Shown here: piece after piece, positions 1 to 58,120 of the stretch
How the letters are laid out: every line of letters begins with the position of its first letter
Numbering within the stretch: the first letter of the stretch is position 1
Source: a virus
Taxonomy: Duplodnaviria; Caudoviricetes
Reading direction: 5' to 3' (one strand)
Length of the DNA stretch: 58,120 nt
Virus record (IMG/VR): IMGVR_UViG_3300036978_000157
Span: 1-58,120 of that record
Position numbers and translations under genes: made by a program
Notes under the pieces: model-generated
Database searches by the model: none
What the model saw: only the letters and a program-made list of their open reading frames with translations
Told to the model about the DNA's origin: nothing

Positions 1-229
1 TGTCGGTGATCGAACGGAAAGGAGTGCAAGGATCGTGGAATCCACGGCCAAAGCGGAATGCTTTTTGTTCGGTTGTGTGGTTAAGAGGCCATGCTTGCTC
101 CTCGAAACGGGTGAAGTATGCAGAGTTTGTGACGAGCTTCTTCACATAGAGGTCGTTGAAATATTCGCGGCCCTCGCGGAAGAAACTGTCAATCTCGGCA
201 CAACTATTGAAGTAGAGTTGATCGCTCAT
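1..229 (-). CDS. Major capsid protein, 5' fragment (duplicate of the start of 53030-54439)
   Basis: Identical to 54211-54439; truncated by the window edge. Confidence 0.75.
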   Translation of the reverse strand, partial: MSDQLYFNSCAEIDSFFREGREYFNDLYVKKLVTNSAYFTRFEEQAWPLNHTTEQKAFRFGRGFHDPCTPFRSITD

Positions 230-483
230 TGATTTATTTGATTTTGGTTTAGTTTAGTTTTGCACCGCAAACTACACCATGAGGAATAGCAAGCGAGTGC
301 TTGGTTTCCTCTGCTGGACTCAACCCAGAGTTTCTTTCTGTCCAGAAATCGTTTTTCATGCGAGGTCGAAAACTCGCCAGCCAGAGTGCGGCTGAATCAC
401 TAATTTTATCGTAAACGATAATTTCGTCTTTCTCTTACACCGGACATTGCAACCGACTATTTACCATGTCAAGCAACTTTTTT

Positions 484-525
484 AAAAAAAATGAAAAGGG
501 GAGCAAGTTTTACCTTGCTCCCCTT
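484..525 (-). terminator. Intrinsic terminator after the scaffold gene
   Basis: AAGGGGAGCAAG/CTTGCTCCCCTT stem (496-525) followed by T-runs on the minus strand. Confidence 0.75.
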
Positions 526-547
526 CCAGCTAACAAGAATGATGGGA

Positions 548-1834
548 TTATGCGGTCGCCCTACCCTGTGGAGAGAAACGTGCCAATTTACTGGCAAGTC
601 CTTCGGCAATACTCATTCTTGGTTTCTGGGAATCCGATGCACTTGGCGATGACGAGATGCGTGATGATCCTTTGAGTTGTGCGATATACTCGTCTTTCTC
701 TTTGACCATCTCTTGGTATGCCTTGAGTTGTGCTTGAATCTTCTGATAGGCGCGGCCTTGGTGGATCAGTCGGTTCATGTCTTCAACTGATGCCTGCTCG
801 TTGGTCTGCTGTGTAGCTGCCAGCGCAATAGCCTCGTCGCGGGAGATGTCGAACTTGATTCCCTTTTCCTTCATGTAGTCAGCAACCACATCTGGAATTT
901 CGGTAGCCCTATCAATCTCTTGTTGAGTGTTCTTGTAGCCTTCACGCCACTGGTTCAGATACTTGTTCCTGCCTTCTTGCTCTTTTTGTTTAGCGGTTTG
1001 AATGATATTCTGCTTGGTTTCTTCAAAGTTGACAAGAGCTGCGTGATGTCCTTGAGTTGCTTTGATGAAGCTGTTGACTTGCTCCGCGAATTGATACTGC
1101 TTGAATTGCGAGAGCGAGTTCGTGATTTCCTCGAACGCTTGGTCGCGGTCGGCTTCTGCCGCTCTACGATCCTCTTCGGAGGACGCATTGAAGATGGAGG
1201 CATTTGCATTGACAGCACGGGAGAATGTCGAAAGAAGAGTTGGATCATTCGATAGCAATTGTCGCGCAGTGTCGTAGGTATTCTTGATAGGATCGAGGTA
1301 AGTTTTTTTGAAGTCGGGATTGCTTGTGATGTCGTGGAAGTCAAGCTTACCCCGGAGTTCCTTGATCTGCTCTGATAGTTGTTGCTCAACGTCCAGCTTC
1401 TCTTGGTTGGCTTTGTTGAGTTGTTCTTGGTAGTGGTTGGTTTCTTTAGTCGATGTTGACTCGGCGACCAATCGCTCAAGTTCTTGGATTTTGGTTTCAA
1501 ACTTGGGGATTTCATCTTTCTTGTATTTCTCAAGTTCTTCTTTGAGTTTTCGATTCTCTTCGATTTGCCGCTCAACGAATCCTTTTTTCTTTCCTGTGCG
1601 GTCAGACGTGATTTCAGCTTCGGTAACTCCCGTGTGTTCTTCTGGTGGTTCTTCTTCATTGAATTTTTTAATGCCGAGATTGGGATCACCAACATTGGTA
1701 GCACTGGGCTTGCCTTCGTCGGTTTGTTGCTGACTGAACTTCTTGAGGAAGTCAGATGTGTTACCTTTAATCGGAACTTGAGGTTTAGCCTTCAGTTCTT
1801 TGATTACTTCTGCTGTGTCGTTTGGGTCTGCCAT
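548..1834 (-). CDS. Putative capsid scaffolding protein
   Basis: 428 aa, E/K/Q-rich coiled coil, lies between portal and major capsid. Confidence 0.65.
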   Translation of the reverse strand: MADPNDTAEVIKELKAKPQVPIKGNTSDFLKKFSQQQTDEGKPSATNVGDPNLGIKKFNEEEPPEEHTGVTEAEITSDRTGKKKGFVERQIEENRKLKEELEKYKKDEIPKFETKIQELERLVAESTSTKETNHYQEQLNKANQEKLDVEQQLSEQIKELRGKLDFHDITSNPDFKKTYLDPIKNTYDTARQLLSNDPTLLSTFSRAVNANASIFNASSEEDRRAAEADRDQAFEEITNSLSQFKQYQFAEQVNSFIKATQGHHAALVNFEETKQNIIQTAKQKEQEGRNKYLNQWREGYKNTQQEIDRATEIPDVVADYMKEKGIKFDISRDEAIALAATQQTNEQASVEDMNRLIHQGRAYQKIQAQLKAYQEMVKEKDEYIAQLKGSSRISSSPSASDSQKPRMSIAEGLASKLARFSPQGRATA

Positions 1835-1837
1835 AAA

Positions 1838-2083
1838 TTAGATTTCGTCGAGGTCTGGGTCGATTGTGATGTCCGCTGGTTCTTTATGTTTTCCAGCAAC
1901 TTTTGTTTTTTTGAATGCTCCCTGCTCCTCAGTTCCAATAGCTTCAATAGTTTTGATTGCATGGATAAGCGTGGTTACTCCTTCTGGTGGGTTTACATTA
2001 AGTAGTAAATACGCCTGTAGTTTGTTCCAGTCTTCGTGTGAGGTTATTGCCGCGCATAGGGATTTTACTTTTTCTGTTGTCAT
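1838..2083 (-). CDS. Hypothetical protein (portal-scaffold linker gene)
   Basis: 81 aa, ATGA-coupled to the portal stop. Confidence 0.7.
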   Translation of the reverse strand: MTTEKVKSLCAAITSHEDWNKLQAYLLLNVNPPEGVTTLIHAIKTIEAIGTEEQGAFKKTKVAGKHKEPADITIDPDLDEI

Positions 2084-4566
2084 GTTTGTGTTGGTGTTTC
2101 TTCCATCTCAACTTCTTCGGTAGCCTCTGGGGTTTCGACTTCTACTTCTTCAGTCTCTTCTTCCTCTGGCTCTTCTTCTTCCATCTCTGGAGCTTCCATC
2201 TCCGGTTGCTCTGCTTTCGTCTTACCTTTCATCTTTTGAATCTCAGCGCGAGCTTTAGCCTTCTGAAGCGCAAGTTGGGTGATGCCCTGTTCCTTGCGTT
2301 GCTCGGTGCGTTGAGCGTGCGAGATAGAAGCCTTGCCGATTGCGATGTCAGCGAGCTTCTTCTTGGTATCAATCTCAATGCCAGACTTAGCAGTGAGGTA
2401 TTGAAGTTTGATATCTTCCTCAGAGTTAGGTTGACCAGATTTTTGAGCTTCAGCTTCTGCCATCTGAACATACACTTGCTGGAGTTCGTCGGCCATTCCT
2501 TGAGCCTCGTTCATGCCTTGCATGAATTGTTTCAAGAAGTCCTGCTTCGATGGGTCTTTGCTGATATACTCAACGTGCGCCATGATATGACCACCCTTGA
2601 ACTTGATAGCACGGACTGCTTTTGAGATTTCGGCAAACTCTGGATTGCCTTGTTGAACGGATTGCAGGTTCATCTGCAACTGCATAGCCAAGTCTTGGAA
2701 GTGACCTTGAGCGTGTTCAATGTGCGGATCAGTTGGTAGCACAGGGAAGTTTGCAGGGTTGACGAACGCATCAGTCATACCAGCATTCTCAAATCCAATG
2801 ATACGGGCCGTATCATCAATCTTGCTTGGCTTAGTATTCCGATAGCGAGCTACGTTGTCTCGGCCAGATAGTGCGGCGATTGCGTCCTTAACTGCATTCT
2901 CCTGCCCTTCGTTTGCTGGAGTGATTGCTGTAATCTGCAATAGTTTTTCTGCTGTGATGAGCTTGAACGATGGGCTACCTGCACCATTGATGAGGTTGGA
3001 ACGGATGCTTGTGATGTTCTTCCATTGAGCAGCTTCTTTCGGAGTTCCAAGTTCCTCAAGAATCTCATAGAACTTCTTCACATACTCGTATCCATCATCG
3101 CTGGATTTGGAGTTTACGAAGCGTTTGTAGAGTTGTTTGAAGTAAAGAGTTTGGCACTCGTTGAATCGGCGAATCTGAGTTCCAGATAGTTTAGCTGACT
3201 CGGCGGCATCCAATTCTGCTTCGCCTTTTGTCCTCTGCTTTCCACCAGCGGTAGGTGCGTTGATACGATATTGCCCCATGCCCCTATACATATCTCCCAT
3301 GAAGAACTGCATGAAGCTCATGCTTTCTGCTACTGGAAGTTGGAAGCGGTTCTGGATGAACTTTGCTCCATCTGGCATTACACTGATAGGCAACCATTCC
3401 ATCTGCTTCAGCATCTTGGTTGCGTCTGGCCCTTGTCCTTCGATCATCAACATGGAGTTGAGTCGGACGGCATCAACCAGCGAGTTCATCGTGAAGTCAT
3501 ACTGACGGCAAGCAACGAACGCCGATTCTGCTTGGCTCTTGATGTCTTGGAAGAGTCCGCTACCAACAGAGTCGGTCAGCATATACATGATCTCATCCCA
3601 TGAATCAAAGAGTCCAATCTTCAGCATCATAAACCCGTGTTGGGTTCGGATGTCATCTTCGCTAATCTTGCCTGCTCCTTTGATGTTGGAGTTGATGTAG
3701 TCAGAGATTGGTTGGTAGTCTTGAAGGATGATAGCCTTGCTGATCTTGCCGTCGAACTCCCTCCAGTAGACTTCGTAGAGGTCGATCTTTTGGTTGACCG
3801 ATAGTGACCAGTTGAATCCAGATTCGCTGATCGTGCGGAAGAAGTCTTCACGGGTCTTGCGGTGGTTGCTAAATGCACGATGGAATCGAATAGCATCAAT
3901 TGCTGCGTCCACATTCCATCCCATTGCTTCTGCCGCTGCACGATTCTCGATCTTCTTGTAGAGTTCGTATGGAGTCAAACGGACACGGCGAACAAACTCC
4001 TCAAGGTTGCAGAAGTCGATCCTAATGTCGTCTGGAAAGAGAAGGTCGGAGAGGAAGACGTGTTCTGGCATCCATCCCATTGGTGAATCCCACATTCCGA
4101 TGCCTTTTCCATACAGCAACATTTCCTCAAGGTCTTGCTCTGTATTGTAGAGGTATCCGGGCCATTCTCGGATTGCTTGGTCGAATGCTTGGGAAATGTT
4201 TTCGGAGTTAACGAGTCGTTCTTTTTCATTTCCAAATTTGCTTTTGATCGTGCAGCAAGCCTGCCGCTCGGTGATTACATCGTAGTAACTGGACTTCTGG
4301 TTATCAACAATAAATCCAAGTTGTCCGTAGTTTACATCTGATTGCCAAGGTAAACGCTTTTCTGCGAGCTTGCTGTATCCCGTTGGCGGGAACATCTTAT
4401 ACGCCTTATAGATACGGATGCGTTTGTTCTCGCGCCCGATGTTAGCAAGTCGAAGATGATTTGCTATGTTCCAGCAATGCGAGGCATTGGAGATTCGTGT
4501 TTCTGGTGGTTTGCCGTCTTGATCTAAAACAGCAAGTGAGAAGTTGTCGTTACCTACGGATAGCAT
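2080..4566 (-). CDS. Portal (head-tail connector) protein
   Basis: 828 aa, position before scaffold/capsid, helical and acidic C-terminus; differences between the two copies are mostly synonymous, confirming the frame. Confidence 0.75.
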   Translation of the reverse strand: MLSVGNDNFSLAVLDQDGKPPETRISNASHCWNIANHLRLANIGRENKRIRIYKAYKMFPPTGYSKLAEKRLPWQSDVNYGQLGFIVDNQKSSYYDVITERQACCTIKSKFGNEKERLVNSENISQAFDQAIREWPGYLYNTEQDLEEMLLYGKGIGMWDSPMGWMPEHVFLSDLLFPDDIRIDFCNLEEFVRRVRLTPYELYKKIENRAAAEAMGWNVDAAIDAIRFHRAFSNHRKTREDFFRTISESGFNWSLSVNQKIDLYEVYWREFDGKISKAIILQDYQPISDYINSNIKGAGKISEDDIRTQHGFMMLKIGLFDSWDEIMYMLTDSVGSGLFQDIKSQAESAFVACRQYDFTMNSLVDAVRLNSMLMIEGQGPDATKMLKQMEWLPISVMPDGAKFIQNRFQLPVAESMSFMQFFMGDMYRGMGQYRINAPTAGGKQRTKGEAELDAAESAKLSGTQIRRFNECQTLYFKQLYKRFVNSKSSDDGYEYVKKFYEILEELGTPKEAAQWKNITSIRSNLINGAGSPSFKLITAEKLLQITAITPANEGQENAVKDAIAALSGRDNVARYRNTKPSKIDDTARIIGFENAGMTDAFVNPANFPVLPTDPHIEHAQGHFQDLAMQLQMNLQSVQQGNPEFAEISKAVRAIKFKGGHIMAHVEYISKDPSKQDFLKQFMQGMNEAQGMADELQQVYVQMAEAEAQKSGQPNSEEDIKLQYLTAKSGIEIDTKKKLADIAIGKASISHAQRTEQRKEQGITQLALQKAKARAEIQKMKGKTKAEQPEMEAPEMEEEEPEEEETEEVEVETPEATEEVEMEETPTQT

Positions 4567-4586
4567 AATAATTAGACCTTTATCGT

Positions 4587-4964
4587 TTACGATAATTTAT
4601 TCAAGGCATTTCTTCGTTTGTTACACGAAGAACATCCGCGAGCTTTATGCTCAAGTTTAGTTCCTAAAACCTTATCAGTAGCCGCTGCTACAGTGTGGAT
4701 AGCTTGGGCAATACGATCTCCAATCCCATCAGCATACCAGCAACGCTCACTTGGTTGACGCTGGCAGATTTGATCTTCAACCATCTGCTCAATATTGCTT
4801 GGCAGTTCAACTCCGTTTGAGCGATAATCCTTCTGGATATTCTGCATCAAACTACTCCATGTGCTTCCGTAAACAATAGCAGGGAATTTGAGTTTATCGC
4901 GTTTGATCTCATACTTCCAATACCAACCACCGACTGGAGCGAGGTTTTTGTTTTTCAGTTTCAT
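4587..4964 (-). CDS. Hypothetical Cys-containing protein
   Basis: 125 aa, GCSSC motif; stop codon lies inside a palindrome copy. Confidence 0.7.
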   Translation of the reverse strand: MKLKNKNLAPVGGWYWKYEIKRDKLKFPAIVYGSTWSSLMQNIQKDYRSNGVELPSNIEQMVEDQICQRQPSERCWYADGIGDRIAQAIHTVAAATDKVLGTKLEHKARGCSSCNKRRNALNKLS

Positions 4965-5000
4965 CTTGCCTTTGCACGGAAAATATATTTTCTTATTGAT

Positions 5001-6851
5001 ATGTCAAGAGTTTTTTCTTCCAACAAGGGTATTCAAAAATATGGGATGAAGTTCCCAGAAAACATGGACGAACTTGGAATAGAACTTTTCTGTTACTCAA
5101 TTTCCCGTGGAGAGTATGGAAAAGAATATTGCGTTAAGCACAATATTAACCTAACAGATTTTAAATTACTTTCTCCATCTGAGCATTTTCTTAATGCCGT
5201 GAAACTTCAATGGCCGACTGAGGTTTCTATCTACAACCGAGGATACACCAATACCCAGTTGATTAGGACACTGGATGAGTTGTGTTCTAATACCGACATC
5301 TGCTTGGCAGGAGCAGCTTCGATGGGTAAGTCATTCCCAGTTGCACTTTGGGTTTATCTTGATTGGTGTTCTGCCCCACATTGCACTTCTTCTTGGGTTG
5401 CTACCACCACTCTCGGTGCGTCTGAAGATCGTATCTGGGGTATCATCTCTAAACTTTGGAAGTGCGCCCGTGTTCAGTTTGGTAAGTTGATCGACTATCG
5501 CCACATGATTGTTTGGGGTGGCGCATCAAACGATGAGGATAAAGATTATCGTAATGCGATAAAAGCTCTGGCTTTTCAGTCCGGTAACGAGGGCCAGAAG
5601 GCTATTGATACTACCCGTGGTCGTAAAAATGATCGTGTTCGCTTGGCACTTGATGAGTTGCCCGAAATGGAACTCGGAGCAATCACTGCTCGCGTTAACC
5701 TTTCAGCAAACAACGATGTTACCTTTATCGGTATCGGAAACCCGTCAGCAGGCGACAATCCACACACTCGTTGGGCTATGCCTAAAGGTCATTCTAACTT
5801 CGATTCAGTCAATCCAGACTTAATGAAGTGGGATACGGAGACTGGAGTTTGCTTGTTCTATAACGGCATGAAGTCTCCTAACTTTGATGCTCCTCCAAAT
5901 GAACCATCTCCATTCCCGTTCCTTATGGATCGGAAGAAGCAGGAGATCATGCTCAAACAATGTTATGGAGACGAGAATGCTATCGACTATGTTCGTAATG
6001 CTATTGGTTGGTGGCCGAAAGCTGGATTTGCTCAAACAATTCTTACCGCTGATCTGATCCGTAATGCTGATACCAACGAAGAACCACTTTGGGATTCTGA
6101 AGGATTTACTAAAGTAGCAGGATTCGATACTGCATTTACAGTCGGTGGTGATAGATGCGTTCTGACAATCGCCAAACTTGGGTATGTGCGAGGGACTCGC
6201 AATCGTGTTATGTGGTTAGAAAGTCAGAAGGTAATCCAACTTTCTGCTAACGCCGCTGCTGAGTTTGAAATCCAACTTGCTACTGAAGTTGTTAATTATT
6301 GCCGTGCGGCTGGAGTGCAACCATCTAAATTTGGAATGGACGTGTCCGGTGATGGTGGCCGAGTTGGACAGGCTATCATTCGTGAGTGGCTACGCTTTGA
6401 TTCATCTGGAGCCGCTATCGCTCTTATCTCATCTATGGGTAAACCTACTGACCGAATCGCGGCAGAAGTTGATAAACGCTCGTGTAAGGATGTTTACGAT
6501 AGGTTAGTATCTGAGTATTGGTATTCAGCCTATCATGGATTTAAGAGCCGAGTTATCTTTGGTGTCAGTCCATCCGATGAACTGGCGCGGGAACTTTGCA
6601 TTCGTAGATACACGATTAAGTCTAAGAAGATTTCTGTAGAAACTAAAGATGACTTCAAAGGTAGAACAGGATTCTCACCCGACTTGGCTGACTCGTTCCT
6701 ATACTGCCTTGAAATGGCGCGGCGTAATGGACTCGTATTTATCGGAAACGATAAACCAGTTCCGACTAACAGATTTTGGGCACGGGATGAAAAGCCAGTC
6801 GAATACTCGCAAGATGATGATTACGGATCAGATGATAACGGAGATTGGTGA
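5001..6851 (+). CDS. terL: Terminase large subunit
   Basis: Walker A GAASMGKS, Walker B LALDE, coupling motif IGNP, nuclease motifs AGFDTA and SPDLADS. Confidence 0.9.
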   Translation: MSRVFSSNKGIQKYGMKFPENMDELGIELFCYSISRGEYGKEYCVKHNINLTDFKLLSPSEHFLNAVKLQWPTEVSIYNRGYTNTQLIRTLDELCSNTDICLAGAASMGKSFPVALWVYLDWCSAPHCTSSWVATTTLGASEDRIWGIISKLWKCARVQFGKLIDYRHMIVWGGASNDEDKDYRNAIKALAFQSGNEGQKAIDTTRGRKNDRVRLALDELPEMELGAITARVNLSANNDVTFIGIGNPSAGDNPHTRWAMPKGHSNFDSVNPDLMKWDTETGVCLFYNGMKSPNFDAPPNEPSPFPFLMDRKKQEIMLKQCYGDENAIDYVRNAIGWWPKAGFAQTILTADLIRNADTNEEPLWDSEGFTKVAGFDTAFTVGGDRCVLTIAKLGYVRGTRNRVMWLESQKVIQLSANAAAEFEIQLATEVVNYCRAAGVQPSKFGMDVSGDGGRVGQAIIREWLRFDSSGAAIALISSMGKPTDRIAAEVDKRSCKDVYDRLVSEYWYSAYHGFKSRVIFGVSPSDELARELCIRRYTIKSKKISVETKDDFKGRTGFSPDLADSFLYCLEMARRNGLVFIGNDKPVPTNRFWARDEKPVEYSQDDDYGSDDNGDW

Positions 6852-7136
6852 TACTGGGCCAAGGCGTTACTCTTGGTCATGGTTTTAGTGACGGCCCCAT
6901 GTATTGCCGTTTGGCTCTTTTTGCCACTTTACACAAGACTACTTCAAAGCTCGCAGTTAGCTGCATGACTCCATGCTTCCCAGTAAAGTTATTGTCACGC
7001 CGCACAATTGATGTCCCTTGGTCATCCATGTTGCCATTGTGCGCTTTTCTACATCTACTATCTCGTCGGGAATGCCCAATCTGAATTGGATGAATACGTT
7101 CGTCTGGCAAAAGAACGTGACAAATTATTCCAAAGA

Positions 7137-7358
7137 TCAATCGAGAATACCTTCAAGTTCCAAGGTATTCGCTACTTCTTCTGGGACTACGATACGGATC
7201 ATCTTCTCCCCGTCAAGGAAACCAAGAGTTTCTTTCACGCGAATATCGCTTTTCTTTACCCAGCATTGGTTAAACTTCTGCCTAAACAGAATCTTCAGTG
7301 GTGTATCGATTACTTCAGTTCCTTCGCAGATGATGCGGGATTCAAACGTTGTATTCAT
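7137..7358 (-). CDS. Hypothetical protein
   Basis: 73 aa ORF overlapping the HNH gene end in the same operon. Confidence 0.55.
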   Translation of the reverse strand: MNTTFESRIICEGTEVIDTPLKILFRQKFNQCWVKKSDIRVKETLGFLDGEKMIRIVVPEEVANTLELEGILD

Positions 7359-7662
7359 AAATTAGATAATTGTTCTCTCTGGCCCATGCAGGGTTGTCGT
7401 GAATGTAGGTATGACATTTTCTACAGACTGCCATGAATGATTCTTTTTTACAAAGGTTCTTGCCCCTGCCCTTTTTATGGTGAATGTCAGTTGCATACAT
7501 CCCACAAACTTCACAGGCGTAATCTTTTTCTTCAAGGAATTCTTTCCTAACTTTCCTATAAGACTCATTCCTTTGTTTGCCCCTTTGAGAAAAGGTATTT
7601 AGTTTTCCTCCGCGCTTTTTGAAACCCGTTTTTGCTTTAAGTGGGGTTTTTCTTCGTAGCAT
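7342..7662 (-). CDS. HNH endonuclease
   Basis: CEVC...DIHH...CRKCHTYIH motif. Confidence 0.85.
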   Translation of the reverse strand: MLRRKTPLKAKTGFKKRGGKLNTFSQRGKQRNESYRKVRKEFLEEKDYACEVCGMYATDIHHKKGRGKNLCKKESFMAVCRKCHTYIHDNPAWARENNYLIYEYNV

Positions 7663-7904
7663 AGTGCGATTACTTTCTCTACTTGTTCTTTCTTTAGGAT
7701 GCTCTTGGAGTTTACTTCGATCTGGTTGATGAGTGATCCAGTCACGCCGATCTTCTCTCCAAGCTCTCGGACAGTCAGCCGCAACATCCTGCGAGTCTCA
7801 CGCAACTGGGTTGCGAAAGTTTTCCTCCCGATAGAACGAACCATGCGTGATTGCTCGTAAGCAGTCATGCAGGACTCGTATGCGTCTTCTAAAGGATGTC
7901 TCAT
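7599..7904 (-). CDS. Cro/CI (XRE)-type HTH transcriptional regulator
   Basis: LRETRRMLRLTVRELGEKIGVTGSLINQIE is a typical XRE HTH. Confidence 0.8.
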   Translation of the reverse strand: MRHPLEDAYESCMTAYEQSRMVRSIGRKTFATQLRETRRMLRLTVRELGEKIGVTGSLINQIEVNSKSILKKEQVEKVIALCYEEKPHLKQKRVSKSAEEN

Positions 7905-7912
7905 TTCCAGAA

Positions 7913-7941
7913 AAAATAAACCAAGACTATTGACAAGTCAA
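7913..7941 (-). promoter_or_regulatory. Sigma70-like promoter for the XRE/HNH operon, overlapping the divergent promoter
   Basis: TTGACT, 17 bp, TATTTT on the minus strand; ATG at 7904. Confidence 0.5.
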
Positions 7942-7958
7942 CACTTTTTTGATACTAT
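7930..7958 (+). promoter_or_regulatory. Sigma70-like promoter
   Basis: TTGACA (7930-7935), 17 bp, TACTAT (7953-7958); ATG at 7967. Confidence 0.7.
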
Positions 7959-7966
7959 GATTGCTT

Positions 7967-8344
7967 ATGGATAACACAAACCCAATAAATAAATTAAACC
8001 CGAAACTTGAAGAGTTGATAGCCAGCGTAAGGAAGACAGTTTTAGTTACAAATATGTCTCTCGCCACTGCACTTGAAACTTCTTTCATGGCTACCTACGA
8101 AAATAAAAATGGCATCTGCTCTATGGCAATGAGGAAAGATAACACAGCTATCATGCTCGCCAATGGAACTGGAGGAGATGTAGTTTACAAATGTGATTTC
8201 ATCATCAGCGGAGAAGGTATCGGTGAACGCAAATCTGTATACCAATGCGAGGATGTAGAGAGTGCAGAAGAGATTTACGAACTCCTCAACGACAGGATGT
8301 ATGCTTGGTCAAATGGTGAGATCAACGAAGTAGGTGTAGACTAA
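7967..8344 (+). CDS. Hypothetical protein
   Basis: ATG just downstream of the -10 box; ends next to the palindrome at 8345. Confidence 0.7.
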   Translation: MDNTNPINKLNPKLEELIASVRKTVLVTNMSLATALETSFMATYENKNGICSMAMRKDNTAIMLANGTGGDVVYKCDFIISGEGIGERKSVYQCEDVESAEEIYELLNDRMYAWSNGEINEVGVD

Positions 8345-8369
8345 TTATCGGAACCGATAAAAAAGATGC

Positions 8370-8398
8370 TTGACATCGAATACAACCTGTAGTAGTTT
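8370..8398 (+). promoter_or_regulatory. Sigma70-like promoter of the replication operon
   Basis: TTGACA, 17 bp, TAGTTT; palindrome 8345-8360 just upstream of the -35. Confidence 0.65.
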
Positions 8399-8404
8399 TC
8401 TTTC

Positions 8405-8532
8405 GTGCGAGAAATTGCACCTCGGCGTGGAAACCGAGTAATAGAAGATTAAATCGAAATACAAATATCACCTTCCTGCCATAGAGCTTTCCACCCGACA
8501 TTCAATCGGTCTTCTTTCTATGGCAGGGGGTG
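8405..8532 (+). promoter_or_regulatory. Structured 5' leader with possible loop-loop pseudoknot upstream of the replication initiator
   Basis: GTGCGA-GAAA-TTGCAC hairpin; CTCGG-CGTGGAAA-CCGAG hairpin; long stem 8469-8532 with unpaired TTTCCAC complementary to GTGGAAA. Confidence 0.55.
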
Positions 8533-9504
8533 GCCCTTCAAAAAATGATACCTGTAAAACAACCTCAACGCCTATTCACGCGAATGAAGAAGGCAGTGTT
8601 GAGAGAAGATATGATGGCACTAACGCAAGAGGTAACTCAAGCGATGGTTCTTGGACAGATGCTGTATTGGACAAAAACCTTGGACAAAGTAAACGATTGG
8701 TTGTTTGAGGAGAATAAGCGGTTGGCAGAAGTTGAGCTTCCACAACACGAATACAACTATGGTTGGATTTACAAATCAGCACGGGAAATGCGTGAAGATT
8801 TGATGAATGCTTTTAGTGAAGACGCAATTCAACGAGCATTCTCAGCACTCGTAACCAAAGGTGTTTTGATGAAAAGACACAACCCGATTGTTCGCTATGA
8901 CAGGAAACTTCAGTATCGAATCGACATCGTTTTTTTGCGCCGATTACTCAAAGATCGTGGTTATGAAATGACAGATTTCCAACTTGCAACCATTCCGCAA
9001 GAAGCGGCGTTCATTCCGCAGGGTGCGGTATCGATGGCGCAATGTGCGGAAACAATAACAGAGACTATAACAAAGATTACAAACAAAGAAAACCTCCTAA
9101 CCTCCTTGAAGGAGGAAGAGGAAAGTTCGGCAATGGCCTCACATTCCTCAGTTGAATTGAATCAACCAAATCTATTCCCGACTAACCCAAGTGAAGCTAA
9201 CGCTTCGGGTTCGGCTAACGCCAAACTGAACTCTGCCGATGGCAATGGAACTACCCCCCCAATTCCGCTCGCCCCCCCACGAACCAGAAAATCGCGGGAA
9301 CCAAAACCAGTTGACGAGAAATTTATCGCTGAACTCCAGCGGCTGAATCCTGACAAGGACGTGGAACGCGAAGTCAAGGCTGCACAGACTTGGTTGCTAT
9401 CACGTCCAGATCGAAAATATACGAGGGGCTTTCTCGCCGCTTGGGTCATCCGCTCAAAAAATATAATCAACCCAGACAAATTCCATAACAACAATTCATT
9501 CTAA
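8530..9504 (+). CDS. Phage replication initiator (lambda O-like; start may be ATG 8545)
   Basis: wHTH-like N-terminus (WIYKSAREM...SEDAIQRAFSALVTKGVL), internal iterons, directly upstream of DnaB. Confidence 0.75.
   Translation: MALQKMIPVKQPQRLFTRMKKAVLREDMMALTQEVTQAMVLGQMLYWTKTLDKVNDWLFEENKRLAEVELPQHEYNYGWIYKSAREMREDLMNAFSEDAIQRAFSALVTKGVLMKRHNPIVRYDRKLQYRIDIVFLRRLLKDRGYEMTDFQLATIPQEAAFIPQGAVSMAQCAETITETITKITNKENLLTSLKEEEESSAMASHSSVELNQPNLFPTNPSEANASGSANAKLNSADGNGTTPPIPLAPPRTRKSREPKPVDEKFIAELQRLNPDKDVEREVKAAQTWLLSRPDRKYTRGFLAAWVIRSKNIINPDKFHNNNSF
8992..9093. other. Putative replication origin (three iterons plus A-rich tract)
   Basis: CCGCA-N4-GCGG-like units at 8995, 9016, 9037 (21-bp period) followed by A-rich 9050-9093. 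Confidence 0.6.
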
Positions 9505-10736
9505 TGAAAAAAGTCCCAATAGCACGAAAGAGTGAAGCGGCAGCATTGTCGCTGATAGCAATCGACAGAAACATCCTTTCCCAACAAACATGGGATAGTG
9601 GTTATTTCGCCATAAACGCCAACAGAATCGTTTTTGAAGCTCTCCAAGGGGTTCACCAGCGGACAGGCGTTTGCTGCCCGTTTTCTGCCATCGCAGAGTT
9701 GGAAGCTACAGGAAAGTTAGATGCCGCTGGCGGTGAGGATGGAGTTCACCAGATTCTATCCACGATGAATGTAGCTTCGGGTAAGGTTTGCCAAGACATG
9801 GCCGACGATTATCGGAAGCACCTGCACCGCACAAAATCATACCGCGATGTCATTACACTTTTCGAGAAGGAAGAACCAAACCTACGGACAGGTAAGACAA
9901 ATCTGAAGGAATTATCGGAAACGATAATGAACTCTGCCGAGGATCGAACGACAAAAGTAAAGCCAGTCAAAGACCTCATCATCGAAATCATTGATGAGAT
10001 GGAAGGTAAAGCTGTAAAGGAATTCTTTCCTACTGGACTACTCAAAGTAGATCGTGCGTTAAAGGGTGGAATGCACAAAGGAGAGATGATGACAGTAGCA
10101 TCAGAGACGGGTGGTGGTAAATCTATCTACCTCGTCCAAGCGGCACTCGCCAACCTGCAAGAAGGGAAGTCAGTTCTCTTCTTCAGCCTCGAAATGAAAG
10201 CGAAGGACATTCTAACTCGCATGGCTTGTAACTTGGCAGGCTACCCCGTGCGTGAACCAGAAGATTACAAGAACGCCAATCAACACGAACTCACCAAAAT
10301 CAGTGCCGCATTGTTGGAATTACACCAGTTACCCCTCGAAATCGTGGATGGAGTAGCCGAAATTGACGAGATTGAGGCCCAAATCAACCGATACGTTGGA
10401 GAAAAACGGGCAGATGTAATCGTCGTAGATTACCTTCAAATCATCTCATCTGACGGGGAAGAAGGCAGAGAAAGTCAGATTTCGGAGATCGCAAGGAGAT
10501 TAAAACTCGCAGCACTGAAGAATAACTCGATTATGCTCACCGCTTCCCAACTAAACGACGAGGGAAGACTACGCGAATCACGGGCAATCGGAATGCACTC
10601 TGATCAAGTAGTGTATATCGAACATATCAAGGAGAAGAGTAGGCTGACAATCAAGAAGAACCGCCGAGGACAAAGAAACTACATGACAGAAATCATTATG
10701 CGTGGTGACATCTCAAAACTTGAGGAGGTATACTAA
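9504..10736 (+). CDS. dnaB: Replicative DnaB-family helicase
   Basis: ASETGGGKS, FSLEM, VVDYLQ, SQLN, LRES, KNRRG motifs. Confidence 0.92.
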   Translation: MKKVPIARKSEAAALSLIAIDRNILSQQTWDSGYFAINANRIVFEALQGVHQRTGVCCPFSAIAELEATGKLDAAGGEDGVHQILSTMNVASGKVCQDMADDYRKHLHRTKSYRDVITLFEKEEPNLRTGKTNLKELSETIMNSAEDRTTKVKPVKDLIIEIIDEMEGKAVKEFFPTGLLKVDRALKGGMHKGEMMTVASETGGGKSIYLVQAALANLQEGKSVLFFSLEMKAKDILTRMACNLAGYPVREPEDYKNANQHELTKISAALLELHQLPLEIVDGVAEIDEIEAQINRYVGEKRADVIVVDYLQIISSDGEEGRESQISEIARRLKLAALKNNSIMLTASQLNDEGRLRESRAIGMHSDQVVYIEHIKEKSRLTIKKNRRGQRNYMTEIIMRGDISKLEEVY

Positions 10737-10930
10737 TGACAATCGACCAAGCATACGGAAAAGCGTTGAAGTATTTGGAGGCGGCAAACGCAATCTGGGA
10801 AGCTCAAGACAAGGAAAGGTATTGCATTGCAGAGAACTATCACAACGAAGGACTCAAGATAATGAACCAATACTTTTCTGAAACAAAAGTATTGACACAG
10901 ATACAAGATATTGATAGTATGCTCCCATGA
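10736..10930 (+). CDS. Hypothetical protein
   Basis: 64 aa, coupled to both neighbours. Confidence 0.6.
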   Translation: MTIDQAYGKALKYLEAANAIWEAQDKERYCIAENYHNEGLKIMNQYFSETKVLTQIQDIDSMLP

Positions 10931-11211
10931 GTGACACACCAGAGACGGATGCGGCGTGGTCTTGCTTTAAGGGCTACATGGAACCTCTGCAAGATGTTAA
11001 AGATTTAAGCCGCAAACTTGAACGCGAGCGCGACGAGGCGCGGGAGAAAGCCGAACGATATCGGTTAGAGGCGAACGCAATTATGATGCAACGCGATGAG
11101 GTGCAGAAAAAATTGGAATATTATAAGGAAAGATATGAGCAACTCAAGGAAATCCCTAAATGGTATAATGGCAGGGAAATTCCAGCAGAAATTAAGGAGG
11201 AAACAAAATGA
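10927..11211 (+). CDS. Coiled-coil ERERDEAR-repeat protein
   Basis: MSDTPETDA...LERERDEARE. Confidence 0.7.
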   Translation: MSDTPETDAAWSCFKGYMEPLQDVKDLSRKLERERDEAREKAERYRLEANAIMMQRDEVQKKLEYYKERYEQLKEIPKWYNGREIPAEIKEETK

Positions 11212-11630
11212 GCGAACGACAAACACCAAGAACAGATTCAGCAATTATGGAAATCCCATCTAAATTTGACTCAATTTGCGTTGTTCCTGCGGAACTTGCG
11301 ATTGATTTAGAGCGTGAACTTGGCGATGCCTTGCGTGAACGCGACGAGGCTCGGGAAAGGGAACGGGTAGCATGGAATGCATTTGACGAAGAACGCCAAC
11401 GAGCATCAAGGGAGGGTGAGCGTGTTTTGGAGGCAATACGCCAGCGCGACGAGACGCGGGATACATTGCGCCTATACAGGCAACAGATCGTGATGGAGTC
11501 AAGTTGGTCTCTTGGAAATTCAGCTGAACAAGAACGCAAGTTAATGGCAGAACTCAATGATTCTATGAAGGAAATCGTCGGTTGGGAGAACAAATTGAAG
11601 GCAGCGCAAAAAAAGGAGGCTGCTAAATGA
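11208..11630 (+). CDS. Coiled-coil ERERDEAR-repeat protein
   Basis: TPRTD...LERE...RERDEARE; AAGGAGG SD. Confidence 0.7.
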   Translation: MSERQTPRTDSAIMEIPSKFDSICVVPAELAIDLERELGDALRERDEARERERVAWNAFDEERQRASREGERVLEAIRQRDETRDTLRLYRQQIVMESSWSLGNSAEQERKLMAELNDSMKEIVGWENKLKAAQKKEAAK

Positions 11631-12043
11631 GCAAGAGAAAACGCGGAATTATATGCGCTTACTGCGGTATTGCTTGGGGATACGACGATGAATCACCAAC
11701 ACCTGAATTAATTAAAGAAGCGTGCGACCATGAATCAATTTGCGAAAAAAATCCTTACACTGCACAAATACGCAACTTAAAGCGCGAGCGCGACGAGGGG
11801 CGGGAGGATGCAGCTCATTGGAAAATCGAATACGAAATTGTCGTAGCTCGTTTATGCGGAAAGAGGCATCAACGCGACAATGGCATAGTTTCGGACGATG
11901 AGGTTATCCCAAAACTAATTAGAGCATTGAAGTGGATTGCCGAGCGATACGATGATTCCAAGCCCATGCACCAAGTTGCGATGGACGCCTATCAAATGTC
12001 GTGCACCGCTCGCGCAGCTTTAAAAAAGGAGGAAACAAAATGA
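11627..12043 (+). CDS. Hypothetical protein with CxxC/HxxxC zinc motif and ERDE repeat
   Basis: CAYC...HESIC; AAGGAGG SD. Confidence 0.7.
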   Translation: MSKRKRGIICAYCGIAWGYDDESPTPELIKEACDHESICEKNPYTAQIRNLKRERDEGREDAAHWKIEYEIVVARLCGKRHQRDNGIVSDDEVIPKLIRALKWIAERYDDSKPMHQVAMDAYQMSCTARAALKKEETK

Positions 12044-12348
12044 GCGAAGAACAAATTAACATCGCAATCGAAGAAATTATTCGTCCAGCACTTCATGGAA
12101 ATATATATCGTCCACCACGCGACTTCTGCAACGACCTCAACGCTATGCACGAGGAAATCATGTCGCTGGAGGGTCTAATTCGCGACCATTCATATCGGAG
12201 AGCTTTAGCCAAATCTGTCGGAGTGATTGGGTTTGAGGATTGGGAGCATTCGCTGGTCTGCCTAGATAAGCTAACTAACGCCACCGCCCGCCAACGAGCA
12301 GAAGCATTTTTGCGGACGCTTGGCAAGTGGAAGGAGGAAACGAAATGA
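12040..12348 (+). CDS. Hypothetical protein, possibly phage ABA-sandwich-like
   Basis: PRDFCNDLNAMHE...ATARQRAEAFL; ATG 12040 after AAGGAGG. Confidence 0.6.
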   Translation: MSEEQINIAIEEIIRPALHGNIYRPPRDFCNDLNAMHEEIMSLEGLIRDHSYRRALAKSVGVIGFEDWEHSLVCLDKLTNATARQRAEAFLRTLGKWKEETK

Positions 12349-12731
12349 GCAGACCAACACCAGAGACGGATGCGGTGTTTATTTGGGAACCTTTTTTAGA
12401 GGTAGATGTTAATAAAGCCCAAAAATTGTGCGAGAAATTAGAACGCGAGCGCGACGAGGCGCGGGAGAAAGCCGAACGATATCGGTTAGAGGCGAACGCA
12501 ATGATGATTCAACGCGATGAGTGGGCAGCGATGTGTGGCAGATACAAGCAAGAGCGCGACGAGGCGCAGGAGGCATTCAAGATAGCTTACAACGAGCGAG
12601 TCCAAATGGAACTTGAGCGTGACGAATGGAAAAACAAAGCATACTCCCATGCTACAGACTACACTCTAATGGAAGCGAAGTGCTTTAGATTAGAACAACA
12701 ACTCAAAGAATATGATCAACTCAAGAGCTAA
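12345..12731 (+). CDS. Coiled-coil ERERDEAR-repeat protein (paralog of 10927-11211)
   Basis: Shares an 81-bp near-identical segment with 10927-11211. Confidence 0.7.
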   Translation: MSRPTPETDAVFIWEPFLEVDVNKAQKLCEKLERERDEAREKAERYRLEANAMMIQRDEWAAMCGRYKQERDEAQEAFKIAYNERVQMELERDEWKNKAYSHATDYTLMEAKCFRLEQQLKEYDQLKS

Positions 12732-13041
12732 AGGAGCAAGAGGTGAGAGGCAGTGGAGAGATCAGCTTCGCGCCGAAGGCTACACTGCTAAACGAGGACA
12801 GCAATTCGCAGGAGGACAAGACTCACCAGATGTAGTCTGTGAAGAACTGAAGGGTAAACTCCACTTTGAAGTTAAGTGCGTTCAGAATTTGAATTTAGAT
12901 AAGGCTTGCGAACAGGCCGAGCGAGATGCTAAAGGCATTGCTTGGGCCGTGGCTCACAAAAAAAATAATAAGAACTGGAAGGTAACAATCCCTGCCGACA
13001 CGTTCTTTAAATTACTCAGGGATGGAATGGACGGATTATGA
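12712..13041 (+). CDS. Holliday junction resolvase (Hjc-like PD-(D/E)XK)
   Basis: NSRAKGARGER...SPD...EVK. Confidence 0.8.
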   Translation: MINSRAKGARGERQWRDQLRAEGYTAKRGQQFAGGQDSPDVVCEELKGKLHFEVKCVQNLNLDKACEQAERDAKGIAWAVAHKKNNKNWKVTIPADTFFKLLRDGMDGL

Positions 13042-13179
13042 AACATGAATTCATAATAACAATTGACGACAAATATTGTGTATACAAGTATGTTGTAAAT
13101 CTTACAAACGATGTTGCAATTTACGATATTATTAAAACAATTTGCGATAAATATAAAATAGAAACACCAGAAGCAATTT

Positions 13180-13368
13180 ATGAAAAAACCAACAACAAAA
13201 GCAGGTAAAGCCGCGAAGGTGGCAAAAACAATGCGTGAATACAAAGCTGGCAAACTGAAGGCTGGCATCAACCCTAAAGGCCCGAAGAAAGCACCAATGG
13301 CTAAGAGCCGCGCTCAAGCAGTTGCAATCGCACTATCACGCGCAGGAATGACTAAGAAAAGCAAGTAA
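13180..13368 (+). CDS. Small basic protein
   Basis: K/A-rich, KSRAQAVAIALS. Confidence 0.7.
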   Translation: MKKPTTKAGKAAKVAKTMREYKAGKLKAGINPKGPKKAPMAKSRAQAVAIALSRAGMTKKSK

Positions 13369-13369
13369 T

Positions 13370-13516
13370 ATGAAAACAGGACTTTACGCCAATATTAACG
13401 CCAAACGCAAACGCATCGCAGCAGGTAGCGGTGAGAAGATGAGGAAGGTTGGTAGCAAAGGCGCACCGACTGCAAAGGCATTTAAACAATCAGCAAAAAC
13501 TGCAAAGAAAAAATGA
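13370..13516 (+). CDS. Small basic protein (not in the ORF track)
   Basis: MKTGLYANINAKRKRIAAGSGEKMRKVGSKGAPTAKAFKQSAKTAKKK. Confidence 0.7.
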   Translation: MKTGLYANINAKRKRIAAGSGEKMRKVGSKGAPTAKAFKQSAKTAKKK

Positions 13517-13635
13517 AAAAAGAAAACGGAAAGAAATGTTGCGGAATGAAAAAAGGTTGCAACAAGAAGATGCACGAAAAGATGGAATCAAAAGCCATGA
13601 AGAAAATGGAACGCAAGCGTGGCGGCAAATCTTAG
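13513..13635 (+). CDS. Small K/M-rich basic protein (not in the ORF track)
   Basis: ATGA-coupled; MKKENGKKCCGMKKG... Confidence 0.5.
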   Translation: MKKENGKKCCGMKKGCNKKMHEKMESKAMKKMERKRGGKS

Positions 13636-13676
13636 TTATAACAAGTTTAGTGTAGTTTACGATAAACTTACTATAT

Positions 13677-14342
13677 ATGGAAAAGCGAGCGGGTGTATAT
13701 GAAATTGAAATTGCTGGCTATAAATACTATGGCAGCAGCATCAATATTTACGCCCGTAAGCAAAACCATATAACAAAACTACGATCTGGAAAACATCGCA
13801 ATCAACGACTGCAAAGATGTTTTGATAAATATGGAGAAGATGCTATGGCATTCAAGATACTTGTCCTTTGTGACGAAGAATCTGTTCTTGATGAAGAGCA
13901 AAAATATTTGGACGAGAATATCGGTAACGATAATTGTCTGAATTTTTGCAGAAGCGCATCTGCTCCAATGGCTGGAATTAAATTTTCAGATAATCATAAA
14001 AAGAAAATGTCAGAATCGCAGGTAAGAAATAAATACATTTTTTATTATGACTGTGGAAAAATAGAATCATTTGATAGTTTAAAACTTGCTGGTGATAAAT
14101 TCGGAGTCAGAAGCTCAATTGTTTCTCGATGGTTTAAAAGAAAAGACCTTGGAAGAAATCACGGAATACTGCAATCCAGCAATATTATAAAAGCTGAAAA
14201 AATCGGAGATGAACATATTGTTTTATTACCATATAAATACAAACAAAAACCTTGGCAAATAGCTGGAGCATCCAGTCATAGTCAATACTACAGAGAAAAA
14301 AGAAATGAAATCAAAACCCGCAACTGGCAAAGCGTCAGTTAA
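13677..14342 (+). CDS. Free-standing GIY-YIG homing endonuclease
   Basis: GVYEI...YYGSS...R...H...EQKYLD...N, NUMOD3-like FSDNHKKKMSES; AT-rich relative to neighbours. Confidence 0.85.
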   Translation: MEKRAGVYEIEIAGYKYYGSSINIYARKQNHITKLRSGKHRNQRLQRCFDKYGEDAMAFKILVLCDEESVLDEEQKYLDENIGNDNCLNFCRSASAPMAGIKFSDNHKKKMSESQVRNKYIFYYDCGKIESFDSLKLAGDKFGVRSSIVSRWFKRKDLGRNHGILQSSNIIKAEKIGDEHIVLLPYKYKQKPWQIAGASSHSQYYREKRNEIKTRNWQSVS

Positions 14343-14547
14343 AATAGTAAAAAACCCAAAAACTGGAAGAACCCGCAAGGTTTCTTACGGCCAAAAAGGA
14401 GCAAATGTTGATCCGGGATCAAAGCGTGGTGATTCCTACTGCGCCCGTTCAGCTAAGATCAAAGGTGATTGGAAATCCGATCCTAACTCCCCAAACAACC
14501 TCTCGCGTAAGAAGTGGCGTTGCCGAGGCAGCAAGTCGATGAAATGA
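14305..14547 (+). CDS. Small basic protein
   Basis: RKVSYGQKG...RGDSYCARS...SPNNLSRKKWRC. Confidence 0.7.
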   Translation: MKSKPATGKASVKIVKNPKTGRTRKVSYGQKGANVDPGSKRGDSYCARSAKIKGDWKSDPNSPNNLSRKKWRCRGSKSMK

Positions 14548-14714
14548 AGATCAACGGCAAAAACACGGAAGCTAATGTTGATGCAGACGATGGCAGAGTT
14601 GGATGGAAGTATCCACTCAACTCCAAACAAATTGTAAGAGCCTGCGAAGACTTCTTCAAGAAGCGTGGAATGAAGCAATACGACTGCTGCGGCAGACCCA
14701 AGAAAACAGAATGA
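14544..14714 (+). CDS. Hypothetical protein
   Basis: ATGA-coupled on both sides. Confidence 0.55.
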   Translation: MKINGKNTEANVDADDGRVGWKYPLNSKQIVRACEDFFKKRGMKQYDCCGRPKKTE

Positions 14715-14965
14715 CTTGTCCAAAATGTGAATCACCTACTGAAGTCATCAATAGTAGAAAGAGAGATGGCACAGTAGTAAGGAGGAGGCTTTGTGCCTGT
14801 GGGGAAAGGTTTTCTACCAAAGAAGTAATTACTGCTTCAAGGAAAGTTACCTTCAATAAAGTAGTTAAGGCACTATCCATGACTAAAGCAGTCACTGGAG
14901 AGTGGACAGTAAAAGTAGATGAGAATACCCCAGAGTGGGCAAAGAAAATGCTAATTAACCTATGA
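14711..14965 (+). CDS. NrdR-like zinc-ribbon protein
   Basis: MTCPKC...TEVINSR...RRRLCACGERFSTKE. Confidence 0.75.
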   Translation: MTCPKCESPTEVINSRKRDGTVVRRRLCACGERFSTKEVITASRKVTFNKVVKALSMTKAVTGEWTVKVDENTPEWAKKMLINL

Positions 14966-16095
14966 GTATCGTTAACGATAAATTCACCTTCCATGTCCTT
15001 GGATTACCACACACAGTTTCTTCCAAAGAATTTAATGCCTGCGCTTATACCCAAAAAGTGGTGAAGTTCGGAAAGATGATGACCGAGCGTGGACACACAG
15101 TAATCCACTACGGCCATGAAGACTCTGATCTAATCTGCACAGAACACGTTCCAGTCCTAACTAACCATGACTTCAAGAAGAGTTACGGATCACATGACTG
15201 GCGTAAGACCTTCTTTAAATTCGATACTAACGACCATGCCTATCAAACCTTCTACAAGAATGCTATCAAGGAAATTGAGAAGAGAAAGAACAAGCATGAC
15301 TTTATTCTACCATTCTGGGGTAGTGGAGTTCGTCCTATTTGTGACGCGCATCCAGACCTAATCACAGTAGAACCCGGAATAGGATATGCGGGTGGACATT
15401 GGGCAAGGTGGAAAGTATGGGAATCCTACGCAATCTACCATGCCTACTGCGGACTGAAGAATGTAGGAAACTGCAACCAAGACTGGTATGATGTAATTAT
15501 CCCAAATTATTTCGATGTAGAAGACTTCGATTACAAAACAGACAAAGAAGATTACTTTCTCTACCTTGGGCGAGTATATAGCGGAAAAGGTGTAGATGTA
15601 GCTATCCAAGCCACTGAAAAAGCAGGCGTAAAATTGGTCATAGCAGGGCAAAAAGAGGAAGGTTACAAATTACCAAGTCACGTTGAGTATGTCGGATACG
15701 CTGATGTCCCGACCAGAAAGAAGCTCATGTCTAACGCTAAAGCCAGCTTCCTTCCATCTATGTATGTAGAACCATTCGGTGGCGTTCAGATAGAAAACCT
15801 ACTCTCTGGCACTCCAACTATAACTACAGACTGGGGCAGTTTCGCCGAGAACAACCTACACGGGGTTACAGGCTACCGATGCAGGACGATGGGAGACTTC
15901 GTAGATGCAGTCAAAAATATAGATCAAATCATGCCTTGGGACTGCAAACGATTCGGAATGAACTTCAGCCTAAAGAAGGTAGCACCAATGTATGAGAAAT
16001 ACTTCTCAGATGTCATGGATGTCTACACAGGAGATGGATGGTATTCCGAGGGAAATGGCATTAACGCAATGAAAAGAAGCTACCCTACACTATAA
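14962..16095 (+). CDS. Glycosyltransferase (GT-B fold, GT4-like)
   Basis: YLGRV..GKG and EPFGGVQIE (Ex7E) motifs. Confidence 0.85.
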   Translation: MSIVNDKFTFHVLGLPHTVSSKEFNACAYTQKVVKFGKMMTERGHTVIHYGHEDSDLICTEHVPVLTNHDFKKSYGSHDWRKTFFKFDTNDHAYQTFYKNAIKEIEKRKNKHDFILPFWGSGVRPICDAHPDLITVEPGIGYAGGHWARWKVWESYAIYHAYCGLKNVGNCNQDWYDVIIPNYFDVEDFDYKTDKEDYFLYLGRVYSGKGVDVAIQATEKAGVKLVIAGQKEEGYKLPSHVEYVGYADVPTRKKLMSNAKASFLPSMYVEPFGGVQIENLLSGTPTITTDWGSFAENNLHGVTGYRCRTMGDFVDAVKNIDQIMPWDCKRFGMNFSLKKVAPMYEKYFSDVMDVYTGDGWYSEGNGINAMKRSYPTL

Positions 16096-16102
16096 TAATC
16101 AC

Positions 16103-16420
16103 ATGAAAACACCAACAATACTAATAGCTGCATCGTTGTGCGCTTGCTCGCCAATGACTAAGGAAACATACACAGAAACCCGTCATTTCCATTATCCTAA
16201 AGGCGCGACACCGCATCTAAAGGAGATGTATATGCACAAGCCACCGACTGAACCAGTCATTCAACAACCAGTAATACCCCAAGAAGTAAATACTCATCCA
16301 GAAGACTATTCTTACATCGCGGAACTACCACAAGAACATAGGACGCTGGCGCAAGTTAGGGAAGAAAACGATCTTCTATCAGCACTGCGGGCAAACAAAA
16401 TCCTACGTCAAATGCAATGA
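16103..16420 (+). CDS. Putative lipoprotein
   Basis: MKTPTILIAASLCAC signal peptide / lipobox. Confidence 0.55.
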   Translation: MKTPTILIAASLCACSPMTKETYTETRHFHYPKGATPHLKEMYMHKPPTEPVIQQPVIPQEVNTHPEDYSYIAELPQEHRTLAQVREENDLLSALRANKILRQMQ

Positions 16421-16806
16421 ACTGGGACGAATACGGCATGAGTATAGCGGAGGTAGTTGCTAAGAAGAGCAAAGACCCGTGGAGGCAGGTAGGGGTAGTA
16501 ATACTCAGAGAAGACAACTCCATAGCCTCAGTAGGGTATAACGGATTCCCTCAAGGTGTAGAAGAAGACTGGTCATCAAGAGAAGAGAGGTCAAAGTTCG
16601 TAATTCACGCAGAACAGAATGCACTCAGATATACCAGTCCGGGCGAGGGAAAGATACTAATCTCAACTACCCTACCATGTAGGGACTGCCTAAAGGCCAT
16701 AGCCGCCTATAAGATAAAGAGAGTCCTCTATAAAGATGTTTACCACACTGATCCAATAGCCTTAGAAATAGCAGAAAAAATGGGAGTCACACTAACACAA
16801 ATATGA
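16417..16806 (+). CDS. dCMP deaminase
   Basis: SKDP..QVG, GYNG, HAE and PCRDC zinc motifs. Confidence 0.9.
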   Translation: MNWDEYGMSIAEVVAKKSKDPWRQVGVVILREDNSIASVGYNGFPQGVEEDWSSREERSKFVIHAEQNALRYTSPGEGKILISTTLPCRDCLKAIAAYKIKRVLYKDVYHTDPIALEIAEKMGVTLTQI

Positions 16807-17009
16807 ACGACGAGATCATAGCACTAACCATAGCATGGAGCATAGTAGTAGCCTGCTTCATAGTAGAGATACTAACTAAAGAATAATTTGAGAGCAATAA
16901 CGTGGTATTGTGGCGGGGGATAAACCTTGGCGGGTCTACCTCTGGTAAACAAGTAACCATTCCTGTAACCACATAAAACTGGAACTCTCATTATCGTTAA
17001 CGATAACCA

Positions 17010-17558
17010 ATGAACTACACAAAAATCGGCGCAATGCCAACTCACCGCTATATCTGGGTAGATAGTAAATACACCCACGAAAAACCCGTAGGGCCAGTAG
17101 AAGCTATGTGGGTAGGACTAACCTCCATACCAAGCAGAACATGGGGAATTAACGTCATCCTAAGAGAAGGTGGCGCACTCTACAGAAACATCCCACCAAA
17201 CGCAGTAAGATTCAAAGAAGAAGCACTGGAAAACTGGCGCATAGAAGAGAGCCAACTATGGAACTGCTACTCATATAACTTCAGCATACTACAGAACCCA
17301 ATACTAACAGGACTATCAGTAACAGCCAAAGTCGGCCCAAACATACTAAAGGGAACCTACCTATTCTCGACTACCCACCTATTCGACGGATGGTCAGATA
17401 GCCCAGAACAAGACAAAGAATTCATCTTCATAGAACTCACCAACGGAAGGCTAACAATCCAACCAACCAATAGAGTAGCATTCCAAGATCAATCATACAT
17501 CCTACCAACCTGTATGCCTAAACTAAGACTACAGGATACCATCTACTCATGTGAGTAG
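17010..17558 (+). CDS. Hypothetical protein
   Basis: 182 aa; start 3 bp after the perfect palindrome 16991-17006. Confidence 0.75.
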   Translation: MNYTKIGAMPTHRYIWVDSKYTHEKPVGPVEAMWVGLTSIPSRTWGINVILREGGALYRNIPPNAVRFKEEALENWRIEESQLWNCYSYNFSILQNPILTGLSVTAKVGPNILKGTYLFSTTHLFDGWSDSPEQDKEFIFIELTNGRLTIQPTNRVAFQDQSYILPTCMPKLRLQDTIYSCE

Positions 17559-17559
17559 T

Positions 17560-17820
17560 AGAAAATACAATTCAAGTATTCAGATTTGTATTTCAGCACA
17601 AAAAATACAATTGAGTAGCATAAGACATTAGGCATACGACATAGCACTAAGTCGCAAGCTAACCATACGACATTAGCTTAGATTAGCATGAAACTTAGCT
17701 TGAACTTAGCTTGCTCTGTCAAGAGATTTTTATTGACATAGAAAATACCAGTTTTTATGGGGGGAGGGGTTTCCACGATGGAGCCTTTGACGCTGGGCAT
17801 GGTAGGGGTGAGGGGTGGTG
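17560..17820. repeat. Non-coding short-repeat and G-tract region (possible genome end / packaging site)
   Basis: AAAATACAATT x2, CATACGACAT x2, AACTTAGCTTG x2 tandem, several TTAG, G-runs 17759-17815. Confidence 0.5.
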
Positions 17821-17951
17821 GCCTCTGTCCTCCATAGAAAAAGAGATTCCTTCCATCGCTGCATGACGATAGAAGACTACGCAAGAATTAAATGCGATAT
17901 TCCATGACCAAAAAAATATCGGGCACGATAAAAAATAATCGCTCGAAACTA

Positions 17952-17980
17952 TTGACGATCACCCGTTTCTTTGGTAGTCT
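17952..17980 (+). promoter_or_regulatory. Sigma70-like early promoter
   Basis: TTGACG, 17 bp, TAGTCT; AAACTATTGAC shared with the 19707 promoter. Confidence 0.65.
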
Positions 17981-18156
17981 TTAAAGAGTGAAAGGCATCG
18001 TGCCTTTTGCAATTTGATCCTTTGACATTTTGATTTTTACTTTTTGCTTTCGGCAATCTGTTCGCAATGCATTCCATCATGGGAAGGAATAAACCTTTTC
18101 TTGAATCATTTGATTCGAGTGATGCGTGGTGAATAGATAAACCGAAAGTAAACAAC

Positions 18157-18879
18157 ATGAAAACAGCAAACAAAAAAACAGCCGTAAACCTTAGCGTAGT
18201 TCGTGAACCAATGGCAATTGACCTAATGTTCAAGAGAAACTCTCTTGGATATCTGGAAAGCGGGAAATCAACAGACATCTCATTGGATGACGCTGTTGGG
18301 TATGTCGTTTCCAAACTGGATGCGGGACAATCTGCAATCCGTGACGCGATTCTCTTTTCCGCTTGGGTTTTCAAGAATAAGCCCGAAGAACAGAGTAAAG
18401 CATATGCTGAACAATTAAAGGCCCGCTGGAGTGGTTCGACTATTCCAAACCTAATCAGCATAAGTAAAGCCCTCCCCTCATTTGAGGATAAAGGGTTGTC
18501 GATTGACAAGGTGAAGGATTTATACGCGCTCCGCGAGGTTTCAAAGCTCTTAAAGGGTGATGAGACGAGCGGGCGGGCGGTTGCGCTTCTTAATGAGGGT
18601 AAATCCCCTCGTGCTGTGAAAGAGTCTCTTTCACCAAAAGCAGAGCGGGAAGAGCGGGAAGAGACAACAGAGTCAAAGCCCGTCAATTTCGCCGATGAAG
18701 CGGATAAACTCGAAACTTTGCTTTTGTCATATACCGATAAATACGCGAAGATTGGAGAACATGAAGCACGCATCAAAATTGCTCGTCAAATAGTGGCAAA
18801 GCTAAACCTCGGTGGATATATTCTAATGCACGCCGATGCCGCTGCCGCTGTGAAAACCCTCAAAGAAGGCAAAAAGTAA
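18157..18879 (+). CDS. Hypothetical helical protein in its own transcription unit
   Basis: 240 aa, between its own promoter and terminator. Confidence 0.75.
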   Translation: MKTANKKTAVNLSVVREPMAIDLMFKRNSLGYLESGKSTDISLDDAVGYVVSKLDAGQSAIRDAILFSAWVFKNKPEEQSKAYAEQLKARWSGSTIPNLISISKALPSFEDKGLSIDKVKDLYALREVSKLLKGDETSGRAVALLNEGKSPRAVKESLSPKAEREEREETTESKPVNFADEADKLETLLLSYTDKYAKIGEHEARIKIARQIVAKLNLGGYILMHADAAAAVKTLKEGKK

Positions 18880-18967
18880 AATGGACATTAAAGAAAAGGT
18901 TCTTCTAAAGGTTCTACTGTTGGCCGTCATGGCCGCGTTTGTAATCTTTAGACTCTTATAGAAAATC

Positions 18968-18998
18968 GGGTGACATCTTCGGGTGTCACCCTTTTTTT
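18968..18998 (+). terminator. Intrinsic terminator
   Basis: GGGTGACATC-TTCG-GGTGTCACCC followed by T7. Confidence 0.9.
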
Positions 18999-19029
18999 GT
19001 GCCAAAAAATAATCTGCGATTTGCCGGCT

Positions 19030-19629
19030 TCAGACTGCTTGCTCTTCCCCTTCTTCCACTTCCCCTTCGTTATCGTAAACGATAGCCTCTTCCACTTCGT
19101 TCTGTTCCCCTCTTCCCCCTTCTACATATTGCCCGGATATTACTTCCACCTCTTCCGCTTTCTGTGGCCCGGTCATGTGCAGGCTGATCATTGCATTCAC
19201 GCTCATTGCCCGTTTATCACCAATGTTTTGATCATCCAAGCCAAGCGTCCTTCTCGCCGTCTTATCTAATTCTGACAGCACTTCCAAGCGTTCCCGCTGC
19301 TCTTTAATGTTACCCATTTTCTTTCTGGCAACTATCTCGGCTCTCTCTTCACTCACCTGTTTAAGCATAAACCGCAGATGCTCTTCGGTTTGATCCTTCA
19401 TTGCCTCAATGATTGTCTTCTCAATCATGCCCGTGGATTGCACTCGGATGAGCTGTCTTTGCTTTGACCACTGCCCTTTGATCATGACATTCTTCACATA
19501 GAATCTGGAGAGTCCAATGAACTCTGGCATCTTTACTATGTCAGCGATTTCGTTCCCTTGGATGTATAAAGCTCTCACTTTATCCATGTCCCACTTCTTT
19601 CTCGCATCGACTTGCTTCTTTGCTTTCAT
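19030..19629 (-). CDS. Putative terminase small subunit
   Basis: N-terminal HTH (WDMDKVRALYIQG...W), central coiled coil, LDKTARRTLGLD, acidic tail. Confidence 0.6.
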   Translation of the reverse strand: MKAKKQVDARKKWDMDKVRALYIQGNEIADIVKMPEFIGLSRFYVKNVMIKGQWSKQRQLIRVQSTGMIEKTIIEAMKDQTEEHLRFMLKQVSEERAEIVARKKMGNIKEQRERLEVLSELDKTARRTLGLDDQNIGDKRAMSVNAMISLHMTGPQKAEEVEVISGQYVEGGRGEQNEVEEAIVYDNEGEVEEGEEQAV

Positions 19630-19706
19630 GGCCGAAAAGTAGATTATCGGTTACGATAAATCAATAAAATTATTTTGACTAAATGTGAAATAAATATATA
19701 AAACTA

Positions 19707-19735
19707 TTGACAAAGTGGGTGACTTGTGCTATACT
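19707..19735 (+). promoter_or_regulatory. Strong sigma70-like early promoter
   Basis: TTGACA, 17 bp, TGnTATACT, AT-rich UP element. Confidence 0.85.
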
Positions 19736-19743
19736 TATTGAAG

Positions 19744-19960
19744 GTCGGGGAAGAGTAGTCTTCTCACGACAATTGATCATTTAACATTTTAGGTTTTCAG
19801 TTTCGGTTTTTCGTGTGCCGTTGGCATTATCGTAAAAGATAATGTCAGCGGTGTAATGCAGCTTGGTTATCGTGTCCGATAATCATGTGCGAGCAATCTC
19901 GCCAGCGGTGACAAGCCCGTAAAGCATAACGCAAATGCAGAGTCATAACACACGAAACAA
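19744..19960 (+). promoter_or_regulatory. Structured early leader (hairpin, boxA-like sequence, multibranch structure holding two palindromes)
   Basis: TGATCATTTAACA 19774-19786; TTTCGTGTG pairs with CACACGAAA; 15-bp hairpin around 19827-19842. Confidence 0.55.
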
Positions 19961-20200
19961 ATGAAAATAACAAAACAGCATATAGTAAACAGGTTAGAAT
20001 ACCTATACAATGTGACAAGCATCCACTTTGATCTATCAATTCAATGTTCTGGTAGGTCGAAAGGATATTCCATCATGATCAATGGCTCTCATGTCATGAC
20101 ATATGGTCATGTTCCAATTGCAGTCCTTGATCAATGCATCACTGCCTTTGCAAAAGGATATAATAGAGGCGCGTGTGATTTTGCTCCTAAAGCATTATGA
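19961..20200 (+). CDS. Early hypothetical protein
   Basis: ATG after the ACACGAAAC motif. Confidence 0.7.
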   Translation: MKITKQHIVNRLEYLYNVTSIHFDLSIQCSGRSKGYSIMINGSHVMTYGHVPIAVLDQCITAFAKGYNRGACDFAPKAL

Positions 20201-20436
20201 CTACTAAAACTATCGTATCCGATAAAGGTAACAAGTATATCGTTCCTGTCGTTTCCGCCGAAGAGATGGAACAAATCATGTTCGGAATGGATTCGCCCGG
20301 ATGGTGTCTCACTTGTGGTGAGGAAGTCGATGGTGTTGAGCCAGACGCTTCCAAGTATCTTTGCGAATGCTGCGGTCAGCGCAAAGTATACGGCATGGAG
20401 CAACTGCTTATAATGGATTTACTTGTTATAAAATGA
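20197..20436 (+). CDS. Small zinc-ribbon protein
   Basis: GWCLTCG...VEPDA...CECCG. Confidence 0.75.
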   Translation: MTTKTIVSDKGNKYIVPVVSAEEMEQIMFGMDSPGWCLTCGEEVDGVEPDASKYLCECCGQRKVYGMEQLLIMDLLVIK

Positions 20437-20573
20437 ACTACCAAGTCTATTCAACGATCACAGTCTGCCTGCTCACTTCATTCAAAAGATATTGGGCATG
20501 GCGGCATGATCCATATTGGCGCAAAACCCTTCGCGATTATGTCGTAGCATTACGATATATCCGTTCCAAGTAA
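20433..20573 (+). CDS. Small hypothetical protein
   Basis: ATGA-coupled; stop abuts leader element E1. Confidence 0.5.
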   Translation: MNYQVYSTITVCLLTSFKRYWAWRHDPYWRKTLRDYVVALRYIRSK

Positions 20574-20650
20574 TTAGCCACTCTGTTCTGTTATCGTTTA
20601 CGATAGCAGGACAGCAGGCTGACTACAACCAGTCGGCAAAAACACGAAAC
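20574..20650 (+). promoter_or_regulatory. Repeated two-hairpin leader element E1
   Basis: TTAGCC-ACT-stem(palindrome)-CA-GGCTGA, second hairpin, ACACGAAAC. Confidence 0.7.
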
Positions 20651-20653
20651 CAA

Positions 20654-21331
20654 ATGTATATTATACATGAAACCAATGACATTGTAGTAATCGCTACAAG
20701 AAACAGCAAGAACCGCAAGACAGGCAGCAGCGTTCAGATTTGGATTATGGATGCGCGTATGCATCCTACCGAGTCACGCAAAGGCCCGGACGCAGACAAT
20801 CAATGCAATGGCTGTGAGTTTGCATCCAAGCAGGGATGTTATGTGAATGACAATCCTCTCGGTGCAATCTGGCGAGCGTATCAGCGCGGCTCATATGAAT
20901 ATCTTTATATGGGAACACGCGAATGGTATGACTTCTTCTCTGTGCCTTATGTCCGTTTCGGTGCGTATGGTAATCCTTCTCACATTCCATTGGAGATGGT
21001 CTACGATATCGCCAAACTTTCCAAGCGTATCACAGGCTACTTCCATGACTGGCACACTATGCCAGCACCACTTGCCAAAGCGTATGGTAGATACTTTATG
21101 GCTTCTACCAATACAAGCAATGTGGAGTATGCCAAGAACCTCGGCTTGCGGACATTCACAGTCACAAACGAACCTCTCGTTAACGATATCGAATGTCTTG
21201 CAGATGCCAAGGGTCTGTCTTGTTCAGAGTGTGGATTGTGTGATGGTAACTATCGCCGCTCTTCCCTCCCATCTGTGTGGATCAATCCTCATGGATATCA
21301 AGTGCGTAAAGCGGTGGAGGCTATAGCATGA
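20654..21331 (+). CDS. Cys-rich phage protein (gene-product-88 / radical-SAM-like)
   Basis: NRKTG, CNGC...CYV, RFGAYGNP, TGYFH.W, CSECGLC. Confidence 0.6.
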   Translation: MYIIHETNDIVVIATRNSKNRKTGSSVQIWIMDARMHPTESRKGPDADNQCNGCEFASKQGCYVNDNPLGAIWRAYQRGSYEYLYMGTREWYDFFSVPYVRFGAYGNPSHIPLEMVYDIAKLSKRITGYFHDWHTMPAPLAKAYGRYFMASTNTSNVEYAKNLGLRTFTVTNEPLVNDIECLADAKGLSCSECGLCDGNYRRSSLPSVWINPHGYQVRKAVEAIA

Positions 21332-21392
21332 GTGTAAGAAAGTTACTTATCCTTATCATGCTCTTCCAAGTAGTAGTAGCCATTGCAATCCT

Positions 21393-21557
21393 ATGCTCGA
21401 AATAACAAAGCTCAAAGCAAAGAAGCTCTTCGATGCGATTCCTATCAAGCAAATCGGCGTTGTCCGCGCCACCACTCCCAAGAAAAAACCTGTCACCATC
21501 ATAACAAAGAAAGACAAGCAAGTCCTTCGCGTATGTGACGGCAAGTATTGGGCGTAG
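21393..21557 (+). CDS. Small basic protein (not in the ORF track)
   Basis: MLEITKLKAKK...; stop abuts element E2. Confidence 0.45.
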   Translation: MLEITKLKAKKLFDAIPIKQIGVVRATTPKKKPVTIITKKDKQVLRVCDGKYWA

Positions 21558-21632
21558 TCAGACACTCTGGTGTTATCGGAAACGATAATGCCAGCAGTCT
21601 GCTTACATGGTGTAAGTAGAAAAACACGAAAC
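21558..21632 (+). promoter_or_regulatory. Repeated two-hairpin leader element E2
   Basis: CAGAC-ACT-CTGG...CCAG-CA-GTCTG; TCTGCTTACA/TGTAAGTAGA; ACACGAAAC. Confidence 0.75.
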
Positions 21633-21635
21633 AAA

Positions 21636-22016
21636 ATGAACACATACTATACAAAACATCCAGTCAACGACATCTATACTCCTGCTACAATTAGCTCGGA
21701 AGATGCAATCGCAATCCTCATCCAGTCGGCAGTCACCAATGCAGTTAACAAGGTAAATGACATCATCATCAATGCTGTCATCGCCCGTGTTAACGATGCG
21801 GTCAGTGATGCTAATATCCAAAACAAAGTAGAAGCACATTTATCTACAATGGATATTGGAGTTATAGTTGAAGAAGCCGCTTCAAATGCCGCCCGTGATT
21901 ACGATTACGATAGTGCAATCGAGAATGCGTTAGATGGTGTAGACATCGATGAGATGGTTACAGAGAAGATCACCGATCACTTAGACTCTTGTTCCATTCA
22001 AGTCCGTATCAACTAA
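21636..22016 (+). CDS. Acidic early protein
   Basis: D/E-rich helical repeats; ATG after ACACGAAAC. Confidence 0.7.
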   Translation: MNTYYTKHPVNDIYTPATISSEDAIAILIQSAVTNAVNKVNDIIINAVIARVNDAVSDANIQNKVEAHLSTMDIGVIVEEAASNAARDYDYDSAIENALDGVDIDEMVTEKITDHLDSCSIQVRIN

Positions 22017-22089
22017 TCAGACACGCTGCTCATCCGCGAGGGTGGGCAGTAGTCTGGTTATCGTTTCCGATAATCAGTAAACACGAAAC
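22017..22089 (+). promoter_or_regulatory. Repeated two-hairpin leader element E3
   Basis: CAGAC-AC-stem(GCGA loop)-A-GTCTG; the second hairpin is the palindrome; ACACGAAAC. Confidence 0.75.
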
Positions 22090-22103
22090 AACAAACTAAT
22101 AAT

Positions 22104-22523
22104 ATGAAAAGAGAACAATACTTAGAATCAAGAGTATATGATGAACATGAGTATATCGAAGTAGAAGAAGCTACTATCGAGATGCTCAATGAAACATACA
22201 GCTTCAAGTCGTTAGGTGGCCCGTTCACCTATATGTCCGCTGGTGATGTTCTGAAAGAATATGACCATGCTGCCTTCCGCGAGACAGTAAATAACTATCA
22301 GGATTCAATGATCCGCGATGGTAACTGGATCGAGTATGACGATGCCTGCTGGTTTCCACCAGTTCAAGAGTTCATCGACAACATCAAAGAAGCTATCAAG
22401 GATGTTGACCCCTTCCATGTGGATGAAGGTGAACATCGTGGTTGGTATTACTATGATGACATGGCTATGTGGTTAGGCCCGTTCAACTCACCAGAAGATT
22501 GTTACAATCACGCTTGCCCATGA
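22104..22523 (+). CDS. Acidic early protein (possible DNA mimic)
   Basis: Strong D/E excess, aromatic-rich. Confidence 0.7.
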   Translation: MKREQYLESRVYDEHEYIEVEEATIEMLNETYSFKSLGGPFTYMSAGDVLKEYDHAAFRETVNNYQDSMIRDGNWIEYDDACWFPPVQEFIDNIKEAIKDVDPFHVDEGEHRGWYYYDDMAMWLGPFNSPEDCYNHACP

Positions 22524-22732
22524 ACAAAGTATTATTCAACGAAGGCAAACAAGGTTTTGCTCTTCATGGTATAACATCCCCAAAGTTCACAGGCAAATGC
22601 TCCGCTTGGTTTTGGAGCAATGGTAAGATGCATGGGTGCGAGTGGATCCGCCGCGATGGTCAGTCGCGTCTAATCCCTATGTTCACTCCAATGTATAGAT
22701 ACTTGGAATCGCTCGGCCCGATTTGGAAGTAA
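22520..22732 (+). CDS. Hypothetical protein
   Basis: ATGA-coupled; stop abuts element E4. Confidence 0.6.
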   Translation: MNKVLFNEGKQGFALHGITSPKFTGKCSAWFWSNGKMHGCEWIRRDGQSRLIPMFTPMYRYLESLGPIWK

Positions 22733-22807
22733 CCAGACACTCTCCTCATTATCGTTCACGATAGTGGGGAGCAGTCTGGTAGCATGGTGCTACTGGAAAA
22801 CCAAAAC
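22733..22807 (+). promoter_or_regulatory. Repeated two-hairpin leader element E4
   Basis: CCAGAC-ACT-stem(palindrome)-CA-GTCTGG; GTAGCA-TGG-TGCTAC; AAAACCAAAAC. Confidence 0.75.
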
Positions 22808-22814
22808 TAATAAC

Positions 22815-22970
22815 ATGACAACAAATACATTAATACGAAAACTAATAAATCTTGCTGGCGAAGCAATACATCTTGCTGACCAATACGCAGGAGGTCAGTC
22901 TGAAACTGTAACTGAACTATCTAATCAATTAAATGAATTGATGGAACACGCAGCAGAGGAAAATGAGTGA
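22815..22970 (+). CDS. Small hypothetical protein
   Basis: ATG after E4. Confidence 0.55.
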   Translation: MTTNTLIRKLINLAGEAIHLADQYAGGQSETVTELSNQLNELMEHAAEENE

Positions 22971-23203
22971 GAACACATAACCTATACAAACAGAAACCTA
23001 TGTATACTATAATCGAACCACAAGAGTTTGAGCTTTATGCTCTTCTCCGACTCAAGTCAGCACTTAAATTAGAAGTTGCTGGCATGAAGCACAGCAGAGG
23101 ATCAGTCTACGCCAAGGTCAAGAAAGACTTTGGTTTCAAAGGAAACAAAGAGTCCGTTCTTAATCAACTCATCAACCACATCAGCAACAAATACAACCAA
23201 TGA
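22967..23203 (+). CDS. Hypothetical protein
   Basis: LKSALKLEVAGMKHSRGSVYA; coupled ORF. Confidence 0.65.
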   Translation: MRTHNLYKQKPMYTIIEPQEFELYALLRLKSALKLEVAGMKHSRGSVYAKVKKDFGFKGNKESVLNQLINHISNKYNQ

Positions 23204-23430
23204 AAAACACAAAACAAAAACCAATTGGCGATGAAATCATGGAACAAATCCATATGACTGGCACAACCTTCACTATTAAAATGGTTGAAGATTGCGAAGG
23301 TCAACCAACTGTTATCCTTAAAGATAACGATTGTGGTGACATGACAATCATCCAAACAATCGCCAATGAAATCAAGGTGACTCATCTTGATAACGACGAA
23401 ATCGAAGCAATTAAAGATGTTCTTCTATGA
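23200..23430 (+). CDS. Hypothetical protein
   Basis: ATGA-coupled. Confidence 0.6.
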   Translation: MKNTKQKPIGDEIMEQIHMTGTTFTIKMVEDCEGQPTVILKDNDCGDMTIIQTIANEIKVTHLDNDEIEAIKDVLL

Positions 23431-23567
23431 GTGCTACAGAAAAAAACCAACCAACCTGCCTACCACCAGAGGCATACATCCGCATCATTCGCCACTGCGA
23501 AAACAATGTTCCGAAGTTCCGCTCTTCGGTCTATCCTAAACCGCAACCTGTTAAGTCTAAAAAATGA
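23427..23567 (+). CDS. Small hypothetical protein (not in the ORF track)
   Basis: ATGA overlaps at both ends. Confidence 0.45.
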   Translation: MSATEKNQPTCLPPEAYIRIIRHCENNVPKFRSSVYPKPQPVKSKK

Positions 23568-25198
23568 ACATTCAAGCATTACTCGATACAGTTGAGTTCT
23601 CTCAACCCATGTCCACTACAACCAAGCGTGGCCCTCGTCTTCTTCGGAAGGCGAGCGTCACCTCGGAGTTCTGGAATTTATACAGGGCAGATAAGGATGA
23701 CTACAAACAAGTCATGGGTGACCTTGGCTTCCAACTCTCCAAGTTCAGAGAGGAGTGGGAACTTGCTTGGTGGTCGAGGGCCGACTTATCGTTTCCGACA
23801 ATACCTTCCTCCTCACCAGAGAAGGTTGAGCCAGAGGTTAAATATGACCTTCCTCCACTCATCTATCCCGAAAAGTTGTTTGAGTATCAACTAACTTCAG
23901 TTCAACTCGCACTTCGTTCCATGTCTAAATACAATCGTGCATTGCTTGGACATGGCACTGGCATGGGCAAGACTGCTATTGCCCTTGCTGTAGCCCGTGA
24001 ACGTGGCAGGCGCGTTGCTGTCATCTGCCCCAAACCCATCACCACCGACTGGCATAGGCTTGCCAAATACCTCGGCGTTGAAACCTACGAAGTTTGTGGG
24101 TGGGAATGGGTCAAGACCGGCAAGAGTAAGATTGGTAGGTGGACAGATGATAAGAAGAAGGAATTCCAATTCATGCTGCCTCCAGATACCGATCTTATAT
24201 TCGATGAGGTTCACCGCGCCAAGGCTCAAGGCAATACACAGAATGCCTTCCTGCTCCGCGATGCTGTAGTCCAGAATGTGCCAACAATAGCATTATCGGC
24301 TACGATAGCTGATGATCCTACAAAGATGTGGGCAATCGGCCAGTTCCTCGGACTCCATCAAGGTGGTAAGGACTTCTTCCGCTTCCTCAACGCCAATGGA
24401 TGCTACAATACCAACTTCGGTATGCAGTTCAAGGGTAACAACAAAATACTCAAGAACCTTCATGGCCGTATCTTTCCAGATCGTGGCAATCGTCTCAAAC
24501 CATCTGATGTTGGTAGTGCCTTTCCAGAGACACTCATCCAAGCCAGAGCGTTTGATATGGATACTGCCCGTGATATCGCCAAGGAATACGATGAACTACT
24601 TATGAGGGTAGAGCAGATCAAGATGCAGGAGAATGCCGCTTCATCGATGGGTGCAGTCCTTGCTGAGATGACCCGCGCCCGTCAGAAGATCGAACTCTTC
24701 AAAGCACCAGCAGTCTGTGCTATGGTCAAGGATTTGATCGAGGAAGGTAACTCGGTCTTTATTGCAGTCAACTTCACCGAGACTCTCAAGTTCATGGAAG
24801 AAGAACTCAAGACTACCTGCTCCATTCGCGGTGGTCAGAGTGATATGGTTAGGAGAGGTAACATCGACTCATTCCAGAATGACAAGTCCAGAGTTATAAT
24901 CGGCATCATCCAAGCCTGTCGAGAAGGTCTGAACCTGCACGATCTAAACGGCAAATACTCAAGGGTTGCCCTCATCATGCCGACCTACTCAGTCTTCGAT
25001 CTCAAGCAGGTATTGGGTCGAGTCCATCGAGCAGGAGGTAAGTCTAAGTCCATTCAGTATCTCATCTACGCCGCTGGTGTAGACATCGAGGAGTCAGTAT
25101 GCAGTTCGCTGGATGCTAAACTCAAGCGCATGGATACCCTCATGGATGGTGAGGTGGATGGGACGATATCAGTAGCACCGAAAGAAGTGAATGCCTAA
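23564..25198 (+). CDS. Superfamily 2 (SNF2-like) helicase
   Basis: GTGMGKT, DEVH, LSAT, EGLNL, QVLGRVHR. Confidence 0.9.
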   Translation: MNIQALLDTVEFSQPMSTTTKRGPRLLRKASVTSEFWNLYRADKDDYKQVMGDLGFQLSKFREEWELAWWSRADLSFPTIPSSSPEKVEPEVKYDLPPLIYPEKLFEYQLTSVQLALRSMSKYNRALLGHGTGMGKTAIALAVARERGRRVAVICPKPITTDWHRLAKYLGVETYEVCGWEWVKTGKSKIGRWTDDKKKEFQFMLPPDTDLIFDEVHRAKAQGNTQNAFLLRDAVVQNVPTIALSATIADDPTKMWAIGQFLGLHQGGKDFFRFLNANGCYNTNFGMQFKGNNKILKNLHGRIFPDRGNRLKPSDVGSAFPETLIQARAFDMDTARDIAKEYDELLMRVEQIKMQENAASSMGAVLAEMTRARQKIELFKAPAVCAMVKDLIEEGNSVFIAVNFTETLKFMEEELKTTCSIRGGQSDMVRRGNIDSFQNDKSRVIIGIIQACREGLNLHDLNGKYSRVALIMPTYSVFDLKQVLGRVHRAGGKSKSIQYLIYAAGVDIEESVCSSLDAKLKRMDTLMDGEVDGTISVAPKEVNA

Positions 25199-25207
25199 AA
25201 AACAAAT

Positions 25208-25242
25208 AGCCCACAGGGAATAAAATCCTTGTGGGCTTTTTT
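25208..25242 (+). terminator. Intrinsic terminator (possibly bidirectional) between convergent operons
   Basis: AGCCCACAGGGA/TCCTTGTGGGCT followed by a T-run. Confidence 0.85.
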
Positions 25243-25262
25243 GTTGTTATCGTTTCCGATAT

Positions 25263-25550
25263 TTACGGAGTAAACAGAAGTGGTTGGTTATCCTTCTCCT
25301 TCTCTGGTTCATCGAAGCGTTTGCGGAACTGAGCATTCTGATAATACATGAATGCAAGTTCCAGATACTTGATACACTCAAACCCTTCACCCTTGCGGGA
25401 TTCTGATTTGATGACCATCATGCTTGCTGTATGCAACAGGCTTGCCATTGCATGGACTCGTTCGTTTAGTGTCTCGTCGCCGCTCTTAATGAAGGTAAAC
25501 GCTTCAAGGACAGCTTTCGAGGTTTCGTTTTGTTGTGTTGGTTCTGACAT
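25263..25550 (-). CDS. Hypothetical protein
   Basis: 95 aa, last gene of the minus-strand operon. Confidence 0.65.
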   Translation of the reverse strand: MSEPTQQNETSKAVLEAFTFIKSGDETLNERVHAMASLLHTASMMVIKSESRKGEGFECIKYLELAFMYYQNAQFRKRFDEPEKEKDNQPLLFTP

Positions 25551-25552
25551 AA

Positions 25553-25807
25553 TTATTTGTTTTCTGTGTTTTGTTTTCTTGCTATTTCCAAGTTGGTTAA
25601 TCTTTCTGCTTCAGCTTTCCAATCATTGCGTTCTCTTTCAATCATTGCTAATCTTACTAACAAGCGAGAGTTGATAATCTGGAGTCTTGATTTTTCTTTC
25701 TCTGATCTTTCCAAGATTTCCTGCCTATCATTCAACGCTTTATTTGCAATGCCTATAAGTTGCTCTGATGAAAACACGCATAGCTTAACCAGTATTTTTT
25801 CAATCAT
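25553..25807 (-). CDS. Coiled-coil protein with ERERNDW motif
   Basis: ATGA-coupled start at 25807. Confidence 0.55.
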   Translation of the reverse strand: MIEKILVKLCVFSSEQLIGIANKALNDRQEILERSEKEKSRLQIINSRLLVRLAMIERERNDWKAEAERLTNLEIARKQNTENK

Positions 25808-26775
25808 GCTTCCTTTCCGAATTTCAGCCATTCATTTTCTGCTGGATCGAACCATGACTTGTCGGACAGGTCGATCAAGAGTTGGTGTTCCTGCACTTCC
25901 TCTGGCATATTGCGAAGGACTTCTGAGTTGGAGAAGTTGCCGACATTGAGGAGCAGGAAGCGATGACCCGCTGGCTTGTCGTCTTTACCTTGCTCGCTAC
26001 GCACTCGGTTGCGAACCTCAGTCGAGGATAGCTTCTCGGTCTTCGCGGCCTCAAGAAGTTCCTTCTGTTTATTGGTGCTGTTATCCCCGAAGTTGGCGTT
26101 ACCGATCTCTCGGTAGACAGTGAATGGTAGGGTAGCGTCACGCATCTCTGCTGTGAATACACGGCAAGCACGGGCGTATCCAGAGACTGTGCTGTAGCTC
26201 TTCTTGAAGTTAGCACAGAGTTGGTTCACTACATCCTCATGCCCTGCGTTCTCCAAGGCTACCACCGAATCACCGATGATCCATTGCGCTCCGCTTTCGA
26301 GAGTCAGACCGAAGGCGAATGCTGCCACCCAGTCTTTCATCTCTACCTCGCCGCGAGGAACGCACTGCGTCATGCCTGCACCGATGTCGAACTTCTTGGT
26401 GAACGAGGAGAGTTCAAGCCCGTCCTTCACGCTCTCCACAAGGGCAAGCGATTGGTTCTTGGGTTGCTCGACTGGTTCATCTTCTTCTACCTCTACTACT
26501 GGATTGGCAAGGCGTTCTTCTGCCATCTCCTCGGCCATGTCGAGGTCGGCACTCATCTTCTCAAACATCTCCAGCATTTCATCTGGTGCATCGTCTTCAA
26601 GATATTCGTTCTTCGTTACTTTTGACCATGCCTTCTTGATATGGGTTTCGGTGATGTTGATACCCGGCCATTCGGTCTTAACGAACTCGCCCATTTGGCG
26701 AAGGTATGTGGACAGAGGGACAATGATTCCCTCTTGAGTTGGGCTGAACAATTCTAATTCTGGTTTCTTTTTCAT
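25804..26775 (-). CDS. LmbU-like HTH DNA-binding protein
   Basis: QWIIGD...YSTVSGYARACRVF...LPFTVYREI...LLEAAKTEKLSSTEVR matches the LmbU/NovE/CloE pattern as I recall it. Confidence 0.6.
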   Translation of the reverse strand: MKKKPELELFSPTQEGIIVPLSTYLRQMGEFVKTEWPGINITETHIKKAWSKVTKNEYLEDDAPDEMLEMFEKMSADLDMAEEMAEERLANPVVEVEEDEPVEQPKNQSLALVESVKDGLELSSFTKKFDIGAGMTQCVPRGEVEMKDWVAAFAFGLTLESGAQWIIGDSVVALENAGHEDVVNQLCANFKKSYSTVSGYARACRVFTAEMRDATLPFTVYREIGNANFGDNSTNKQKELLEAAKTEKLSSTEVRNRVRSEQGKDDKPAGHRFLLLNVGNFSNSEVLRNMPEEVQEHQLLIDLSDKSWFDPAENEWLKFGKEA

Positions 26776-26820
26776 TTTGTTGTTGGTGTTATTAGGTTGG
26801 GTGTTCTGGGGAGAACAGAA

Positions 26821-27636
26821 TCAATATGGAATCTCGTCTGCTTCCTCTTCAATAGGAGCATCGAGGTTGAAGTCTATTGCTGCTTGCTCTACGCACTTAG
26901 CGAATGGAGTTGTGAACCCCTTCTCCAAGTAGAATTGGTAGAGTTTGGTTAGGTCTTTCTTGCCAATCTCGGCGAGCTTCTCACCCTTGTGTGATCCACT
27001 TGGGACGATAGCAGATGCCCAATCTTTAGGATCGAGTTCTGCTGGTTCCTCCGCTTTAGGTTGAGACTTTGGTTCTGACTTACCAATGGAGATACCTTTG
27101 CGGTTAGCTTCGATGAAGACCGACGAGACATACGCCCGAAGAGTCTCTTCATCTGTGACTTTGCCGAGATAGGCCATGCGAACCAAGGAGTCGATGTAAA
27201 GGTGGGTCTCTACGATCTTATCCAACTCCTGCTCTGGATTATCGGAAACGATACTCTTGGGTGTTGATGCTACACGGGGCGGCTCCTCGTTTTGATTTTG
27301 GAACTCCACTTTACCCGTGGCAGTTACCTTGATGATGTCACGATCCACTTTCCCGTTCTTACCATCGTAGGTTTCATGCTCAAGTGATACACCCGTTAGT
27401 CCATGCTTACCTCGGACTGAAGAAAGCGTAACTACATTTCCTTTCAATGATTGCTCTTGATTATTGTTGAAGAACTTGAGTCCGTAGGTTTGCCCGTCGA
27501 TCTCAATGTCTCCACCTTGGATCACGAACTCACCTTTCGGGCCGTTGAATGTCTTCGGTTCCCACAATTTAGTGACCTTGCCAGTCACTCGCTTGATGAT
27601 GTCTTTCTGTTCGATTCCTTCTAATTGGTTACTCAT
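26821..27636 (-). CDS. Putative ssDNA-binding protein (OB fold)
   Basis: VTGKVTKLWEPKTF N-terminus, acidic-aromatic tail EEEADEIPY. Confidence 0.65.
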   Translation of the reverse strand: MSNQLEGIEQKDIIKRVTGKVTKLWEPKTFNGPKGEFVIQGGDIEIDGQTYGLKFFNNNQEQSLKGNVVTLSSVRGKHGLTGVSLEHETYDGKNGKVDRDIIKVTATGKVEFQNQNEEPPRVASTPKSIVSDNPEQELDKIVETHLYIDSLVRMAYLGKVTDEETLRAYVSSVFIEANRKGISIGKSEPKSQPKAEEPAELDPKDWASAIVPSGSHKGEKLAEIGKKDLTKLYQFYLEKGFTTPFAKCVEQAAIDFNLDAPIEEEADEIPY

Positions 27637-28498
27637 TTGATTTGTATGTTGCTTTGTAGTAGTGGCAGAAGGGTGCTACGGAGCAGTAACGCTCGCATCG
27701 CATATCTCCGCCGCTTCGTTTTTCGATTGAGTGTTTCGCGCCATAGGTAGGAAGGAGTTGTTGTGCTTCCTCAAATGTCTCGCACACTTTAGCTGCTCGT
27801 TTGTTCCCGTCCTTCTTGATGGCAAAGGTATCTGGTTTAGCCCAGCGTTCCTTTGGATCACAGCACGGAATGGTATCGTCTGGCATGGTAGCCGCTGCTT
27901 GGTGAAGTTTAACTCTCTCCGTAGCGTAGCGGACTACCTCTTCGTTATCCCACAATGGTATGTCTACGATGTGGACTGCACACTGGGGATACTCTTTGTC
28001 AAACTCGGCCTTGCTCGCCTGCCAGTCCCGAAGGATGGCGACGATCTGACCTTTCTTGACTTCGTATCCATACTCCCTCCAGAGCATGGCGTTCAGATTG
28101 ATCTGCGCTTCCCACTCTGTCTTTCCTCCGAGAAGGAAGGAGAATACCGATGTGACTTTGAAGTCGGAGATTACTTGGTTGCCTGTCTCATACAAGTCAG
28201 TTTGACCCGTGAGTGTCCAACCATTGATCTCTTTGTAGAGACGCTTCTCAGTCATCTCTTCTTCACCGCCTGCCAATTCAAGAACCTTGTGAACCGATTG
28301 ACCGAGCAATGCCCACACCCTGTCGGATGCGTCTTCTACGATCTGGTCGGAATACCTTTTCTTGAGTTGGTTGATCTTCGGTGGCCCGATAAGGGTAGTC
28401 ACCGAGATGTCTGCCTTCTTAGTTCCTGCCATATACCCGTCATGGGATAGTGCGCGGAACATAGGCGCAGGAAGATCAAAGTTATTTGTGATCTTCAT
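27629..28498 (-). CDS. PD-(D/E)XK (Cas4/RecB-like) exonuclease
   Basis: GQSVH, GQTD, ISDFK, QINL, C-terminal CERYC...FC. Confidence 0.8.
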   Translation of the reverse strand: MKITNNFDLPAPMFRALSHDGYMAGTKKADISVTTLIGPPKINQLKKRYSDQIVEDASDRVWALLGQSVHKVLELAGGEEEMTEKRLYKEINGWTLTGQTDLYETGNQVISDFKVTSVFSFLLGGKTEWEAQINLNAMLWREYGYEVKKGQIVAILRDWQASKAEFDKEYPQCAVHIVDIPLWDNEEVVRYATERVKLHQAAATMPDDTIPCCDPKERWAKPDTFAIKKDGNKRAAKVCETFEEAQQLLPTYGAKHSIEKRSGGDMRCERYCSVAPFCHYYKATYKSNE

Positions 28499-28749
28499 TA
28501 TTCGGTAACTGCTGGGAGTTTGCCTTCAAAGCAGACCGCGAGGATTTCCGACACGCCCTTGAGGTGGTCGCCAGTTTTGATGACTGCTGATGCACTTGCC
28601 AGATTGCCGAGATCGAACTTGCCATCCGCTGCTGTTGCAGAAACGAGGCGAAGGTAGATTTCTTTTTGAAGCTCACTTGGAGCAGTTGTTTTTGTAGGTG
28701 TAGGTTTGTCTTTCATTAGTTTTTTGTGGACGGAGGTTGTGCCGTTCAC
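28498..28749 (-). CDS. Hypothetical protein
   Basis: First gene after the minus-strand promoter; start GTG 28749 or ATG 28716. Confidence 0.6.
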   Translation of the reverse strand: MNGTTSVHKKLMKDKPTPTKTTAPSELQKEIYLRLVSATAADGKFDLGNLASASAVIKTGDHLKGVSEILAVCFEGKLPAVTE

Positions 28750-28756
28750 AAGATAG

Positions 28757-28784
28757 ATACTACAGAAGTTCCGATAATCGTCAA
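28757..28784 (-). promoter_or_regulatory. Sigma70-like promoter of the recombination operon
   Basis: TTGACG, 16 bp, TAGTAT; half-site TTATCGGAAC in the spacer, full palindrome at 28815-28830. Confidence 0.55.
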
Positions 28785-28832
28785 TAGATTTTTATTATTT
28801 TTATGAAAATAATTTTATCGGTAACGATAATA

Positions 28833-28865
28833 GAAAACGCACCCCAGATTTCTCCGAGGTGCGTC
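28833..28865 (-). terminator. Terminator of the virion operon
   Basis: ACGCACCTCGGA-GAAA-TCTGGGGTGCGT-TTTC on the minus strand. Confidence 0.75.
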
Positions 28866-28919
28866 CCCTAATGAATAACACGAAACAGCAACAAGCTGCG
28901 GAGGTAGATTACATCAGCC

Positions 28920-31900
28920 TCACTCAATGTCAAGAGGGATTTCCAACCTATCTTGCAGGTCTTCTTTCACCTCTCTACGGATGATACGAATCTCTGTGCT
29001 GAGTAGGTCTTGAGCTTCATCAAGTGGTAGCTCATCCAAGTCATCTGATATCTCAACAATCTTATCCCGCATCATTGGCCCTGCTTCTCGGACGAACTGC
29101 AACTCCTGCTCCTTGGTCATCCTTTTCCCATTGTCCCATGAAAGGCTTGAATCCCATGCTGGAGGTGTAAGGTTGTTCCTATACATAATCTCCCATGCAG
29201 GGTCTGGCTTCTCAGTAGAAACGATACGGCCAAACACGCTTGCCAAACGCTTTCCAAATCCTTCCTCTTGTATAGCAGATGGGAACTTGGCATCTTCACC
29301 AAAGTAGTTCACATCCTTGTTCAAGAAGTTAACTGAGCCGGGCATATCCTTGAAGAAGTTTGAAAGGTAATCTCCACCTACTGCTTTGTCTTCGGTGTAA
29401 AGTTTGTTGATGTCGCGGAATGCGCCCGGAACTAACATACGGGATATGATTCCTCCGACAAACTGAGTTCCCTTCTCAACTGGATTCTGAGATTCTTTGA
29501 ACTCCAGCAAGTCGGCAAGACCAGTAAGGAATGATTGGTTCAGAACGGCAACGAATCCAATGGAGAATGGTGCTGTGATTGCGGAAGCCGCAAGTTTACC
29601 GATGTCTTCTGCTTGAAGTTTCTCACCCTTCTTCCTCATTGATTTTATTTCCTCTTGCAACATAGCTCCACTTGCCAACGGAATAACAAGGGGAGTGTAG
29701 AGGTATGAGAAGTATGTATCCCCAACTCTGACCGAATACTTCTGACCTCCACGCTGCTGCCAGATTTTCTTTTGGCGCGGGTCTTTCGGCCCTTCGGCAT
29801 AGAACTGTATGTATGGACGCTTCTCTTGATCCTCTTCATCTCCACCAGTGAGTGCTTGGATAATGAATGGAACCATCGCAAGTATACCGAGTATACCCTT
29901 CATTTGTATTTCATATTCCTTATCTGCTCGACCTTGCGTGAATGGGTCTTTCATCCCGCTCTTCTTCGCTCTAATTAATCTGTATTGAGAAAAGATTGGA
30001 GTGTAGTTCAGAAACTCATTGGTCACATTCGCCACAACATTCGTGAATGGGATTACGAACTTAGTTGCTGGATACTTTGCAAGAAGTCCGTTTACGAAGT
30101 TGGCAAGCATTCCGAATAACCCTTGTGGGTCTTGGTTGAACGCCGTCTCAAGTGATGCTTGTTCAGCTATAGCTCTCTGCTCTTCATCAGCCAACCTTTG
30201 CTCACGATAGATTTCGTTTGCTCGGATTATAATCTCTTGGTCTTTCTGTTTACCTGTAGCTTGGGATGATGCAAGTTCCAGTTCGGCTTGCCTCTTCGCC
30301 ATGTCAAACCCTTCTCTGGTATATGCTGCCGCGCCAAGCTGTGCTGCCTTAGCCTCGTATGCTACCTCTCGCAAGAACATATCAGTTGCTCGGAGTAGTC
30401 GCATCAACTGCCTTGGGTTCACATTCTTCAATGCTGTATTCATCCAATCGGGGAGGAAGTTAATCTTCCCGTCACCGAAGTTCGTAAGGTAGTAAACAAT
30501 CTTGGGAGTGTTATCTGGAGTAGCCCCCTCAAGAACATTGGTCTTGGGATACTTTGCCCTCTTCTCGTCCTGCATACCAGATGGGTTTAACCCATTACGC
30601 ATGACATAGAGGAATGAATTCACCGCCGCTGATTGCTTGCCAGATACAGCAGAATACAAAGCCCTCATCATTGGGAAGAATGATTTAGGATTATACATTG
30701 ACCATACTGCCACATTGGAAATGAGATTGCTTGCACCAGACAAGGCGTTAATAGCCGAGGTGGATGCCTGTGAGATGAGTGCAAAATACCAGTAGCTTGA
30801 TAGAACATCTCCAGTAGTGAACTTGGATTTGTTCATCAACGCCCGACCCATCTTCTCTTCCTCGATGCTACGGATCACACCCGCTGGTAGCTTGGATATC
30901 CTGTCTCCCCACTCGCGGAGTGTATTTGTGAACTCAGCATCGTATGGCATGAAACCTTTAGGGAAGTCATGTGTTTTACGGAATGCCTCGTATACTCCTT
31001 CAGCATCCAACACACCCATGTTTGCCATCTCAACCAACTTCTGGAGGATGGTGCGCTGGTTGGAGGTTGGTTTGATCTTGTTATCTGCTAATATCTTTTG
31101 AGCTTTCTTGATGGCACTATCAACAATTTGACTTCTTTCAGCCAAAATTATTTTGGTCATTTGCTTGGATAGTATATCGGCTAACTCTGTAGCCTGCTCT
31201 TTATCCATTCCAACCTCAGTGATGATCCTGCTGATCAGTCCATCCTTGAAGTTACCTTCGTCGCTCGTTGAGAGTCTTGTAATATCTTTGAGGTTCTTGA
31301 TTGCTTTGAATTGTGCTTCAGCTTCCTCTTGGATTTTCTGTGAGAGAAGTGGTTTAGGTATGACCTTGCCTGTCTTCTCATCGATACGGAATCCAAGTTT
31401 GTCTTTTAGAACTTTGTTCGTTTCTTCGTTCAGATACTTGTCTGTGTCTTGGATGAACTTCTCGATCAGTTCGTTTGATGCGCCAGTTCCTTGAAGCTCA
31501 GTGCGGATGTGCTGCTTGACTGCTTCTTGGTTTACATTCCTCTGTGATCCAAGGTAGGTGAATAGATCAGCAAACTTGTAGTTCAAGAACTCTGCTGAGT
31601 CTTTGATTGCTTGTTCTCTTAGGCTATCTGCCCATTGATTTGAGCGGAGTGCCTTAAAGAGTTCTGCGTAGTCGGCGTTGAAGGCATCCCGACTCTGATA
31701 CTTCTCTGCCATTCGGTTTGCCAAATCGTTCACGAAGGATTTGTAAGCATTATCGTTTCCGATAACTGCCTTCACCATCTCCAAATATTTACCACTACGC
31801 TTACCTTTCTTCTGCTTTTCAATGCCAGCCTGCTGGATACCCAACTGCTTCGCGGCAGTAGCAAAGGATTGATACATGAACTTGCTGACATTATCGATGG

Positions 31901-34900
31901 AGAATTCCTTCTTGTTCATCCCAATCGACAGGATGCTTTGCACAGCTTGGTCTACTACCATGTTGGCATACTTATCTTCTTTTGTATCGAAGAGTCCTGC
32001 TGCGAAGTCCAAGAGAATTGTGCGAGTAGATTGATTCTGCTTCTTGGAAACCTCGGCGCGGATAGATTGACGCACCTTCTCTGGATTCTTCTGTGCCATC
32101 TTCAACATGGACACTGCTTTTCTAAATACTTCTTTAGTATTGAAAACCTTATCCATCGACTTGCGCCGATCACCTCGGATAACATTAGCCACCTCATTGA
32201 ATGAGGTTTTAGTTGCTGTTGATAGATTACCCATCGAAGCAATGATGTTTCTCTTGTAGGTATCAATAGCCATTCCTGCACCGACAAGTTTACGAAGTGC
32301 AGCGGCGGCTTGAACCATTCGCCCACTGTCACGCAAAGTTAGTGCTATATTGCGAGCTAATCCTGCTTCCACATCGATAGATTCCAAAGCAAATGATTCA
32401 CGGGCAGTTGCCTTCATGTTGGAGTCCATCACTTCTTTTCTGTATACAGAAGAGAGTTCATACATCATCTCCATCAATACCAACCTCTCGTATGGAGAAA
32501 TGTTATATGCCCTTTGTGCGGTAGCCTCATCCATGCTCGACAAGTTCTGAGCAACACTAAAGAAGTCAGCATCTGGATTGTTTCTGAAAATCTTATCCAA
32601 GGCATTGTTTGCTGCCGTGAACGAGTTCGATGTAAATAGATTTGCTGCCAGCGAGAATGGAGACAGGAGTGCTTTATTCCACTTCCTATCCTTCTGAGCA
32701 GCGCGGGACTGATACTCTTTATATGCCTTGTTATCCTTTGGCTTGAGCATTTCAACTTGAGCTTCCAAGTCAGAGATCATCCTTGTTGTGATCTTCTGCA
32801 TGATGCTCTGCCCCCTCTTTGACATTGGTTCACCTTCTGGCGTTACACCTGCCTTCGCTTCGATTGCTGGAGTTATCGTTTCCGATACTGCCCCTGCTTC
32901 AACTTGTCCACCAGCTTCTGTGAGTGCGACATCTTGGTCAGTAGGGAAAACTTCCCTGCGTTTTGAGTCTTTGATCCGTTTGTATTCTGGATTGTTTTCA
33001 TAGGATGTTATGTCTTGATCTATCAATAGATAGGGTTCTGCTAAAGATTGTTTCTGTTCATCAGATATTGGTAGCCCATCAATGATCCTCAATGCCGTAT
33101 CGATTTGGCGATTTGCCAATTCAATTTGCCTTGGAGTAATCTGAGAATAAAACTCTGGAGTTTGAGAAACTTTCTGTTTCCTCTTCCCGTCTTTGACTAT
33201 CTTTGACTCACCAGTATTGAGAACTTCAGCGATATAATTAAGGACTTGGGATTTCTCAATCTCAACTAATGACTGTGGAACTTGGAAGTCATCTTGTTCT
33301 GCGTTGACTTCTTCTTCTGAAATTTGTGGATCAGATTCAATTATTGCTGAAACTTCTGTGGCAGTTGGTTCTGCTGCAATCTTTTTGGTTTGGCCTTTGC
33401 GAACCCATTCGATACCACTGATCTCAGATATGTCTTGGTTTGGATTTACAGGAACTTCATACTTATTATTTGTTCCAAACTCACGGAAAATAACAGTTCC
33501 ATCTTCAAGCGAGATTGCTCCACGCATCCCCTCAAAGATAAAAGTATCCTTGTCTTTAATCGCATCCGATATTGTTCTTTGCGGCAATGGTGGTTGAACT
33601 GCTAAAGATTCTTTAACAGTTGGTTCTGCTTTAGAGTAATCTTTAAACTCGTAGTTAGCCTCGCCCTTTACGATACCATACCCATCAAGGATGTTGTTGA
33701 TGGTATCTTCCATCCGCTTAACTTCCTTAGTCGAGGTTCCTTTGCCAAGATAGCGAGCGATACTGTTACGAACAAACTGAAGTGCGTTGAGGATAGAGTT
33801 CTTCCATGCTATGATATTACCCTTGTCTTGGTCTGAGAATGCTTCCTGCTCTGCTTTCCTAATGGCATTCAAGTCCTCGGTGATCTGCCCCGTCCTTACA
33901 CGTTGGATGACCATTCGCATGAACTCTTGTGAGAATGTCATGTCATCGAGGAGTTTTGTTTTATCGTTTAAGTATGCGTTGGAAACACCCGGCAGTGCGT
34001 TTGGATTCGTTTGCCTAACCTCTTTTGCTACGTCAGAGATTCGCTTTACTATGTATTGTTCCTCTGAAAGTTTTGGTTTCTTGAGAGCCTTGTATTCGTC
34101 TTGGATGCCTTGATACATGGAGAGGTGGATAACTTCCTCTTCTATTTTCTTTGCTGCCGCCCGTGACTCTTGATCCAATGCAGCATCCCTACTCGCTGCT
34201 CGTTGCTCACCTTGGATTGATATTCCTGCCAATTGATTTACATCTGGAACTACTAAATACTTTTTACCATTGAAGAATGTCGCTCGGTATGTGCCAGTAT
34301 CGGCAGCTACTTGCTTGCCTCCAGTTAGCTTGCCGTATTCTTCGCTTGAGATGACCTCTGTGTTCGTTCCAGCTAAGAACCCTGCATTGGCAGCAATCCC
34401 CGTTCTGATTGCATTCTTGAGCTTCTGGGCGCGTTTGCTGGTGGTCTTGATGCCACCGAGAACTTTGTCTGTAGCCTTAACGAATGCTTGAAGGACTGGT
34501 CGGTCTGGGAAGAAGGTTCCGAATTCTGATCTCCGTCCAGATGGTGGTAGCCCCATCTCGCGGGTTGGAGTTGTTCCCTGTGGTTCTACTCCCTGCTCAA
34601 TAGCGGTAAGTTCAGCGAGTTTGTTTTGCTCAACTGCGATAGCTTTATTCACCCTATCGATACCTACTTGATCGTTCTCATCCAAAGCGTCGAACTCTTT
34701 GTTCAGTTCATTGATCTTTGCTATCGTTGTTTCTTTCGTAGCGGTGGGTGTTGCAGGTGCTGCGGCAGGTGCTTCTGTTTTAGCTTCTGCTGGGCCTGCG
34801 GAGAGCTTATCAAATTGGGCCTGTAATGCTGCGAGGTTGGCCTTCTTCTCGTTCAATGCCAGTTCAGCGGTTTGGTATGCTGGCGCGGTCTTCTCAATCG

Positions 34901-36758
34901 CTTGCAGTCCCATCTCATCATTCGCAATCTCTTCTTTGAGGTTGTTGATATCTGTGCTGACAGACATCATCTGTTGAGCGAGTTCTTGTGCTGGATCAGT
35001 ATCAAGACCCGCTGCCATTTCGTCAGCTTTAGACTCGATATCAGTCTGCTCACTACCTTCTTGATCTCCTTGCTTTGCTTGCTTCTTAGCTCTCTTACCA
35101 GCAATCATCTGAGTGAAGATGGATGTTAAAATACCAGATGCTCCACCTACCCCGCCAGCGTATTGAACGCCTTCAAAGATGTCTTGGTTAGGATCGTAGA
35201 CAAACTTCTTAACAAGATTGCCAGCTATCTCTTGTGGCATCTCGTTAAACAATGCTTCTTCAGCACCTTCAGCAACAGCAACAGCAGCTTTATTTAAGCC
35301 TTTGTATATTGATTTTTGTTGAGCATCATCAAATCGGCTTATCCATTTTTGAAGTGGAGAATAAAGTTCAAGTGGTGCTTGAGTCAACGCAGAGAACAAT
35401 GCCGCTTGGTTTGCTTGCTCGTCCGTAGCACCATCAGACTTAGCTTCTGAGTATCCTCCCCATGCAGAGTTAAGACCACCAAATGTGAGTGTGTTTGCTT
35501 TCTGAAAAAGATTGATTACTCGTTCTGAATTGTATCCAAGCGATGCCCGTGCAGTATTTCCCAATGCAGCAGTAACAATTGCCGCGCCAGTAAAACCAAG
35601 TCCACTGGATACATCCCTACCAAACTGAGCCAATGGGCCAACCTTCCTTGGGTCTTGTCCTTGTTGCCTTTGTTCATCAGCATACTCTGCTGCATCGATA
35701 AATGACTGACCTGTTTGTTCAAGTCCTACGCCTTTCAGTAGCAGTCCAATCGGCCCAACAGTTCCAGAACCAATAGCTCCACCATATCCATCCCATGCTC
35801 GCTTGAAGATATCTGTAGCGACATCCATAAACTCTGGGGATGTCATTGCCCACTCTTCAGCTAACTTCCTTATTTGTGGATTCTTCTTTAGTTCTTCTAA
35901 TTGATCTGGTGCTTGACCAACATTCAGATACTGCCCCGCCATTCTTGAGATCAGACCCGGAGCGTCGATTCCCTTAGTCTTTGCGTAGTCCAAGAATTTA
36001 TCGTTTACGATAATGTTATCGATGAACTGACGCTGATCTCCGATTTGTTTGATAGCAGCACTTGCTCTTGTCTCAATAGGTATTGAGGTTATTTTACCTT
36101 CTCCTCCACCAAAACCTTTTTCTTCACCAAGTCCAGTCTCCAATTCAACTGAAACCCCCGGTTTACGAGTAATCAATTTACTCAAAAATCCAAGTTGATT
36201 TGCTTCGTGCAGTTGTTGGTTTTTTTGTAATTTAGATAATTCAGCACGAAGATCGCTTGGTTGTCCGATGTATTCAGAAACCGATCTAATAGCGAGGGGA
36301 GTATAACCAAAGCCCGATGAAGACTGAAGTTCTTTAGTCTTTTCTTTGATCAGATTCCCTCGAAAGTCCAATGACATTCCATCTGGGCTGATTGGTTCTT
36401 CGATTGTCCTTCCCTTAATATCGATTGCTTGGGCGCGGCGAACCTCTACTGGTTTACCTTCCACCAAAGAAGAAATTTTTCCACGCCCACTTTCGCTTTC
36501 CACCTTAATAGGTTCACCCGCCATGAAGGTCTTCGTTTGACCTTCCTCTTGATCCAAGATATCTGGCCCAGTAACCATTGGTTCTCCACCAATAGGAAGA
36601 CCACCAGCGCGATTGATAGCCTCTGGAATTTGACGCAACTGCTGAACTTGAGATTGTTCTTGTAATGATTGTTGTTTCTCTTCGTCAAAAACAAGATCAT
36701 TGATTGATACGCTTTTACCACCTCCATCAAAAACGAGGTCTTCAATACGAATGCTCAT
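28920..36758 (-). CDS. Giant internal virion / DNA-ejection protein (polyvalent-like)
   Basis: 2612 aa, last of three internal-protein genes, mostly helical with hydrophobic Gly/Ala segments. Confidence 0.7.
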   Translation of the reverse strand: MSIRIEDLVFDGGGKSVSINDLVFDEEKQQSLQEQSQVQQLRQIPEAINRAGGLPIGGEPMVTGPDILDQEEGQTKTFMAGEPIKVESESGRGKISSLVEGKPVEVRRAQAIDIKGRTIEEPISPDGMSLDFRGNLIKEKTKELQSSSGFGYTPLAIRSVSEYIGQPSDLRAELSKLQKNQQLHEANQLGFLSKLITRKPGVSVELETGLGEEKGFGGGEGKITSIPIETRASAAIKQIGDQRQFIDNIIVNDKFLDYAKTKGIDAPGLISRMAGQYLNVGQAPDQLEELKKNPQIRKLAEEWAMTSPEFMDVATDIFKRAWDGYGGAIGSGTVGPIGLLLKGVGLEQTGQSFIDAAEYADEQRQQGQDPRKVGPLAQFGRDVSSGLGFTGAAIVTAALGNTARASLGYNSERVINLFQKANTLTFGGLNSAWGGYSEAKSDGATDEQANQAALFSALTQAPLELYSPLQKWISRFDDAQQKSIYKGLNKAAVAVAEGAEEALFNEMPQEIAGNLVKKFVYDPNQDIFEGVQYAGGVGGASGILTSIFTQMIAGKRAKKQAKQGDQEGSEQTDIESKADEMAAGLDTDPAQELAQQMMSVSTDINNLKEEIANDEMGLQAIEKTAPAYQTAELALNEKKANLAALQAQFDKLSAGPAEAKTEAPAAAPATPTATKETTIAKINELNKEFDALDENDQVGIDRVNKAIAVEQNKLAELTAIEQGVEPQGTTPTREMGLPPSGRRSEFGTFFPDRPVLQAFVKATDKVLGGIKTTSKRAQKLKNAIRTGIAANAGFLAGTNTEVISSEEYGKLTGGKQVAADTGTYRATFFNGKKYLVVPDVNQLAGISIQGEQRAASRDAALDQESRAAAKKIEEEVIHLSMYQGIQDEYKALKKPKLSEEQYIVKRISDVAKEVRQTNPNALPGVSNAYLNDKTKLLDDMTFSQEFMRMVIQRVRTGQITEDLNAIRKAEQEAFSDQDKGNIIAWKNSILNALQFVRNSIARYLGKGTSTKEVKRMEDTINNILDGYGIVKGEANYEFKDYSKAEPTVKESLAVQPPLPQRTISDAIKDKDTFIFEGMRGAISLEDGTVIFREFGTNNKYEVPVNPNQDISEISGIEWVRKGQTKKIAAEPTATEVSAIIESDPQISEEEVNAEQDDFQVPQSLVEIEKSQVLNYIAEVLNTGESKIVKDGKRKQKVSQTPEFYSQITPRQIELANRQIDTALRIIDGLPISDEQKQSLAEPYLLIDQDITSYENNPEYKRIKDSKRREVFPTDQDVALTEAGGQVEAGAVSETITPAIEAKAGVTPEGEPMSKRGQSIMQKITTRMISDLEAQVEMLKPKDNKAYKEYQSRAAQKDRKWNKALLSPFSLAANLFTSNSFTAANNALDKIFRNNPDADFFSVAQNLSSMDEATAQRAYNISPYERLVLMEMMYELSSVYRKEVMDSNMKATARESFALESIDVEAGLARNIALTLRDSGRMVQAAAALRKLVGAGMAIDTYKRNIIASMGNLSTATKTSFNEVANVIRGDRRKSMDKVFNTKEVFRKAVSMLKMAQKNPEKVRQSIRAEVSKKQNQSTRTILLDFAAGLFDTKEDKYANMVVDQAVQSILSIGMNKKEFSIDNVSKFMYQSFATAAKQLGIQQAGIEKQKKGKRSGKYLEMVKAVIGNDNAYKSFVNDLANRMAEKYQSRDAFNADYAELFKALRSNQWADSLREQAIKDSAEFLNYKFADLFTYLGSQRNVNQEAVKQHIRTELQGTGASNELIEKFIQDTDKYLNEETNKVLKDKLGFRIDEKTGKVIPKPLLSQKIQEEAEAQFKAIKNLKDITRLSTSDEGNFKDGLISRIITEVGMDKEQATELADILSKQMTKIILAERSQIVDSAIKKAQKILADNKIKPTSNQRTILQKLVEMANMGVLDAEGVYEAFRKTHDFPKGFMPYDAEFTNTLREWGDRISKLPAGVIRSIEEEKMGRALMNKSKFTTGDVLSSYWYFALISQASTSAINALSGASNLISNVAVWSMYNPKSFFPMMRALYSAVSGKQSAAVNSFLYVMRNGLNPSGMQDEKRAKYPKTNVLEGATPDNTPKIVYYLTNFGDGKINFLPDWMNTALKNVNPRQLMRLLRATDMFLREVAYEAKAAQLGAAAYTREGFDMAKRQAELELASSQATGKQKDQEIIIRANEIYREQRLADEEQRAIAEQASLETAFNQDPQGLFGMLANFVNGLLAKYPATKFVIPFTNVVANVTNEFLNYTPIFSQYRLIRAKKSGMKDPFTQGRADKEYEIQMKGILGILAMVPFIIQALTGGDEEDQEKRPYIQFYAEGPKDPRQKKIWQQRGGQKYSVRVGDTYFSYLYTPLVIPLASGAMLQEEIKSMRKKGEKLQAEDIGKLAASAITAPFSIGFVAVLNQSFLTGLADLLEFKESQNPVEKGTQFVGGIISRMLVPGAFRDINKLYTEDKAVGGDYLSNFFKDMPGSVNFLNKDVNYFGEDAKFPSAIQEEGFGKRLASVFGRIVSTEKPDPAWEIMYRNNLTPPAWDSSLSWDNGKRMTKEQELQFVREAGPMMRDKIVEISDDLDELPLDEAQDLLSTEIRIIRREVKEDLQDRLEIPLDIE

Positions 36759-36766
36759 ATTGTGTA

Positions 36767-38119
36767 TTATAGCGGAACTGGCTGACCATTTACAATCCTA
36801 AATTGTTTACCAGTTTTTGGATCAGTTCCTATTTTACCTTCTAAGGATTTAATATCTCTACCACCACCAACGGCAGGCATATCAATTTCTGTTCCATACA
36901 ATGGCATCATTGCATTTTTTGCTGCCTGTGGAACTCCAGCGATAAACGCTATTTGTTCGCGAGTTTGATCTTTAATACGAAGTTTTTTTATTACATCACC
37001 TTCTTTTACTGGAATGAAATAACCTTTAGCATCTGTTTCAATAGATATATTTTCAAATCCTCCAAGTGCTTTTATAGCTTTTTGCAAGTTACCATCTGAA
37101 TCCAAAGTTGAAATAGCGTTATTTACTTGTGCGCTAAATGGTTCTTTTGCTTTTTGGTAATCGTAAAGTGGATCGATGTTTTCATAACTTAATGACATTC
37201 CACTTCTTGAAGAAATGTTCATTCCCTTCTGCCTCAAAACATCTGGACTATCAAGTTCTGTAATTCCTTCAGCACCCGGAATATACTTTTCAAGTTTTGG
37301 AATTGATATAATTCTTTTTGCAAAAGGCTTAACAGTATCTGCTGGGAAAATCATTTTAGTTGACTCAGACATAACAGAACTAAACGGAGTTCCAGAATCT
37401 ATCTGTTGTTTAATGTTTTGGAATCCTTGTGCTACATTTGCCTGTGTAGGTGATGGTGCTTGCGGTTGTCCAGCACCTTGATCTGTTGGCATTGGCCCTT
37501 CAATTTTTGGCCTTGCATATTTAGTTCCTTCATTAGTTTGAACAGGAACACTAAACTCACTTGATCTTGTAGCAGATAAAGAACTTAAATCAACATCTTC
37601 ATATCCAGATAAATTACTTACCTTAGATGGAGCTGGTTGTGGTGTTGTAGGTTGATTACCTGCTCCAGCTTGATTACCTGTGCCAGTTTGAGTTCTTGCA
37701 GCAGCAAGTTGACTTGCAAGTTGTGGATTAGTTAAAGCCAAGATTGGAAGGATAGAATCCATTCCAGATGTTGATTGAGATACCTTTTGACTAAGCAAAT
37801 AATCGTCAGTAGATTTTCCAATAGCATCAAGTCCCAACTTAACAAGTGTCATCGACTGTGGGTTGTTTAGAGTTTCTGGAGTCAACATACCAAGCATCTT
37901 ACTATACGCCGCTCCAGATTGTCCTTGTCCTGCAAGTGTCATCGACTCCTGCATACCCTGTTGAAGCATAGGCAGCATCTCTTGAGCTTGCTTCTGCTGC
38001 TCTCTCTGTGCCAACGCTGCACCTACATTCTGACCAAGTTTAGCCAAAGAATCTCCAACCCATGCCGTTGATTGCGACGAGCGGTTGGTTCCCTGCATTA
38101 TGAGTTCTGCGATAGACAT
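36767..38119 (-). CDS. Internal virion protein
   Basis: Q/A/G-rich, position in the ejectosome cluster. Confidence 0.6.
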   Translation of the reverse strand: MSIAELIMQGTNRSSQSTAWVGDSLAKLGQNVGAALAQREQQKQAQEMLPMLQQGMQESMTLAGQGQSGAAYSKMLGMLTPETLNNPQSMTLVKLGLDAIGKSTDDYLLSQKVSQSTSGMDSILPILALTNPQLASQLAAARTQTGTGNQAGAGNQPTTPQPAPSKVSNLSGYEDVDLSSLSATRSSEFSVPVQTNEGTKYARPKIEGPMPTDQGAGQPQAPSPTQANVAQGFQNIKQQIDSGTPFSSVMSESTKMIFPADTVKPFAKRIISIPKLEKYIPGAEGITELDSPDVLRQKGMNISSRSGMSLSYENIDPLYDYQKAKEPFSAQVNNAISTLDSDGNLQKAIKALGGFENISIETDAKGYFIPVKEGDVIKKLRIKDQTREQIAFIAGVPQAAKNAMMPLYGTEIDMPAVGGGRDIKSLEGKIGTDPKTGKQFRIVNGQPVPL

Positions 38120-38124
38120 GGTAT

Positions 38125-39207
38125 TTAGTAAGGTGATTTAAATTGAGATTGTGGAATTGCAACTGGTCTGTCGCTCATTGATTGAGGTTCTGTCATCTGC
38201 CCTCCTTGGTATAATCTGCTTGGTGCAACTCGACCATATTGATCTGCTCTTGTGGTGAATGTGTATGGTGTATTGTAAAGCGGTGTTGCTCCCAATCCTG
38301 TTCCCGATCCTCCCATTCCACCACCCATGCCTCCCAAATTGAGTCCTTGCTGTGCAGCACTGATGTTCATTCCCATCATCAACGCGCCAGAAGTAGCTTG
38401 TCCAATGTCAGAGACACCTTGGCCGACTGCTTGCTGTGCGGCGTAGCTTGCGGCGATGTTTTCTTTGTTTGCTCCGTAGATGTTTTCGTAAACGCCAGCA
38501 GTCATTCTTGCTTTCTGCAATCCTACTTCTGCTGCTGCTGTTTGGAATCCAAGCTGAACCCTGCCTACATCCAATGGGTCTGCTGTAAACGCTCGCGCCA
38601 ATTGCTGCCAGTTTTGTGCTGTGCCTTGGATTTGAGAAATTGCTGGGAATGCTCCTCTTTGAATATCAAGAGATGTTATACCAAATTGTCTTGGAACTAA
38701 TGCTTGTGCAGCTTGGAATCCACCAGTCCTTCCTGCAACTGCTGGATTGAATCCTGCCCCGCCAAACTCAGCAACGTTTCGCATGGTTTGCTCTCTGACA
38801 TCTTGAGGGATTTCACCTCTCAAGTATTGGTCAGTCACATCCATTGCCTTATTGATTTGACCTACTGATCTTGCTCTTAATGCGGCGGCTCCGGGTTGGA
38901 ACGCTTCAACTTGCTGTCTATTGTATTCTGAAATTTGTGCAGCATCACCAATCATTGCTCCAAGATTATACTCTGGAGCTTTGACTTCGTTAATCATTTG
39001 TTGGACTTTTTGTTGTCCTTTTTTGTATGATTTTGCCGCTTTACCTTGAGCTTTCTTAGCCCTATCTGCCGCTGACATAGAGATAGCCGCTGACCCTGCC
39101 GCCGCACCTACAGCAACTACACCAGCAGCAATAGCAAATCCGCTGGTATGAAACATCATTGGATGTTTATTGCGAATCAAGTTTTCTGGATGGTCAAAAA
39201 ATCTCAT
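38125..39207 (-). CDS. Internal virion (DNA pilot-like) protein
   Basis: AIAAGVVAVGAAAGSAA N-terminal segment, A/Q/G-rich; ATGA-coupled start at 39207. Confidence 0.65.
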   Translation of the reverse strand: MRFFDHPENLIRNKHPMMFHTSGFAIAAGVVAVGAAAGSAAISMSAADRAKKAQGKAAKSYKKGQQKVQQMINEVKAPEYNLGAMIGDAAQISEYNRQQVEAFQPGAAALRARSVGQINKAMDVTDQYLRGEIPQDVREQTMRNVAEFGGAGFNPAVAGRTGGFQAAQALVPRQFGITSLDIQRGAFPAISQIQGTAQNWQQLARAFTADPLDVGRVQLGFQTAAAEVGLQKARMTAGVYENIYGANKENIAASYAAQQAVGQGVSDIGQATSGALMMGMNISAAQQGLNLGGMGGGMGGSGTGLGATPLYNTPYTFTTRADQYGRVAPSRLYQGGQMTEPQSMSDRPVAIPQSQFKSPY

Positions 39208-39692
39208 TTGATTAAGTCGGTTCGGTTGTGCCGCCACTTCTGCACCCTTGGGTCTTCCTTGGCGATGTGAGGATTAAAGTCTCTTGAAGTGATGCTGTCA
39301 ATAATTTCGTCTGGATCAGTCAAGTCTGTGACATGGCAGGTAGTCCAGATTGTATCTTTGTGTGTGGCAAGTAAACGCCTTGTTCCTGCTTCTGTAATGC
39401 CACTGTAGCCTGTTTTGTATCGTTGAGCAGGGATGCCATGATACCAGACAGTCACATCGCCTTTCATCACAAAGAATGGATGCGTAGTGAGGTGCAGCAT
39501 AGTTGTGAGAATCGTATCCTTCGGCATATAGATTTCCCGAATATACATACCCGGCGTGAACCTATGAATCAACGGACATTCCCGTGGAGGTAACTTCAGA
39601 ATCTCAAGATCAATCAAGTTGAGTTCGTAGTTTGGATCACCATATCCAACTACATTCCTTGCATCAATCTTATCTGGAATTGTCAGTGTCAT
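39204..39692 (-). CDS. Cupin-like phage protein
   Basis: HRFTPGMYIREI...H...H...GTRR...WTTCH. Confidence 0.65.
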   Translation of the reverse strand: MTLTIPDKIDARNVVGYGDPNYELNLIDLEILKLPPRECPLIHRFTPGMYIREIYMPKDTILTTMLHLTTHPFFVMKGDVTVWYHGIPAQRYKTGYSGITEAGTRRLLATHKDTIWTTCHVTDLTDPDEIIDSITSRDFNPHIAKEDPRVQKWRHNRTDLIK

Positions 39693-40651
39693 CGATAGAG
39701 AAAGTAGTCGTTCGGTGATGGTGACAATAGATCAGACCCGATTAGGTTCTCTGCCCGACTATAGTTTGCTATCCTAAGTGGAGCGCAAGTAGGAATCTCT
39801 ACATTCTCCATCTCCTTCTCTTGCTCTTGCACGGCCAATGACAGATTGCTCAAGAACTCTTGCGCCTTACGATTCTCACGCGAGTTTAATGCAAGAATCG
39901 CATAGATCATTGCATCTGGAATGAACTCTACCAGTTCTTTTGGATCGGTTAGGTCGAAGTATTTCTTCGATGCGTAGAGTGTAATGCACTCGCAAGTCCT
40001 CGGTGCTTTGAACCTACGGAATGTAGGATGAGCATCGTTAGGTTGGTAGATGGCAATCAGAGTCTTTGCTTCCAATTCTGTATCGTAAGCATACACCCGA
40101 ATCCTGCCTTTGGTTACTGGCTTGGTTACTGACCGAATACCTTTCACAAGGAGATCGGATTTTGCCAGCGTTGGTGGATTGGCAGTAGTGACCTTGACCT
40201 TATGATAGGTGTCGTATTGGTCTTGTGCTTCAAACATCAGCTCTATGCCAATGTCTTCAGCCTCCTCTGCCATCACGCCGATTTGGTATGGATGAGTAGT
40301 ATAGTCTCGGAATAGGACATGGAGTCCACCTACTTCAATGATTCCTCTATGGCATGAGTGGTCGGCATGGAGAGCAAACGCATTTGTAGCATTGAACCAT
40401 TCATCTGCAAGAGATGCAGAATGATCTCCAATCCACGCGAGTTTGATTTGCTCATAGCGAGATGGAAGCGTGAAGCAATCGTTCACACAGCAAATCTGGA
40501 CATACTCTTCTTGGCTACTCCATGCCCTTTTATTCCACAACAATCTACGCGCTTGATTAACAGCCTTAACTCCACGCTCATACGAACAGGTTCCGGAATC
40601 ACCCACGAAACCCTTCACAAGCTCAACCATCTCTTCGAGGGTATCAGCCAT
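39689..40651 (-). CDS. Putative tail adaptor (tail tubular protein A-like)
   Basis: 320 aa, position and helical ends. Confidence 0.5.
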   Translation of the reverse strand: MADTLEEMVELVKGFVGDSGTCSYERGVKAVNQARRLLWNKRAWSSQEEYVQICCVNDCFTLPSRYEQIKLAWIGDHSASLADEWFNATNAFALHADHSCHRGIIEVGGLHVLFRDYTTHPYQIGVMAEEAEDIGIELMFEAQDQYDTYHKVKVTTANPPTLAKSDLLVKGIRSVTKPVTKGRIRVYAYDTELEAKTLIAIYQPNDAHPTFRRFKAPRTCECITLYASKKYFDLTDPKELVEFIPDAMIYAILALNSRENRKAQEFLSNLSLAVQEQEKEMENVEIPTCAPLRIANYSRAENLIGSDLLSPSPNDYFLYR

Positions 40652-40672
40652 AGGGATTATCGTTACCGATAA

Positions 40673-40837
40673 TTATTTTCCGCCAACGGGCTTGCCAGAT
40701 TTTGGCATAGGTGCGCTGGAGTATGGATTCTTGCCAGTGTTAGGCGGGTTCATATTGCCCATACCTTCACGGATCATGCCGCGAGTTGGTGATCCGCCAG
40801 AGACGAGTTTAGGATCGGTTCCTTTTAGTGGTGTCAT
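40673..40837 (-). CDS. Small Pro/Gly-rich protein
   Basis: MTPLKGTDPK...; stop abuts palindrome 40657-40672. Confidence 0.5.
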   Translation of the reverse strand: MTPLKGTDPKLVSGGSPTRGMIREGMGNMNPPNTGKNPYSSAPMPKSGKPVGGK

Positions 40838-40863
40838 ATTTTTATTATGGTTGGTTGTTTTGT

Positions 40864-41343
40864 TTATACAGAATAGATTGCAACCCAATCTATCTGCGTG
40901 ATCTGCGAAATGTTGTTTTCAACTCGGATAGAGAATCCAGTTGTTGTTTTGCTTCCATCAACGATAGCAAACAAAGGTGTAGCTGCTGTTCCAATCGTAG
41001 CATTGCAGTATGGAGTAACGCCAGCATAGAATACATTTGTTGCAAATGCTGCAAATGAAACTGTCTGAATAGAGTCGCCAGCAGGAACTGAAGTAATTGT
41101 TCCCTTCCTTACAAGGAAGTTATCTTCAATAGCGTCAATTTGGTTTTGAAGATCAGTAAGAGTTGCGTTGATGGTAGCAATTTCTTCTGGAGTAACATCG
41201 CCAAGACCCGGAACATTGATTGTTCCATTTGAAAGAACTTGGTCAATAAATACCTGCAAAATATCAGCCCAGTTTCCAGTTGGACAAAAGTCGTCTGGAA
41301 CATTTGGAAAAATAATTGAAGGCGAGCTGTCTTGATTGTCCAT
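40864..41343 (-). CDS. Putative tail needle / short fibre protein
   Basis: Short coiled coil and beta-rich C-terminus ending IDWVAI. Confidence 0.5.
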   Translation of the reverse strand: MDNQDSSPSIIFPNVPDDFCPTGNWADILQVFIDQVLSNGTINVPGLGDVTPEEIATINATLTDLQNQIDAIEDNFLVRKGTITSVPAGDSIQTVSFAAFATNVFYAGVTPYCNATIGTAATPLFAIVDGSKTTTGFSIRVENNISQITQIDWVAIYSV

Positions 41344-41347
41344 GACT

Positions 41348-43192
41348 TTAATTTATGATACTATATTCCCAGTATTTTTCTTGGCAACACAAAAATGGTT
41401 CACATTCTTGATTTTCTTCTGGGCAGTCACCGATTGGGGAATCATCGTTATTCTTGATGTTTGCCATTAACCTTACTCGGTCAATCGTAGCCGCGCCAGT
41501 TAGGTTGACTTTGATTTGGAACTCGCTTCCTTCTACCGATGGGATGCCTGCCAAATCATTACACTCGCTTGGGTCGGGCGTGTTAAACTTGTAGCGTTTG
41601 TAGCGATTACCACCTTTTTGTGGGACGCATTCAGTTACTTGTGGAGAGCATGGATCACACCCATAGGTTGTAGGAACTTTGAGTTCTGACCAACATGGAT
41701 TAGAATCGGATCGAAAATCAACAGAGCTATCTACTATCCCATTGATTTCACTCATCCACATTTCTCCACCCGTAATCTTTTTGCGGAGGAACTTATTCGT
41801 AGCCCCGCTTCGGTTGAAGTCATACCTGCCAGTGGTGAAGAAGGATTCAATCTGCCTTGTTCCATTTGGGCCGTAATCGTCGCCTTGAGAGGTAGTGAAT
41901 TCGTATAGTCGGTTCTTGTTATCTTTATCAAACGAGAATCCAAATCCTCGCTTCTGACCATCAATCAATGCCGTGAGTAGCTGAGTTGGTCTAAAGCCCG
42001 TCCAGATGCCATTCCAGCGAAAAGAAAGCTGTGCGTCTGGTGATGGTGAAGATGATTGGTCAAGGTCAAGAACTACCATTCCACGATGATAACGATTCAA
42101 TCCTTCTACACCTTCTGATCGAAGTGTCTGTGGTGCTACTGTGCTGATGAGGTAGTTGTTGAAGAACATCGTAGAAGCGAACTGCTTCAGCCAAGGCGTA
42201 TCGTTCTGCACCCATTTATTTACTTCCCTCGAAAGTTTACGAAGCGAGAAGTATCGAGCGAATTCAGATTGGCTATTGGAGTAGAATGCCCAACCATCAT
42301 GTGATCTAAACCAAAGTTCAGAGTTTGCTAATCCAACATACGGACTTGTGCATCCTCGTCCAAGCAATGAGATGCGTTGGATGTTTGATGTGTTCCATTG
42401 ATCTCTTGGAATAGAGACATCCATGATGAACGCTCCGTTACCAGTAAGAATAACAAGTTCACCTTGGCCGCGAAGGTTAGTTCCAATCTGTGGCATTACC
42501 TTCATTGCAGTAATATTTCCAATCATTGCTGGAGTAGAAAACGCGCCACCTTCTGCCCAGTATCCTATCTCTGTGAAGTTCTCGGTATTCTTGGTGTCTG
42601 TAAATCCGTTTCCGTAAATGATGTCAGATGCGTAGATTTGGTTGAACCTATCCGATACGAAAACTCGGCCAAAGGCATATTCCATCACTGTTCCAATCGG
42701 CATCTTTTGGTTGTATGGATTCAAACGATAAGCTGGTATCGTTAAGTCGCCATCCCATGCGATTGCGTTTTGGTATCCGTTCTGGATATACACCCTATCT
42801 TCGGCTTGCACAAACCAAGTGTGCATCATGCCCGGATCGTTGCCATCAATGATCTTGTAGGCAGTAGCAAGATTATTGCTGATCTTTAAAAAGTAGATAA
42901 CTCCAGATACTGAAATCAGTATTCCATCAGCAGAGTTGTATTTTACAGACCTGTATGGATACGCCCCTTGAAAGTTTCCATTCTGAATATCGTTAACGAT
43001 ACTCGCCGATTGCTCTGCCCCTGCAACTATTTGAATATTCCGAATACTTGGTCGGGTTCGGTTAACGCCTCCTCGGAATGTTCTGTTTACCGATTCTGAT
43101 ACTATAGACTCTGGTAAATACGATGGATGAGTATCAGCGTCTTGAGCGATAATACTTGTGAATCCATCAAAGACTGATCCTTCTGTTGGCAT
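41348..43192 (-). CDS. Putative tail nozzle / stabilisation protein (beta-propeller)
   Basis: 614 aa, beta-rich, GRVFV...IYASD pattern, position. Confidence 0.6.
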   Translation of the reverse strand: MPTEGSVFDGFTSIIAQDADTHPSYLPESIVSESVNRTFRGGVNRTRPSIRNIQIVAGAEQSASIVNDIQNGNFQGAYPYRSVKYNSADGILISVSGVIYFLKISNNLATAYKIIDGNDPGMMHTWFVQAEDRVYIQNGYQNAIAWDGDLTIPAYRLNPYNQKMPIGTVMEYAFGRVFVSDRFNQIYASDIIYGNGFTDTKNTENFTEIGYWAEGGAFSTPAMIGNITAMKVMPQIGTNLRGQGELVILTGNGAFIMDVSIPRDQWNTSNIQRISLLGRGCTSPYVGLANSELWFRSHDGWAFYSNSQSEFARYFSLRKLSREVNKWVQNDTPWLKQFASTMFFNNYLISTVAPQTLRSEGVEGLNRYHRGMVVLDLDQSSSPSPDAQLSFRWNGIWTGFRPTQLLTALIDGQKRGFGFSFDKDNKNRLYEFTTSQGDDYGPNGTRQIESFFTTGRYDFNRSGATNKFLRKKITGGEMWMSEINGIVDSSVDFRSDSNPCWSELKVPTTYGCDPCSPQVTECVPQKGGNRYKRYKFNTPDPSECNDLAGIPSVEGSEFQIKVNLTGAATIDRVRLMANIKNNDDSPIGDCPEENQECEPFLCCQEKYWEYSIIN

Positions 43193-43965
43193 TATGCGTT
43201 GATGCTCTTGATTACGATAAAACGCAATGTCAGTGATTCAGACAAACTTCCTGCGGTGATATTTCGGATAACGATATTGGCATTGCCTGCCGCTGGAGCC
43301 ACCGCGAAGTTGTATGAACCAAGCGTTCCTCCAGATATGTGACTAACCAATACAATGTCTGTGCCATCGATAACCGAATTGCTCAAGTTAAAAGTAACGG
43401 CAGTATCAGCAGCAAGAGCGGAACTATCGGTAACGATAATTCCAGTAGGACGATTCAGAGTAACAGAGTTCGTCTTTGCTCCTGCACCTTGTGTAATCGC
43501 TCCACCAGCACCAGTATTGTATCCAATCTTGGATGAGTTGCCATTAGCAAGAATAGTGCTACTTGAAGTAATATCGGCAGTTGATGTCATTCCAGATACA
43601 CTCAATGATGCTGTTGTAACTGCTCCGCCTGATGTAAGTGATCCAACGCTAACTGCTCCAGTAGTAGTCAATGATTGGCTACCAAGATCAACTGGTGCAG
43701 ATTGGAGAAGACTATTCAGAGTAGTGAACTCTACACTTCCAGTAGAAGTTTTGCGAAGGACAGTATTATTCGCTCCATTAGTCCATGATACAGTTCCGTT
43801 TGTGTTAGACACAAGAACTTGACCAGATGGTGGAGTCTGAAGAGTCTTATCGCAAGCGGAAGAATCTTCTACAACCAACCTTTTAGCGATTGCTGTGATC
43901 TCGCGGGGTTCGCAGAACAATGGATATTCCAAGTTGCATGGAGGTGCTGGAGTGCAAGGAGTCAT
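43192..43965 (-). CDS. Tail fibre / spike protein
   Basis: S/T/G-rich, IGY..GAGGAITQ segment. Confidence 0.6.
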   Translation of the reverse strand: MTPCTPAPPCNLEYPLFCEPREITAIAKRLVVEDSSACDKTLQTPPSGQVLVSNTNGTVSWTNGANNTVLRKTSTGSVEFTTLNSLLQSAPVDLGSQSLTTTGAVSVGSLTSGGAVTTASLSVSGMTSTADITSSSTILANGNSSKIGYNTGAGGAITQGAGAKTNSVTLNRPTGIIVTDSSALAADTAVTFNLSNSVIDGTDIVLVSHISGGTLGSYNFAVAPAAGNANIVIRNITAGSLSESLTLRFIVIKSINA

Positions 43966-43970
43966 AATAT

Positions 43971-44480
43971 TTAATTCAGAGTATCAGACGGAGTTTCTTC
44001 AGTTGATGTGGGTTCAACCGATGGTTCTGTAACCTGCTCTTGATTCTCTTCTGTGGTTGGTTGTGAGACTTGAACGTCATTCAGAATATCGGGCCAAGTT
44101 GCTTTGATGCCAGCGAGATCATCTGGAAGTTGAGTCAAAGTAACATCTCGGAGTGCTTGTTTTGCGGCAATGATTTCAGCTTTCTTTTCTTCGTCATTAG
44201 CCTCAACTGCCTTCATAAAGTCAATGTCGAGCTTTTGCAACTTTGGTGAACGAGCAGCACGGAACTTATCGAGGTGGATAGCTTTGGCTTTATCAATGTT
44301 TACCTTTGCTCCGAGTTCAGCGTCAAATTCGTATGCGTTGAAGTAATCGTTATCAATCTCAACTGAATCAACAATCTTGTATTCTACTCCTTCTGGAACA
44401 TCTTTGATTGCGTCATTAACATCTCCGCATGGGATGACTACTGCTACTTGTCCGTTTGGTTGTGGATAGGTGATAAACAT
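43971..44480 (-). CDS. Tail fibre assembly chaperone-like protein
   Basis: R...L..LD.....KQALRDVT...WP pattern. Confidence 0.6.
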   Translation of the reverse strand: MFITYPQPNGQVAVVIPCGDVNDAIKDVPEGVEYKIVDSVEIDNDYFNAYEFDAELGAKVNIDKAKAIHLDKFRAARSPKLQKLDIDFMKAVEANDEEKKAEIIAAKQALRDVTLTQLPDDLAGIKATWPDILNDVQVSQPTTEENQEQVTEPSVEPTSTEETPSDTLN

Positions 44481-44484
44481 AAGA

Positions 44485-44934
44485 TTAGTTTCCGAAGACT
44501 GTAAATAATATCAAAGTGGAATCATTTGCTACACCAGCCTGTCTTCCAGCAACAGTAACATTTGCAGATGATGTCGAAATAGATTGAATGGCTACAATTG
44601 GCCCATCTGGGACTGTTGTATTAGCCGAGGAGATATTTGCACTATAATTCGCATCTGCCATAGGAGTAGAAAAATTCACAGTATAATCACCAACTGCATT
44701 CTTCGTAACGCTGGAGACATTGTAGCTGGAGCGGATGGTTCCCGGCGATGTAGTTCCATTAAAATTAACCCATGCTTTGGCAATGCGAGTTTGCTCTGTA
44801 GTGCCAAGTTTTGCTGCGGTGACAGAACCATTGACGAGTTGCGTTGCTCCTACTGCGTTGGCTGGAATAATAGCACTCGTCAGCGAAGTTGCATCGTTAA
44901 AAGTAATACCTGCGGATGTAATTGTTGTTGGCAT
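44485..44934 (-). CDS. Tail fibre-associated protein (paralog of 44939-45448)
   Basis: AKAWVNFNGT...IRSSYNVSSV...GDYTVNF..PMADANYS. Confidence 0.65.
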   Translation of the reverse strand: MPTTITSAGITFNDATSLTSAIIPANAVGATQLVNGSVTAAKLGTTEQTRIAKAWVNFNGTTSPGTIRSSYNVSSVTKNAVGDYTVNFSTPMADANYSANISSANTTVPDGPIVAIQSISTSSANVTVAGRQAGVANDSTLILFTVFGN

Positions 44935-44938
44935 AAGA

Positions 44939-45448
44939 TTAATTTCCGAAGATTTGGATACTTGCTTCATCAGAATCCACTAAAAATCTGTTTGTTGACC
45001 AAGAAGAAGTTTGAAATCGAAATTGTGATGTTGTTTTTGTAAGATATGGAGAACCCCAACATCCAAAATTAGAATTTAACAAACCTCCGCCCATAAATGA
45101 TGCACTATAATTAGCATCACTCATTGCTGTAGTAAAATTCACAGTATAATCACCAGTTCCATTGCGAAGAACACTTGTGACATTTCCACTTGAGCGAATG
45201 AAACGATTTGTATTCGCCGAGCTAACTGCACCAGAAGAGTCACGGGTTCCATCGAAGTTCACCCATGCGCGGCAAGCGTAGGCAGGAGCAGAACCAGTCG
45301 TAGTGGAGAACTTGGTAGCAGTATCTGCGTTACCAGTTAGATTTCCAGTAATGCCAGAGGTAGTCAGCGTAGCGGCAGTTGAGCCATTGACTTTAAGATA
45401 CCCTTGCGCGAGGGAACTATCGTTTTCGAGTGAGAGTGAGGTTGCCAT
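44939..45448 (-). CDS. Tail fibre-associated protein
   Basis: CRAWVNFDGT...IRSSGNVTSV...GDYTVNF..AMSDANYS. Confidence 0.65.
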   Translation of the reverse strand: MATSLSLENDSSLAQGYLKVNGSTAATLTTSGITGNLTGNADTATKFSTTTGSAPAYACRAWVNFDGTRDSSGAVSSANTNRFIRSSGNVTSVLRNGTGDYTVNFTTAMSDANYSASFMGGGLLNSNFGCWGSPYLTKTTSQFRFQTSSWSTNRFLVDSDEASIQIFGN

Positions 45449-45451
45449 ATG

Positions 45452-45979
45452 TTAGTATTTAATGCAGGGAAGAAGTGCGATGTTAGCTGGACGAGTTTCT
45501 GCTGCGGTGCGTGGAGTGCCGTTGACTGTATCGGTAATTGGTGATCCTATCGGATTTGTTGCTCCTGTGGAAACAGGCCCAGCCCCTCCATTTGCATTTG
45601 TTCCTGAAAACCAAGGGATTCCATTAAAAGAATGAAAGTGACCCTGCATAGCATCTCCTTGTTTAGTTCCAAGAGTTCCAGAATAAGTGATTCCAGAGAT
45701 TGTTTGTGATCCAGTTCCGCGAATGAAAACACCTTCCAAATCTGGTAATGTTCCAGCAGCACCATAGGTAGTTCCAAGGATAGCGTAGAGTGCAGAAAAG
45801 TCAGTCGTTACTCCTTGAACAGTTCCAGCTCCATTTGGGACAGCATCACCATTGCAAAACAAAAACCCGGTCGGTGCAGTTGAAGTTGCAAAGTGATATA
45901 CACTTCCAGTTGGAACTGATCCATTTCCAATGTAGTTTGGGCTTACGATTCCTGTTGTTCCATTTAATGTGATTGGCAT
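45452..45979 (-). CDS. Phage tail collar domain protein
   Basis: PTGSV..FA...APTGFLFCNG...LYAILGTTYG...LPDL.G.FIRG...ETRP.NIAL. Confidence 0.85.
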   Translation of the reverse strand: MPITLNGTTGIVSPNYIGNGSVPTGSVYHFATSTAPTGFLFCNGDAVPNGAGTVQGVTTDFSALYAILGTTYGAAGTLPDLEGVFIRGTGSQTISGITYSGTLGTKQGDAMQGHFHSFNGIPWFSGTNANGGAGPVSTGATNPIGSPITDTVNGTPRTAAETRPANIALLPCIKY

Positions 45980-45991
45980 AATTTTTATCCT

Positions 45992-46630
45992 TTATACTAC
46001 AGTCCAAACTGATCCACTTGGAATGGTTACTACTACTCCTGCATTGACTGTGATTGGCCCAGCAGTCATTGCGTTTTTAGTTGATGGAATTGAATAACTG
46101 GCAGTCACAGCTTGGTCATTCAAGAAGAATACTTCATTTGTTCCCGATCCTCCAATAGCTCCAATGCCCGTAGCTCCTGTTACACCAGTTGCTCCAGTTG
46201 CGCCTGTCGGCCCTCCAGCAGGGCCAGTTGCACCAGATGGGCCTGTAGCACCAGTTGGGCCGCCAGCGGGGCCAGTTGCACCTGTCTTACCATTCAGTGA
46301 GACGATGACAATTTCATCCCCAGATGGGACTGGATTGTTCATCGTAATGGTATATGGGTATCCAAATGTGATTGTGTAGTCCAATGGGTCTTGGACAACT
46401 CCATCAATCGTTACAAGGAATGATGCGCTATTTGTTGAGGTAGCTCCATCAATATTGAATGTGGTTGCAACTCCATCACCGATATATCCCCAGCGAATTC
46501 CTCCACCAGTTTCTGAAGCAACAATTGCTATGCGAGCATAGTAAGCTGCACGATCTGCAATCGCATTCATTGCCGCCTCACTTGGGCCGCATGGATTGCA
46601 TTTTGAACTTCTGGAATTTCCGCAACTCAT
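45992..46630 (-). CDS. Fibre protein with short collagen-like segment
   Basis: GATG repeats; C-terminal NAMTAGPITVNAGVVVTIPSGSVWTVV. Confidence 0.7.
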   Translation of the reverse strand: MSCGNSRSSKCNPCGPSEAAMNAIADRAAYYARIAIVASETGGGIRWGYIGDGVATTFNIDGATSTNSASFLVTIDGVVQDPLDYTITFGYPYTITMNNPVPSGDEIVIVSLNGKTGATGPAGGPTGATGPSGATGPAGGPTGATGATGVTGATGIGAIGGSGTNEVFFLNDQAVTASYSIPSTKNAMTAGPITVNAGVVVTIPSGSVWTVV

Positions 46631-46661
46631 ATTTTTATCGTTAACGATAGTTTAGGTTAAG

Positions 46662-47204
46662 TCAAGATGTTTGTTCCACTAAAAGATAGGGAATTGTCTT
46701 TTGGTTGTATCTATTCATTTCCGAATAGACGAGGTTGATGAATCCGTCCCATTGTGAAGGATAGATCGTTTGACATCCTTCGCTTGAAGTCGATTTGTAA
46801 CTGCCCTTATGGATGTTGATAGCGATGCCCATATCGTCTCCAGTAATGTCTCGCGTAACAGGCAACTCCTCTTTGGCGTTAGCAGGTCGTAACGCTGGGT
46901 AGCCACCTCCGGGTTTAGAGATACCATGATTCCCTTTGCGATACCTATGAACGCCCGTCTTGAGAACCGCAATGCCTTTTTTAAATACTGAAGGATCAGT
47001 ATTAGCGTTGAAAGTAGCATGAACAGAAGGGGATAATAAAATAATCGCATCGTCATAAATGCCTCTTTGATTGCCTGATGGAGCGAATGTTTCAGAGTAA
47101 TACCCTCTAATCCCGACCAGCGCAACACGATCTTCAATCCCTGCACGGATAACCATTGCGAGGGTCTTTTCTTTTGCTTGCTGCGGTCTGGAGTTCGGAA
47201 CCAT
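46662..47204 (-). CDS. Putative endolysin (YkuD / L,D-transpeptidase-like motif)
   Basis: INIHKG...SSEGCQTI; adjacent to membrane-protein genes. Confidence 0.6.
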   Translation of the reverse strand: MVPNSRPQQAKEKTLAMVIRAGIEDRVALVGIRGYYSETFAPSGNQRGIYDDAIILLSPSVHATFNANTDPSVFKKGIAVLKTGVHRYRKGNHGISKPGGGYPALRPANAKEELPVTRDITGDDMGIAINIHKGSYKSTSSEGCQTIYPSQWDGFINLVYSEMNRYNQKTIPYLLVEQTS

Positions 47205-47374
47205 TAGCCTTTACGGATTACATTGATGAGTCCAACAAGTCCGAGTCCTGCGACAAGGATTGCCTCTTGGAGTTCTGGTTCGATCTTCACTCCGACTGCC
47301 GTAGCAATCAGAATCAATCCGCGCCATGTGCTATTCTCTGATAGCCGCTGAAGTAGTATATTTACGATTTTCAT
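47204..47374 (-). CDS. Holin-like membrane protein
   Basis: RLSENSTWRGL plus two hydrophobic helices; start at 47374. Confidence 0.6.
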   Translation of the reverse strand: MKIVNILLQRLSENSTWRGLILIATAVGVKIEPELQEAILVAGLGLVGLINVIRKG

Positions 47375-47529
47375 TTCTTTGTTCCTTTTGGTTCGGGCAG
47401 TTCGTATGTCAGCCGCCCGTAGTCTGTCTGTAGGGAAATTCCAAGTGTTGTGCAACCAGTCAAGAATGCCATTGCAAGAAAAGCGAATGATATAATAATC
47501 ATTCCGAGTGCGATTTTTTTAGCGTTCAT
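47371..47529 (-). CDS. Small lipoprotein, spanin candidate (not in the ORF track)
   Basis: MNAKKIALGMIIISFAFLAMAFLTGC lipobox. Confidence 0.6.
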   Translation of the reverse strand: MNAKKIALGMIIISFAFLAMAFLTGCTTLGISLQTDYGRLTYELPEPKGTKK

Positions 47530-47701
47530 TGTTACGAATTTTTTTAAACATATACACTATAGTCAAAACGCCTGCAACAAGCGAAACAAGCAAGCCCCCG
47601 ACACGCAAGCCAGTTTCGATGTGCGGCATCAGACCAACCATGAACCCTGTAAAGCTCGTTGTCGTTCCCAAAATTCCTGTGAGTGTAGCGTTATCGTTCA
47701 T
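47519..47701 (-). CDS. Holin-like membrane protein
   Basis: 60 aa, two hydrophobic segments, basic C-terminus. Confidence 0.55.
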   Translation of the reverse strand: MNDNATLTGILGTTTSFTGFMVGLMPHIETGLRVGGLLVSLVAGVLTIVYMFKKIRNNER

Positions 47702-47864
47702 TTTCTTGTTCTTTGTATTTAATCTTTGAAAAGTCTGCTTCGTTTCGTTTCACAGCATATGTTCCTTCTGGCAACGGCCAAGTTGTTGTATTGCCATCCC
47801 AACGGATTCCCATTTCAACTTCATGCGTTTCAGAATTAACAATAAGCCAGTCGTCGATGTCCAT
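47691..47864 (-). CDS. Small protein following the collagen fibre (not in the ORF track)
   Basis: MDIDDWLIVN...IRWDG...WPLPEG. Confidence 0.5.
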   Translation of the reverse strand: MDIDDWLIVNSETHEVEMGIRWDGNTTTWPLPEGTYAVKRNEADFSKIKYKEQENER

Positions 47865-47865
47865 A

Positions 47866-49452
<1,587 letters not shown>

Positions 49453-49465
49453 GGTGTTTTATCGT

Positions 49466-49708
49466 TTACGATAATGGTTCCCACTTTACTTCTACTCGAT
49501 CAGTAAACCACTCAAGGTGACTTACCCATTCTGTCTCTGGCCCCGGAGGATCAGCTTTTACAAGCTCAACAAGAGTAGGATCAACCCAATCTTCGGGAAC
49601 TGGGTATGGACGAATCGTGTCGATGCGTGGATTACCTTCATCATCCAAGCAAACGCTGGAGAGGTATTTAGTTCCATCTGGAAATATGAGTCCGTATGTT
49701 TTAAGCAT
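49466..49708 (-). CDS. Hypothetical protein
   Basis: 80 aa; ends L-S-stop inside palindrome 49459-49474. Confidence 0.65.
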   Translation of the reverse strand: MLKTYGLIFPDGTKYLSSVCLDDEGNPRIDTIRPYPVPEDWVDPTLVELVKADPPGPETEWVSHLEWFTDRVEVKWEPLS

Positions 49709-49712
49709 AATC

Positions 49713-51746
49713 TTATGTTCCGTATCCGATTTCTACTGCATCAACCGAAGCTACCCACCGCCATGTTTCTGCGGCGATGCCAGTCACAGCGATTCGCAGA
49801 GTGTCGTCTCCATTGTTTGCAGAGAGCGCGATGACTGTTCCTGCGGCGTTATCGGTTCCGATAGTCACAGGTGCATAGACTTCGCTGGATGTGCCGCCGA
49901 CATTCTTGACTGCGTATTGGCGAACATAGTGGGCGACTGCGCTTCCATCCGATTTCACTCCAGAGATGTTGATCGTGCAGGCAATGACTTTCCCAGATGG
50001 GATGCCGAGATATGTCGTTGCTCCATCCAGTGCCATTTCCACGGCGGCGTTGGTAGTTGTTTTGCAGCGAAGGACGAAACGGGCGCGTTGGGCATCGCCG
50101 CTTGAAATAAATAATCCTGTAGCGTGTGCAAACATTGGTCTATCTGCTAAAGAATTCCATCCAATAGCAGTTCCGGCTAAAGATGATGTGACCCTACTTC
50201 CTCTTCCAAGCGCAACTCCTTGCGCTGCTTCGCATTGATAACCGATTGCTACAGATCCAAATAAATTTGTTGACGCTGTATTTTGAGCGCCAATTACAAC
50301 TGCGTTTGTTCCTGATGCTACTTGACTGGCTGATAATCGACTCGTTTGAAGGTCAATAGCATTCGCACCCCTTGCATTCCCGCCAGTTGCCGTGCCATCT
50401 GGCTTCGGCCCCGCGATCAGCGCACCCGTGCCTTTCGGTGTGAGGACAAGATCAGAATTTGTCGCGGTTGTATTCTCGGAAAGAGTTACATTTGTGCTGA
50501 CACTATGACCATTTACAAGCGTTCCCGCAGTAATGTCCGTTGTGAAAAGTGAAGCTCCACCACCAACGCTTGTGCTTACTTGGAATGAAGTTCCGCTGAC
50601 ATTGATAACATAGTAGTTTGTCGTTGTAACAAGACCCGCTCCACCAGTAAGTGCCGTAAATCGAACTGGCTGACCATTTGCAAATGTAGAACCAGTTGCC
50701 GTGATAATGTCAGTTGCTGCAACTCCAGTTACTGCAAACGAGACAATCGCATCGTCAATGATGATTCCGCTATTCTGAACAATGCCAGTTCCGACATCTG
50801 CACGAAGGACTGCGTTGTCTACTGCACCAACTGATCCACCGACTTTTGCAGCAAGATCAGTCGTTAGGTTTGCAATCTTACTTTGGTCAATAGCGGCAGA
50901 TGCCGATACATCAGCGTTTACAATGGTAGTTGCGGGACTTTGGAATACTCCGTTGACTACTTTGACTACACCAGTTCCTGTGACGCTGGGCATCGTGCTG
51001 CGCGTGTGAGATGGGTAACTACCACCGAAGTGGAATGTAAGACGATTGTTGTTCTGGTGCGCCCGTCCGTATAGGTATACAACGATTCGATCAGTCGAAA
51101 GAATCGTTGTTTGAGGCATCACTACAGATGCAACGTATTGGTTAATCTCTGCTGGATCGTAGATGTAAGTATCGTTCGATGTTGCAAGTAATACTGGTGC
51201 ATTCGTTCCGTCATACTTCCGAATTTCAACTTTAAAATAAATCTGGTTTGCAGAATTTGTAGTAGTGGACTCTATGAATAAATTGAAATCCCAAATACCA
51301 GCAGGGATTGCCGTAGCAGAAGGAGTGCTGACATCTGTTACAAACGATGCGAGGAAATCGTAACTTGCAGTTGAAAGAATTGGGGAAAGATACGAGGTTG
51401 CAGTTGTATCACCAACAAGACCAAGTTCTTTAGATGCATTCGGAGTTTGCGGGATGTTTGTTAGCGGCGTATCTGCCGCCGTATTGAAATTCAGATAATA
51501 GACTACTCCACCGCCACCAGAACCTCCAGATGGGATTGATCCGGGAACCCAGTTTGCTCCATCATATTGGAGGACTTGACCATTGACTGGCGTTGCATTG
51601 CTGACTGGTCTGCCTTGCAAGCCATCTACTGTAGGATTAGGATATGTTCCAGCAAGATCGCCGCCAGCAGCACCAGTTGGACTACCTCCTCCTGCTGATC
51701 CAGTAAAATCAAGTTTGCCAGTAAATGGATTAAATTTTAGTGCCAT
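49713..51746 (-). CDS. Fibre / spike protein
   Basis: AGGDLAGTYPNPTV motif, beta-rich domains, YadA-head-like SVAIG repeats. Confidence 0.7.
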   Translation of the reverse strand: MALKFNPFTGKLDFTGSAGGGSPTGAAGGDLAGTYPNPTVDGLQGRPVSNATPVNGQVLQYDGANWVPGSIPSGGSGGGGVVYYLNFNTAADTPLTNIPQTPNASKELGLVGDTTATSYLSPILSTASYDFLASFVTDVSTPSATAIPAGIWDFNLFIESTTTNSANQIYFKVEIRKYDGTNAPVLLATSNDTYIYDPAEINQYVASVVMPQTTILSTDRIVVYLYGRAHQNNNRLTFHFGGSYPSHTRSTMPSVTGTGVVKVVNGVFQSPATTIVNADVSASAAIDQSKIANLTTDLAAKVGGSVGAVDNAVLRADVGTGIVQNSGIIIDDAIVSFAVTGVAATDIITATGSTFANGQPVRFTALTGGAGLVTTTNYYVINVSGTSFQVSTSVGGGASLFTTDITAGTLVNGHSVSTNVTLSENTTATNSDLVLTPKGTGALIAGPKPDGTATGGNARGANAIDLQTSRLSASQVASGTNAVVIGAQNTASTNLFGSVAIGYQCEAAQGVALGRGSRVTSSLAGTAIGWNSLADRPMFAHATGLFISSGDAQRARFVLRCKTTTNAAVEMALDGATTYLGIPSGKVIACTINISGVKSDGSAVAHYVRQYAVKNVGGTSSEVYAPVTIGTDNAAGTVIALSANNGDDTLRIAVTGIAAETWRWVASVDAVEIGYGT

Positions 51747-51747
51747 A

Positions 51748-52014
51748 TTATGGGTAAGCTATTGTTATATTTACCAAGTTAGCATCATTTGTTGTAGGAG
51801 GTTGCACTGCATAAACAAGAGTCAATGTAGCAACCACATTACCACCATTCAAATATTGAACAGTTGCAATGTTGTTTGTTGCTCCGTAATACGAAATATC
51901 AATTTGGTCATATGCAGGAATCTCAAACCCTGCAATTTCCTTCAAAGATTCGTATAGATTGAAATTTTGCTGATCTGGAGTTAGATTGATAAAGCAGGGT
52001 TGAGTGAGTGCCAT
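51748..52014 (-). CDS. Small virion-associated protein
   Basis: IPAYDQI..SY..TNNIATVQY..GG..VATLTL.Y. Confidence 0.65.
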   Translation of the reverse strand: MALTQPCFINLTPDQQNFNLYESLKEIAGFEIPAYDQIDISYYGATNNIATVQYLNGGNVVATLTLVYAVQPPTTNDANLVNITIAYP

Positions 52015-52036
52015 AATATTTTATCGGTTACGATAA

Positions 52037-52303
52037 TTAGCCAACTGGTGGGAGAGCAGCGGCAAGAGCTTCGTTAGTGAGGAAGTATTGCTGGTCTTCA
52101 GTTTTTTGCACAAAGCAATTCTCGGTAACTGGGGTGAGTTCACCAATGGTTGCGAGTCCAACGTAAAATTGATAGAGCTTAGAAGCATCACTTGCTGCGT
52201 CATAGCAACCATAAGAGATTGGATCAATGCCAGCAGCGGCGGCGATTGTTTGAACGAAAGGGTAGGATTTATTGCGGTAGTCGAGAGCGGTGAAACAAGC
52301 CAT
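52037..52303 (-). CDS. Small Cys-repeat virion protein
   Basis: Three C-F/Y internal repeats. Confidence 0.6.
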   Translation of the reverse strand: MACFTALDYRNKSYPFVQTIAAAAGIDPISYGCYDAASDASKLYQFYVGLATIGELTPVTENCFVQKTEDQQYFLTNEALAAALPPVG

Positions 52304-52320
52304 AATTAGAAAAGGGGTTA

Positions 52321-52348
52321 GGGTGAGGAAGTATTTACTTCCCCACCC
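52321..52348 (-). terminator. Hairpin / weak terminator after the capsid-accessory gene
   Basis: GGGTGAGGAAGTA/TACTTCCCCACCC. Confidence 0.5.
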
Positions 52349-52359
52349 AAGGTTGAGGT

Positions 52360-52974
52360 TTAGTAGTAGATGCCAACAACGTAGGCATTCACATAGAGTG
52401 CGCCGACACGTCCAGCGGTATCAGCACCAGAAGCGACATCAGCACCAGCGTTTGCGTAGGTGAAGGTGGTCGAGTTAACGACAGTAACTTCAGCCTGCAC
52501 ATCGTTGAACGAACTATCGGTCATGCTGGCAATCGTGATCGTGTCACCCGTGGCAAAACCATGAGCAGCACCAGTAACGATTGTAGCAACGCCCGAAGTG
52601 CGGGAACGAGTTGCGGTAGCTTGACCAGCACCAACAGTTGATTTCAACAAACGGAGTTTGCGAGAACCAGTGATAACAAAAGGATTGGCAACAAACGCGA
52701 GAGGATTGTAGCGTCCTTGGTTATCAAGAGCGTCGGTGATGGTGAGCGAAGAGGTGATGTTTTCGCCAGTGGTTCCGTTGTCAACGATCACAATTGGATC
52801 GGTGGCAGTGGTTCCGCGAGCGTAGGCAGTCTCCAGCACGATGCTTGTTGGAAAGAACTTGGTGTCCTCGTCGTTAAGAACGAGAAGATCAGTATCTCCA
52901 GCAGCGAGAAGGTTAACAGCAATCGGGCCAAACAGATTGACACGATCATAAGCGAGTGGTCGTTTATTAGACAT
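52360..52974 (-). CDS. Capsid decoration / accessory protein
   Basis: Directly after the capsid gene, similar codon bias, AHGFATGDTITI beta-barrel motif. Confidence 0.55.
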   Translation of the reverse strand: MSNKRPLAYDRVNLFGPIAVNLLAAGDTDLLVLNDEDTKFFPTSIVLETAYARGTTATDPIVIVDNGTTGENITSSLTITDALDNQGRYNPLAFVANPFVITGSRKLRLLKSTVGAGQATATRSRTSGVATIVTGAAHGFATGDTITIASMTDSSFNDVQAEVTVVNSTTFTYANAGADVASGADTAGRVGALYVNAYVVGIYY

Positions 52975-52993
52975 AATTTTTATTTAAGGTTGT

Positions 52994-53021
52994 GGGGAGA
53001 GGCTTGAATAAGCCTCCCCCC
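52994..53021 (-). other. Intercistronic hairpin after the major capsid gene
   Basis: GGGGAGAGGCTT-GAAT-AAGCCTCCCCC. Confidence 0.55.
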
Positions 53022-53029
53022 TGTTTAAC

Positions 53030-54439
53030 TTAGGAAGGCACAACGATGTCACCCACACCAGCGCAGCTATAGCAGTCCTGAGTGTTGTCAGGAATGATGT
53101 AGCTCTGAACTGGGCAGCAGGAACCATAGAGGCTCTTGCTTTGTGGCAGGCGATGTAGGAACGAGTGCATGATGGTTGGGTCTTTGACCTGTGCGGCCAG
53201 ACGGAACTGAGCTTGATAGAAGCCAGATTTGCGCCAGCGGTTGCACTCCCAATCTGGGTTTTTCCATTCCCAATCACCAGCGTAGTTCTGGGTCATTTGT
53301 TGGGCTTGGCCGTATCCAGTCGAGGATGGCATTGTCCATTTAACCATTGCCTTGTTCACCATAGCAACAGAGATACCGAAGTCGGCATTGCGGTAGGCTT
53401 TGTTAGGAACATAGGAACATCCGTTTTCTTGGACAACTTTGATGTAACGAGGCACACGAACGAGACGCGCCCATGTCGCAGGATCAGCTTCATTGAATGG
53501 AGCGAGCGATGCGTTGAAGGCAGTGTCAGCGTTGAAGCGAGCAGCGTTGATGTCGTAGCCGAAGGCGTAGTCACCGATGATGCGGTTGATGCCGAGTTTC
53601 AGACGGGTCAAACGCTCGTCGAAGTCGGTGTTAGCATCCCAGTAACCATTGTTGCGCTTGGCTTGGAAGTAAAGCGCACGGCCAACTTGAGGATCGGGGA
53701 TAACGATGTCGAGCAAAGGCTGACCAGTCGCATCTTGGAGATCAAGACGGAAAGCGTCATCTTCGTCTTGGAGGTCAACGAGAGCGTCGTCGAGCATATC
53801 AAGCGAGAGATAAGCAATCTTGTTGAGGTCGGCGGGAGCCATCTTAACGCGAAGAGCGCAGAGATCGTAGCCAGCTTCGTTGTTGAGCGTATGCTCTGGA
53901 ACGAACCATGCTTGATCGTCAACGAGGCCGCAGTAAGTGCCGTCATCCGTAGTGATGCCCATCCACTTGTGGCCGGAACCACCGATGTAGTTGGAACGAA
54001 GGAACTCTTCGTGGACATTCTTGGTGATACGGGCATTCGACTCTTCAAACTGGAGAATCTCTTCAGCAGGGAAGAGGCGATAGAGAAGGCTCTCAACGCA
54101 AATCCAGTCAGTGGTCATCTCTTTACGGAGAAGCTCGAAAGTGTAGCTCTCAGTGCCGGGGCGTTGGATAACTTCGGGTTTGCTATCGCAAGAATCAGTC
54201 TCGCAGTAGGTGTCGGTGATCGAACGGAAAGGAGTGCAAGGATCGTGGAATCCACGGCCAAAGCGGAATGCTTTTTGTTCGGTTGTGTGGTTAAGAGGCC
54301 ATGCTTGCTCCTCGAAACGGGTGAAGTATGCAGAGTTTGTGACGAGCTTCTTCACATAGAGGTCGTTGAAATATTCGCGGCCCTCGCGGAAGAAACTGTC
54401 AATCTCGGCACAACTATTGAAGTAGAGTTGATCGCTCAT
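53030..54439 (-). CDS. Major capsid protein
   Basis: 469 aa after the scaffold, strong C-ending codon bias, own structured leader. Confidence 0.75.
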   Translation of the reverse strand: MSDQLYFNSCAEIDSFFREGREYFNDLYVKKLVTNSAYFTRFEEQAWPLNHTTEQKAFRFGRGFHDPCTPFRSITDTYCETDSCDSKPEVIQRPGTESYTFELLRKEMTTDWICVESLLYRLFPAEEILQFEESNARITKNVHEEFLRSNYIGGSGHKWMGITTDDGTYCGLVDDQAWFVPEHTLNNEAGYDLCALRVKMAPADLNKIAYLSLDMLDDALVDLQDEDDAFRLDLQDATGQPLLDIVIPDPQVGRALYFQAKRNNGYWDANTDFDERLTRLKLGINRIIGDYAFGYDINAARFNADTAFNASLAPFNEADPATWARLVRVPRYIKVVQENGCSYVPNKAYRNADFGISVAMVNKAMVKWTMPSSTGYGQAQQMTQNYAGDWEWKNPDWECNRWRKSGFYQAQFRLAAQVKDPTIMHSFLHRLPQSKSLYGSCCPVQSYIIPDNTQDCYSCAGVGDIVVPS

Positions 54440-54757
54440 TGATTTATTTGATTTTGGTTTAGTTTAGTTTTGCACCGCAAACTACACCATGAGGAATAGC
54501 AAGCGAGTGCTTGGTTTCCTCTGCTGGACTCAACCCAGAGTTTCTTTCTGTCCAGAAATCGTTTTTCATGCGAGGTCGAAAACTCGCCAGCCAGAGTGCG
54601 GCTGAATCACTAATTTTATCGTAAACGATAATTTCGTCTTTCTCTTACACCGGACATTGCAACCGACTATTTACCATGTCAAGCAACTTTTTTAAAAAAA
54701 ATGAAAAGGGGAGCAAGTTTTACCTTGCTCCCCTTCCAGCTAACAAGAATGATGGGA

Positions 54758-56044
54758 TTATGCGGTCGCCCTACCCTGTGGAGAGAAACGTGCCAATTTA
54801 CTGGCAAGTCCTTCGGCAATACTCATTCTTGGTTTCTGGGAATCCGATGCACTTGGCGATGACGAGATGCGTGATGATCCTTTGAGTTGTGCGATATACT
54901 CGTCTTTCTCTTTGACCATCTCTTGGTATGCCTTGAGTTGTGCTTGAATCTTCTGATAGGCGCGGCCTTGGTGGATCAGTCGGTTCATGTCTTCAACTGA
55001 TGCCTGCTCGTTGGTCTGCTGTGTAGCTGCCAGCGCAATAGCCTCGTCGCGGGAGATGTCGAACTTGATTCCCTTTTCCTTCATGTAGTCAGCAACCACA
55101 TCTGGAATTTCGGTAGCCCTATCAATCTCTTGTTGAGTGTTCTTGTAGCCTTCACGCCACTGGTTCAGATACTTGTTCCTGCCTTCTTGCTCTTTTTGTT
55201 TAGCGGTTTGAATGATATTCTGCTTGGTTTCTTCAAAGTTGACAAGAGCTGCGTGATGTCCTTGAGTTGCTTTGATGAAGCTGTTGACTTGCTCCGCGAA
55301 TTGATACTGCTTGAATTGCGAGAGCGAGTTCGTGATTTCCTCGAACGCTTGGTCGCGGTCGGCTTCTGCCGCTCTACGATCCTCTTCGGAGGACGCATTG
55401 AAGATGGAGGCATTTGCATTGACAGCACGGGAGAATGTCGAAAGAAGAGTTGGATCATTCGATAGCAATTGTCGCGCAGTGTCGTAGGTATTCTTGATAG
55501 GATCGAGGTAAGTTTTTTTGAAGTCGGGATTGCTTGTGATGTCGTGGAAGTCAAGCTTACCCCGGAGTTCCTTGATCTGCTCTGATAGTTGTTGCTCAAC
55601 GTCCAGCTTCTCTTGGTTGGCTTTGTTGAGTTGTTCTTGGTAGTGGTTGGTTTCTTTAGTCGATGTTGACTCGGCGACCAATCGCTCAAGTTCTTGGATT
55701 TTGGTTTCAAACTTGGGGATTTCATCTTTCTTGTATTTCTCAAGTTCTTCTTTGAGTTTTCGATTCTCTTCGATTTGCCGCTCAACGAATCCTTTTTTCT
55801 TTCCTGTGCGGTCAGACGTGATTTCAGCTTCGGTAACTCCCGTGTGTTCTTCTGGTGGTTCTTCTTCATTGAATTTTTTAATGCCGAGATTGGGATCACC
55901 AACATTGGTAGCACTGGGCTTGCCTTCGTCGGTTTGTTGCTGACTGAACTTCTTGAGGAAGTCAGATGTGTTACCTTTAATCGGAACTTGAGGTTTAGCC
56001 TTCAGTTCTTTGATTACTTCTGCTGTGTCGTTTGGGTCTGCCAT
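54758..56044 (-). CDS. Scaffolding protein (duplicate in the overlap)
   Basis: Identical to 548-1834. Confidence 0.65.
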   Translation of the reverse strand: MADPNDTAEVIKELKAKPQVPIKGNTSDFLKKFSQQQTDEGKPSATNVGDPNLGIKKFNEEEPPEEHTGVTEAEITSDRTGKKKGFVERQIEENRKLKEELEKYKKDEIPKFETKIQELERLVAESTSTKETNHYQEQLNKANQEKLDVEQQLSEQIKELRGKLDFHDITSNPDFKKTYLDPIKNTYDTARQLLSNDPTLLSTFSRAVNANASIFNASSEEDRRAAEADRDQAFEEITNSLSQFKQYQFAEQVNSFIKATQGHHAALVNFEETKQNIIQTAKQKEQEGRNKYLNQWREGYKNTQQEIDRATEIPDVVADYMKEKGIKFDISRDEAIALAATQQTNEQASVEDMNRLIHQGRAYQKIQAQLKAYQEMVKEKDEYIAQLKGSSRISSSPSASDSQKPRMSIAEGLASKLARFSPQGRATA

Positions 56045-56047
56045 AAA

Positions 56048-56293
56048 TTAGATTTCGTCGAGGTCTGGGTCGATTGTGATGTCCGCTGGTTCTTTATGTT
56101 TTCCAGCAACTTTTGTTTTTTTGAATGCTCCCTGCTCCTCAGTTCCAATAGCTTCAATAGTTTTGATTGCATGGATAAGCGTGGTTACTCCTTCTGGTGG
56201 GTTTACATTAAGTAGTAAATACGCCTGTAGTTTGTTCCAGTCTTCGTGTGAGGTTATTGCCGCGCATAGGGATTTTACTTTTTCTGTTGTCAT
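56048..56293 (-). CDS. Hypothetical protein (duplicate)
   Basis: Identical to 1838-2083. Confidence 0.7.
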   Translation of the reverse strand: MTTEKVKSLCAAITSHEDWNKLQAYLLLNVNPPEGVTTLIHAIKTIEAIGTEEQGAFKKTKVAGKHKEPADITIDPDLDEI

Positions 56294-58120
56294 GTTTGTG
56301 TTGGTGTTTCTTCCATCTCAACTTCTTCGGTAGCTTCTGGAGTTTCGACTTCTACTTCTTCAGTCTCTTCTTCCTCTGGTTCTTCTTCCATCTCTGGAGC
56401 TTCCATCTCTGGTTGCTCTGCCTTCGTCTTACCTTTCATCTTCTGAATCTCAGCGCGAGCTTTAGCCTTCTGAAGTGCGAGTTGGGTGATACCCTGTTCC
56501 TTGCGCTGCTCGGTGCGTTGAGCGTGCGAGATAGAAGCCTTGCCGATTGCGATGTCAGCGAGCTTCTTCTTGGTATCAATCTCAATGCCAGACTTAGCAG
56601 CGAGGTATTGGAGTTTGATGTCTTCCTCGGAGTTTGGCTGACCAGATTTTTGAGCTTCAGCTTCTGCCATCTGAACATACACTTGCTGGAGTTCGTCGGC
56701 CATTCCTTGAGCCTCGTTCATGCCTTGCATGAATTGTTTCAAGAAGTCCTGCTTCGATGGGTCTTTGCTGATATACTCAACGTGCGCCATGATGTGACCA
56801 CCCTTGAACTTGATAGCACGGACTGCTTTAGAGATTTCGGCGAACTCTGGATTACCTTGTTGAACAGATTGCAGGTTCATTTGCAACTGCATAGCCAAGT
56901 CTTGGAAGTGACCTTGAGCGTGTTCGATGTGCGGATCAGTTGGTAGCACAGGGAAGTTTGCAGGGTTGACGAACGCATCAGTCATACCAGCATTTTCAAA
57001 TCCAATGATACGGGCAGTATCGTCGATCTTGCTTGGCTTAGTATTGCGGTAGCGAGCTACGTTGTCTCGGCCAGATAGTGCGGCGATTGCATCCTTAACT
57101 GCATTCTCCTGCCCTTCGTTTGCTGGAGTGATTGCTGTAATCTGCAATAGCTTCTCTGCTGTGATCAACTTGAACGATGGGCTACCTGCACCATTGATGA
57201 GGTTGGAACGGATGCTTGTGATGTTCTTCCATTGTGCGGCTTCTTTAGGAGTGCCGAGTTCTTCAAGGATTTCATAGAACTTCTTCACATACTCGTATCC
57301 ATCATCGCTGGATTTTGAGCTTACGAAGCGTTTGTAGAGTTGTTTGAAGTAAAGAGTTTGGCACTCGTTGAATCGGCGAATCTGAGTTCCAGATAGTTTA
57401 GCTGACTCGGCGGCATCCAGTTCTGCTTCGCCTTTTGTCCTCTGCTTTCCTCCAGCGGTAGGTGCGTTGATACGATACTGCCCCATGCCCCTATACATAT
57501 CTCCCATGAAGAACTGCATGAAGCTCATGCTTTCTGCTACTGGAAGTTGGAAGCGGTTCTGGATGAACTTTGCTCCATCTGGCATTACGCTGATAGGCAA
57601 CCATTCCATCTGCTTCAGCATCTTGGTTGCGTCTGGCCCTTGTCCTTCGATCATCAACATGGAGTTGAGTCGGACGGCATCTACCAGCGAGTTCATCGTG
57701 AAGTCATACTGACGGCAGGCGACGAACGCCGATTCTGCTTGGCTCTTGATGTCTTGGAAAAGTCCGCTACCAACTGAGTCGGTAAGCATATACATGATCT
57801 CATCCCATGAGTCGAAAAGTCCAATCTTGAGCATCATAAACCCGTGTTGGGTTCGGATGTCATCTTCGCTGATCTTGCCAGCACCCTTGATGTTGGAGTT
57901 GATGTAGTCGGAGATTGGTTGGTAGTCTTGAAGGATGATAGCCTTACTGATCTTGCCATCAAACTCCCTCCAGTAGACTTCGTAGAGGTCGATCTTTTGG
58001 TTTACCGATAGTGACCAGTTGAATCCAGATTCGCTGATCGTGCGGAAGAAGTCTTCACGGGTCTTGCGATGGTTGCTGAAGGCGCGGTGGAATCGGATAG
58101 CGTCAATTGCCGCATCTACA
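56290..58120 (-). CDS. Portal protein, variant allele, 5' truncated by the window edge
   Basis: Frame open to the edge; near-identical protein to 2080-4566. Confidence 0.75.
   Translation of the reverse strand, partial: VDAAIDAIRFHRAFSNHRKTREDFFRTISESGFNWSLSVNQKIDLYEVYWREFDGKISKAIILQDYQPISDYINSNIKGAGKISEDDIRTQHGFMMLKIGLFDSWDEIMYMLTDSVGSGLFQDIKSQAESAFVACRQYDFTMNSLVDAVRLNSMLMIEGQGPDATKMLKQMEWLPISVMPDGAKFIQNRFQLPVAESMSFMQFFMGDMYRGMGQYRINAPTAGGKQRTKGEAELDAAESAKLSGTQIRRFNECQTLYFKQLYKRFVSSKSSDDGYEYVKKFYEILEELGTPKEAAQWKNITSIRSNLINGAGSPSFKLITAEKLLQITAITPANEGQENAVKDAIAALSGRDNVARYRNTKPSKIDDTARIIGFENAGMTDAFVNPANFPVLPTDPHIEHAQGHFQDLAMQLQMNLQSVQQGNPEFAEISKAVRAIKFKGGHIMAHVEYISKDPSKQDFLKQFMQGMNEAQGMADELQQVYVQMAEAEAQKSGQPNSEEDIKLQYLAAKSGIEIDTKKKLADIAIGKASISHAQRTEQRKEQGITQLALQKAKARAEIQKMKGKTKAEQPEMEAPEMEEEPEEEETEEVEVETPEATEEVEMEETPTQT

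Follow-up and report, generated by a model that had tools for sequence, protein, structure and literature searches.

A conserved two-fold symmetric palindrome dispersed through a tailed-phage genome as a possible operator set of a phage-encoded DNA-binding dimer

The window, i.e. the whole stretch of phage DNA analysed here (58,120 nucleotides), holds a 54,210-bp genome unit throughout which a palindrome with the core TATCG-N4-CGATA recurs. An exact core scan of the window returned 32 matches, corresponding to 31 unique sites and an overlap copy at 54617 (54616–54631 in 16-bp coordinates, the duplicate of site 406). Shuffled sequences contained 0.02 copies per genome unit (100 shuffles, maximum 1). 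The 31 starts listed in the initial annotation were all correct and the excess noted there is genuine; its starts refer to the base before the 14-bp core, and core starts run +1 relative to its 16-bp coordinates, which are retained below for the sites. Both one-mismatch copies reported at the same time were recovered (19827–19842 in the early leader, 23786–23801 within the helicase gene), but the scan gives five rather than two in the window, with core starts at 19828, 21175, 23787, 33558 and 44267. The ratio of exact to one-mismatch copies is 31 : 5.

Non-coding DNA makes up about 12% of the genome and holds 17 of the 31 sites, a ca. 4.6-fold enrichment. Several of these sites accompany terminators or promoters. 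An intergenic site at 406–421, kept in 39/39 aligned relatives, lies about 73 nt downstream of a terminator-like hairpin at 527–494(−). The site at 25247–25262 follows the terminator 25208–25237(+) by about 10 nt and abuts the stop of 25263–25550(−), and the site at 28815–28830 comes directly after the terminator 28870–28831(−). The latter is also located 30 nt upstream of the −35 element TTGACG (28784) of a sigma-70-like promoter, TTGACG-16-TAGTAT (28757–28784, minus strand), which drives the exonuclease–P0247–P0246 recombination operon and whose spacer holds an everted CGATAATCG; the exact core is present here in four of five relatives, with one mismatch in the fifth. The site at 8345–8360 (kept in 46/47) abuts the stop of 7961–8344(+), and the TTGACA −35 element of the replication operon begins 9 nt downstream. 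Another intergenic site, 17916–17931, is found 20 nt upstream of a promoter-like TTGACG-N-TAGTCT facing 18157–18879(+). Cistron junctions account for the sites at 4580–4595 (13 nt upstream of ATG 4566; kept in 67/75), 40657–40672 (abutting the stop of 40673–40888(−), 5 nt upstream of ATG 40651; 5/5 relatives), 46635–46650 (4 nt upstream of ATG 46630; 5/5), 49459–49474 (6 nt upstream of ATG 49452) and 52021–52036 (abutting the stop of 52037–52303(−), 6 nt upstream of ATG 52014; 20/23), while 16991–17006 ends 3 nt before ATG 17010 (7/10). Two sites supply a stop codon from within the spacer, as originally described: 4580 for 4587–4964(−) and 49459 for 49466–49708(−). Three further sites (8345, 40657 and 52021) abut a TAA.

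Eight exact sites, plus a copy with one mismatch, fall in the early region (19070–22764). This region contains the strongest sigma-70-like promoter, TTGACA-17-TATACT (19707–19735, plus strand), which drives the early operon. On the opposite strand, the P0245 gene (19030–19629(−)) carries one site in its 3′ end (19070–19085, AIVYDN, with an IV.D peptide that recurs among family members) and a second one 14 nt upstream of its ATG (19644–19659), itself 47 nt upstream of the −35 element of the early promoter. The early leader holds 19867–19882, downstream of the promoter and upstream of ATG 19961. Site 20210–20225 forms codons 5–9 of 20197–20436(+), a gene overlapping the preceding one by ATGA. 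Between early genes, the sites at 20591–20606, 21573–21588 and 22749–22764 occupy the apex of long sense-strand RNA hairpins (z −5.1, −4.3 and −4.9, respectively), and 22058–22073 lies immediately 3′ of another one.

Fourteen copies lie within genes, as first reported, and codon-preserving shuffles do not reproduce this number: synonymous-codon shuffling yielded 0.95 copies on average and never more than 5 (1000 runs, our own gene calls), and codon permutation an expectation of 0.13. In addition to the early copies, they are located in the terL 3′ end (6739–6754, FIGNDK; kept in 80/80 relatives), the DnaB-like helicase gene (9912–9927, LSETI; 36/36), the GIY-YIG gene 13677–14342 (13918–13933), codons 2–6 of a glycosyltransferase gene (14966–14981, 1 nt after the stop of an NrdR-like gene; 19/19), the helicase LSATI motif (24293–24308), the P0247 gene (27239–27254; 5/5 complete relatives), the gene of a giant 2612-aa protein (31750–31765, 32873–32888 and 35998–36013), 41348–43192(−) (42987–43002, SIVNDI; 5/5), 43192–43965(−) (43424–43439) and the 3′ part of 49713–51746(−) (49849–49864). 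Since five relatives encode the same LSATI with other codons, the window copy arose by synonymous changes alone. Retention in relatives was checked, synonymous in-gene positions included, and the motif is kept; among aligned relatives, orthologous cores are 0.90–1.00 identical as compared to 0.76–0.87 (about 78%) for their flanks. The palindrome is under purifying selection, also at synonymous positions within genes.

The same core occurs in three deep phage lineages with TerL proteins 41–49% identical. Site numbers are 16–22 in five complete relatives, 26 in the deep lineage G006 and 29 in G007. One copy each is present in the sister genomes G008 and G009, which we class as motif-free; of 75 sister-clade loci, 65 lack the motif and the other 10 carry a single copy.

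The symmetry extends beyond the core. In six related genomes it spans 18 bp, reaching positions −1 and +16 with mirrored constraint (C at −1 in 2/126, G at +16 in 0/126), and the full consensus reads (A)TTATCG-KWWM-CGATAA(T). Spacer positions 1 and 4 show mirrored constraints as well. The proposed rule that the spacer starts with G or T and ends with A or C holds for 31/31 sites in the window and almost completely in the six related genomes (first base 126/126, last base 125/126), but it is broken in G006 (YCAA/TTGR) and in G007 (outer bases C..G). Relative to transcription, spacers are oriented 9:6 in the window (background 0.57) and 8:7 in G007. One-mismatch copies and orthologous changes break pairs without compensation. 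The symmetric behaviour as double-stranded DNA, the 9:6 orientation and the invariant core lacking compensatory change agree with the earlier preference for a dimeric DNA-binding protein over a simple RNA stem. A noisy literature search for the motif turned up no previously described box.

P0246 (323 aa; 25804–26775, minus strand), the first-named candidate of the initial annotation, emerged as the leading candidate for such a protein on the grounds of co-occurrence, a central LmbU-like HTH, weak Noc/ParB fold matches and the prediction that it forms a symmetric homodimer. Its residues 146–269 match the LmbU family regulator model with E 9.8e-7 at 28.9 bits, far under the curated cut-off of 125, and 11 of 12 family members match it at E ≤ 0.01. 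No Pfam, PHROGs or PDB sequence match was obtained for P0246. In helix 194–206, T196, R202 and R205 are invariant across the three lineages. The homodimer model reached an ipSAE of 0.79 compared to 0.00 for the best control, a value attained by 20/30 proteins solved as pairs and 1/23 solved as single chains, counts that hold only roughly for P0246 as our own alignment was used; between runs, 92% or more of the contacts are shared, with a partner pLDDT of at least 79. According to PMC6510168, LmbU is a homodimer that regulates its own gene and whose central HTH domain binds a palindrome; P0246 has an LmbU-like HTH domain in the same central place, and its homodimer is predicted. All 52 IMG/VR loci encoding P0246 relatives hold the motif, and the P0246 profile found no match in 4/4 motif-free complete genomes, the positive control being found. 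Judged from sequence and predicted structure, P0246 is the most likely reader of the palindrome.

P0245 (199 aa) is a second candidate binder, or a candidate partner of P0246. It combines an N-terminal three-helix, small-terminase-like HTH domain with a long helical hairpin (coiled coil) and an acidic tail, and a language model places it next to Terminase_5/DUF1804 clusters (score 0.93, 160–162 shared features), to be taken as a lead only. Its relatives show the same pattern of co-occurrence (50/50 encoding IMG/VR loci hold the motif; no profile match in 4/4 motif-free complete genomes, positive control found). P0245, P0246, P0247, the DnaB-like helicase and the giant protein were seen in motif-bearing genomes only, with none in G008 or G009, so that five genes co-travel with the motif; the giant protein had a BLAST match in 3/7 genomes. 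On the TerL tree a single loss or gain is enough to set every motif-bearing phage apart from every motif-free one, and the co-occurrence thus rests on essentially one evolutionary event. The other candidates proposed at the outset fared less well: 7599–7904 has no match in motif-bearing G006 and G007, and for 18157–18879 nothing matched in G007, the match in G006 being weak (25%). The NrdR-like and Cro-like proteins are absent from two motif-bearing lineages.

The computations show that the palindrome is in excess, symmetric, kept by purifying selection, placed at preferred positions and accompanied by these proteins; the identity of the binder and the effect of binding are inferred. The explanation we favour, with intermediate confidence, is that the sites are dispersed operators, much like stoperators or KorB operators, at which a two-fold symmetric dimer made by the phage, probably P0246, would regulate transcription across the genome or act as a roadblock. 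Each subunit would read one TTATCGK half-site on double-stranded DNA. Bound upstream of the sigma-70-type replication and recombination promoters, the protein could touch RNA polymerase, either activating or insulating. Where sites stand in the early leader or between early cistrons, behind terminators or at late junctions, they may work as roadblocks or punctuation, limiting transcription or shutting it down, and copies within long genes might maintain site density. A TTGAC-N-TAnnnT promoter lies within 90 nt of 19 of 362 oriented site flanks versus 256 of 32000 random places, and site-to-promoter distances cluster at 7–11, 20–22 and 29–31 nt, about 10 bp apart.

The initial interpretation was supported in part, but its suggestion that the sites are more than ordinary operators stays conjectural. 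In 6/6 related genomes the sites follow one another at more regular intervals than chance would give (CV 0.53–0.69; P(simulated CV ≤ observed) 0.001–0.041), tests that are non-independent because the six genomes share sites, and long genes hold internal sites (three in the giant gene of the window, four in G006, two in G007); both fit a genome-wide role. Conversely, many sites occupy regulator positions (promoters, terminators, the early leader, junctions). A plain promoter regulator needs neither even spacing nor conserved sites deep in essential genes such as terL in three lineages. These features are also what would be expected if the palindrome were a self-marking or packaging tag every few kilobases, read by the small-terminase-like P0245 or by P0246 in the manner of Noc or ParB, that selects, condenses, segregates or protects phage DNA. 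Such a tag would be less an operator set than a counterpart of uptake sequences, of NBS, SBS or matS sites, or of dispersed centromeres; we consider it rather unlikely. All three lineages keep the terL 3′ site although the peptide is altered by it: G006 and G007 have it in the alignment column of the window copy, and the peptide differs in the motif-free G008 and G009. The P0245 architecture with its terminase neighbours fits a tag, as do the sites that the window, G006 and G007 carry both ahead of the P0245 gene and within it. Still, most P0245 family members have no site before the start codon, and the recognition helix is poorly conserved between lineages with an identical core. Noc and ParB are the best Foldseek PDB matches of P0246 (probability 0.54–0.99, E 0.23–1.6), but domain and profile searches found no canonical ParB domain, no ParB CTPase domain and no ParA. 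Nor would early-operon clustering and recurring promoter distances be expected of a pure tag.

That the functional form is instead an mRNA hairpin, with a 6–7 bp stem and tetraloop controlling RNase III-type processing, transcript stability or translation at start codons, appears improbable. When sense-strand G-U pairs are allowed, at least five extra pairs form at 13/181 sites (antisense 2, Watson–Crick pairing alone none), and in the window, in G006 and in G007 alike, early cassettes give long hairpins, of ~20–25 bp in the clearest cases (z −4.3 to −7.9; 0/200 shuffles fold as well). Six sites end 3–13 nt before start codons of genes devoid of a Shine–Dalgarno sequence, and the sense-strand spacer is purine-rich (43:11, pooled over six related, non-independent genomes; 9:0 in G004 alone, p 0.014, background 0.60). 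However, 168/181 sites lack an extended stem, stems stay the same in sequence instead of covarying, the constraints are mirrored on both strands down to unpairable loop ends, the window spacers lack an orientation bias, palindromes stand after terminators and upstream of promoters, and in one early cassette the site adjoins a long hairpin that has an apex of its own. Within the early region, where the site caps long hairpins with G-U pairs in the sense strand only, these hairpins point to an RNA-level feature.

A host transcription factor or nucleoid protein whose box the phages copied is very improbable: a conserved host factor could explain the identical core across phages of 45%, 50% and 54% G+C and the single copy kept at 10/75 sister-clade loci (~0.02 expected per genome), but the site is to our knowledge unlike DnaA, NrdR, Fur, IHF and LexA boxes, the NrdR-like zinc-ribbon phage protein is absent from G006 and G007, and the motif follows a module of phage genes and not the base composition of the genome.

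The palindrome TATCG-N4-CGATA matches the window 32 times, corresponding to 31 unique sites in a genome unit of 54,210 bp and one further copy in the terminal overlap of 3.9 kb. All site coordinates reported in the initial annotation were reproduced by pattern search. In 100 dinucleotide-preserving shuffles of the window 0.02 copies were expected, with a maximum of 1. The site population is sharply defined, as tolerating one mismatch added only five copies. Isolated half-sites were considered as a second class and dropped; few exist outside full sites. According to our own gene calls (greedy ORF calls, not taken from a gene finder), 14 of the 31 sites lie within coding sequence, and the remaining 17 fall in the approximately 12% of the genome that is non-coding. 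The notion that the palindrome is written even into genes was borne out by shuffles preserving every protein together with its codon usage, which averaged 0.95 in-gene copies over 1000 runs and never exceeded 5, as compared to the 14 observed; codon permutation expects 0.13. The 126 sites of six related genomes yield a sequence logo whose symmetry spans 18 bp and whose spacer is K-W-W-M, while C is nearly absent at position −1 (2/126) and G is absent at +16 (0/126).

No cultured relative of the genome was found in the phage collection, neither by DNA nor by TerL protein, and a search for prophages and hosts returned only three MAG matches with TerL identities of 28–29%. In IMG/VR, 279 contigs encode a close TerL (close family alone); in the best 80 of these, whose TerL proteins are 88–98% identical, the motif is present in 80/80, with 375 copies in a total of 916 kb. 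The motif likewise recurs in the five complete close relatives, which carry 22, 16, 19, 21 and 17 copies, with 0 copies of a reversed-pattern control. For nine alignable window sites the ten core bases are 0.90–1.00 identical, as compared to 0.76–0.87 in the flanks. The terL site is retained in 80/80 relatives and the DnaB site in 36/36, sites 4580 (67/75), 16991 (7/10) and 52021 (20/23) being less well retained. The LSATI copy in the helicase gene is seen in the window only. The five relatives have these five residues too but spell them with other codons, so that the site arose through synonymous changes only.

Deeper lineages were reached through TerL representatives with 40–49% identity. 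Two complete genomes, denoted G006 (54% G+C) and G007 (50% G+C), have the identical core in 26 and 29 copies, respectively. The previously described spacer rule, G or T first and A or C last, holds as K-W-W-M among the six related genomes but differs in these lineages, where spacers read YCAA/TTGR in G006 and the outer spacer bases are C..G in G007. The terL 3′ sites of the three motif-bearing lineages align in one common column, where the peptide reads IGNDK, IADDK or IGDDK; in the sister genomes the corresponding residues are NFEEE (G008) and SFEEE (G009). In-gene sites other than that in terL are mostly confined to one lineage. The sister genomes have one copy apiece, and among 75 sister-clade loci 65 have zero copies and 10 have one. 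A TerL tree was built from 91 sequences, comprising the window, every eighth locus from L001–L080 and all of L116–L195; on this tree one gain or loss explains the whole motif distribution. A search for an alternative palindrome replacing the motif in the sister genomes found none. As a side observation, exactly one palindrome in 10 of 75 sister-clade loci (L135, L138, L179, L181–L184, L188, L193 and L194) exceeds the chance prediction; together with the lone copies at 49576 in G008 and 27266 in G009, these may represent relics, or else one ancestral operator.

Genes confined to motif-bearing genomes were identified by BLASTP of the window proteins against nine complete genomes. Four proteins matched in 7/7 motif-bearing genomes and were absent from G008 and G009: the 323-aa protein P0246 (25804–26775, minus strand), the 199-aa protein P0245 (19030–19629, minus strand), the recombination-operon protein P0247 and a DnaB-like helicase. 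The giant protein matched in only 3/7, and in neither sister genome. Profiles of P0246 and P0245 found nothing in 4/4 motif-free complete genomes, in which a positive control was found, and P0245 was recovered in 5/5 further motif-bearing records. The motif is present in 52/52 IMG/VR loci with a P0246 relative and in 50/50 with a P0245 relative. Two further observations concern the co-travelling proteins. P0247 (26821–27636, minus strand, 271 aa) has no family match; its gene adjoins a PHROG 2139 exonuclease gene (27629–28498, minus strand), and it may be a single-strand annealing or binding partner of the recombination module. The giant protein (28920–36758, minus strand, 2612 aa) has no Pfam or PHROGs match, and its BLAST relatives in G006 and G007 are 25–26% identical.

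P0246 gave no Pfam family at E ≤ 0.01 and no sequence match in PHROGs or the PDB. Residues 146–269 match the NCBIfam LmbU regulator model NF038070 (E 9.8e-7, profile positions 12–129 of 171) with 28.9 bits, below the curated cut-off of 125, and 11 of 12 P0246 relatives match the same model at E ≤ 0.01. From this profile match P0246 carries the homologous central HTH domain of the LmbU family. In P0246, T196, R202 and R205 of helix 194–206 are invariant across the three lineages. In a Foldseek search of the PDB with the predicted structure (pLDDT 74.5), Noc/ParB chains occupied ranks 1–3, 5–7 and 9, Noc being the top match; these fold matches are weak (probability 0.54–0.99, E 0.23–1.6, 116–138 columns). 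Among the 12 P0246 relatives no ParB family matched at E ≤ 5, and an N-terminal ParB-type CTPase domain was not detected. Language-model neighbours include ParB-HTH, DUF3102 and DUF6192 clusters, which serve as a lead only. Residues 120–323 are predicted to form a symmetric homodimer with an ipSAE of 0.79 (best control, 0.00), with contacts agreeing to at least 92% and a partner pLDDT of at least 79. Of proteins solved as pairs, 20 of 30 attained this ipSAE, as did 1 of 23 solved as single chains; these counts apply only approximately here, as an alignment of our own was used. P0245 has no match in Pfam, PHROGs, NCBIfam or the PDB, and Foldseek with its model returned nothing at E ≤ 0.001 in the PDB or BFVD. 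In the model, three N-terminal helices are followed by a long helical hairpin and then by an acidic, disordered tail, a predicted layout like that of a small terminase (TerS) with N-terminal HTH, helical oligomerisation core and C-terminal tail; language-model neighbours in Terminase_5/DUF1804 clusters are again only a lead. The putative recognition helix of P0245 is weakly conserved between lineages, and the site ahead of its start codon is missing in most family members.

Just upstream of TTGAC-N-TAnnnT promoters the sites are enriched 6.5-fold (19 of 362 oriented flanks vs. 256 of 32000 random places), at distances of 7–11 nt (n = 9), 20–22 nt (n = 3), 29–31 nt (n = 5) and 47 nt (n = 1), with one spurious overlap. 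At orthologous promoters the distance differs by ~10 or ~20 nt. These sequence-derived distances, from three or four promoter families only, are suggestive of helical phasing. In six cases (4580, 16991, 40657, 46635, 49459 and 52021) a start codon follows 3–13 nt past the site end, and in two of these the spacer holds the upstream gene's stop codon. Several sites overlap start or stop regions; sites 14966 and 20210 cover the first codons of genes with an ATGA overlap to the preceding gene. A site directly follows each of two strong terminators (25208–25237 and 28870–28831), and the early region 19070–22764 contains eight exact sites plus one one-mismatch copy. Spacing is more even than random in six related genomes (CV 0.53–0.69, P 0.001–0.041; the tests are mutually non-independent).

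The best-supported account, held with moderate confidence, is a dispersed operator set read by a phage-encoded symmetric dimer, probably P0246. At promoters such a dimer would target host RNA polymerase; at sites elsewhere it would serve as a roadblock or punctuation, and the early operon would carry the heaviest load of its action. A distinctly less probable explanation takes the palindrome as a genome mark or packaging tag, i.e. a viral “self” label read by the P0246 dimer together with P0245. The phage would keep a copy at least every 5–8 kb around its chromosome, writing copies into essential genes by synonymous and even amino-acid changes, and the LmbU/ParB-HTH-like P0246 and terminase-like HTH protein P0245 would serve packaging or replication by selecting, compacting or protecting phage DNA. 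This explanation stays alive because sites are conserved within genes, that in terL among them, and because they are evenly spaced. If true, the tag would be a phage counterpart of uptake sequences or of Noc, SlmA and MatP sites, and transcription control would be a side effect.

An explanation at the RNA level alone appears improbable. The orientation of the spacer relative to transcription is unbiased in the window (9:6, background 0.57) and in G007 (8:7), and is 9:5 in G006. Ratios of 7:2, 7:1, 6:0, 9:0 and 5:2 in the five close relatives indicate a mild purine bias in the sense strand; pooled with the window, 43:11 sites are purine-rich in the sense strand, these genomes having sites in common. 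Site variants disrupt stem pairs and show no compensation. The symmetry, the unbiased spacers of the window and G007 and the non-compensating variants thus favour a symmetric reader of double-stranded DNA. The earlier preference for a dimeric DNA-binding protein over an RNA stem is upheld to this extent, but 13 of 181 sites do lie within long hairpins at the RNA level, most of them between early cistrons in the window, G006 and G007. Only two such hairpin sites were obtained for the antisense strand and none with Watson–Crick pairs alone; as the extra pairs need G–U, the long hairpins form in the sense strand only. Seven early cassettes fold with RNA stems of up to ~20–25 bp and z-scores of −4.3 to −7.9, giving ~20 bp of predicted double-stranded RNA between cistrons, as in putative RNase III-type processing hairpins. 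The long hairpin of one cassette forms an apex of its own, with the site next to it. The hairpins are therefore read as an element distinct from the DNA site but associated with it, and may be processing sites. An intrinsic terminator was dropped, flank composition showing no T run; a terminator scan called neighbouring hairpins instead of the sites themselves. A literature search by motif letters found no described box matching the motif (unrelated papers only), and a host factor as the reader is considered very unlikely.

By analogy, the system appears to work most like the stoperators of phage L5 and the KorB operators of plasmid RK2. It misses defining features of both, being neither asymmetric nor oriented and having no ParB CTPase domain. 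The stoperators of Cluster A mycobacteriophages, read by the L5 repressor, are described as more than twenty copies of a short site in a ~50-kb genome, occupying promoter regions and short intergenic spaces and proposed to halt initiation and elongation; each is a 13-bp asymmetric sequence in one orientation only, read by a two-domain monomer (PMC9283540). The palindrome is comparable in its many copies (31), with 17/31 intergenic or at cistron junctions. In contrast to the stoperators it is two-fold symmetric over 16–18 bp and without orientation relative to transcription, 14 copies lie inside genes, and the candidate binder P0246 belongs to a family other than that of the L5 repressor. RK2 carries 12 OB sites, some of them far from promoters. 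In both systems copies of a palindromic operator are distributed around replicons of similar size; the site density here is ~2.5 times that of OB if 12 OB sites are assumed. KorB of this IncP plasmid is reported as a dimeric HTH protein repressing promoters at short and long range, and as a ParB-type CTPase sliding clamp with KorA as partner (PMC11790492). A ~16-bp palindrome repeated on the replicon is common to the ParB/KorB/Noc family and the present motif, and ParB-family proteins are the best, albeit weak, fold matches of P0246. Unlike KorB, P0246 has no detectable ParB N-terminal domain, and no KorA-like partner is known for the motif system. The Noc/NBS, SlmA/SBS and MatP/matS systems and the dispersed centromeres of the plasmid prophage N15 also rely on short palindromes scattered over a replicon, whose dimeric HTH readers mark or organise DNA and act on chromosome position, division or partition. 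The scattered palindromes resemble these, with spacing more even than random; neither a membrane-targeting helix nor a CTPase domain nor a ParA partner was detected in the motif system. LmbU is described as binding a palindrome via a central HTH domain, dimerising, activating its targets and repressing its own gene (PMC6510168). Its site is the 8-bp CGCCGGCG, as compared to 16–18 bp here, and it is a cluster-situated cellular regulator of actinomycetes with few targets, whereas P0246 is a phage protein with ~30 sites. Dispersed single-operator regulons are known from few phages and plasmids, L5 stoperators and KorB operators among them. The present set is distinguished by its symmetric site, by its age, being common to lineages with TerL 41–49% identical, and by its maintenance inside coding sequence up to a changed terminase peptide. 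Its carriers form a phage group that is abundant and entirely without cultured members, and its precisely delimited DNA site comes together with two proteins that have no family assignment.

Two other window proteins, one of them put forward as a binder in the initial annotation (the Cro/CI-like HTH protein, 7599–7904), were rejected as common reader because both are missing from motif-bearing G006 and G007. The second is an NrdR-like protein (14711–14965, plus strand), for which BLASTP found no homologue in these two genomes; an additional search for NrdR-like proteins, run with no positive control, was likewise blank. It matches the NrdR zinc ribbon PF22811 with 38.1 bits (cut-off 27.2). In two distant phages that match the zinc ribbon weakly, neither the motif nor any other enriched palindrome is present. 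The gene encodes an 84-aa NrdR-type zinc ribbon without ATP-cone, 59–98% identical across 93 database clusters of the phage family, and a longer 120-aa start is probably wrong. The Cro-like gene and 7961–8344 flank a 56-bp divergent region (7905–7960) in which the palindrome TTGACAAGTCAA overlaps a −35 element; this may be the operator of the Cro-like protein itself. No integrase or immunity repressor was seen among the proteins scanned, and an IMG/VR query with P0095 found no locus.

Most genes lack a Shine–Dalgarno sequence and several sigma-70-like promoters terminate few bases ahead of a start codon, a sequence arrangement that suggests leaderless mRNAs and perhaps an actinobacterial host. 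TTGACA-17-TAGTAT/TACTAT promoters lie 2–7 nt ahead of the start codon at 7930–7958, 10892–10920 and 28757–28784. In the spacer of the recombination-operon promoter (28772–28780) the half-site core is everted, as CGATAATCG or CGATTATCG, in 5/6 close-family genomes (the window, G001, G003, G004 and G005); G002 has CGATTTTCG. Of the six close genomes only the window and G001 have a GIY-YIG endonuclease gene (13677–14342, plus strand), a distribution that would be expected for mobile homing genes, yet the gene carries a site. A near-exact repeat of ~58 nt is found at 11031–11088 and 12452–12509, within genes 10927–11211 and 12327–12731. Finally, early intercistronic cassettes have three parts, as in the window (20560–22820, plus strand), L199 (7225–7880, minus strand) and L196 (10625–10725, plus strand): a long hairpin with the clamp CAGAC...GTCTG, a 6–9-bp hairpin with a TGG loop and a covarying stem (CTTACA/TGTAAG vs. 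GTAGCA/TGCTAC), and the leader AAAAACACGAAAC immediately ahead of ATG.

Follow-up and report, generated by a model that had tools for sequence, protein, structure and literature searches.

A two-hairpin intercistronic element with sense-strand covariation at cassette boundaries of a putative early operon in a tailed virus

The 58,120 nucleotides analysed here (IMG/VR record IMGVR_UViG_3300036978_000157, a virus of the Caudoviricetes; hereafter the window) carry four intergenic elements, E1 to E4, that share one two-hairpin architecture. We tentatively interpret them as a cis-acting intercistronic RNA module, a putative processing and stability signal that would also act as a recombination linker. 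Intergenic hairpin repeats are often noted in phage genomes and seldom explained, and the E1-E4 family is well suited to the purpose: it combines strong covariation, a clear strand, a two-state joint, a fixed relation to stop and start codons, a record of cassette gain and loss, and overlap with a genome-wide palindrome. It offers testable models of how a polycistronic early message with few Shine-Dalgarno sequences, made by host RNA polymerase, could be punctuated and stabilised, of how these spacers could also promote the exchange, module by module, of small genes without known function, and of what purpose the enigmatic dyad repeats of actinophage-like genomes could serve.

Results

Four elements of one architecture follow stop codons

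A covariance model run over the 58,120 bases with filters off returned only four full-length copies, all on the + strand and scoring 47-69 bits. The next-ranking matches were the reverse strands of E1, E2 and E4 (20-23 bits), and below these came partial matches of at most 18 bits that covered the palindrome alone. The original prediction of one common architecture is supported. As had also been noticed, each element is placed right after a stop codon, with 0-2 nt between an in-frame stop and the outer stem. The helix of hairpin 1 consists of a 5-6 bp outer stem and a 12-14 bp inner stem with a 3x2 or 2x1 loop between them.

E1 (20571-20653, +, 68.8 bits) opens with the stop codon TAA (20571-3) and precedes the ATG at 20654. 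Its outer stem pairs 20574-20579 with 20617-20622 (TTAGCC/GGCTGA), its internal loop is ACT (20580-2) facing CA (20615-6), and its inner stem (20583-20596 with 20601-20614) is capped by the palindrome at 20591-20606; hairpin 2 (20619-20636) reuses CTG 20619-21, and the AC-rich tail holds an exact AAACACGAAAC at 20640-20650. E2 (21555-21635, +, 64.7 bits; stop TAG 21555-7, ATG 21636) has the outer stem CAGAC/GTCTG (21559-21563 with 21597-21601), the loop ACT 21564-6 / CA 21595-6, an inner stem (21567-21578 with 21583-21594) capped by the palindrome at 21573-21588, a hairpin 2 at 21599-21619 that reuses CTG 21599-21601, and AAACACGAAAC exact at 21622-21632. The same outer stem is found in E3 (22014-22103, +, 47.4 bits; stop TAA 22014-6, ATG 22104), where 22018-22022 pairs with 22052-22056 below a bulge of AC (22023-4) facing A (22051); the inner stem (22025-22035 with 22040-22050) carries a GCGA loop, and the palindrome (22058-22073), when extended, is hairpin 2 (22054-22077, reusing CTG 22054-6), which is followed by an exact AAACACGAAAC at 22079-22089. 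E4 (22730-22814, +, 68.1 bits; stop TAA 22730-2, ATG 22815) again shows CAGAC/GTCTG (22733-22738 with 22774-22779), an ACT 22739-41 / CA 22772-3 loop, an inner stem (22742-22754 with 22759-22771) capped by the palindrome at 22749-22764, a hairpin 2 at 22776-22796 reusing CTG 22776-8, and an AC-rich tail with a degenerate version of AAACACGAAAC.

Most of the anatomy originally described can thus be read from the four sequences: the CAGAC/GTCTG outer stem that differs in E1, the variable inner stem with G-U pairs, the palindrome in hairpin 2 of E3 with GCGA on its hairpin 1, and AAACACGAAAC before the ATG, exact in E1-E3 and degenerate in E4. The ACT/CA internal loop is present too (AC/A in E3), but its strict conservation does not hold, some relatives having an AC bulge only. 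Folding z-scores against shuffles were -6.59 (E1), -5.87 (E2), -5.56 (E3) and -5.69 (E4), none of 200 shuffles being as stable as the native sequence in any of the four, and the pattern CAGACAC-N20-45-CAGTCTG was matched twice against 0.01 expected. No Rfam family matched anywhere in the window at gathering thresholds. With E raised to 1, the region 19600-25300 yielded two sub-threshold matches, both at 25166-25248, and none in E1-E4. The elements are a candidate RNA family absent from Rfam.

The elements lie between the cistrons of one operon

E1-E4 are bracketed by a single strong promoter and a single terminator. The sigma-70-type promoter at 19707-19735 (+; TTGACA-17-TATACT with a TG extension, 11 of 12 consensus positions) is the best site in 16.5-29.5 kb. 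A second, TTGACT-type site is present immediately upstream of it. The intrinsic terminator at 25208-25237 (+) is a 12-bp stem followed by TTTTTTG. We infer that this operon is early. Terminators between its elements were not found, and no conserved promoter lies inside the elements, in which the single weak match (9 of 12 positions, 20633-20662, none in E2-E4) overlaps the ATG of the gene downstream of E1. Unlike the genome's real terminators (25208-25237, 18968-18991 and 28870-28831), the hairpins of E1-E4 have no U-tract after them and are followed instead by the A/C-rich tail, and no terminator-like site is listed at any of the four elements.

Most genes in this genome lack Shine-Dalgarno sequences. 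The motif ACACGAAAC precedes five early ATGs, all on the + strand (19949, with one mismatch; 20641; 21623; 22080; and a degenerate version in E4), at 0 to about 25 nt from the ATG; apart from one G it is composed of A and C only, and it does not contain the ribosome-binding core GGGATAGGAGCCC. The 5' leader of the operon (19742-19960, +) is predicted to fold with an MFE of -79 kcal/mol (z -6.26). It encloses two palindrome hairpins (19827-19842 and 19867-19882, +) similar to hairpins 1 and 2, and holds an anti-leader stretch (19801-19818, +) with complementarity to CACACGAAAC, the motif of the start region (19949-19958). This stretch is present with at most one mismatch in 7 of 15 relatives (L085-L090 and L095), and in L092 and L093 stretch and motif depart from the window in complementary fashion. 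A perfect 10-nt complement of the start motif also occurs at 28877-28886, in a (-) strand 3' UTR; it is not retained in close relatives and shows no covariation with the motif.

Stems covary on the sense strand and hairpin 2 shares a CUG with hairpin 1

We searched 45 sources with the covariance model: the window, the related IMG/VR loci L085-L099, L100, L101, and 27 of 80 terminase-flank loci. This yielded 69 + strand copies in 16 sources, namely the window and the 15 loci L085-L099; L100, L101 and the 27 terminase-flank loci held no copy. In 43 distinct rows, 98.4% of cells are paired, a share that shuffles (88.7%) and slid controls (22-51%) do not attain; compensatory change, with both sides altered, is seen at 8 of 17 pairs, and the covariation score was equalled by none of 500 shuffles. 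Covariation, at which the four window copies could only hint, is thus upheld in relatives. Pair cells comprise 579 Watson-Crick, 81 G-U and 3 A-C combinations, and this preference of G-U over A-C indicates that the sense strand is the folding strand; the + strand fold is the more stable in all 42 distinct copies (means -28.4 versus -20.2 kcal/mol). These results support a fold that acts at the RNA level or is at least sense-strand-specific. The original argument from G-U pairs and covariation to RNA function stands as far as sense-strand folding goes, but folded single-stranded DNA is equally compatible with this specificity.

Reuse of the outer-stem CUG by hairpin 2 was found in 48 of 51 distinct versions, taken as at least 6 uninterrupted pairs starting from the C of CUG and matched by 1.8% of shuffles. 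It involves 21 distinct hairpin 2 stems, whose 3' triplet is always Y-R-G (CAG 20, CGG 15, TAG 8, TGG 8). When the outer stem was forced, the resulting fold lay within 3 kcal/mol of the one with CUG paired downstream in 56 of 60 distinct elements, the mean difference of 1.1 kcal/mol favouring the second fold. This agrees with the proposal of two partly exclusive folds. However, variation opposite the invariant CUG in the extended hairpin 2 is only wobble-compatible, with no pair changed on both sides, and the three ACU:AGU pairs that aid the second conformer are disrupted in 8, 1 and 10 of 43 rows without a single compensation, so 'bistable' may be too strong a word. In neither conformer is the AC-rich leader paired. 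Among relatives, TAA, TAG or TGA opens 56 of 61 distinct copies, and 60 of the 61 contain a copy of the palindrome in hairpin 1 or hairpin 2 (the sole exception being L095:7536). Hairpin 1 and hairpin 2 types are reassorted among elements, and the palindrome arms do not covary while the adjoining stem does.

The palindrome is a genome-wide site

The 16-base palindrome TTATCG-N4-CGATAA (core TATCG-N4-CGATA) has 31 exact cores in 54.2 kb, against a chance expectation of 0.13 matches for the full palindrome with at most one mismatch. It accounts for 16 of the genome's 33 inverted repeats of the 6-N4-6 type (13.6 expected by chance) and explains their entire excess. Its spacing in relatives is N4 510 times, N5 56 times and any other at most 6 times; the spacer follows a strand-symmetric K..M rule, and loop sequences, counted by hand, show no significant orientation bias with respect to the sense strand (15 versus 9). 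Of 32 sites, 11 fall within the 5.6-kb early operon.

Coding positions include the large terminase gene (6739-6754), the DnaB-like helicase gene (9912-9927) and the 2612-aa gene (31750-31765, 35998-36013 and, with one mismatch, 32873-32888). Further copies with one mismatch lie within a homing-endonuclease-like gene (13918-13933), codons 2-6 of a glycosyltransferase gene (14966-14981), an ORF (19070-19085), codons 5-10 of gene 20197-20436 (20210-20225), a helicase gene (23786-23801 and 24293-24308), and the (-) strand genes 26821-27636 (27239-27254), 43192-43965 (43424-43439) and 49713-51746 (49849-49864). Six bare palindromes stand 3-13 nt before an ATG: 4580-4595, 13 nt before the ATG that starts gene 2080-4566 (-); 16991-17006, ending 3 nt before ATG 17010; 40657-40672, 5 nt before ATG 40651 (-); 46635-46650, with one mismatch, 4 nt before ATG 46630 (-); 49459-49474, 6 nt before ATG 49452 (-) of a tail-fibre-like gene; and 52021-52036, 6 nt before a (-) strand ATG. 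Four or five sigma-70-like promoters have a copy 9-47 nt upstream of the -35 box. The copy at 8345-8360, 1 nt past a stop codon, precedes the -35 of a TTGACA-17-TAGTTT promoter by 9 nt, and 17916-17931 (one mismatch) precedes that of TTGACG-17-TAGTCT by 20 nt; 19644-19659 is immediately upstream of the early promoters, and 28815-28830, between a (-) terminator and a (-) TTGACG-16-TAGTAT promoter, keeps its position in most of 56 related loci. The remaining copies are 25247-25262 (one mismatch), 10 nt past the early terminator, and the intergenic 406-421, met a second time at 54616-54631, where the window end overlaps. The (-) strand gene at 7599-7904 encodes an XRE-type HTH protein.

In the terminase copy, none of the 12 arm positions differs among 64 distinct relatives and one spacer position alone varies (GAAA or GTAA); third-codon conservation is 0.97 inside the site and 0.72 outside. 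The palindrome is under purifying selection, synonymous positions included. It is a sequence-specific site distributed over the whole genome, within genes as well as between them. It does cap hairpin 1 in E1, E2 and E4, but with about 31 copies in the genome its original reading as a merely local cap has to be revised.

Elements bound cassettes gained and lost among relatives

In 14 relatives, 32 of 96 homology break-points fall inside the elements (+/-5 nt) against 7.2% expected, a count taken across relatives that are phylogenetically non-independent. Array maps of 12 genomes place 3-6 elements in each operon, one between most cistrons, and nearly every optional cassette is flanked by two of them. 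Judged from these comparisons, the elements are shown to bound the cassette insertions and deletions that distinguish related phages. Of the roles first proposed, that of recombination anchor is the only one with such direct comparative support. The break-points are scattered, falling in the palindrome, at the hairpin junction and in the tail (20591, 20653-6, 21634-51, 22079-98). Further clusters of break-points lie at ordinary gene boundaries (22968, 23203, 23427, 23563), hence the elements are one class of mosaic boundary and not the sole one.

Discussion

In the interpretation that we tentatively favour, a sigma-70-driven polycistronic early operon (19707-19735 to 25208-25237) would carry E1-E4 as three-part modules. 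A long hairpin directly past the upstream stop codon, tipped as a rule by TTATCG-N4/5-CGATAA on a 12-14 bp covarying inner stem, would act for the upstream cistron; a second hairpin, whose base is the reused CUG of the outer stem, and the unstructured AC-rich leader AAACACGAAAC reaching to the next ATG would act for the downstream one. A double-strand-specific RNase could cut the interrupted helix of about 20 bp near the 3' side of the internal loop or of the outer stem, leaving hairpin 1 as a protective 3' end on the upstream message. With the CUG released by the cut, hairpin 2 would extend fully at the 5' end thereby created on the downstream message. It would then lie beside a ribosome landing site that is open, in a genome mostly devoid of Shine-Dalgarno sequences. 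That the elements are a processing and stability signal is probable, judging from their anatomy and from what is known of T7. Homology among the repeated modules would make them hot spots of homologous recombination, and the palindrome would link them to the roughly 31 genome-wide sites, whose sequence-specific reader is most likely a protein that binds DNA as a dimer.

With two stable hairpins side by side in a leader-like part of the transcript, the elements could instead be signals for transcription: terminators or attenuators that separate cassettes, or else processive antiterminators like HK022 put. We consider this highly improbable given that neither hairpin is followed by a U-tract and that no Rfam family was matched even at E up to 1; the put-like role suggested originally is disfavoured because 3-6 copies per operon occupy most cistron gaps with no intervening terminators to read through. 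Folded single-stranded DNA sites that mobilise early cassettes site-specifically, as attC sites do, would account for elements at cassette boundaries and for a strand-specific fold with outer stem, unpaired spacer, inner stem and variable tip. This too seems very unlikely to us, since no tyrosine recombinase or integrase was found among the subset of about 50 ORFs scanned against PHROGs and/or Pfam, and junctions are spread over the element (20591, 20653-6, 21634-51, 22079-98) and not fixed at one nucleotide. Moreover, the order of core-like boxes in the elements does not appear to match the attC consensus.

Start-associated translational control, by elements similar to mycobacteriophage ESAS, would need no processing: the inverted repeat and ACACGAAAC would be recognised by a phage or host factor or an antisense RNA, setting the translation of a subset of early genes in a genome largely without Shine-Dalgarno sequences. 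The motif before five early ATGs, the bare palindromes before six others, the operon-leader complement predicted to mask the first gene's start region and the complementary difference in L092/L093 are all in its favour, and the layout matches the Cluster K SAS/ESAS description in PMC3203893. But the inconstant distance between motif and ATG, its missing Shine-Dalgarno core, and a complement at 28877-28886 that is neither kept in close relatives nor covarying make it unlikely. The leader is, besides, unpaired in both conformers, so no direct effect on translation is predicted and the translational switch first envisaged is weak. A rather improbable alternative places everything at the DNA level, the palindromes being operators for a dimeric reader, dense in the early operon for shut-off by roadblock or repression, and the complementarity around them a by-product. 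It accommodates the excess of exact cores, their fixed spacing and strand-symmetric spacer rule, the loops without significant strand bias, the invariance of the terminase arms at synonymous positions, the 11 sites in the operon and those upstream of promoters, and the encoded XRE-type protein; the dyad repeats of Cluster O mycobacteriophages, as presented in PMC4351075, are a close precedent. It leaves unexplained, however, the covarying outer and inner stems, the 81 to 3 asymmetry of G-U over A-C, the second hairpin, the placement at stop codons and the palindrome-free element L095:7536, and N5 spacers are tolerated.

More speculatively, and we think it rather doubtful, the early operon could be a self-organising cassette array, a phage-borne counterpart of an integron that works without an integrase and unites a bistable RNA with a genome-wide operator. 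Each cassette would come with its own 5' hairpin and leader and its own 3' hairpin, RNA would be cleaved, and DNA crossovers would preferentially occur, at the CUG joint, and one sequence-specific factor reading the palindrome on the hairpin tips and at about 27 other sites would couple cassette expression or shut-off to the phage programme.

Among known systems, the closest analogues of the intercistronic module are the RNase III signals of the T7 early region, the PeSLs of T4-type phages and the ESAS of mycobacteriophages. The T7 signals are irregular hairpins of some 20 bp, each with an internal loop, that recur in mutually similar copies between cistrons of the early polycistronic transcript made by host polymerase, and after processing the hairpin remains as the 3' end of the upstream message. 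The elements likewise lie between cistrons of an apparently early polycistronic transcript (promoter 19707 to terminator 25208) and have a helix of about two turns with an internal loop, kept by covariation, at which cleavage is putative. They differ in the second hairpin sharing three nucleotides, the tip palindrome and the conserved AC-rich start leader. To our knowledge there is no sequence relation between the two, and this phage is unrelated to T7, as its terminase had no tblastn match in 50,697 phage records. Integron attC sites are imperfect palindromes at cassette boundaries that fold strand-specifically and have an outer stem, a variable tip and a spacer left unpaired, and the elements share these features; unlike in attC, junctions here have no fixed position. 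The HK022 put antiterminator occurs once, shortly downstream of a promoter, and acts on downstream terminators, whereas the elements occur in 3-6 copies between cistrons.

PMC2839356 and PMC4122927 describe the PeSLs of T4-type phages as repeated small intergenic cassettes that combine a strong sigma-70-like promoter with a terminator stem-loop and lie where small genes without known function abound, and recombination between their copies yields insertions, deletions and replacements among related phages. Our elements resemble PeSLs in that repeated intergenic copies, likewise in a region with many small genes lacking a known function, bound indels and replacements (32 of 96 break-points against 7.2%), and differ from them in having no strong or conserved internal promoter and no U-tract or terminator-like stem-loop. 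According to PMC3203893, Cluster K SAS are short conserved repeats upstream of the start codons of a gene subset, in one orientation and with a Shine-Dalgarno-like GGAGG core, and about half of them have just upstream an ESAS, an imperfect inverted repeat with a variable spacer. ACACGAAAC before five early ATGs in one orientation (+), with hairpins 1 and 2 immediately upstream, is similar to this in layout only: the motif has no GGGATAGGAGCCC core, the sequences are unrelated, and ESAS are not known to covary as RNA or to bound cassette indels. The palindrome taken alone comes close to the Cluster O repeats as portrayed in PMC4351075, that is, 34 copies of a 17-bp dyad repeat, one third inside genes and some near gene 5' ends, with invariant arms, a variable centre and no orientation bias, predicted to bind a dimer, of unknown function and rarely involved in rearrangements. 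Both sets comprise about 30 dyad copies with invariant arms in and between genes. Unlike the Cluster O repeat, TGTTCGG-N3-CCGAACA (7-N3-7), the palindrome here is TTATCG-N4-CGATAA (6-N4-6), and four to six of its copies per genome are embedded in covarying hairpins at cassette boundaries.

Four elements of common architecture

Direct inspection of the sequence found the four two-hairpin elements (E1-E4, + strand, 20571-20653, 21555-21635, 22014-22103 and 22730-22814) placed and built exactly as the original prediction had described them. In each, hairpin 1 (outer stem, internal loop and inner stem) is followed by hairpin 2, which re-uses the CUG of the outer stem, and by an AC-rich tail. Every element starts 0-2 nt past the stop codon that closes the ORF before it and runs up to the following ATG, and their folds are far more stable than those of shuffled controls (z from -5.6 to -6.6). 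E1-E4 contain neither a promoter nor a U-tract; the early array as a whole is bracketed by one promoter (19707-19735) and one terminator (25208-25237).

The four window copies and four orthologues served to train a covariance model of hairpin 1. With filters off, the only full-length copies that it detected in the window were E1-E4, all on the + strand, the other matches being the reverse strands of three of them (E1, E2 and E4) or the 16-nt palindrome alone. IMG/VR relatives were fetched around the conserved gene downstream of E1, and the model was run on 45 sources totalling 697,792 bases (the window, related loci L085-L101 and 27 of 80 terminase-flank loci). It gave 70 matches at E <= 1e-4, namely 69 + strand copies and the reverse of one of these, all within the window or L085-L099, with three to six elements per genome. 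A pattern scan of IMG/VR returned 18 stretches. The pattern match in L110, a 147-kb contig, was discarded as a chance match and that in locus L104 was not confirmed by the covariance model, while L107 carries two divergent copies. The window was also searched against Rfam: no family matched the whole window at gathering thresholds, nor the region of E1-E4 (19600-25300) at E up to 1.

Covariation supports a fold of the sense strand

The covariation that had been proposed from the four copies is borne out in 43 distinct rows including relatives. In this alignment, which was fitted to the covariance model and is hence biased in favour of structure, standard pairs occupy 98.4% of cells (shuffles, 88.7%; slid controls, 22-51%); both sides have changed at 8 of 17 pairs, in 53 cells, and none of 500 shuffles reached the covariation score. 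Despite the bias, compensatory change is clear in the outer stem, where 8 rows show AU to CG, and at five of the six inner-stem pairs. The ORFs that run through E1 and E2 were ruled out as coding, because the lengths of the loop (4 or 5 nt) and of the stems vary.

Across 42 distinct + strand rows we counted 579 Watson-Crick and 81 G-U pairs, with only 3 A-C cells, and the + strand folded better than the - strand in all 42 (means of -28.4 and -20.2 kcal/mol). The stability of the + strand and the excess of G-U over A-C therefore identify the sense strand as the folded species. Of the function at the RNA level that had been claimed, sense-strand folding is what stands: RNA is its natural reading, and a folded single-stranded DNA would fit too.

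The two hairpins share a joint

Hairpin 2 forms an unbroken helix of 6-10 pairs, beginning exactly at the C of the outer-stem CUG, in 48 of 51 distinct versions; the remaining three have one internal mismatch and keep the CUG:CAG pairing. There are 21 different stems, and the 3' triplet opposite CUG is always Y-R-G (CAG, CGG, TAG or TGG). Only 1.8% of shuffles have at least 6 such pairs. Because the CUG is invariant, the variation that backs the extended hairpin 2 is confined to the wobble-compatible kind. When the outer stem was forced, the energy gap to the fold in which CUG pairs downstream was at most 3 kcal/mol in 56 of 60 distinct elements (range -3.1 to +5.0; mean of 1.1 kcal/mol favouring the downstream pairing). 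The view of the two folds as partly exclusive was therefore correct. The ACU:AGU pairing that adds to the second fold was rejected, as it does not covary and is not kept where it varies.

Elements lie at the boundaries of exchanged cassettes

The elements had also been proposed as anchors for recombination and cassette exchange. Positions 18-26 kb of the window were aligned by blastn to 14 non-identical relatives, using segments of at least 150 nt. Homology broke within the elements ± 5 nt at 32 of 96 internal end-points (7.2% expected), although these 96 are not phylogenetically independent; further end-points gather at ordinary gene junctions. Maps of the arrays in 12 genomes agree with the proposal, showing a conserved backbone with optional cassettes of one or two genes that almost always bring one more element. 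Three parts of the element carry cassette junctions, namely the palindrome, the hairpin 1/hairpin 2 joint and the ACACGAAAC tail, and across copies a given hairpin 1 is paired with varied hairpin 2 types and varied neighbouring genes. Because junctions scatter over the element and hairpin types reassort, these comparisons point to cassette turnover through homologous recombination between copies, rather than through a site-specific cut.

In locus L090 (3443-3590), two elements lie about 40 nt apart with a three-codon remnant, ATG AAC ATA TAG, between them. The remnant corresponds to the opening 10 nt (ATGAACATAT) of a complete gene found between the same two elements in locus L088; it is a cassette deleted almost wholly in place.

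The palindrome is a genome-wide site

The palindrome TTATCG-N4-CGATAA that usually caps hairpin 1 is not restricted to the elements. Allowing up to one mismatch it occurs 33 times in the window (32 unique sites; 0.13 expected), and the unique 54.2 kb contain 31 copies of the exact core TATCG-N4-CGATA. Across related loci (1.07 Mb), core half-sites are spaced by N4 in 510 cases and by N5 in 56, any other spacing accounting for 6 or fewer; no comparable peak was seen for everted or direct arrangements. Among 6-N4-6 inverted repeats the palindrome makes up 16 of 33, equal to the whole excess over the 13.6 expected by chance, and selection hence acts on this sequence and not on hairpins in general. 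About 12 sites are intragenic, the others being intergenic or at gene starts; 11 fall within the 5.6-kb early operon, six end 3-13 nt upstream of an ATG, and in four or five cases a sigma-70-like -35 follows 9-47 nt downstream.

The sequence is also tightly conserved. In the terminase gene both 6-nt arms are invariant in 64 of 64 distinct sequences, with a single variable spacer position (GAAA or GTAA), and third-codon conservation is 0.97 inside the palindrome and 0.72 in the flanks. One copy is kept in 60 of 61 distinct elements, either on hairpin 1 or as hairpin 2, and there its arms do not covary, whereas the neighbouring stem does. The spacer opens with G or T and closes with A or C, a strand-symmetric rule, loop sequences are not significantly skewed with respect to the sense strand (15 versus 9, hand count), and the bare 16-mer folds as RNA with only -3.2 to -4.6 kcal/mol. 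We interpret the palindrome as the recognition site of a sequence-specific factor, which would most likely bind duplex DNA as a dimer. A protein reading the hairpin is also possible, because N5 variants occur both inside and outside elements.

A candidate binder is the XRE-type HTH protein encoded at 7599-7904 (- strand), beside back-to-back near-consensus promoters (7941-7913, -; 7930-7958, +) in a Cro/CI-like layout; no palindrome is present in this divergent promoter region. Two further roles were dropped: that of leaderless promoters for the bare palindromes near ATGs, given the inconsistent spacing from the -10-like CGATAA(T) to the ATG, and that of hairpin promoters for a virion RNA polymerase, after examination of the 2612-aa protein (28920-36758, - strand). 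Neither Pfam nor PHROG gave a match to this protein. Language-model features place it nearest, among named clusters, to those of viral polyvalent (LPD-domain) proteins, a weak indication (scores of 0.83-0.94, with a recognition value below threshold). Its gene contains three palindrome copies.

Operon leader and a rejected antisense RNA

For the 5' leader of the early operon (19742-19975), long-range pairing of 19801-19818 with the start region of the first gene (19946-19958) is predicted; the helix encloses two palindrome hairpins similar to hairpin 1 and hairpin 2 (MFE -79 kcal/mol, z -6.3). In related loci L092 and L093 its strands differ in a complementary manner (...GUGG with CCAC..., against ...GUGU with ACAC... 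in the window). As modelled, the helix could mask translation of the first early gene.

An sRNA-like layout is seen in the 3' UTR of the 2612-aa gene (28831-28899, - strand), with a small hairpin, a single-stranded stretch and a strong U-tract terminator. Within the single-stranded stretch, at 28877-28886 just before the terminator, 10 nt are perfectly complementary to the early start motif AACACGAAAC. Across 56 related loci this stretch varies, reading GTTTCATGTT, TATTCGTGTT or CATTCGTGTT or being absent, and the start motif shows no corresponding change. A trans-acting antisense RNA was rejected, since many close relatives lack the complement and it shows no covariation with the motif; the complementarity is probably a coincidence.

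Genome, clade and host

The ends of the 58,120-base IMG/VR record overlap (1-3913 with 54211-58120, 98.0% identity, 76 mismatches and 1 gap, no exact terminal repeat), so the unique genome is about 54.2 kb, with a G+C content of about 45%. Two origins of the imperfect overlap are conceivable, an assembly that wrapped around across two close variants and a genuine imperfect long terminal repeat. Among the ORFs scanned we identified a large terminase, a DnaB-like helicase, a replication initiator or loader, an exonuclease, a second helicase, a tail-fibre-like protein, a GT1 glycosyltransferase, a dCMP deaminase and the XRE-type HTH protein; most gave no match. Domain matches at 14603-14965, 16417-16806 and 12712-13041 correspond respectively to an NrdR-like zinc-ribbon protein, a dCMP/cytidine deaminase and a PDDEXK/Hjc-like nuclease, the last scoring under Pfam's curated cut-off. 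No tRNA genes were found in the window.

The terminase had no tblastn match in 50,697 deposited phage records, and window positions 20000-23500 no megablast match in the phage collection. In IMG/VR the terminase has 279 matching stretches, and the phage belongs to an uncultured clade that recurs over many metagenome records there. Its sole terminase relative in the genome collection (93% identical) is on L120, a near-complete contig of 51,842 bases binned with a MAG labelled Candidatus Woesearchaeota. L120 is probably a mis-binned phage contig, because the promoters, terminators and replication genes are of bacterial type.

Intergenic regions of the phage carry near-consensus sigma-70 promoters (TTGACA-16/17-TAnnnT) and canonical U-tract terminators, and we infer a bacterial host on whose RNA polymerase the phage depends. 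Most genes lack a Shine-Dalgarno sequence, and a few promoters are so near the ATG that the predicted mRNA is leaderless. At 10892-10929 and 7930-7969 the -10 stops about 6-8 nt before the ATG, suggesting leaderless mRNAs. Together with the TAnnnT -10 boxes and scarce Shine-Dalgarno sequences, leaderless mRNAs hint, speculatively, at an actinobacterial-type host.

A proposed processing signal and its alternatives

In the early region of T7, interrupted helices act as processing and stability signals. By analogy with them, and from the anatomy of the elements, we tentatively favour a role for E1-E4 as RNA processing and stability signals cleaved near the joint, a reading we hold at somewhat below even chances. 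The interrupted helix of about 20 bp would be the signal. After cleavage close to the joint, the upstream message would keep hairpin 1 and the CUG would be released, upon which hairpin 2 could close at the new 5' end, adjoining an open AC-rich landing site.

The alternatives are each less probable. The position of the elements directly before an ATG would suit an ESAS-like translational element, which we consider unlikely yet the strongest competitor. Less probable still is a purely DNA-level operator array: the conserved, strand-symmetric palindrome would fit it, and next to that palindrome stands a stem that covaries and folds on the sense strand. Very little weight goes to attC-like single-strand recombination sites; cassette boundaries do fall in the elements, but the junctions spread over palindrome, joint and tail. 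Terminator or antiterminator signals, which stable hairpins between genes might suggest, appear just as improbable, the elements being devoid of a U-tract. The put-like antitermination that had been envisaged was rejected because there are three to six elements per operon, with no terminators between them.

Relation to known phage repeats

The elements belong to a known kind, the repeated intergenic hairpin cassettes of phages. They share a role in recombination with the PeSLs of T4-type phages, but PeSLs are defined by a promoter and a terminator, and the absence of both from E1-E4 led us to reject membership. The SAS/ESAS sequences of Cluster K mycobacteriophages are similar in layout; their start-associated repeat is a ribosome-binding sequence, unlike here. 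For the bare palindrome, the 17-bp dyad repeats of Cluster O mycobacteriophages are a close parallel in number, distribution and symmetry. What sets the elements apart within this kind is the quality of their covariation, the joint of shared nucleotides between the two hairpins, and the fusion of the structure with a genome-wide site.
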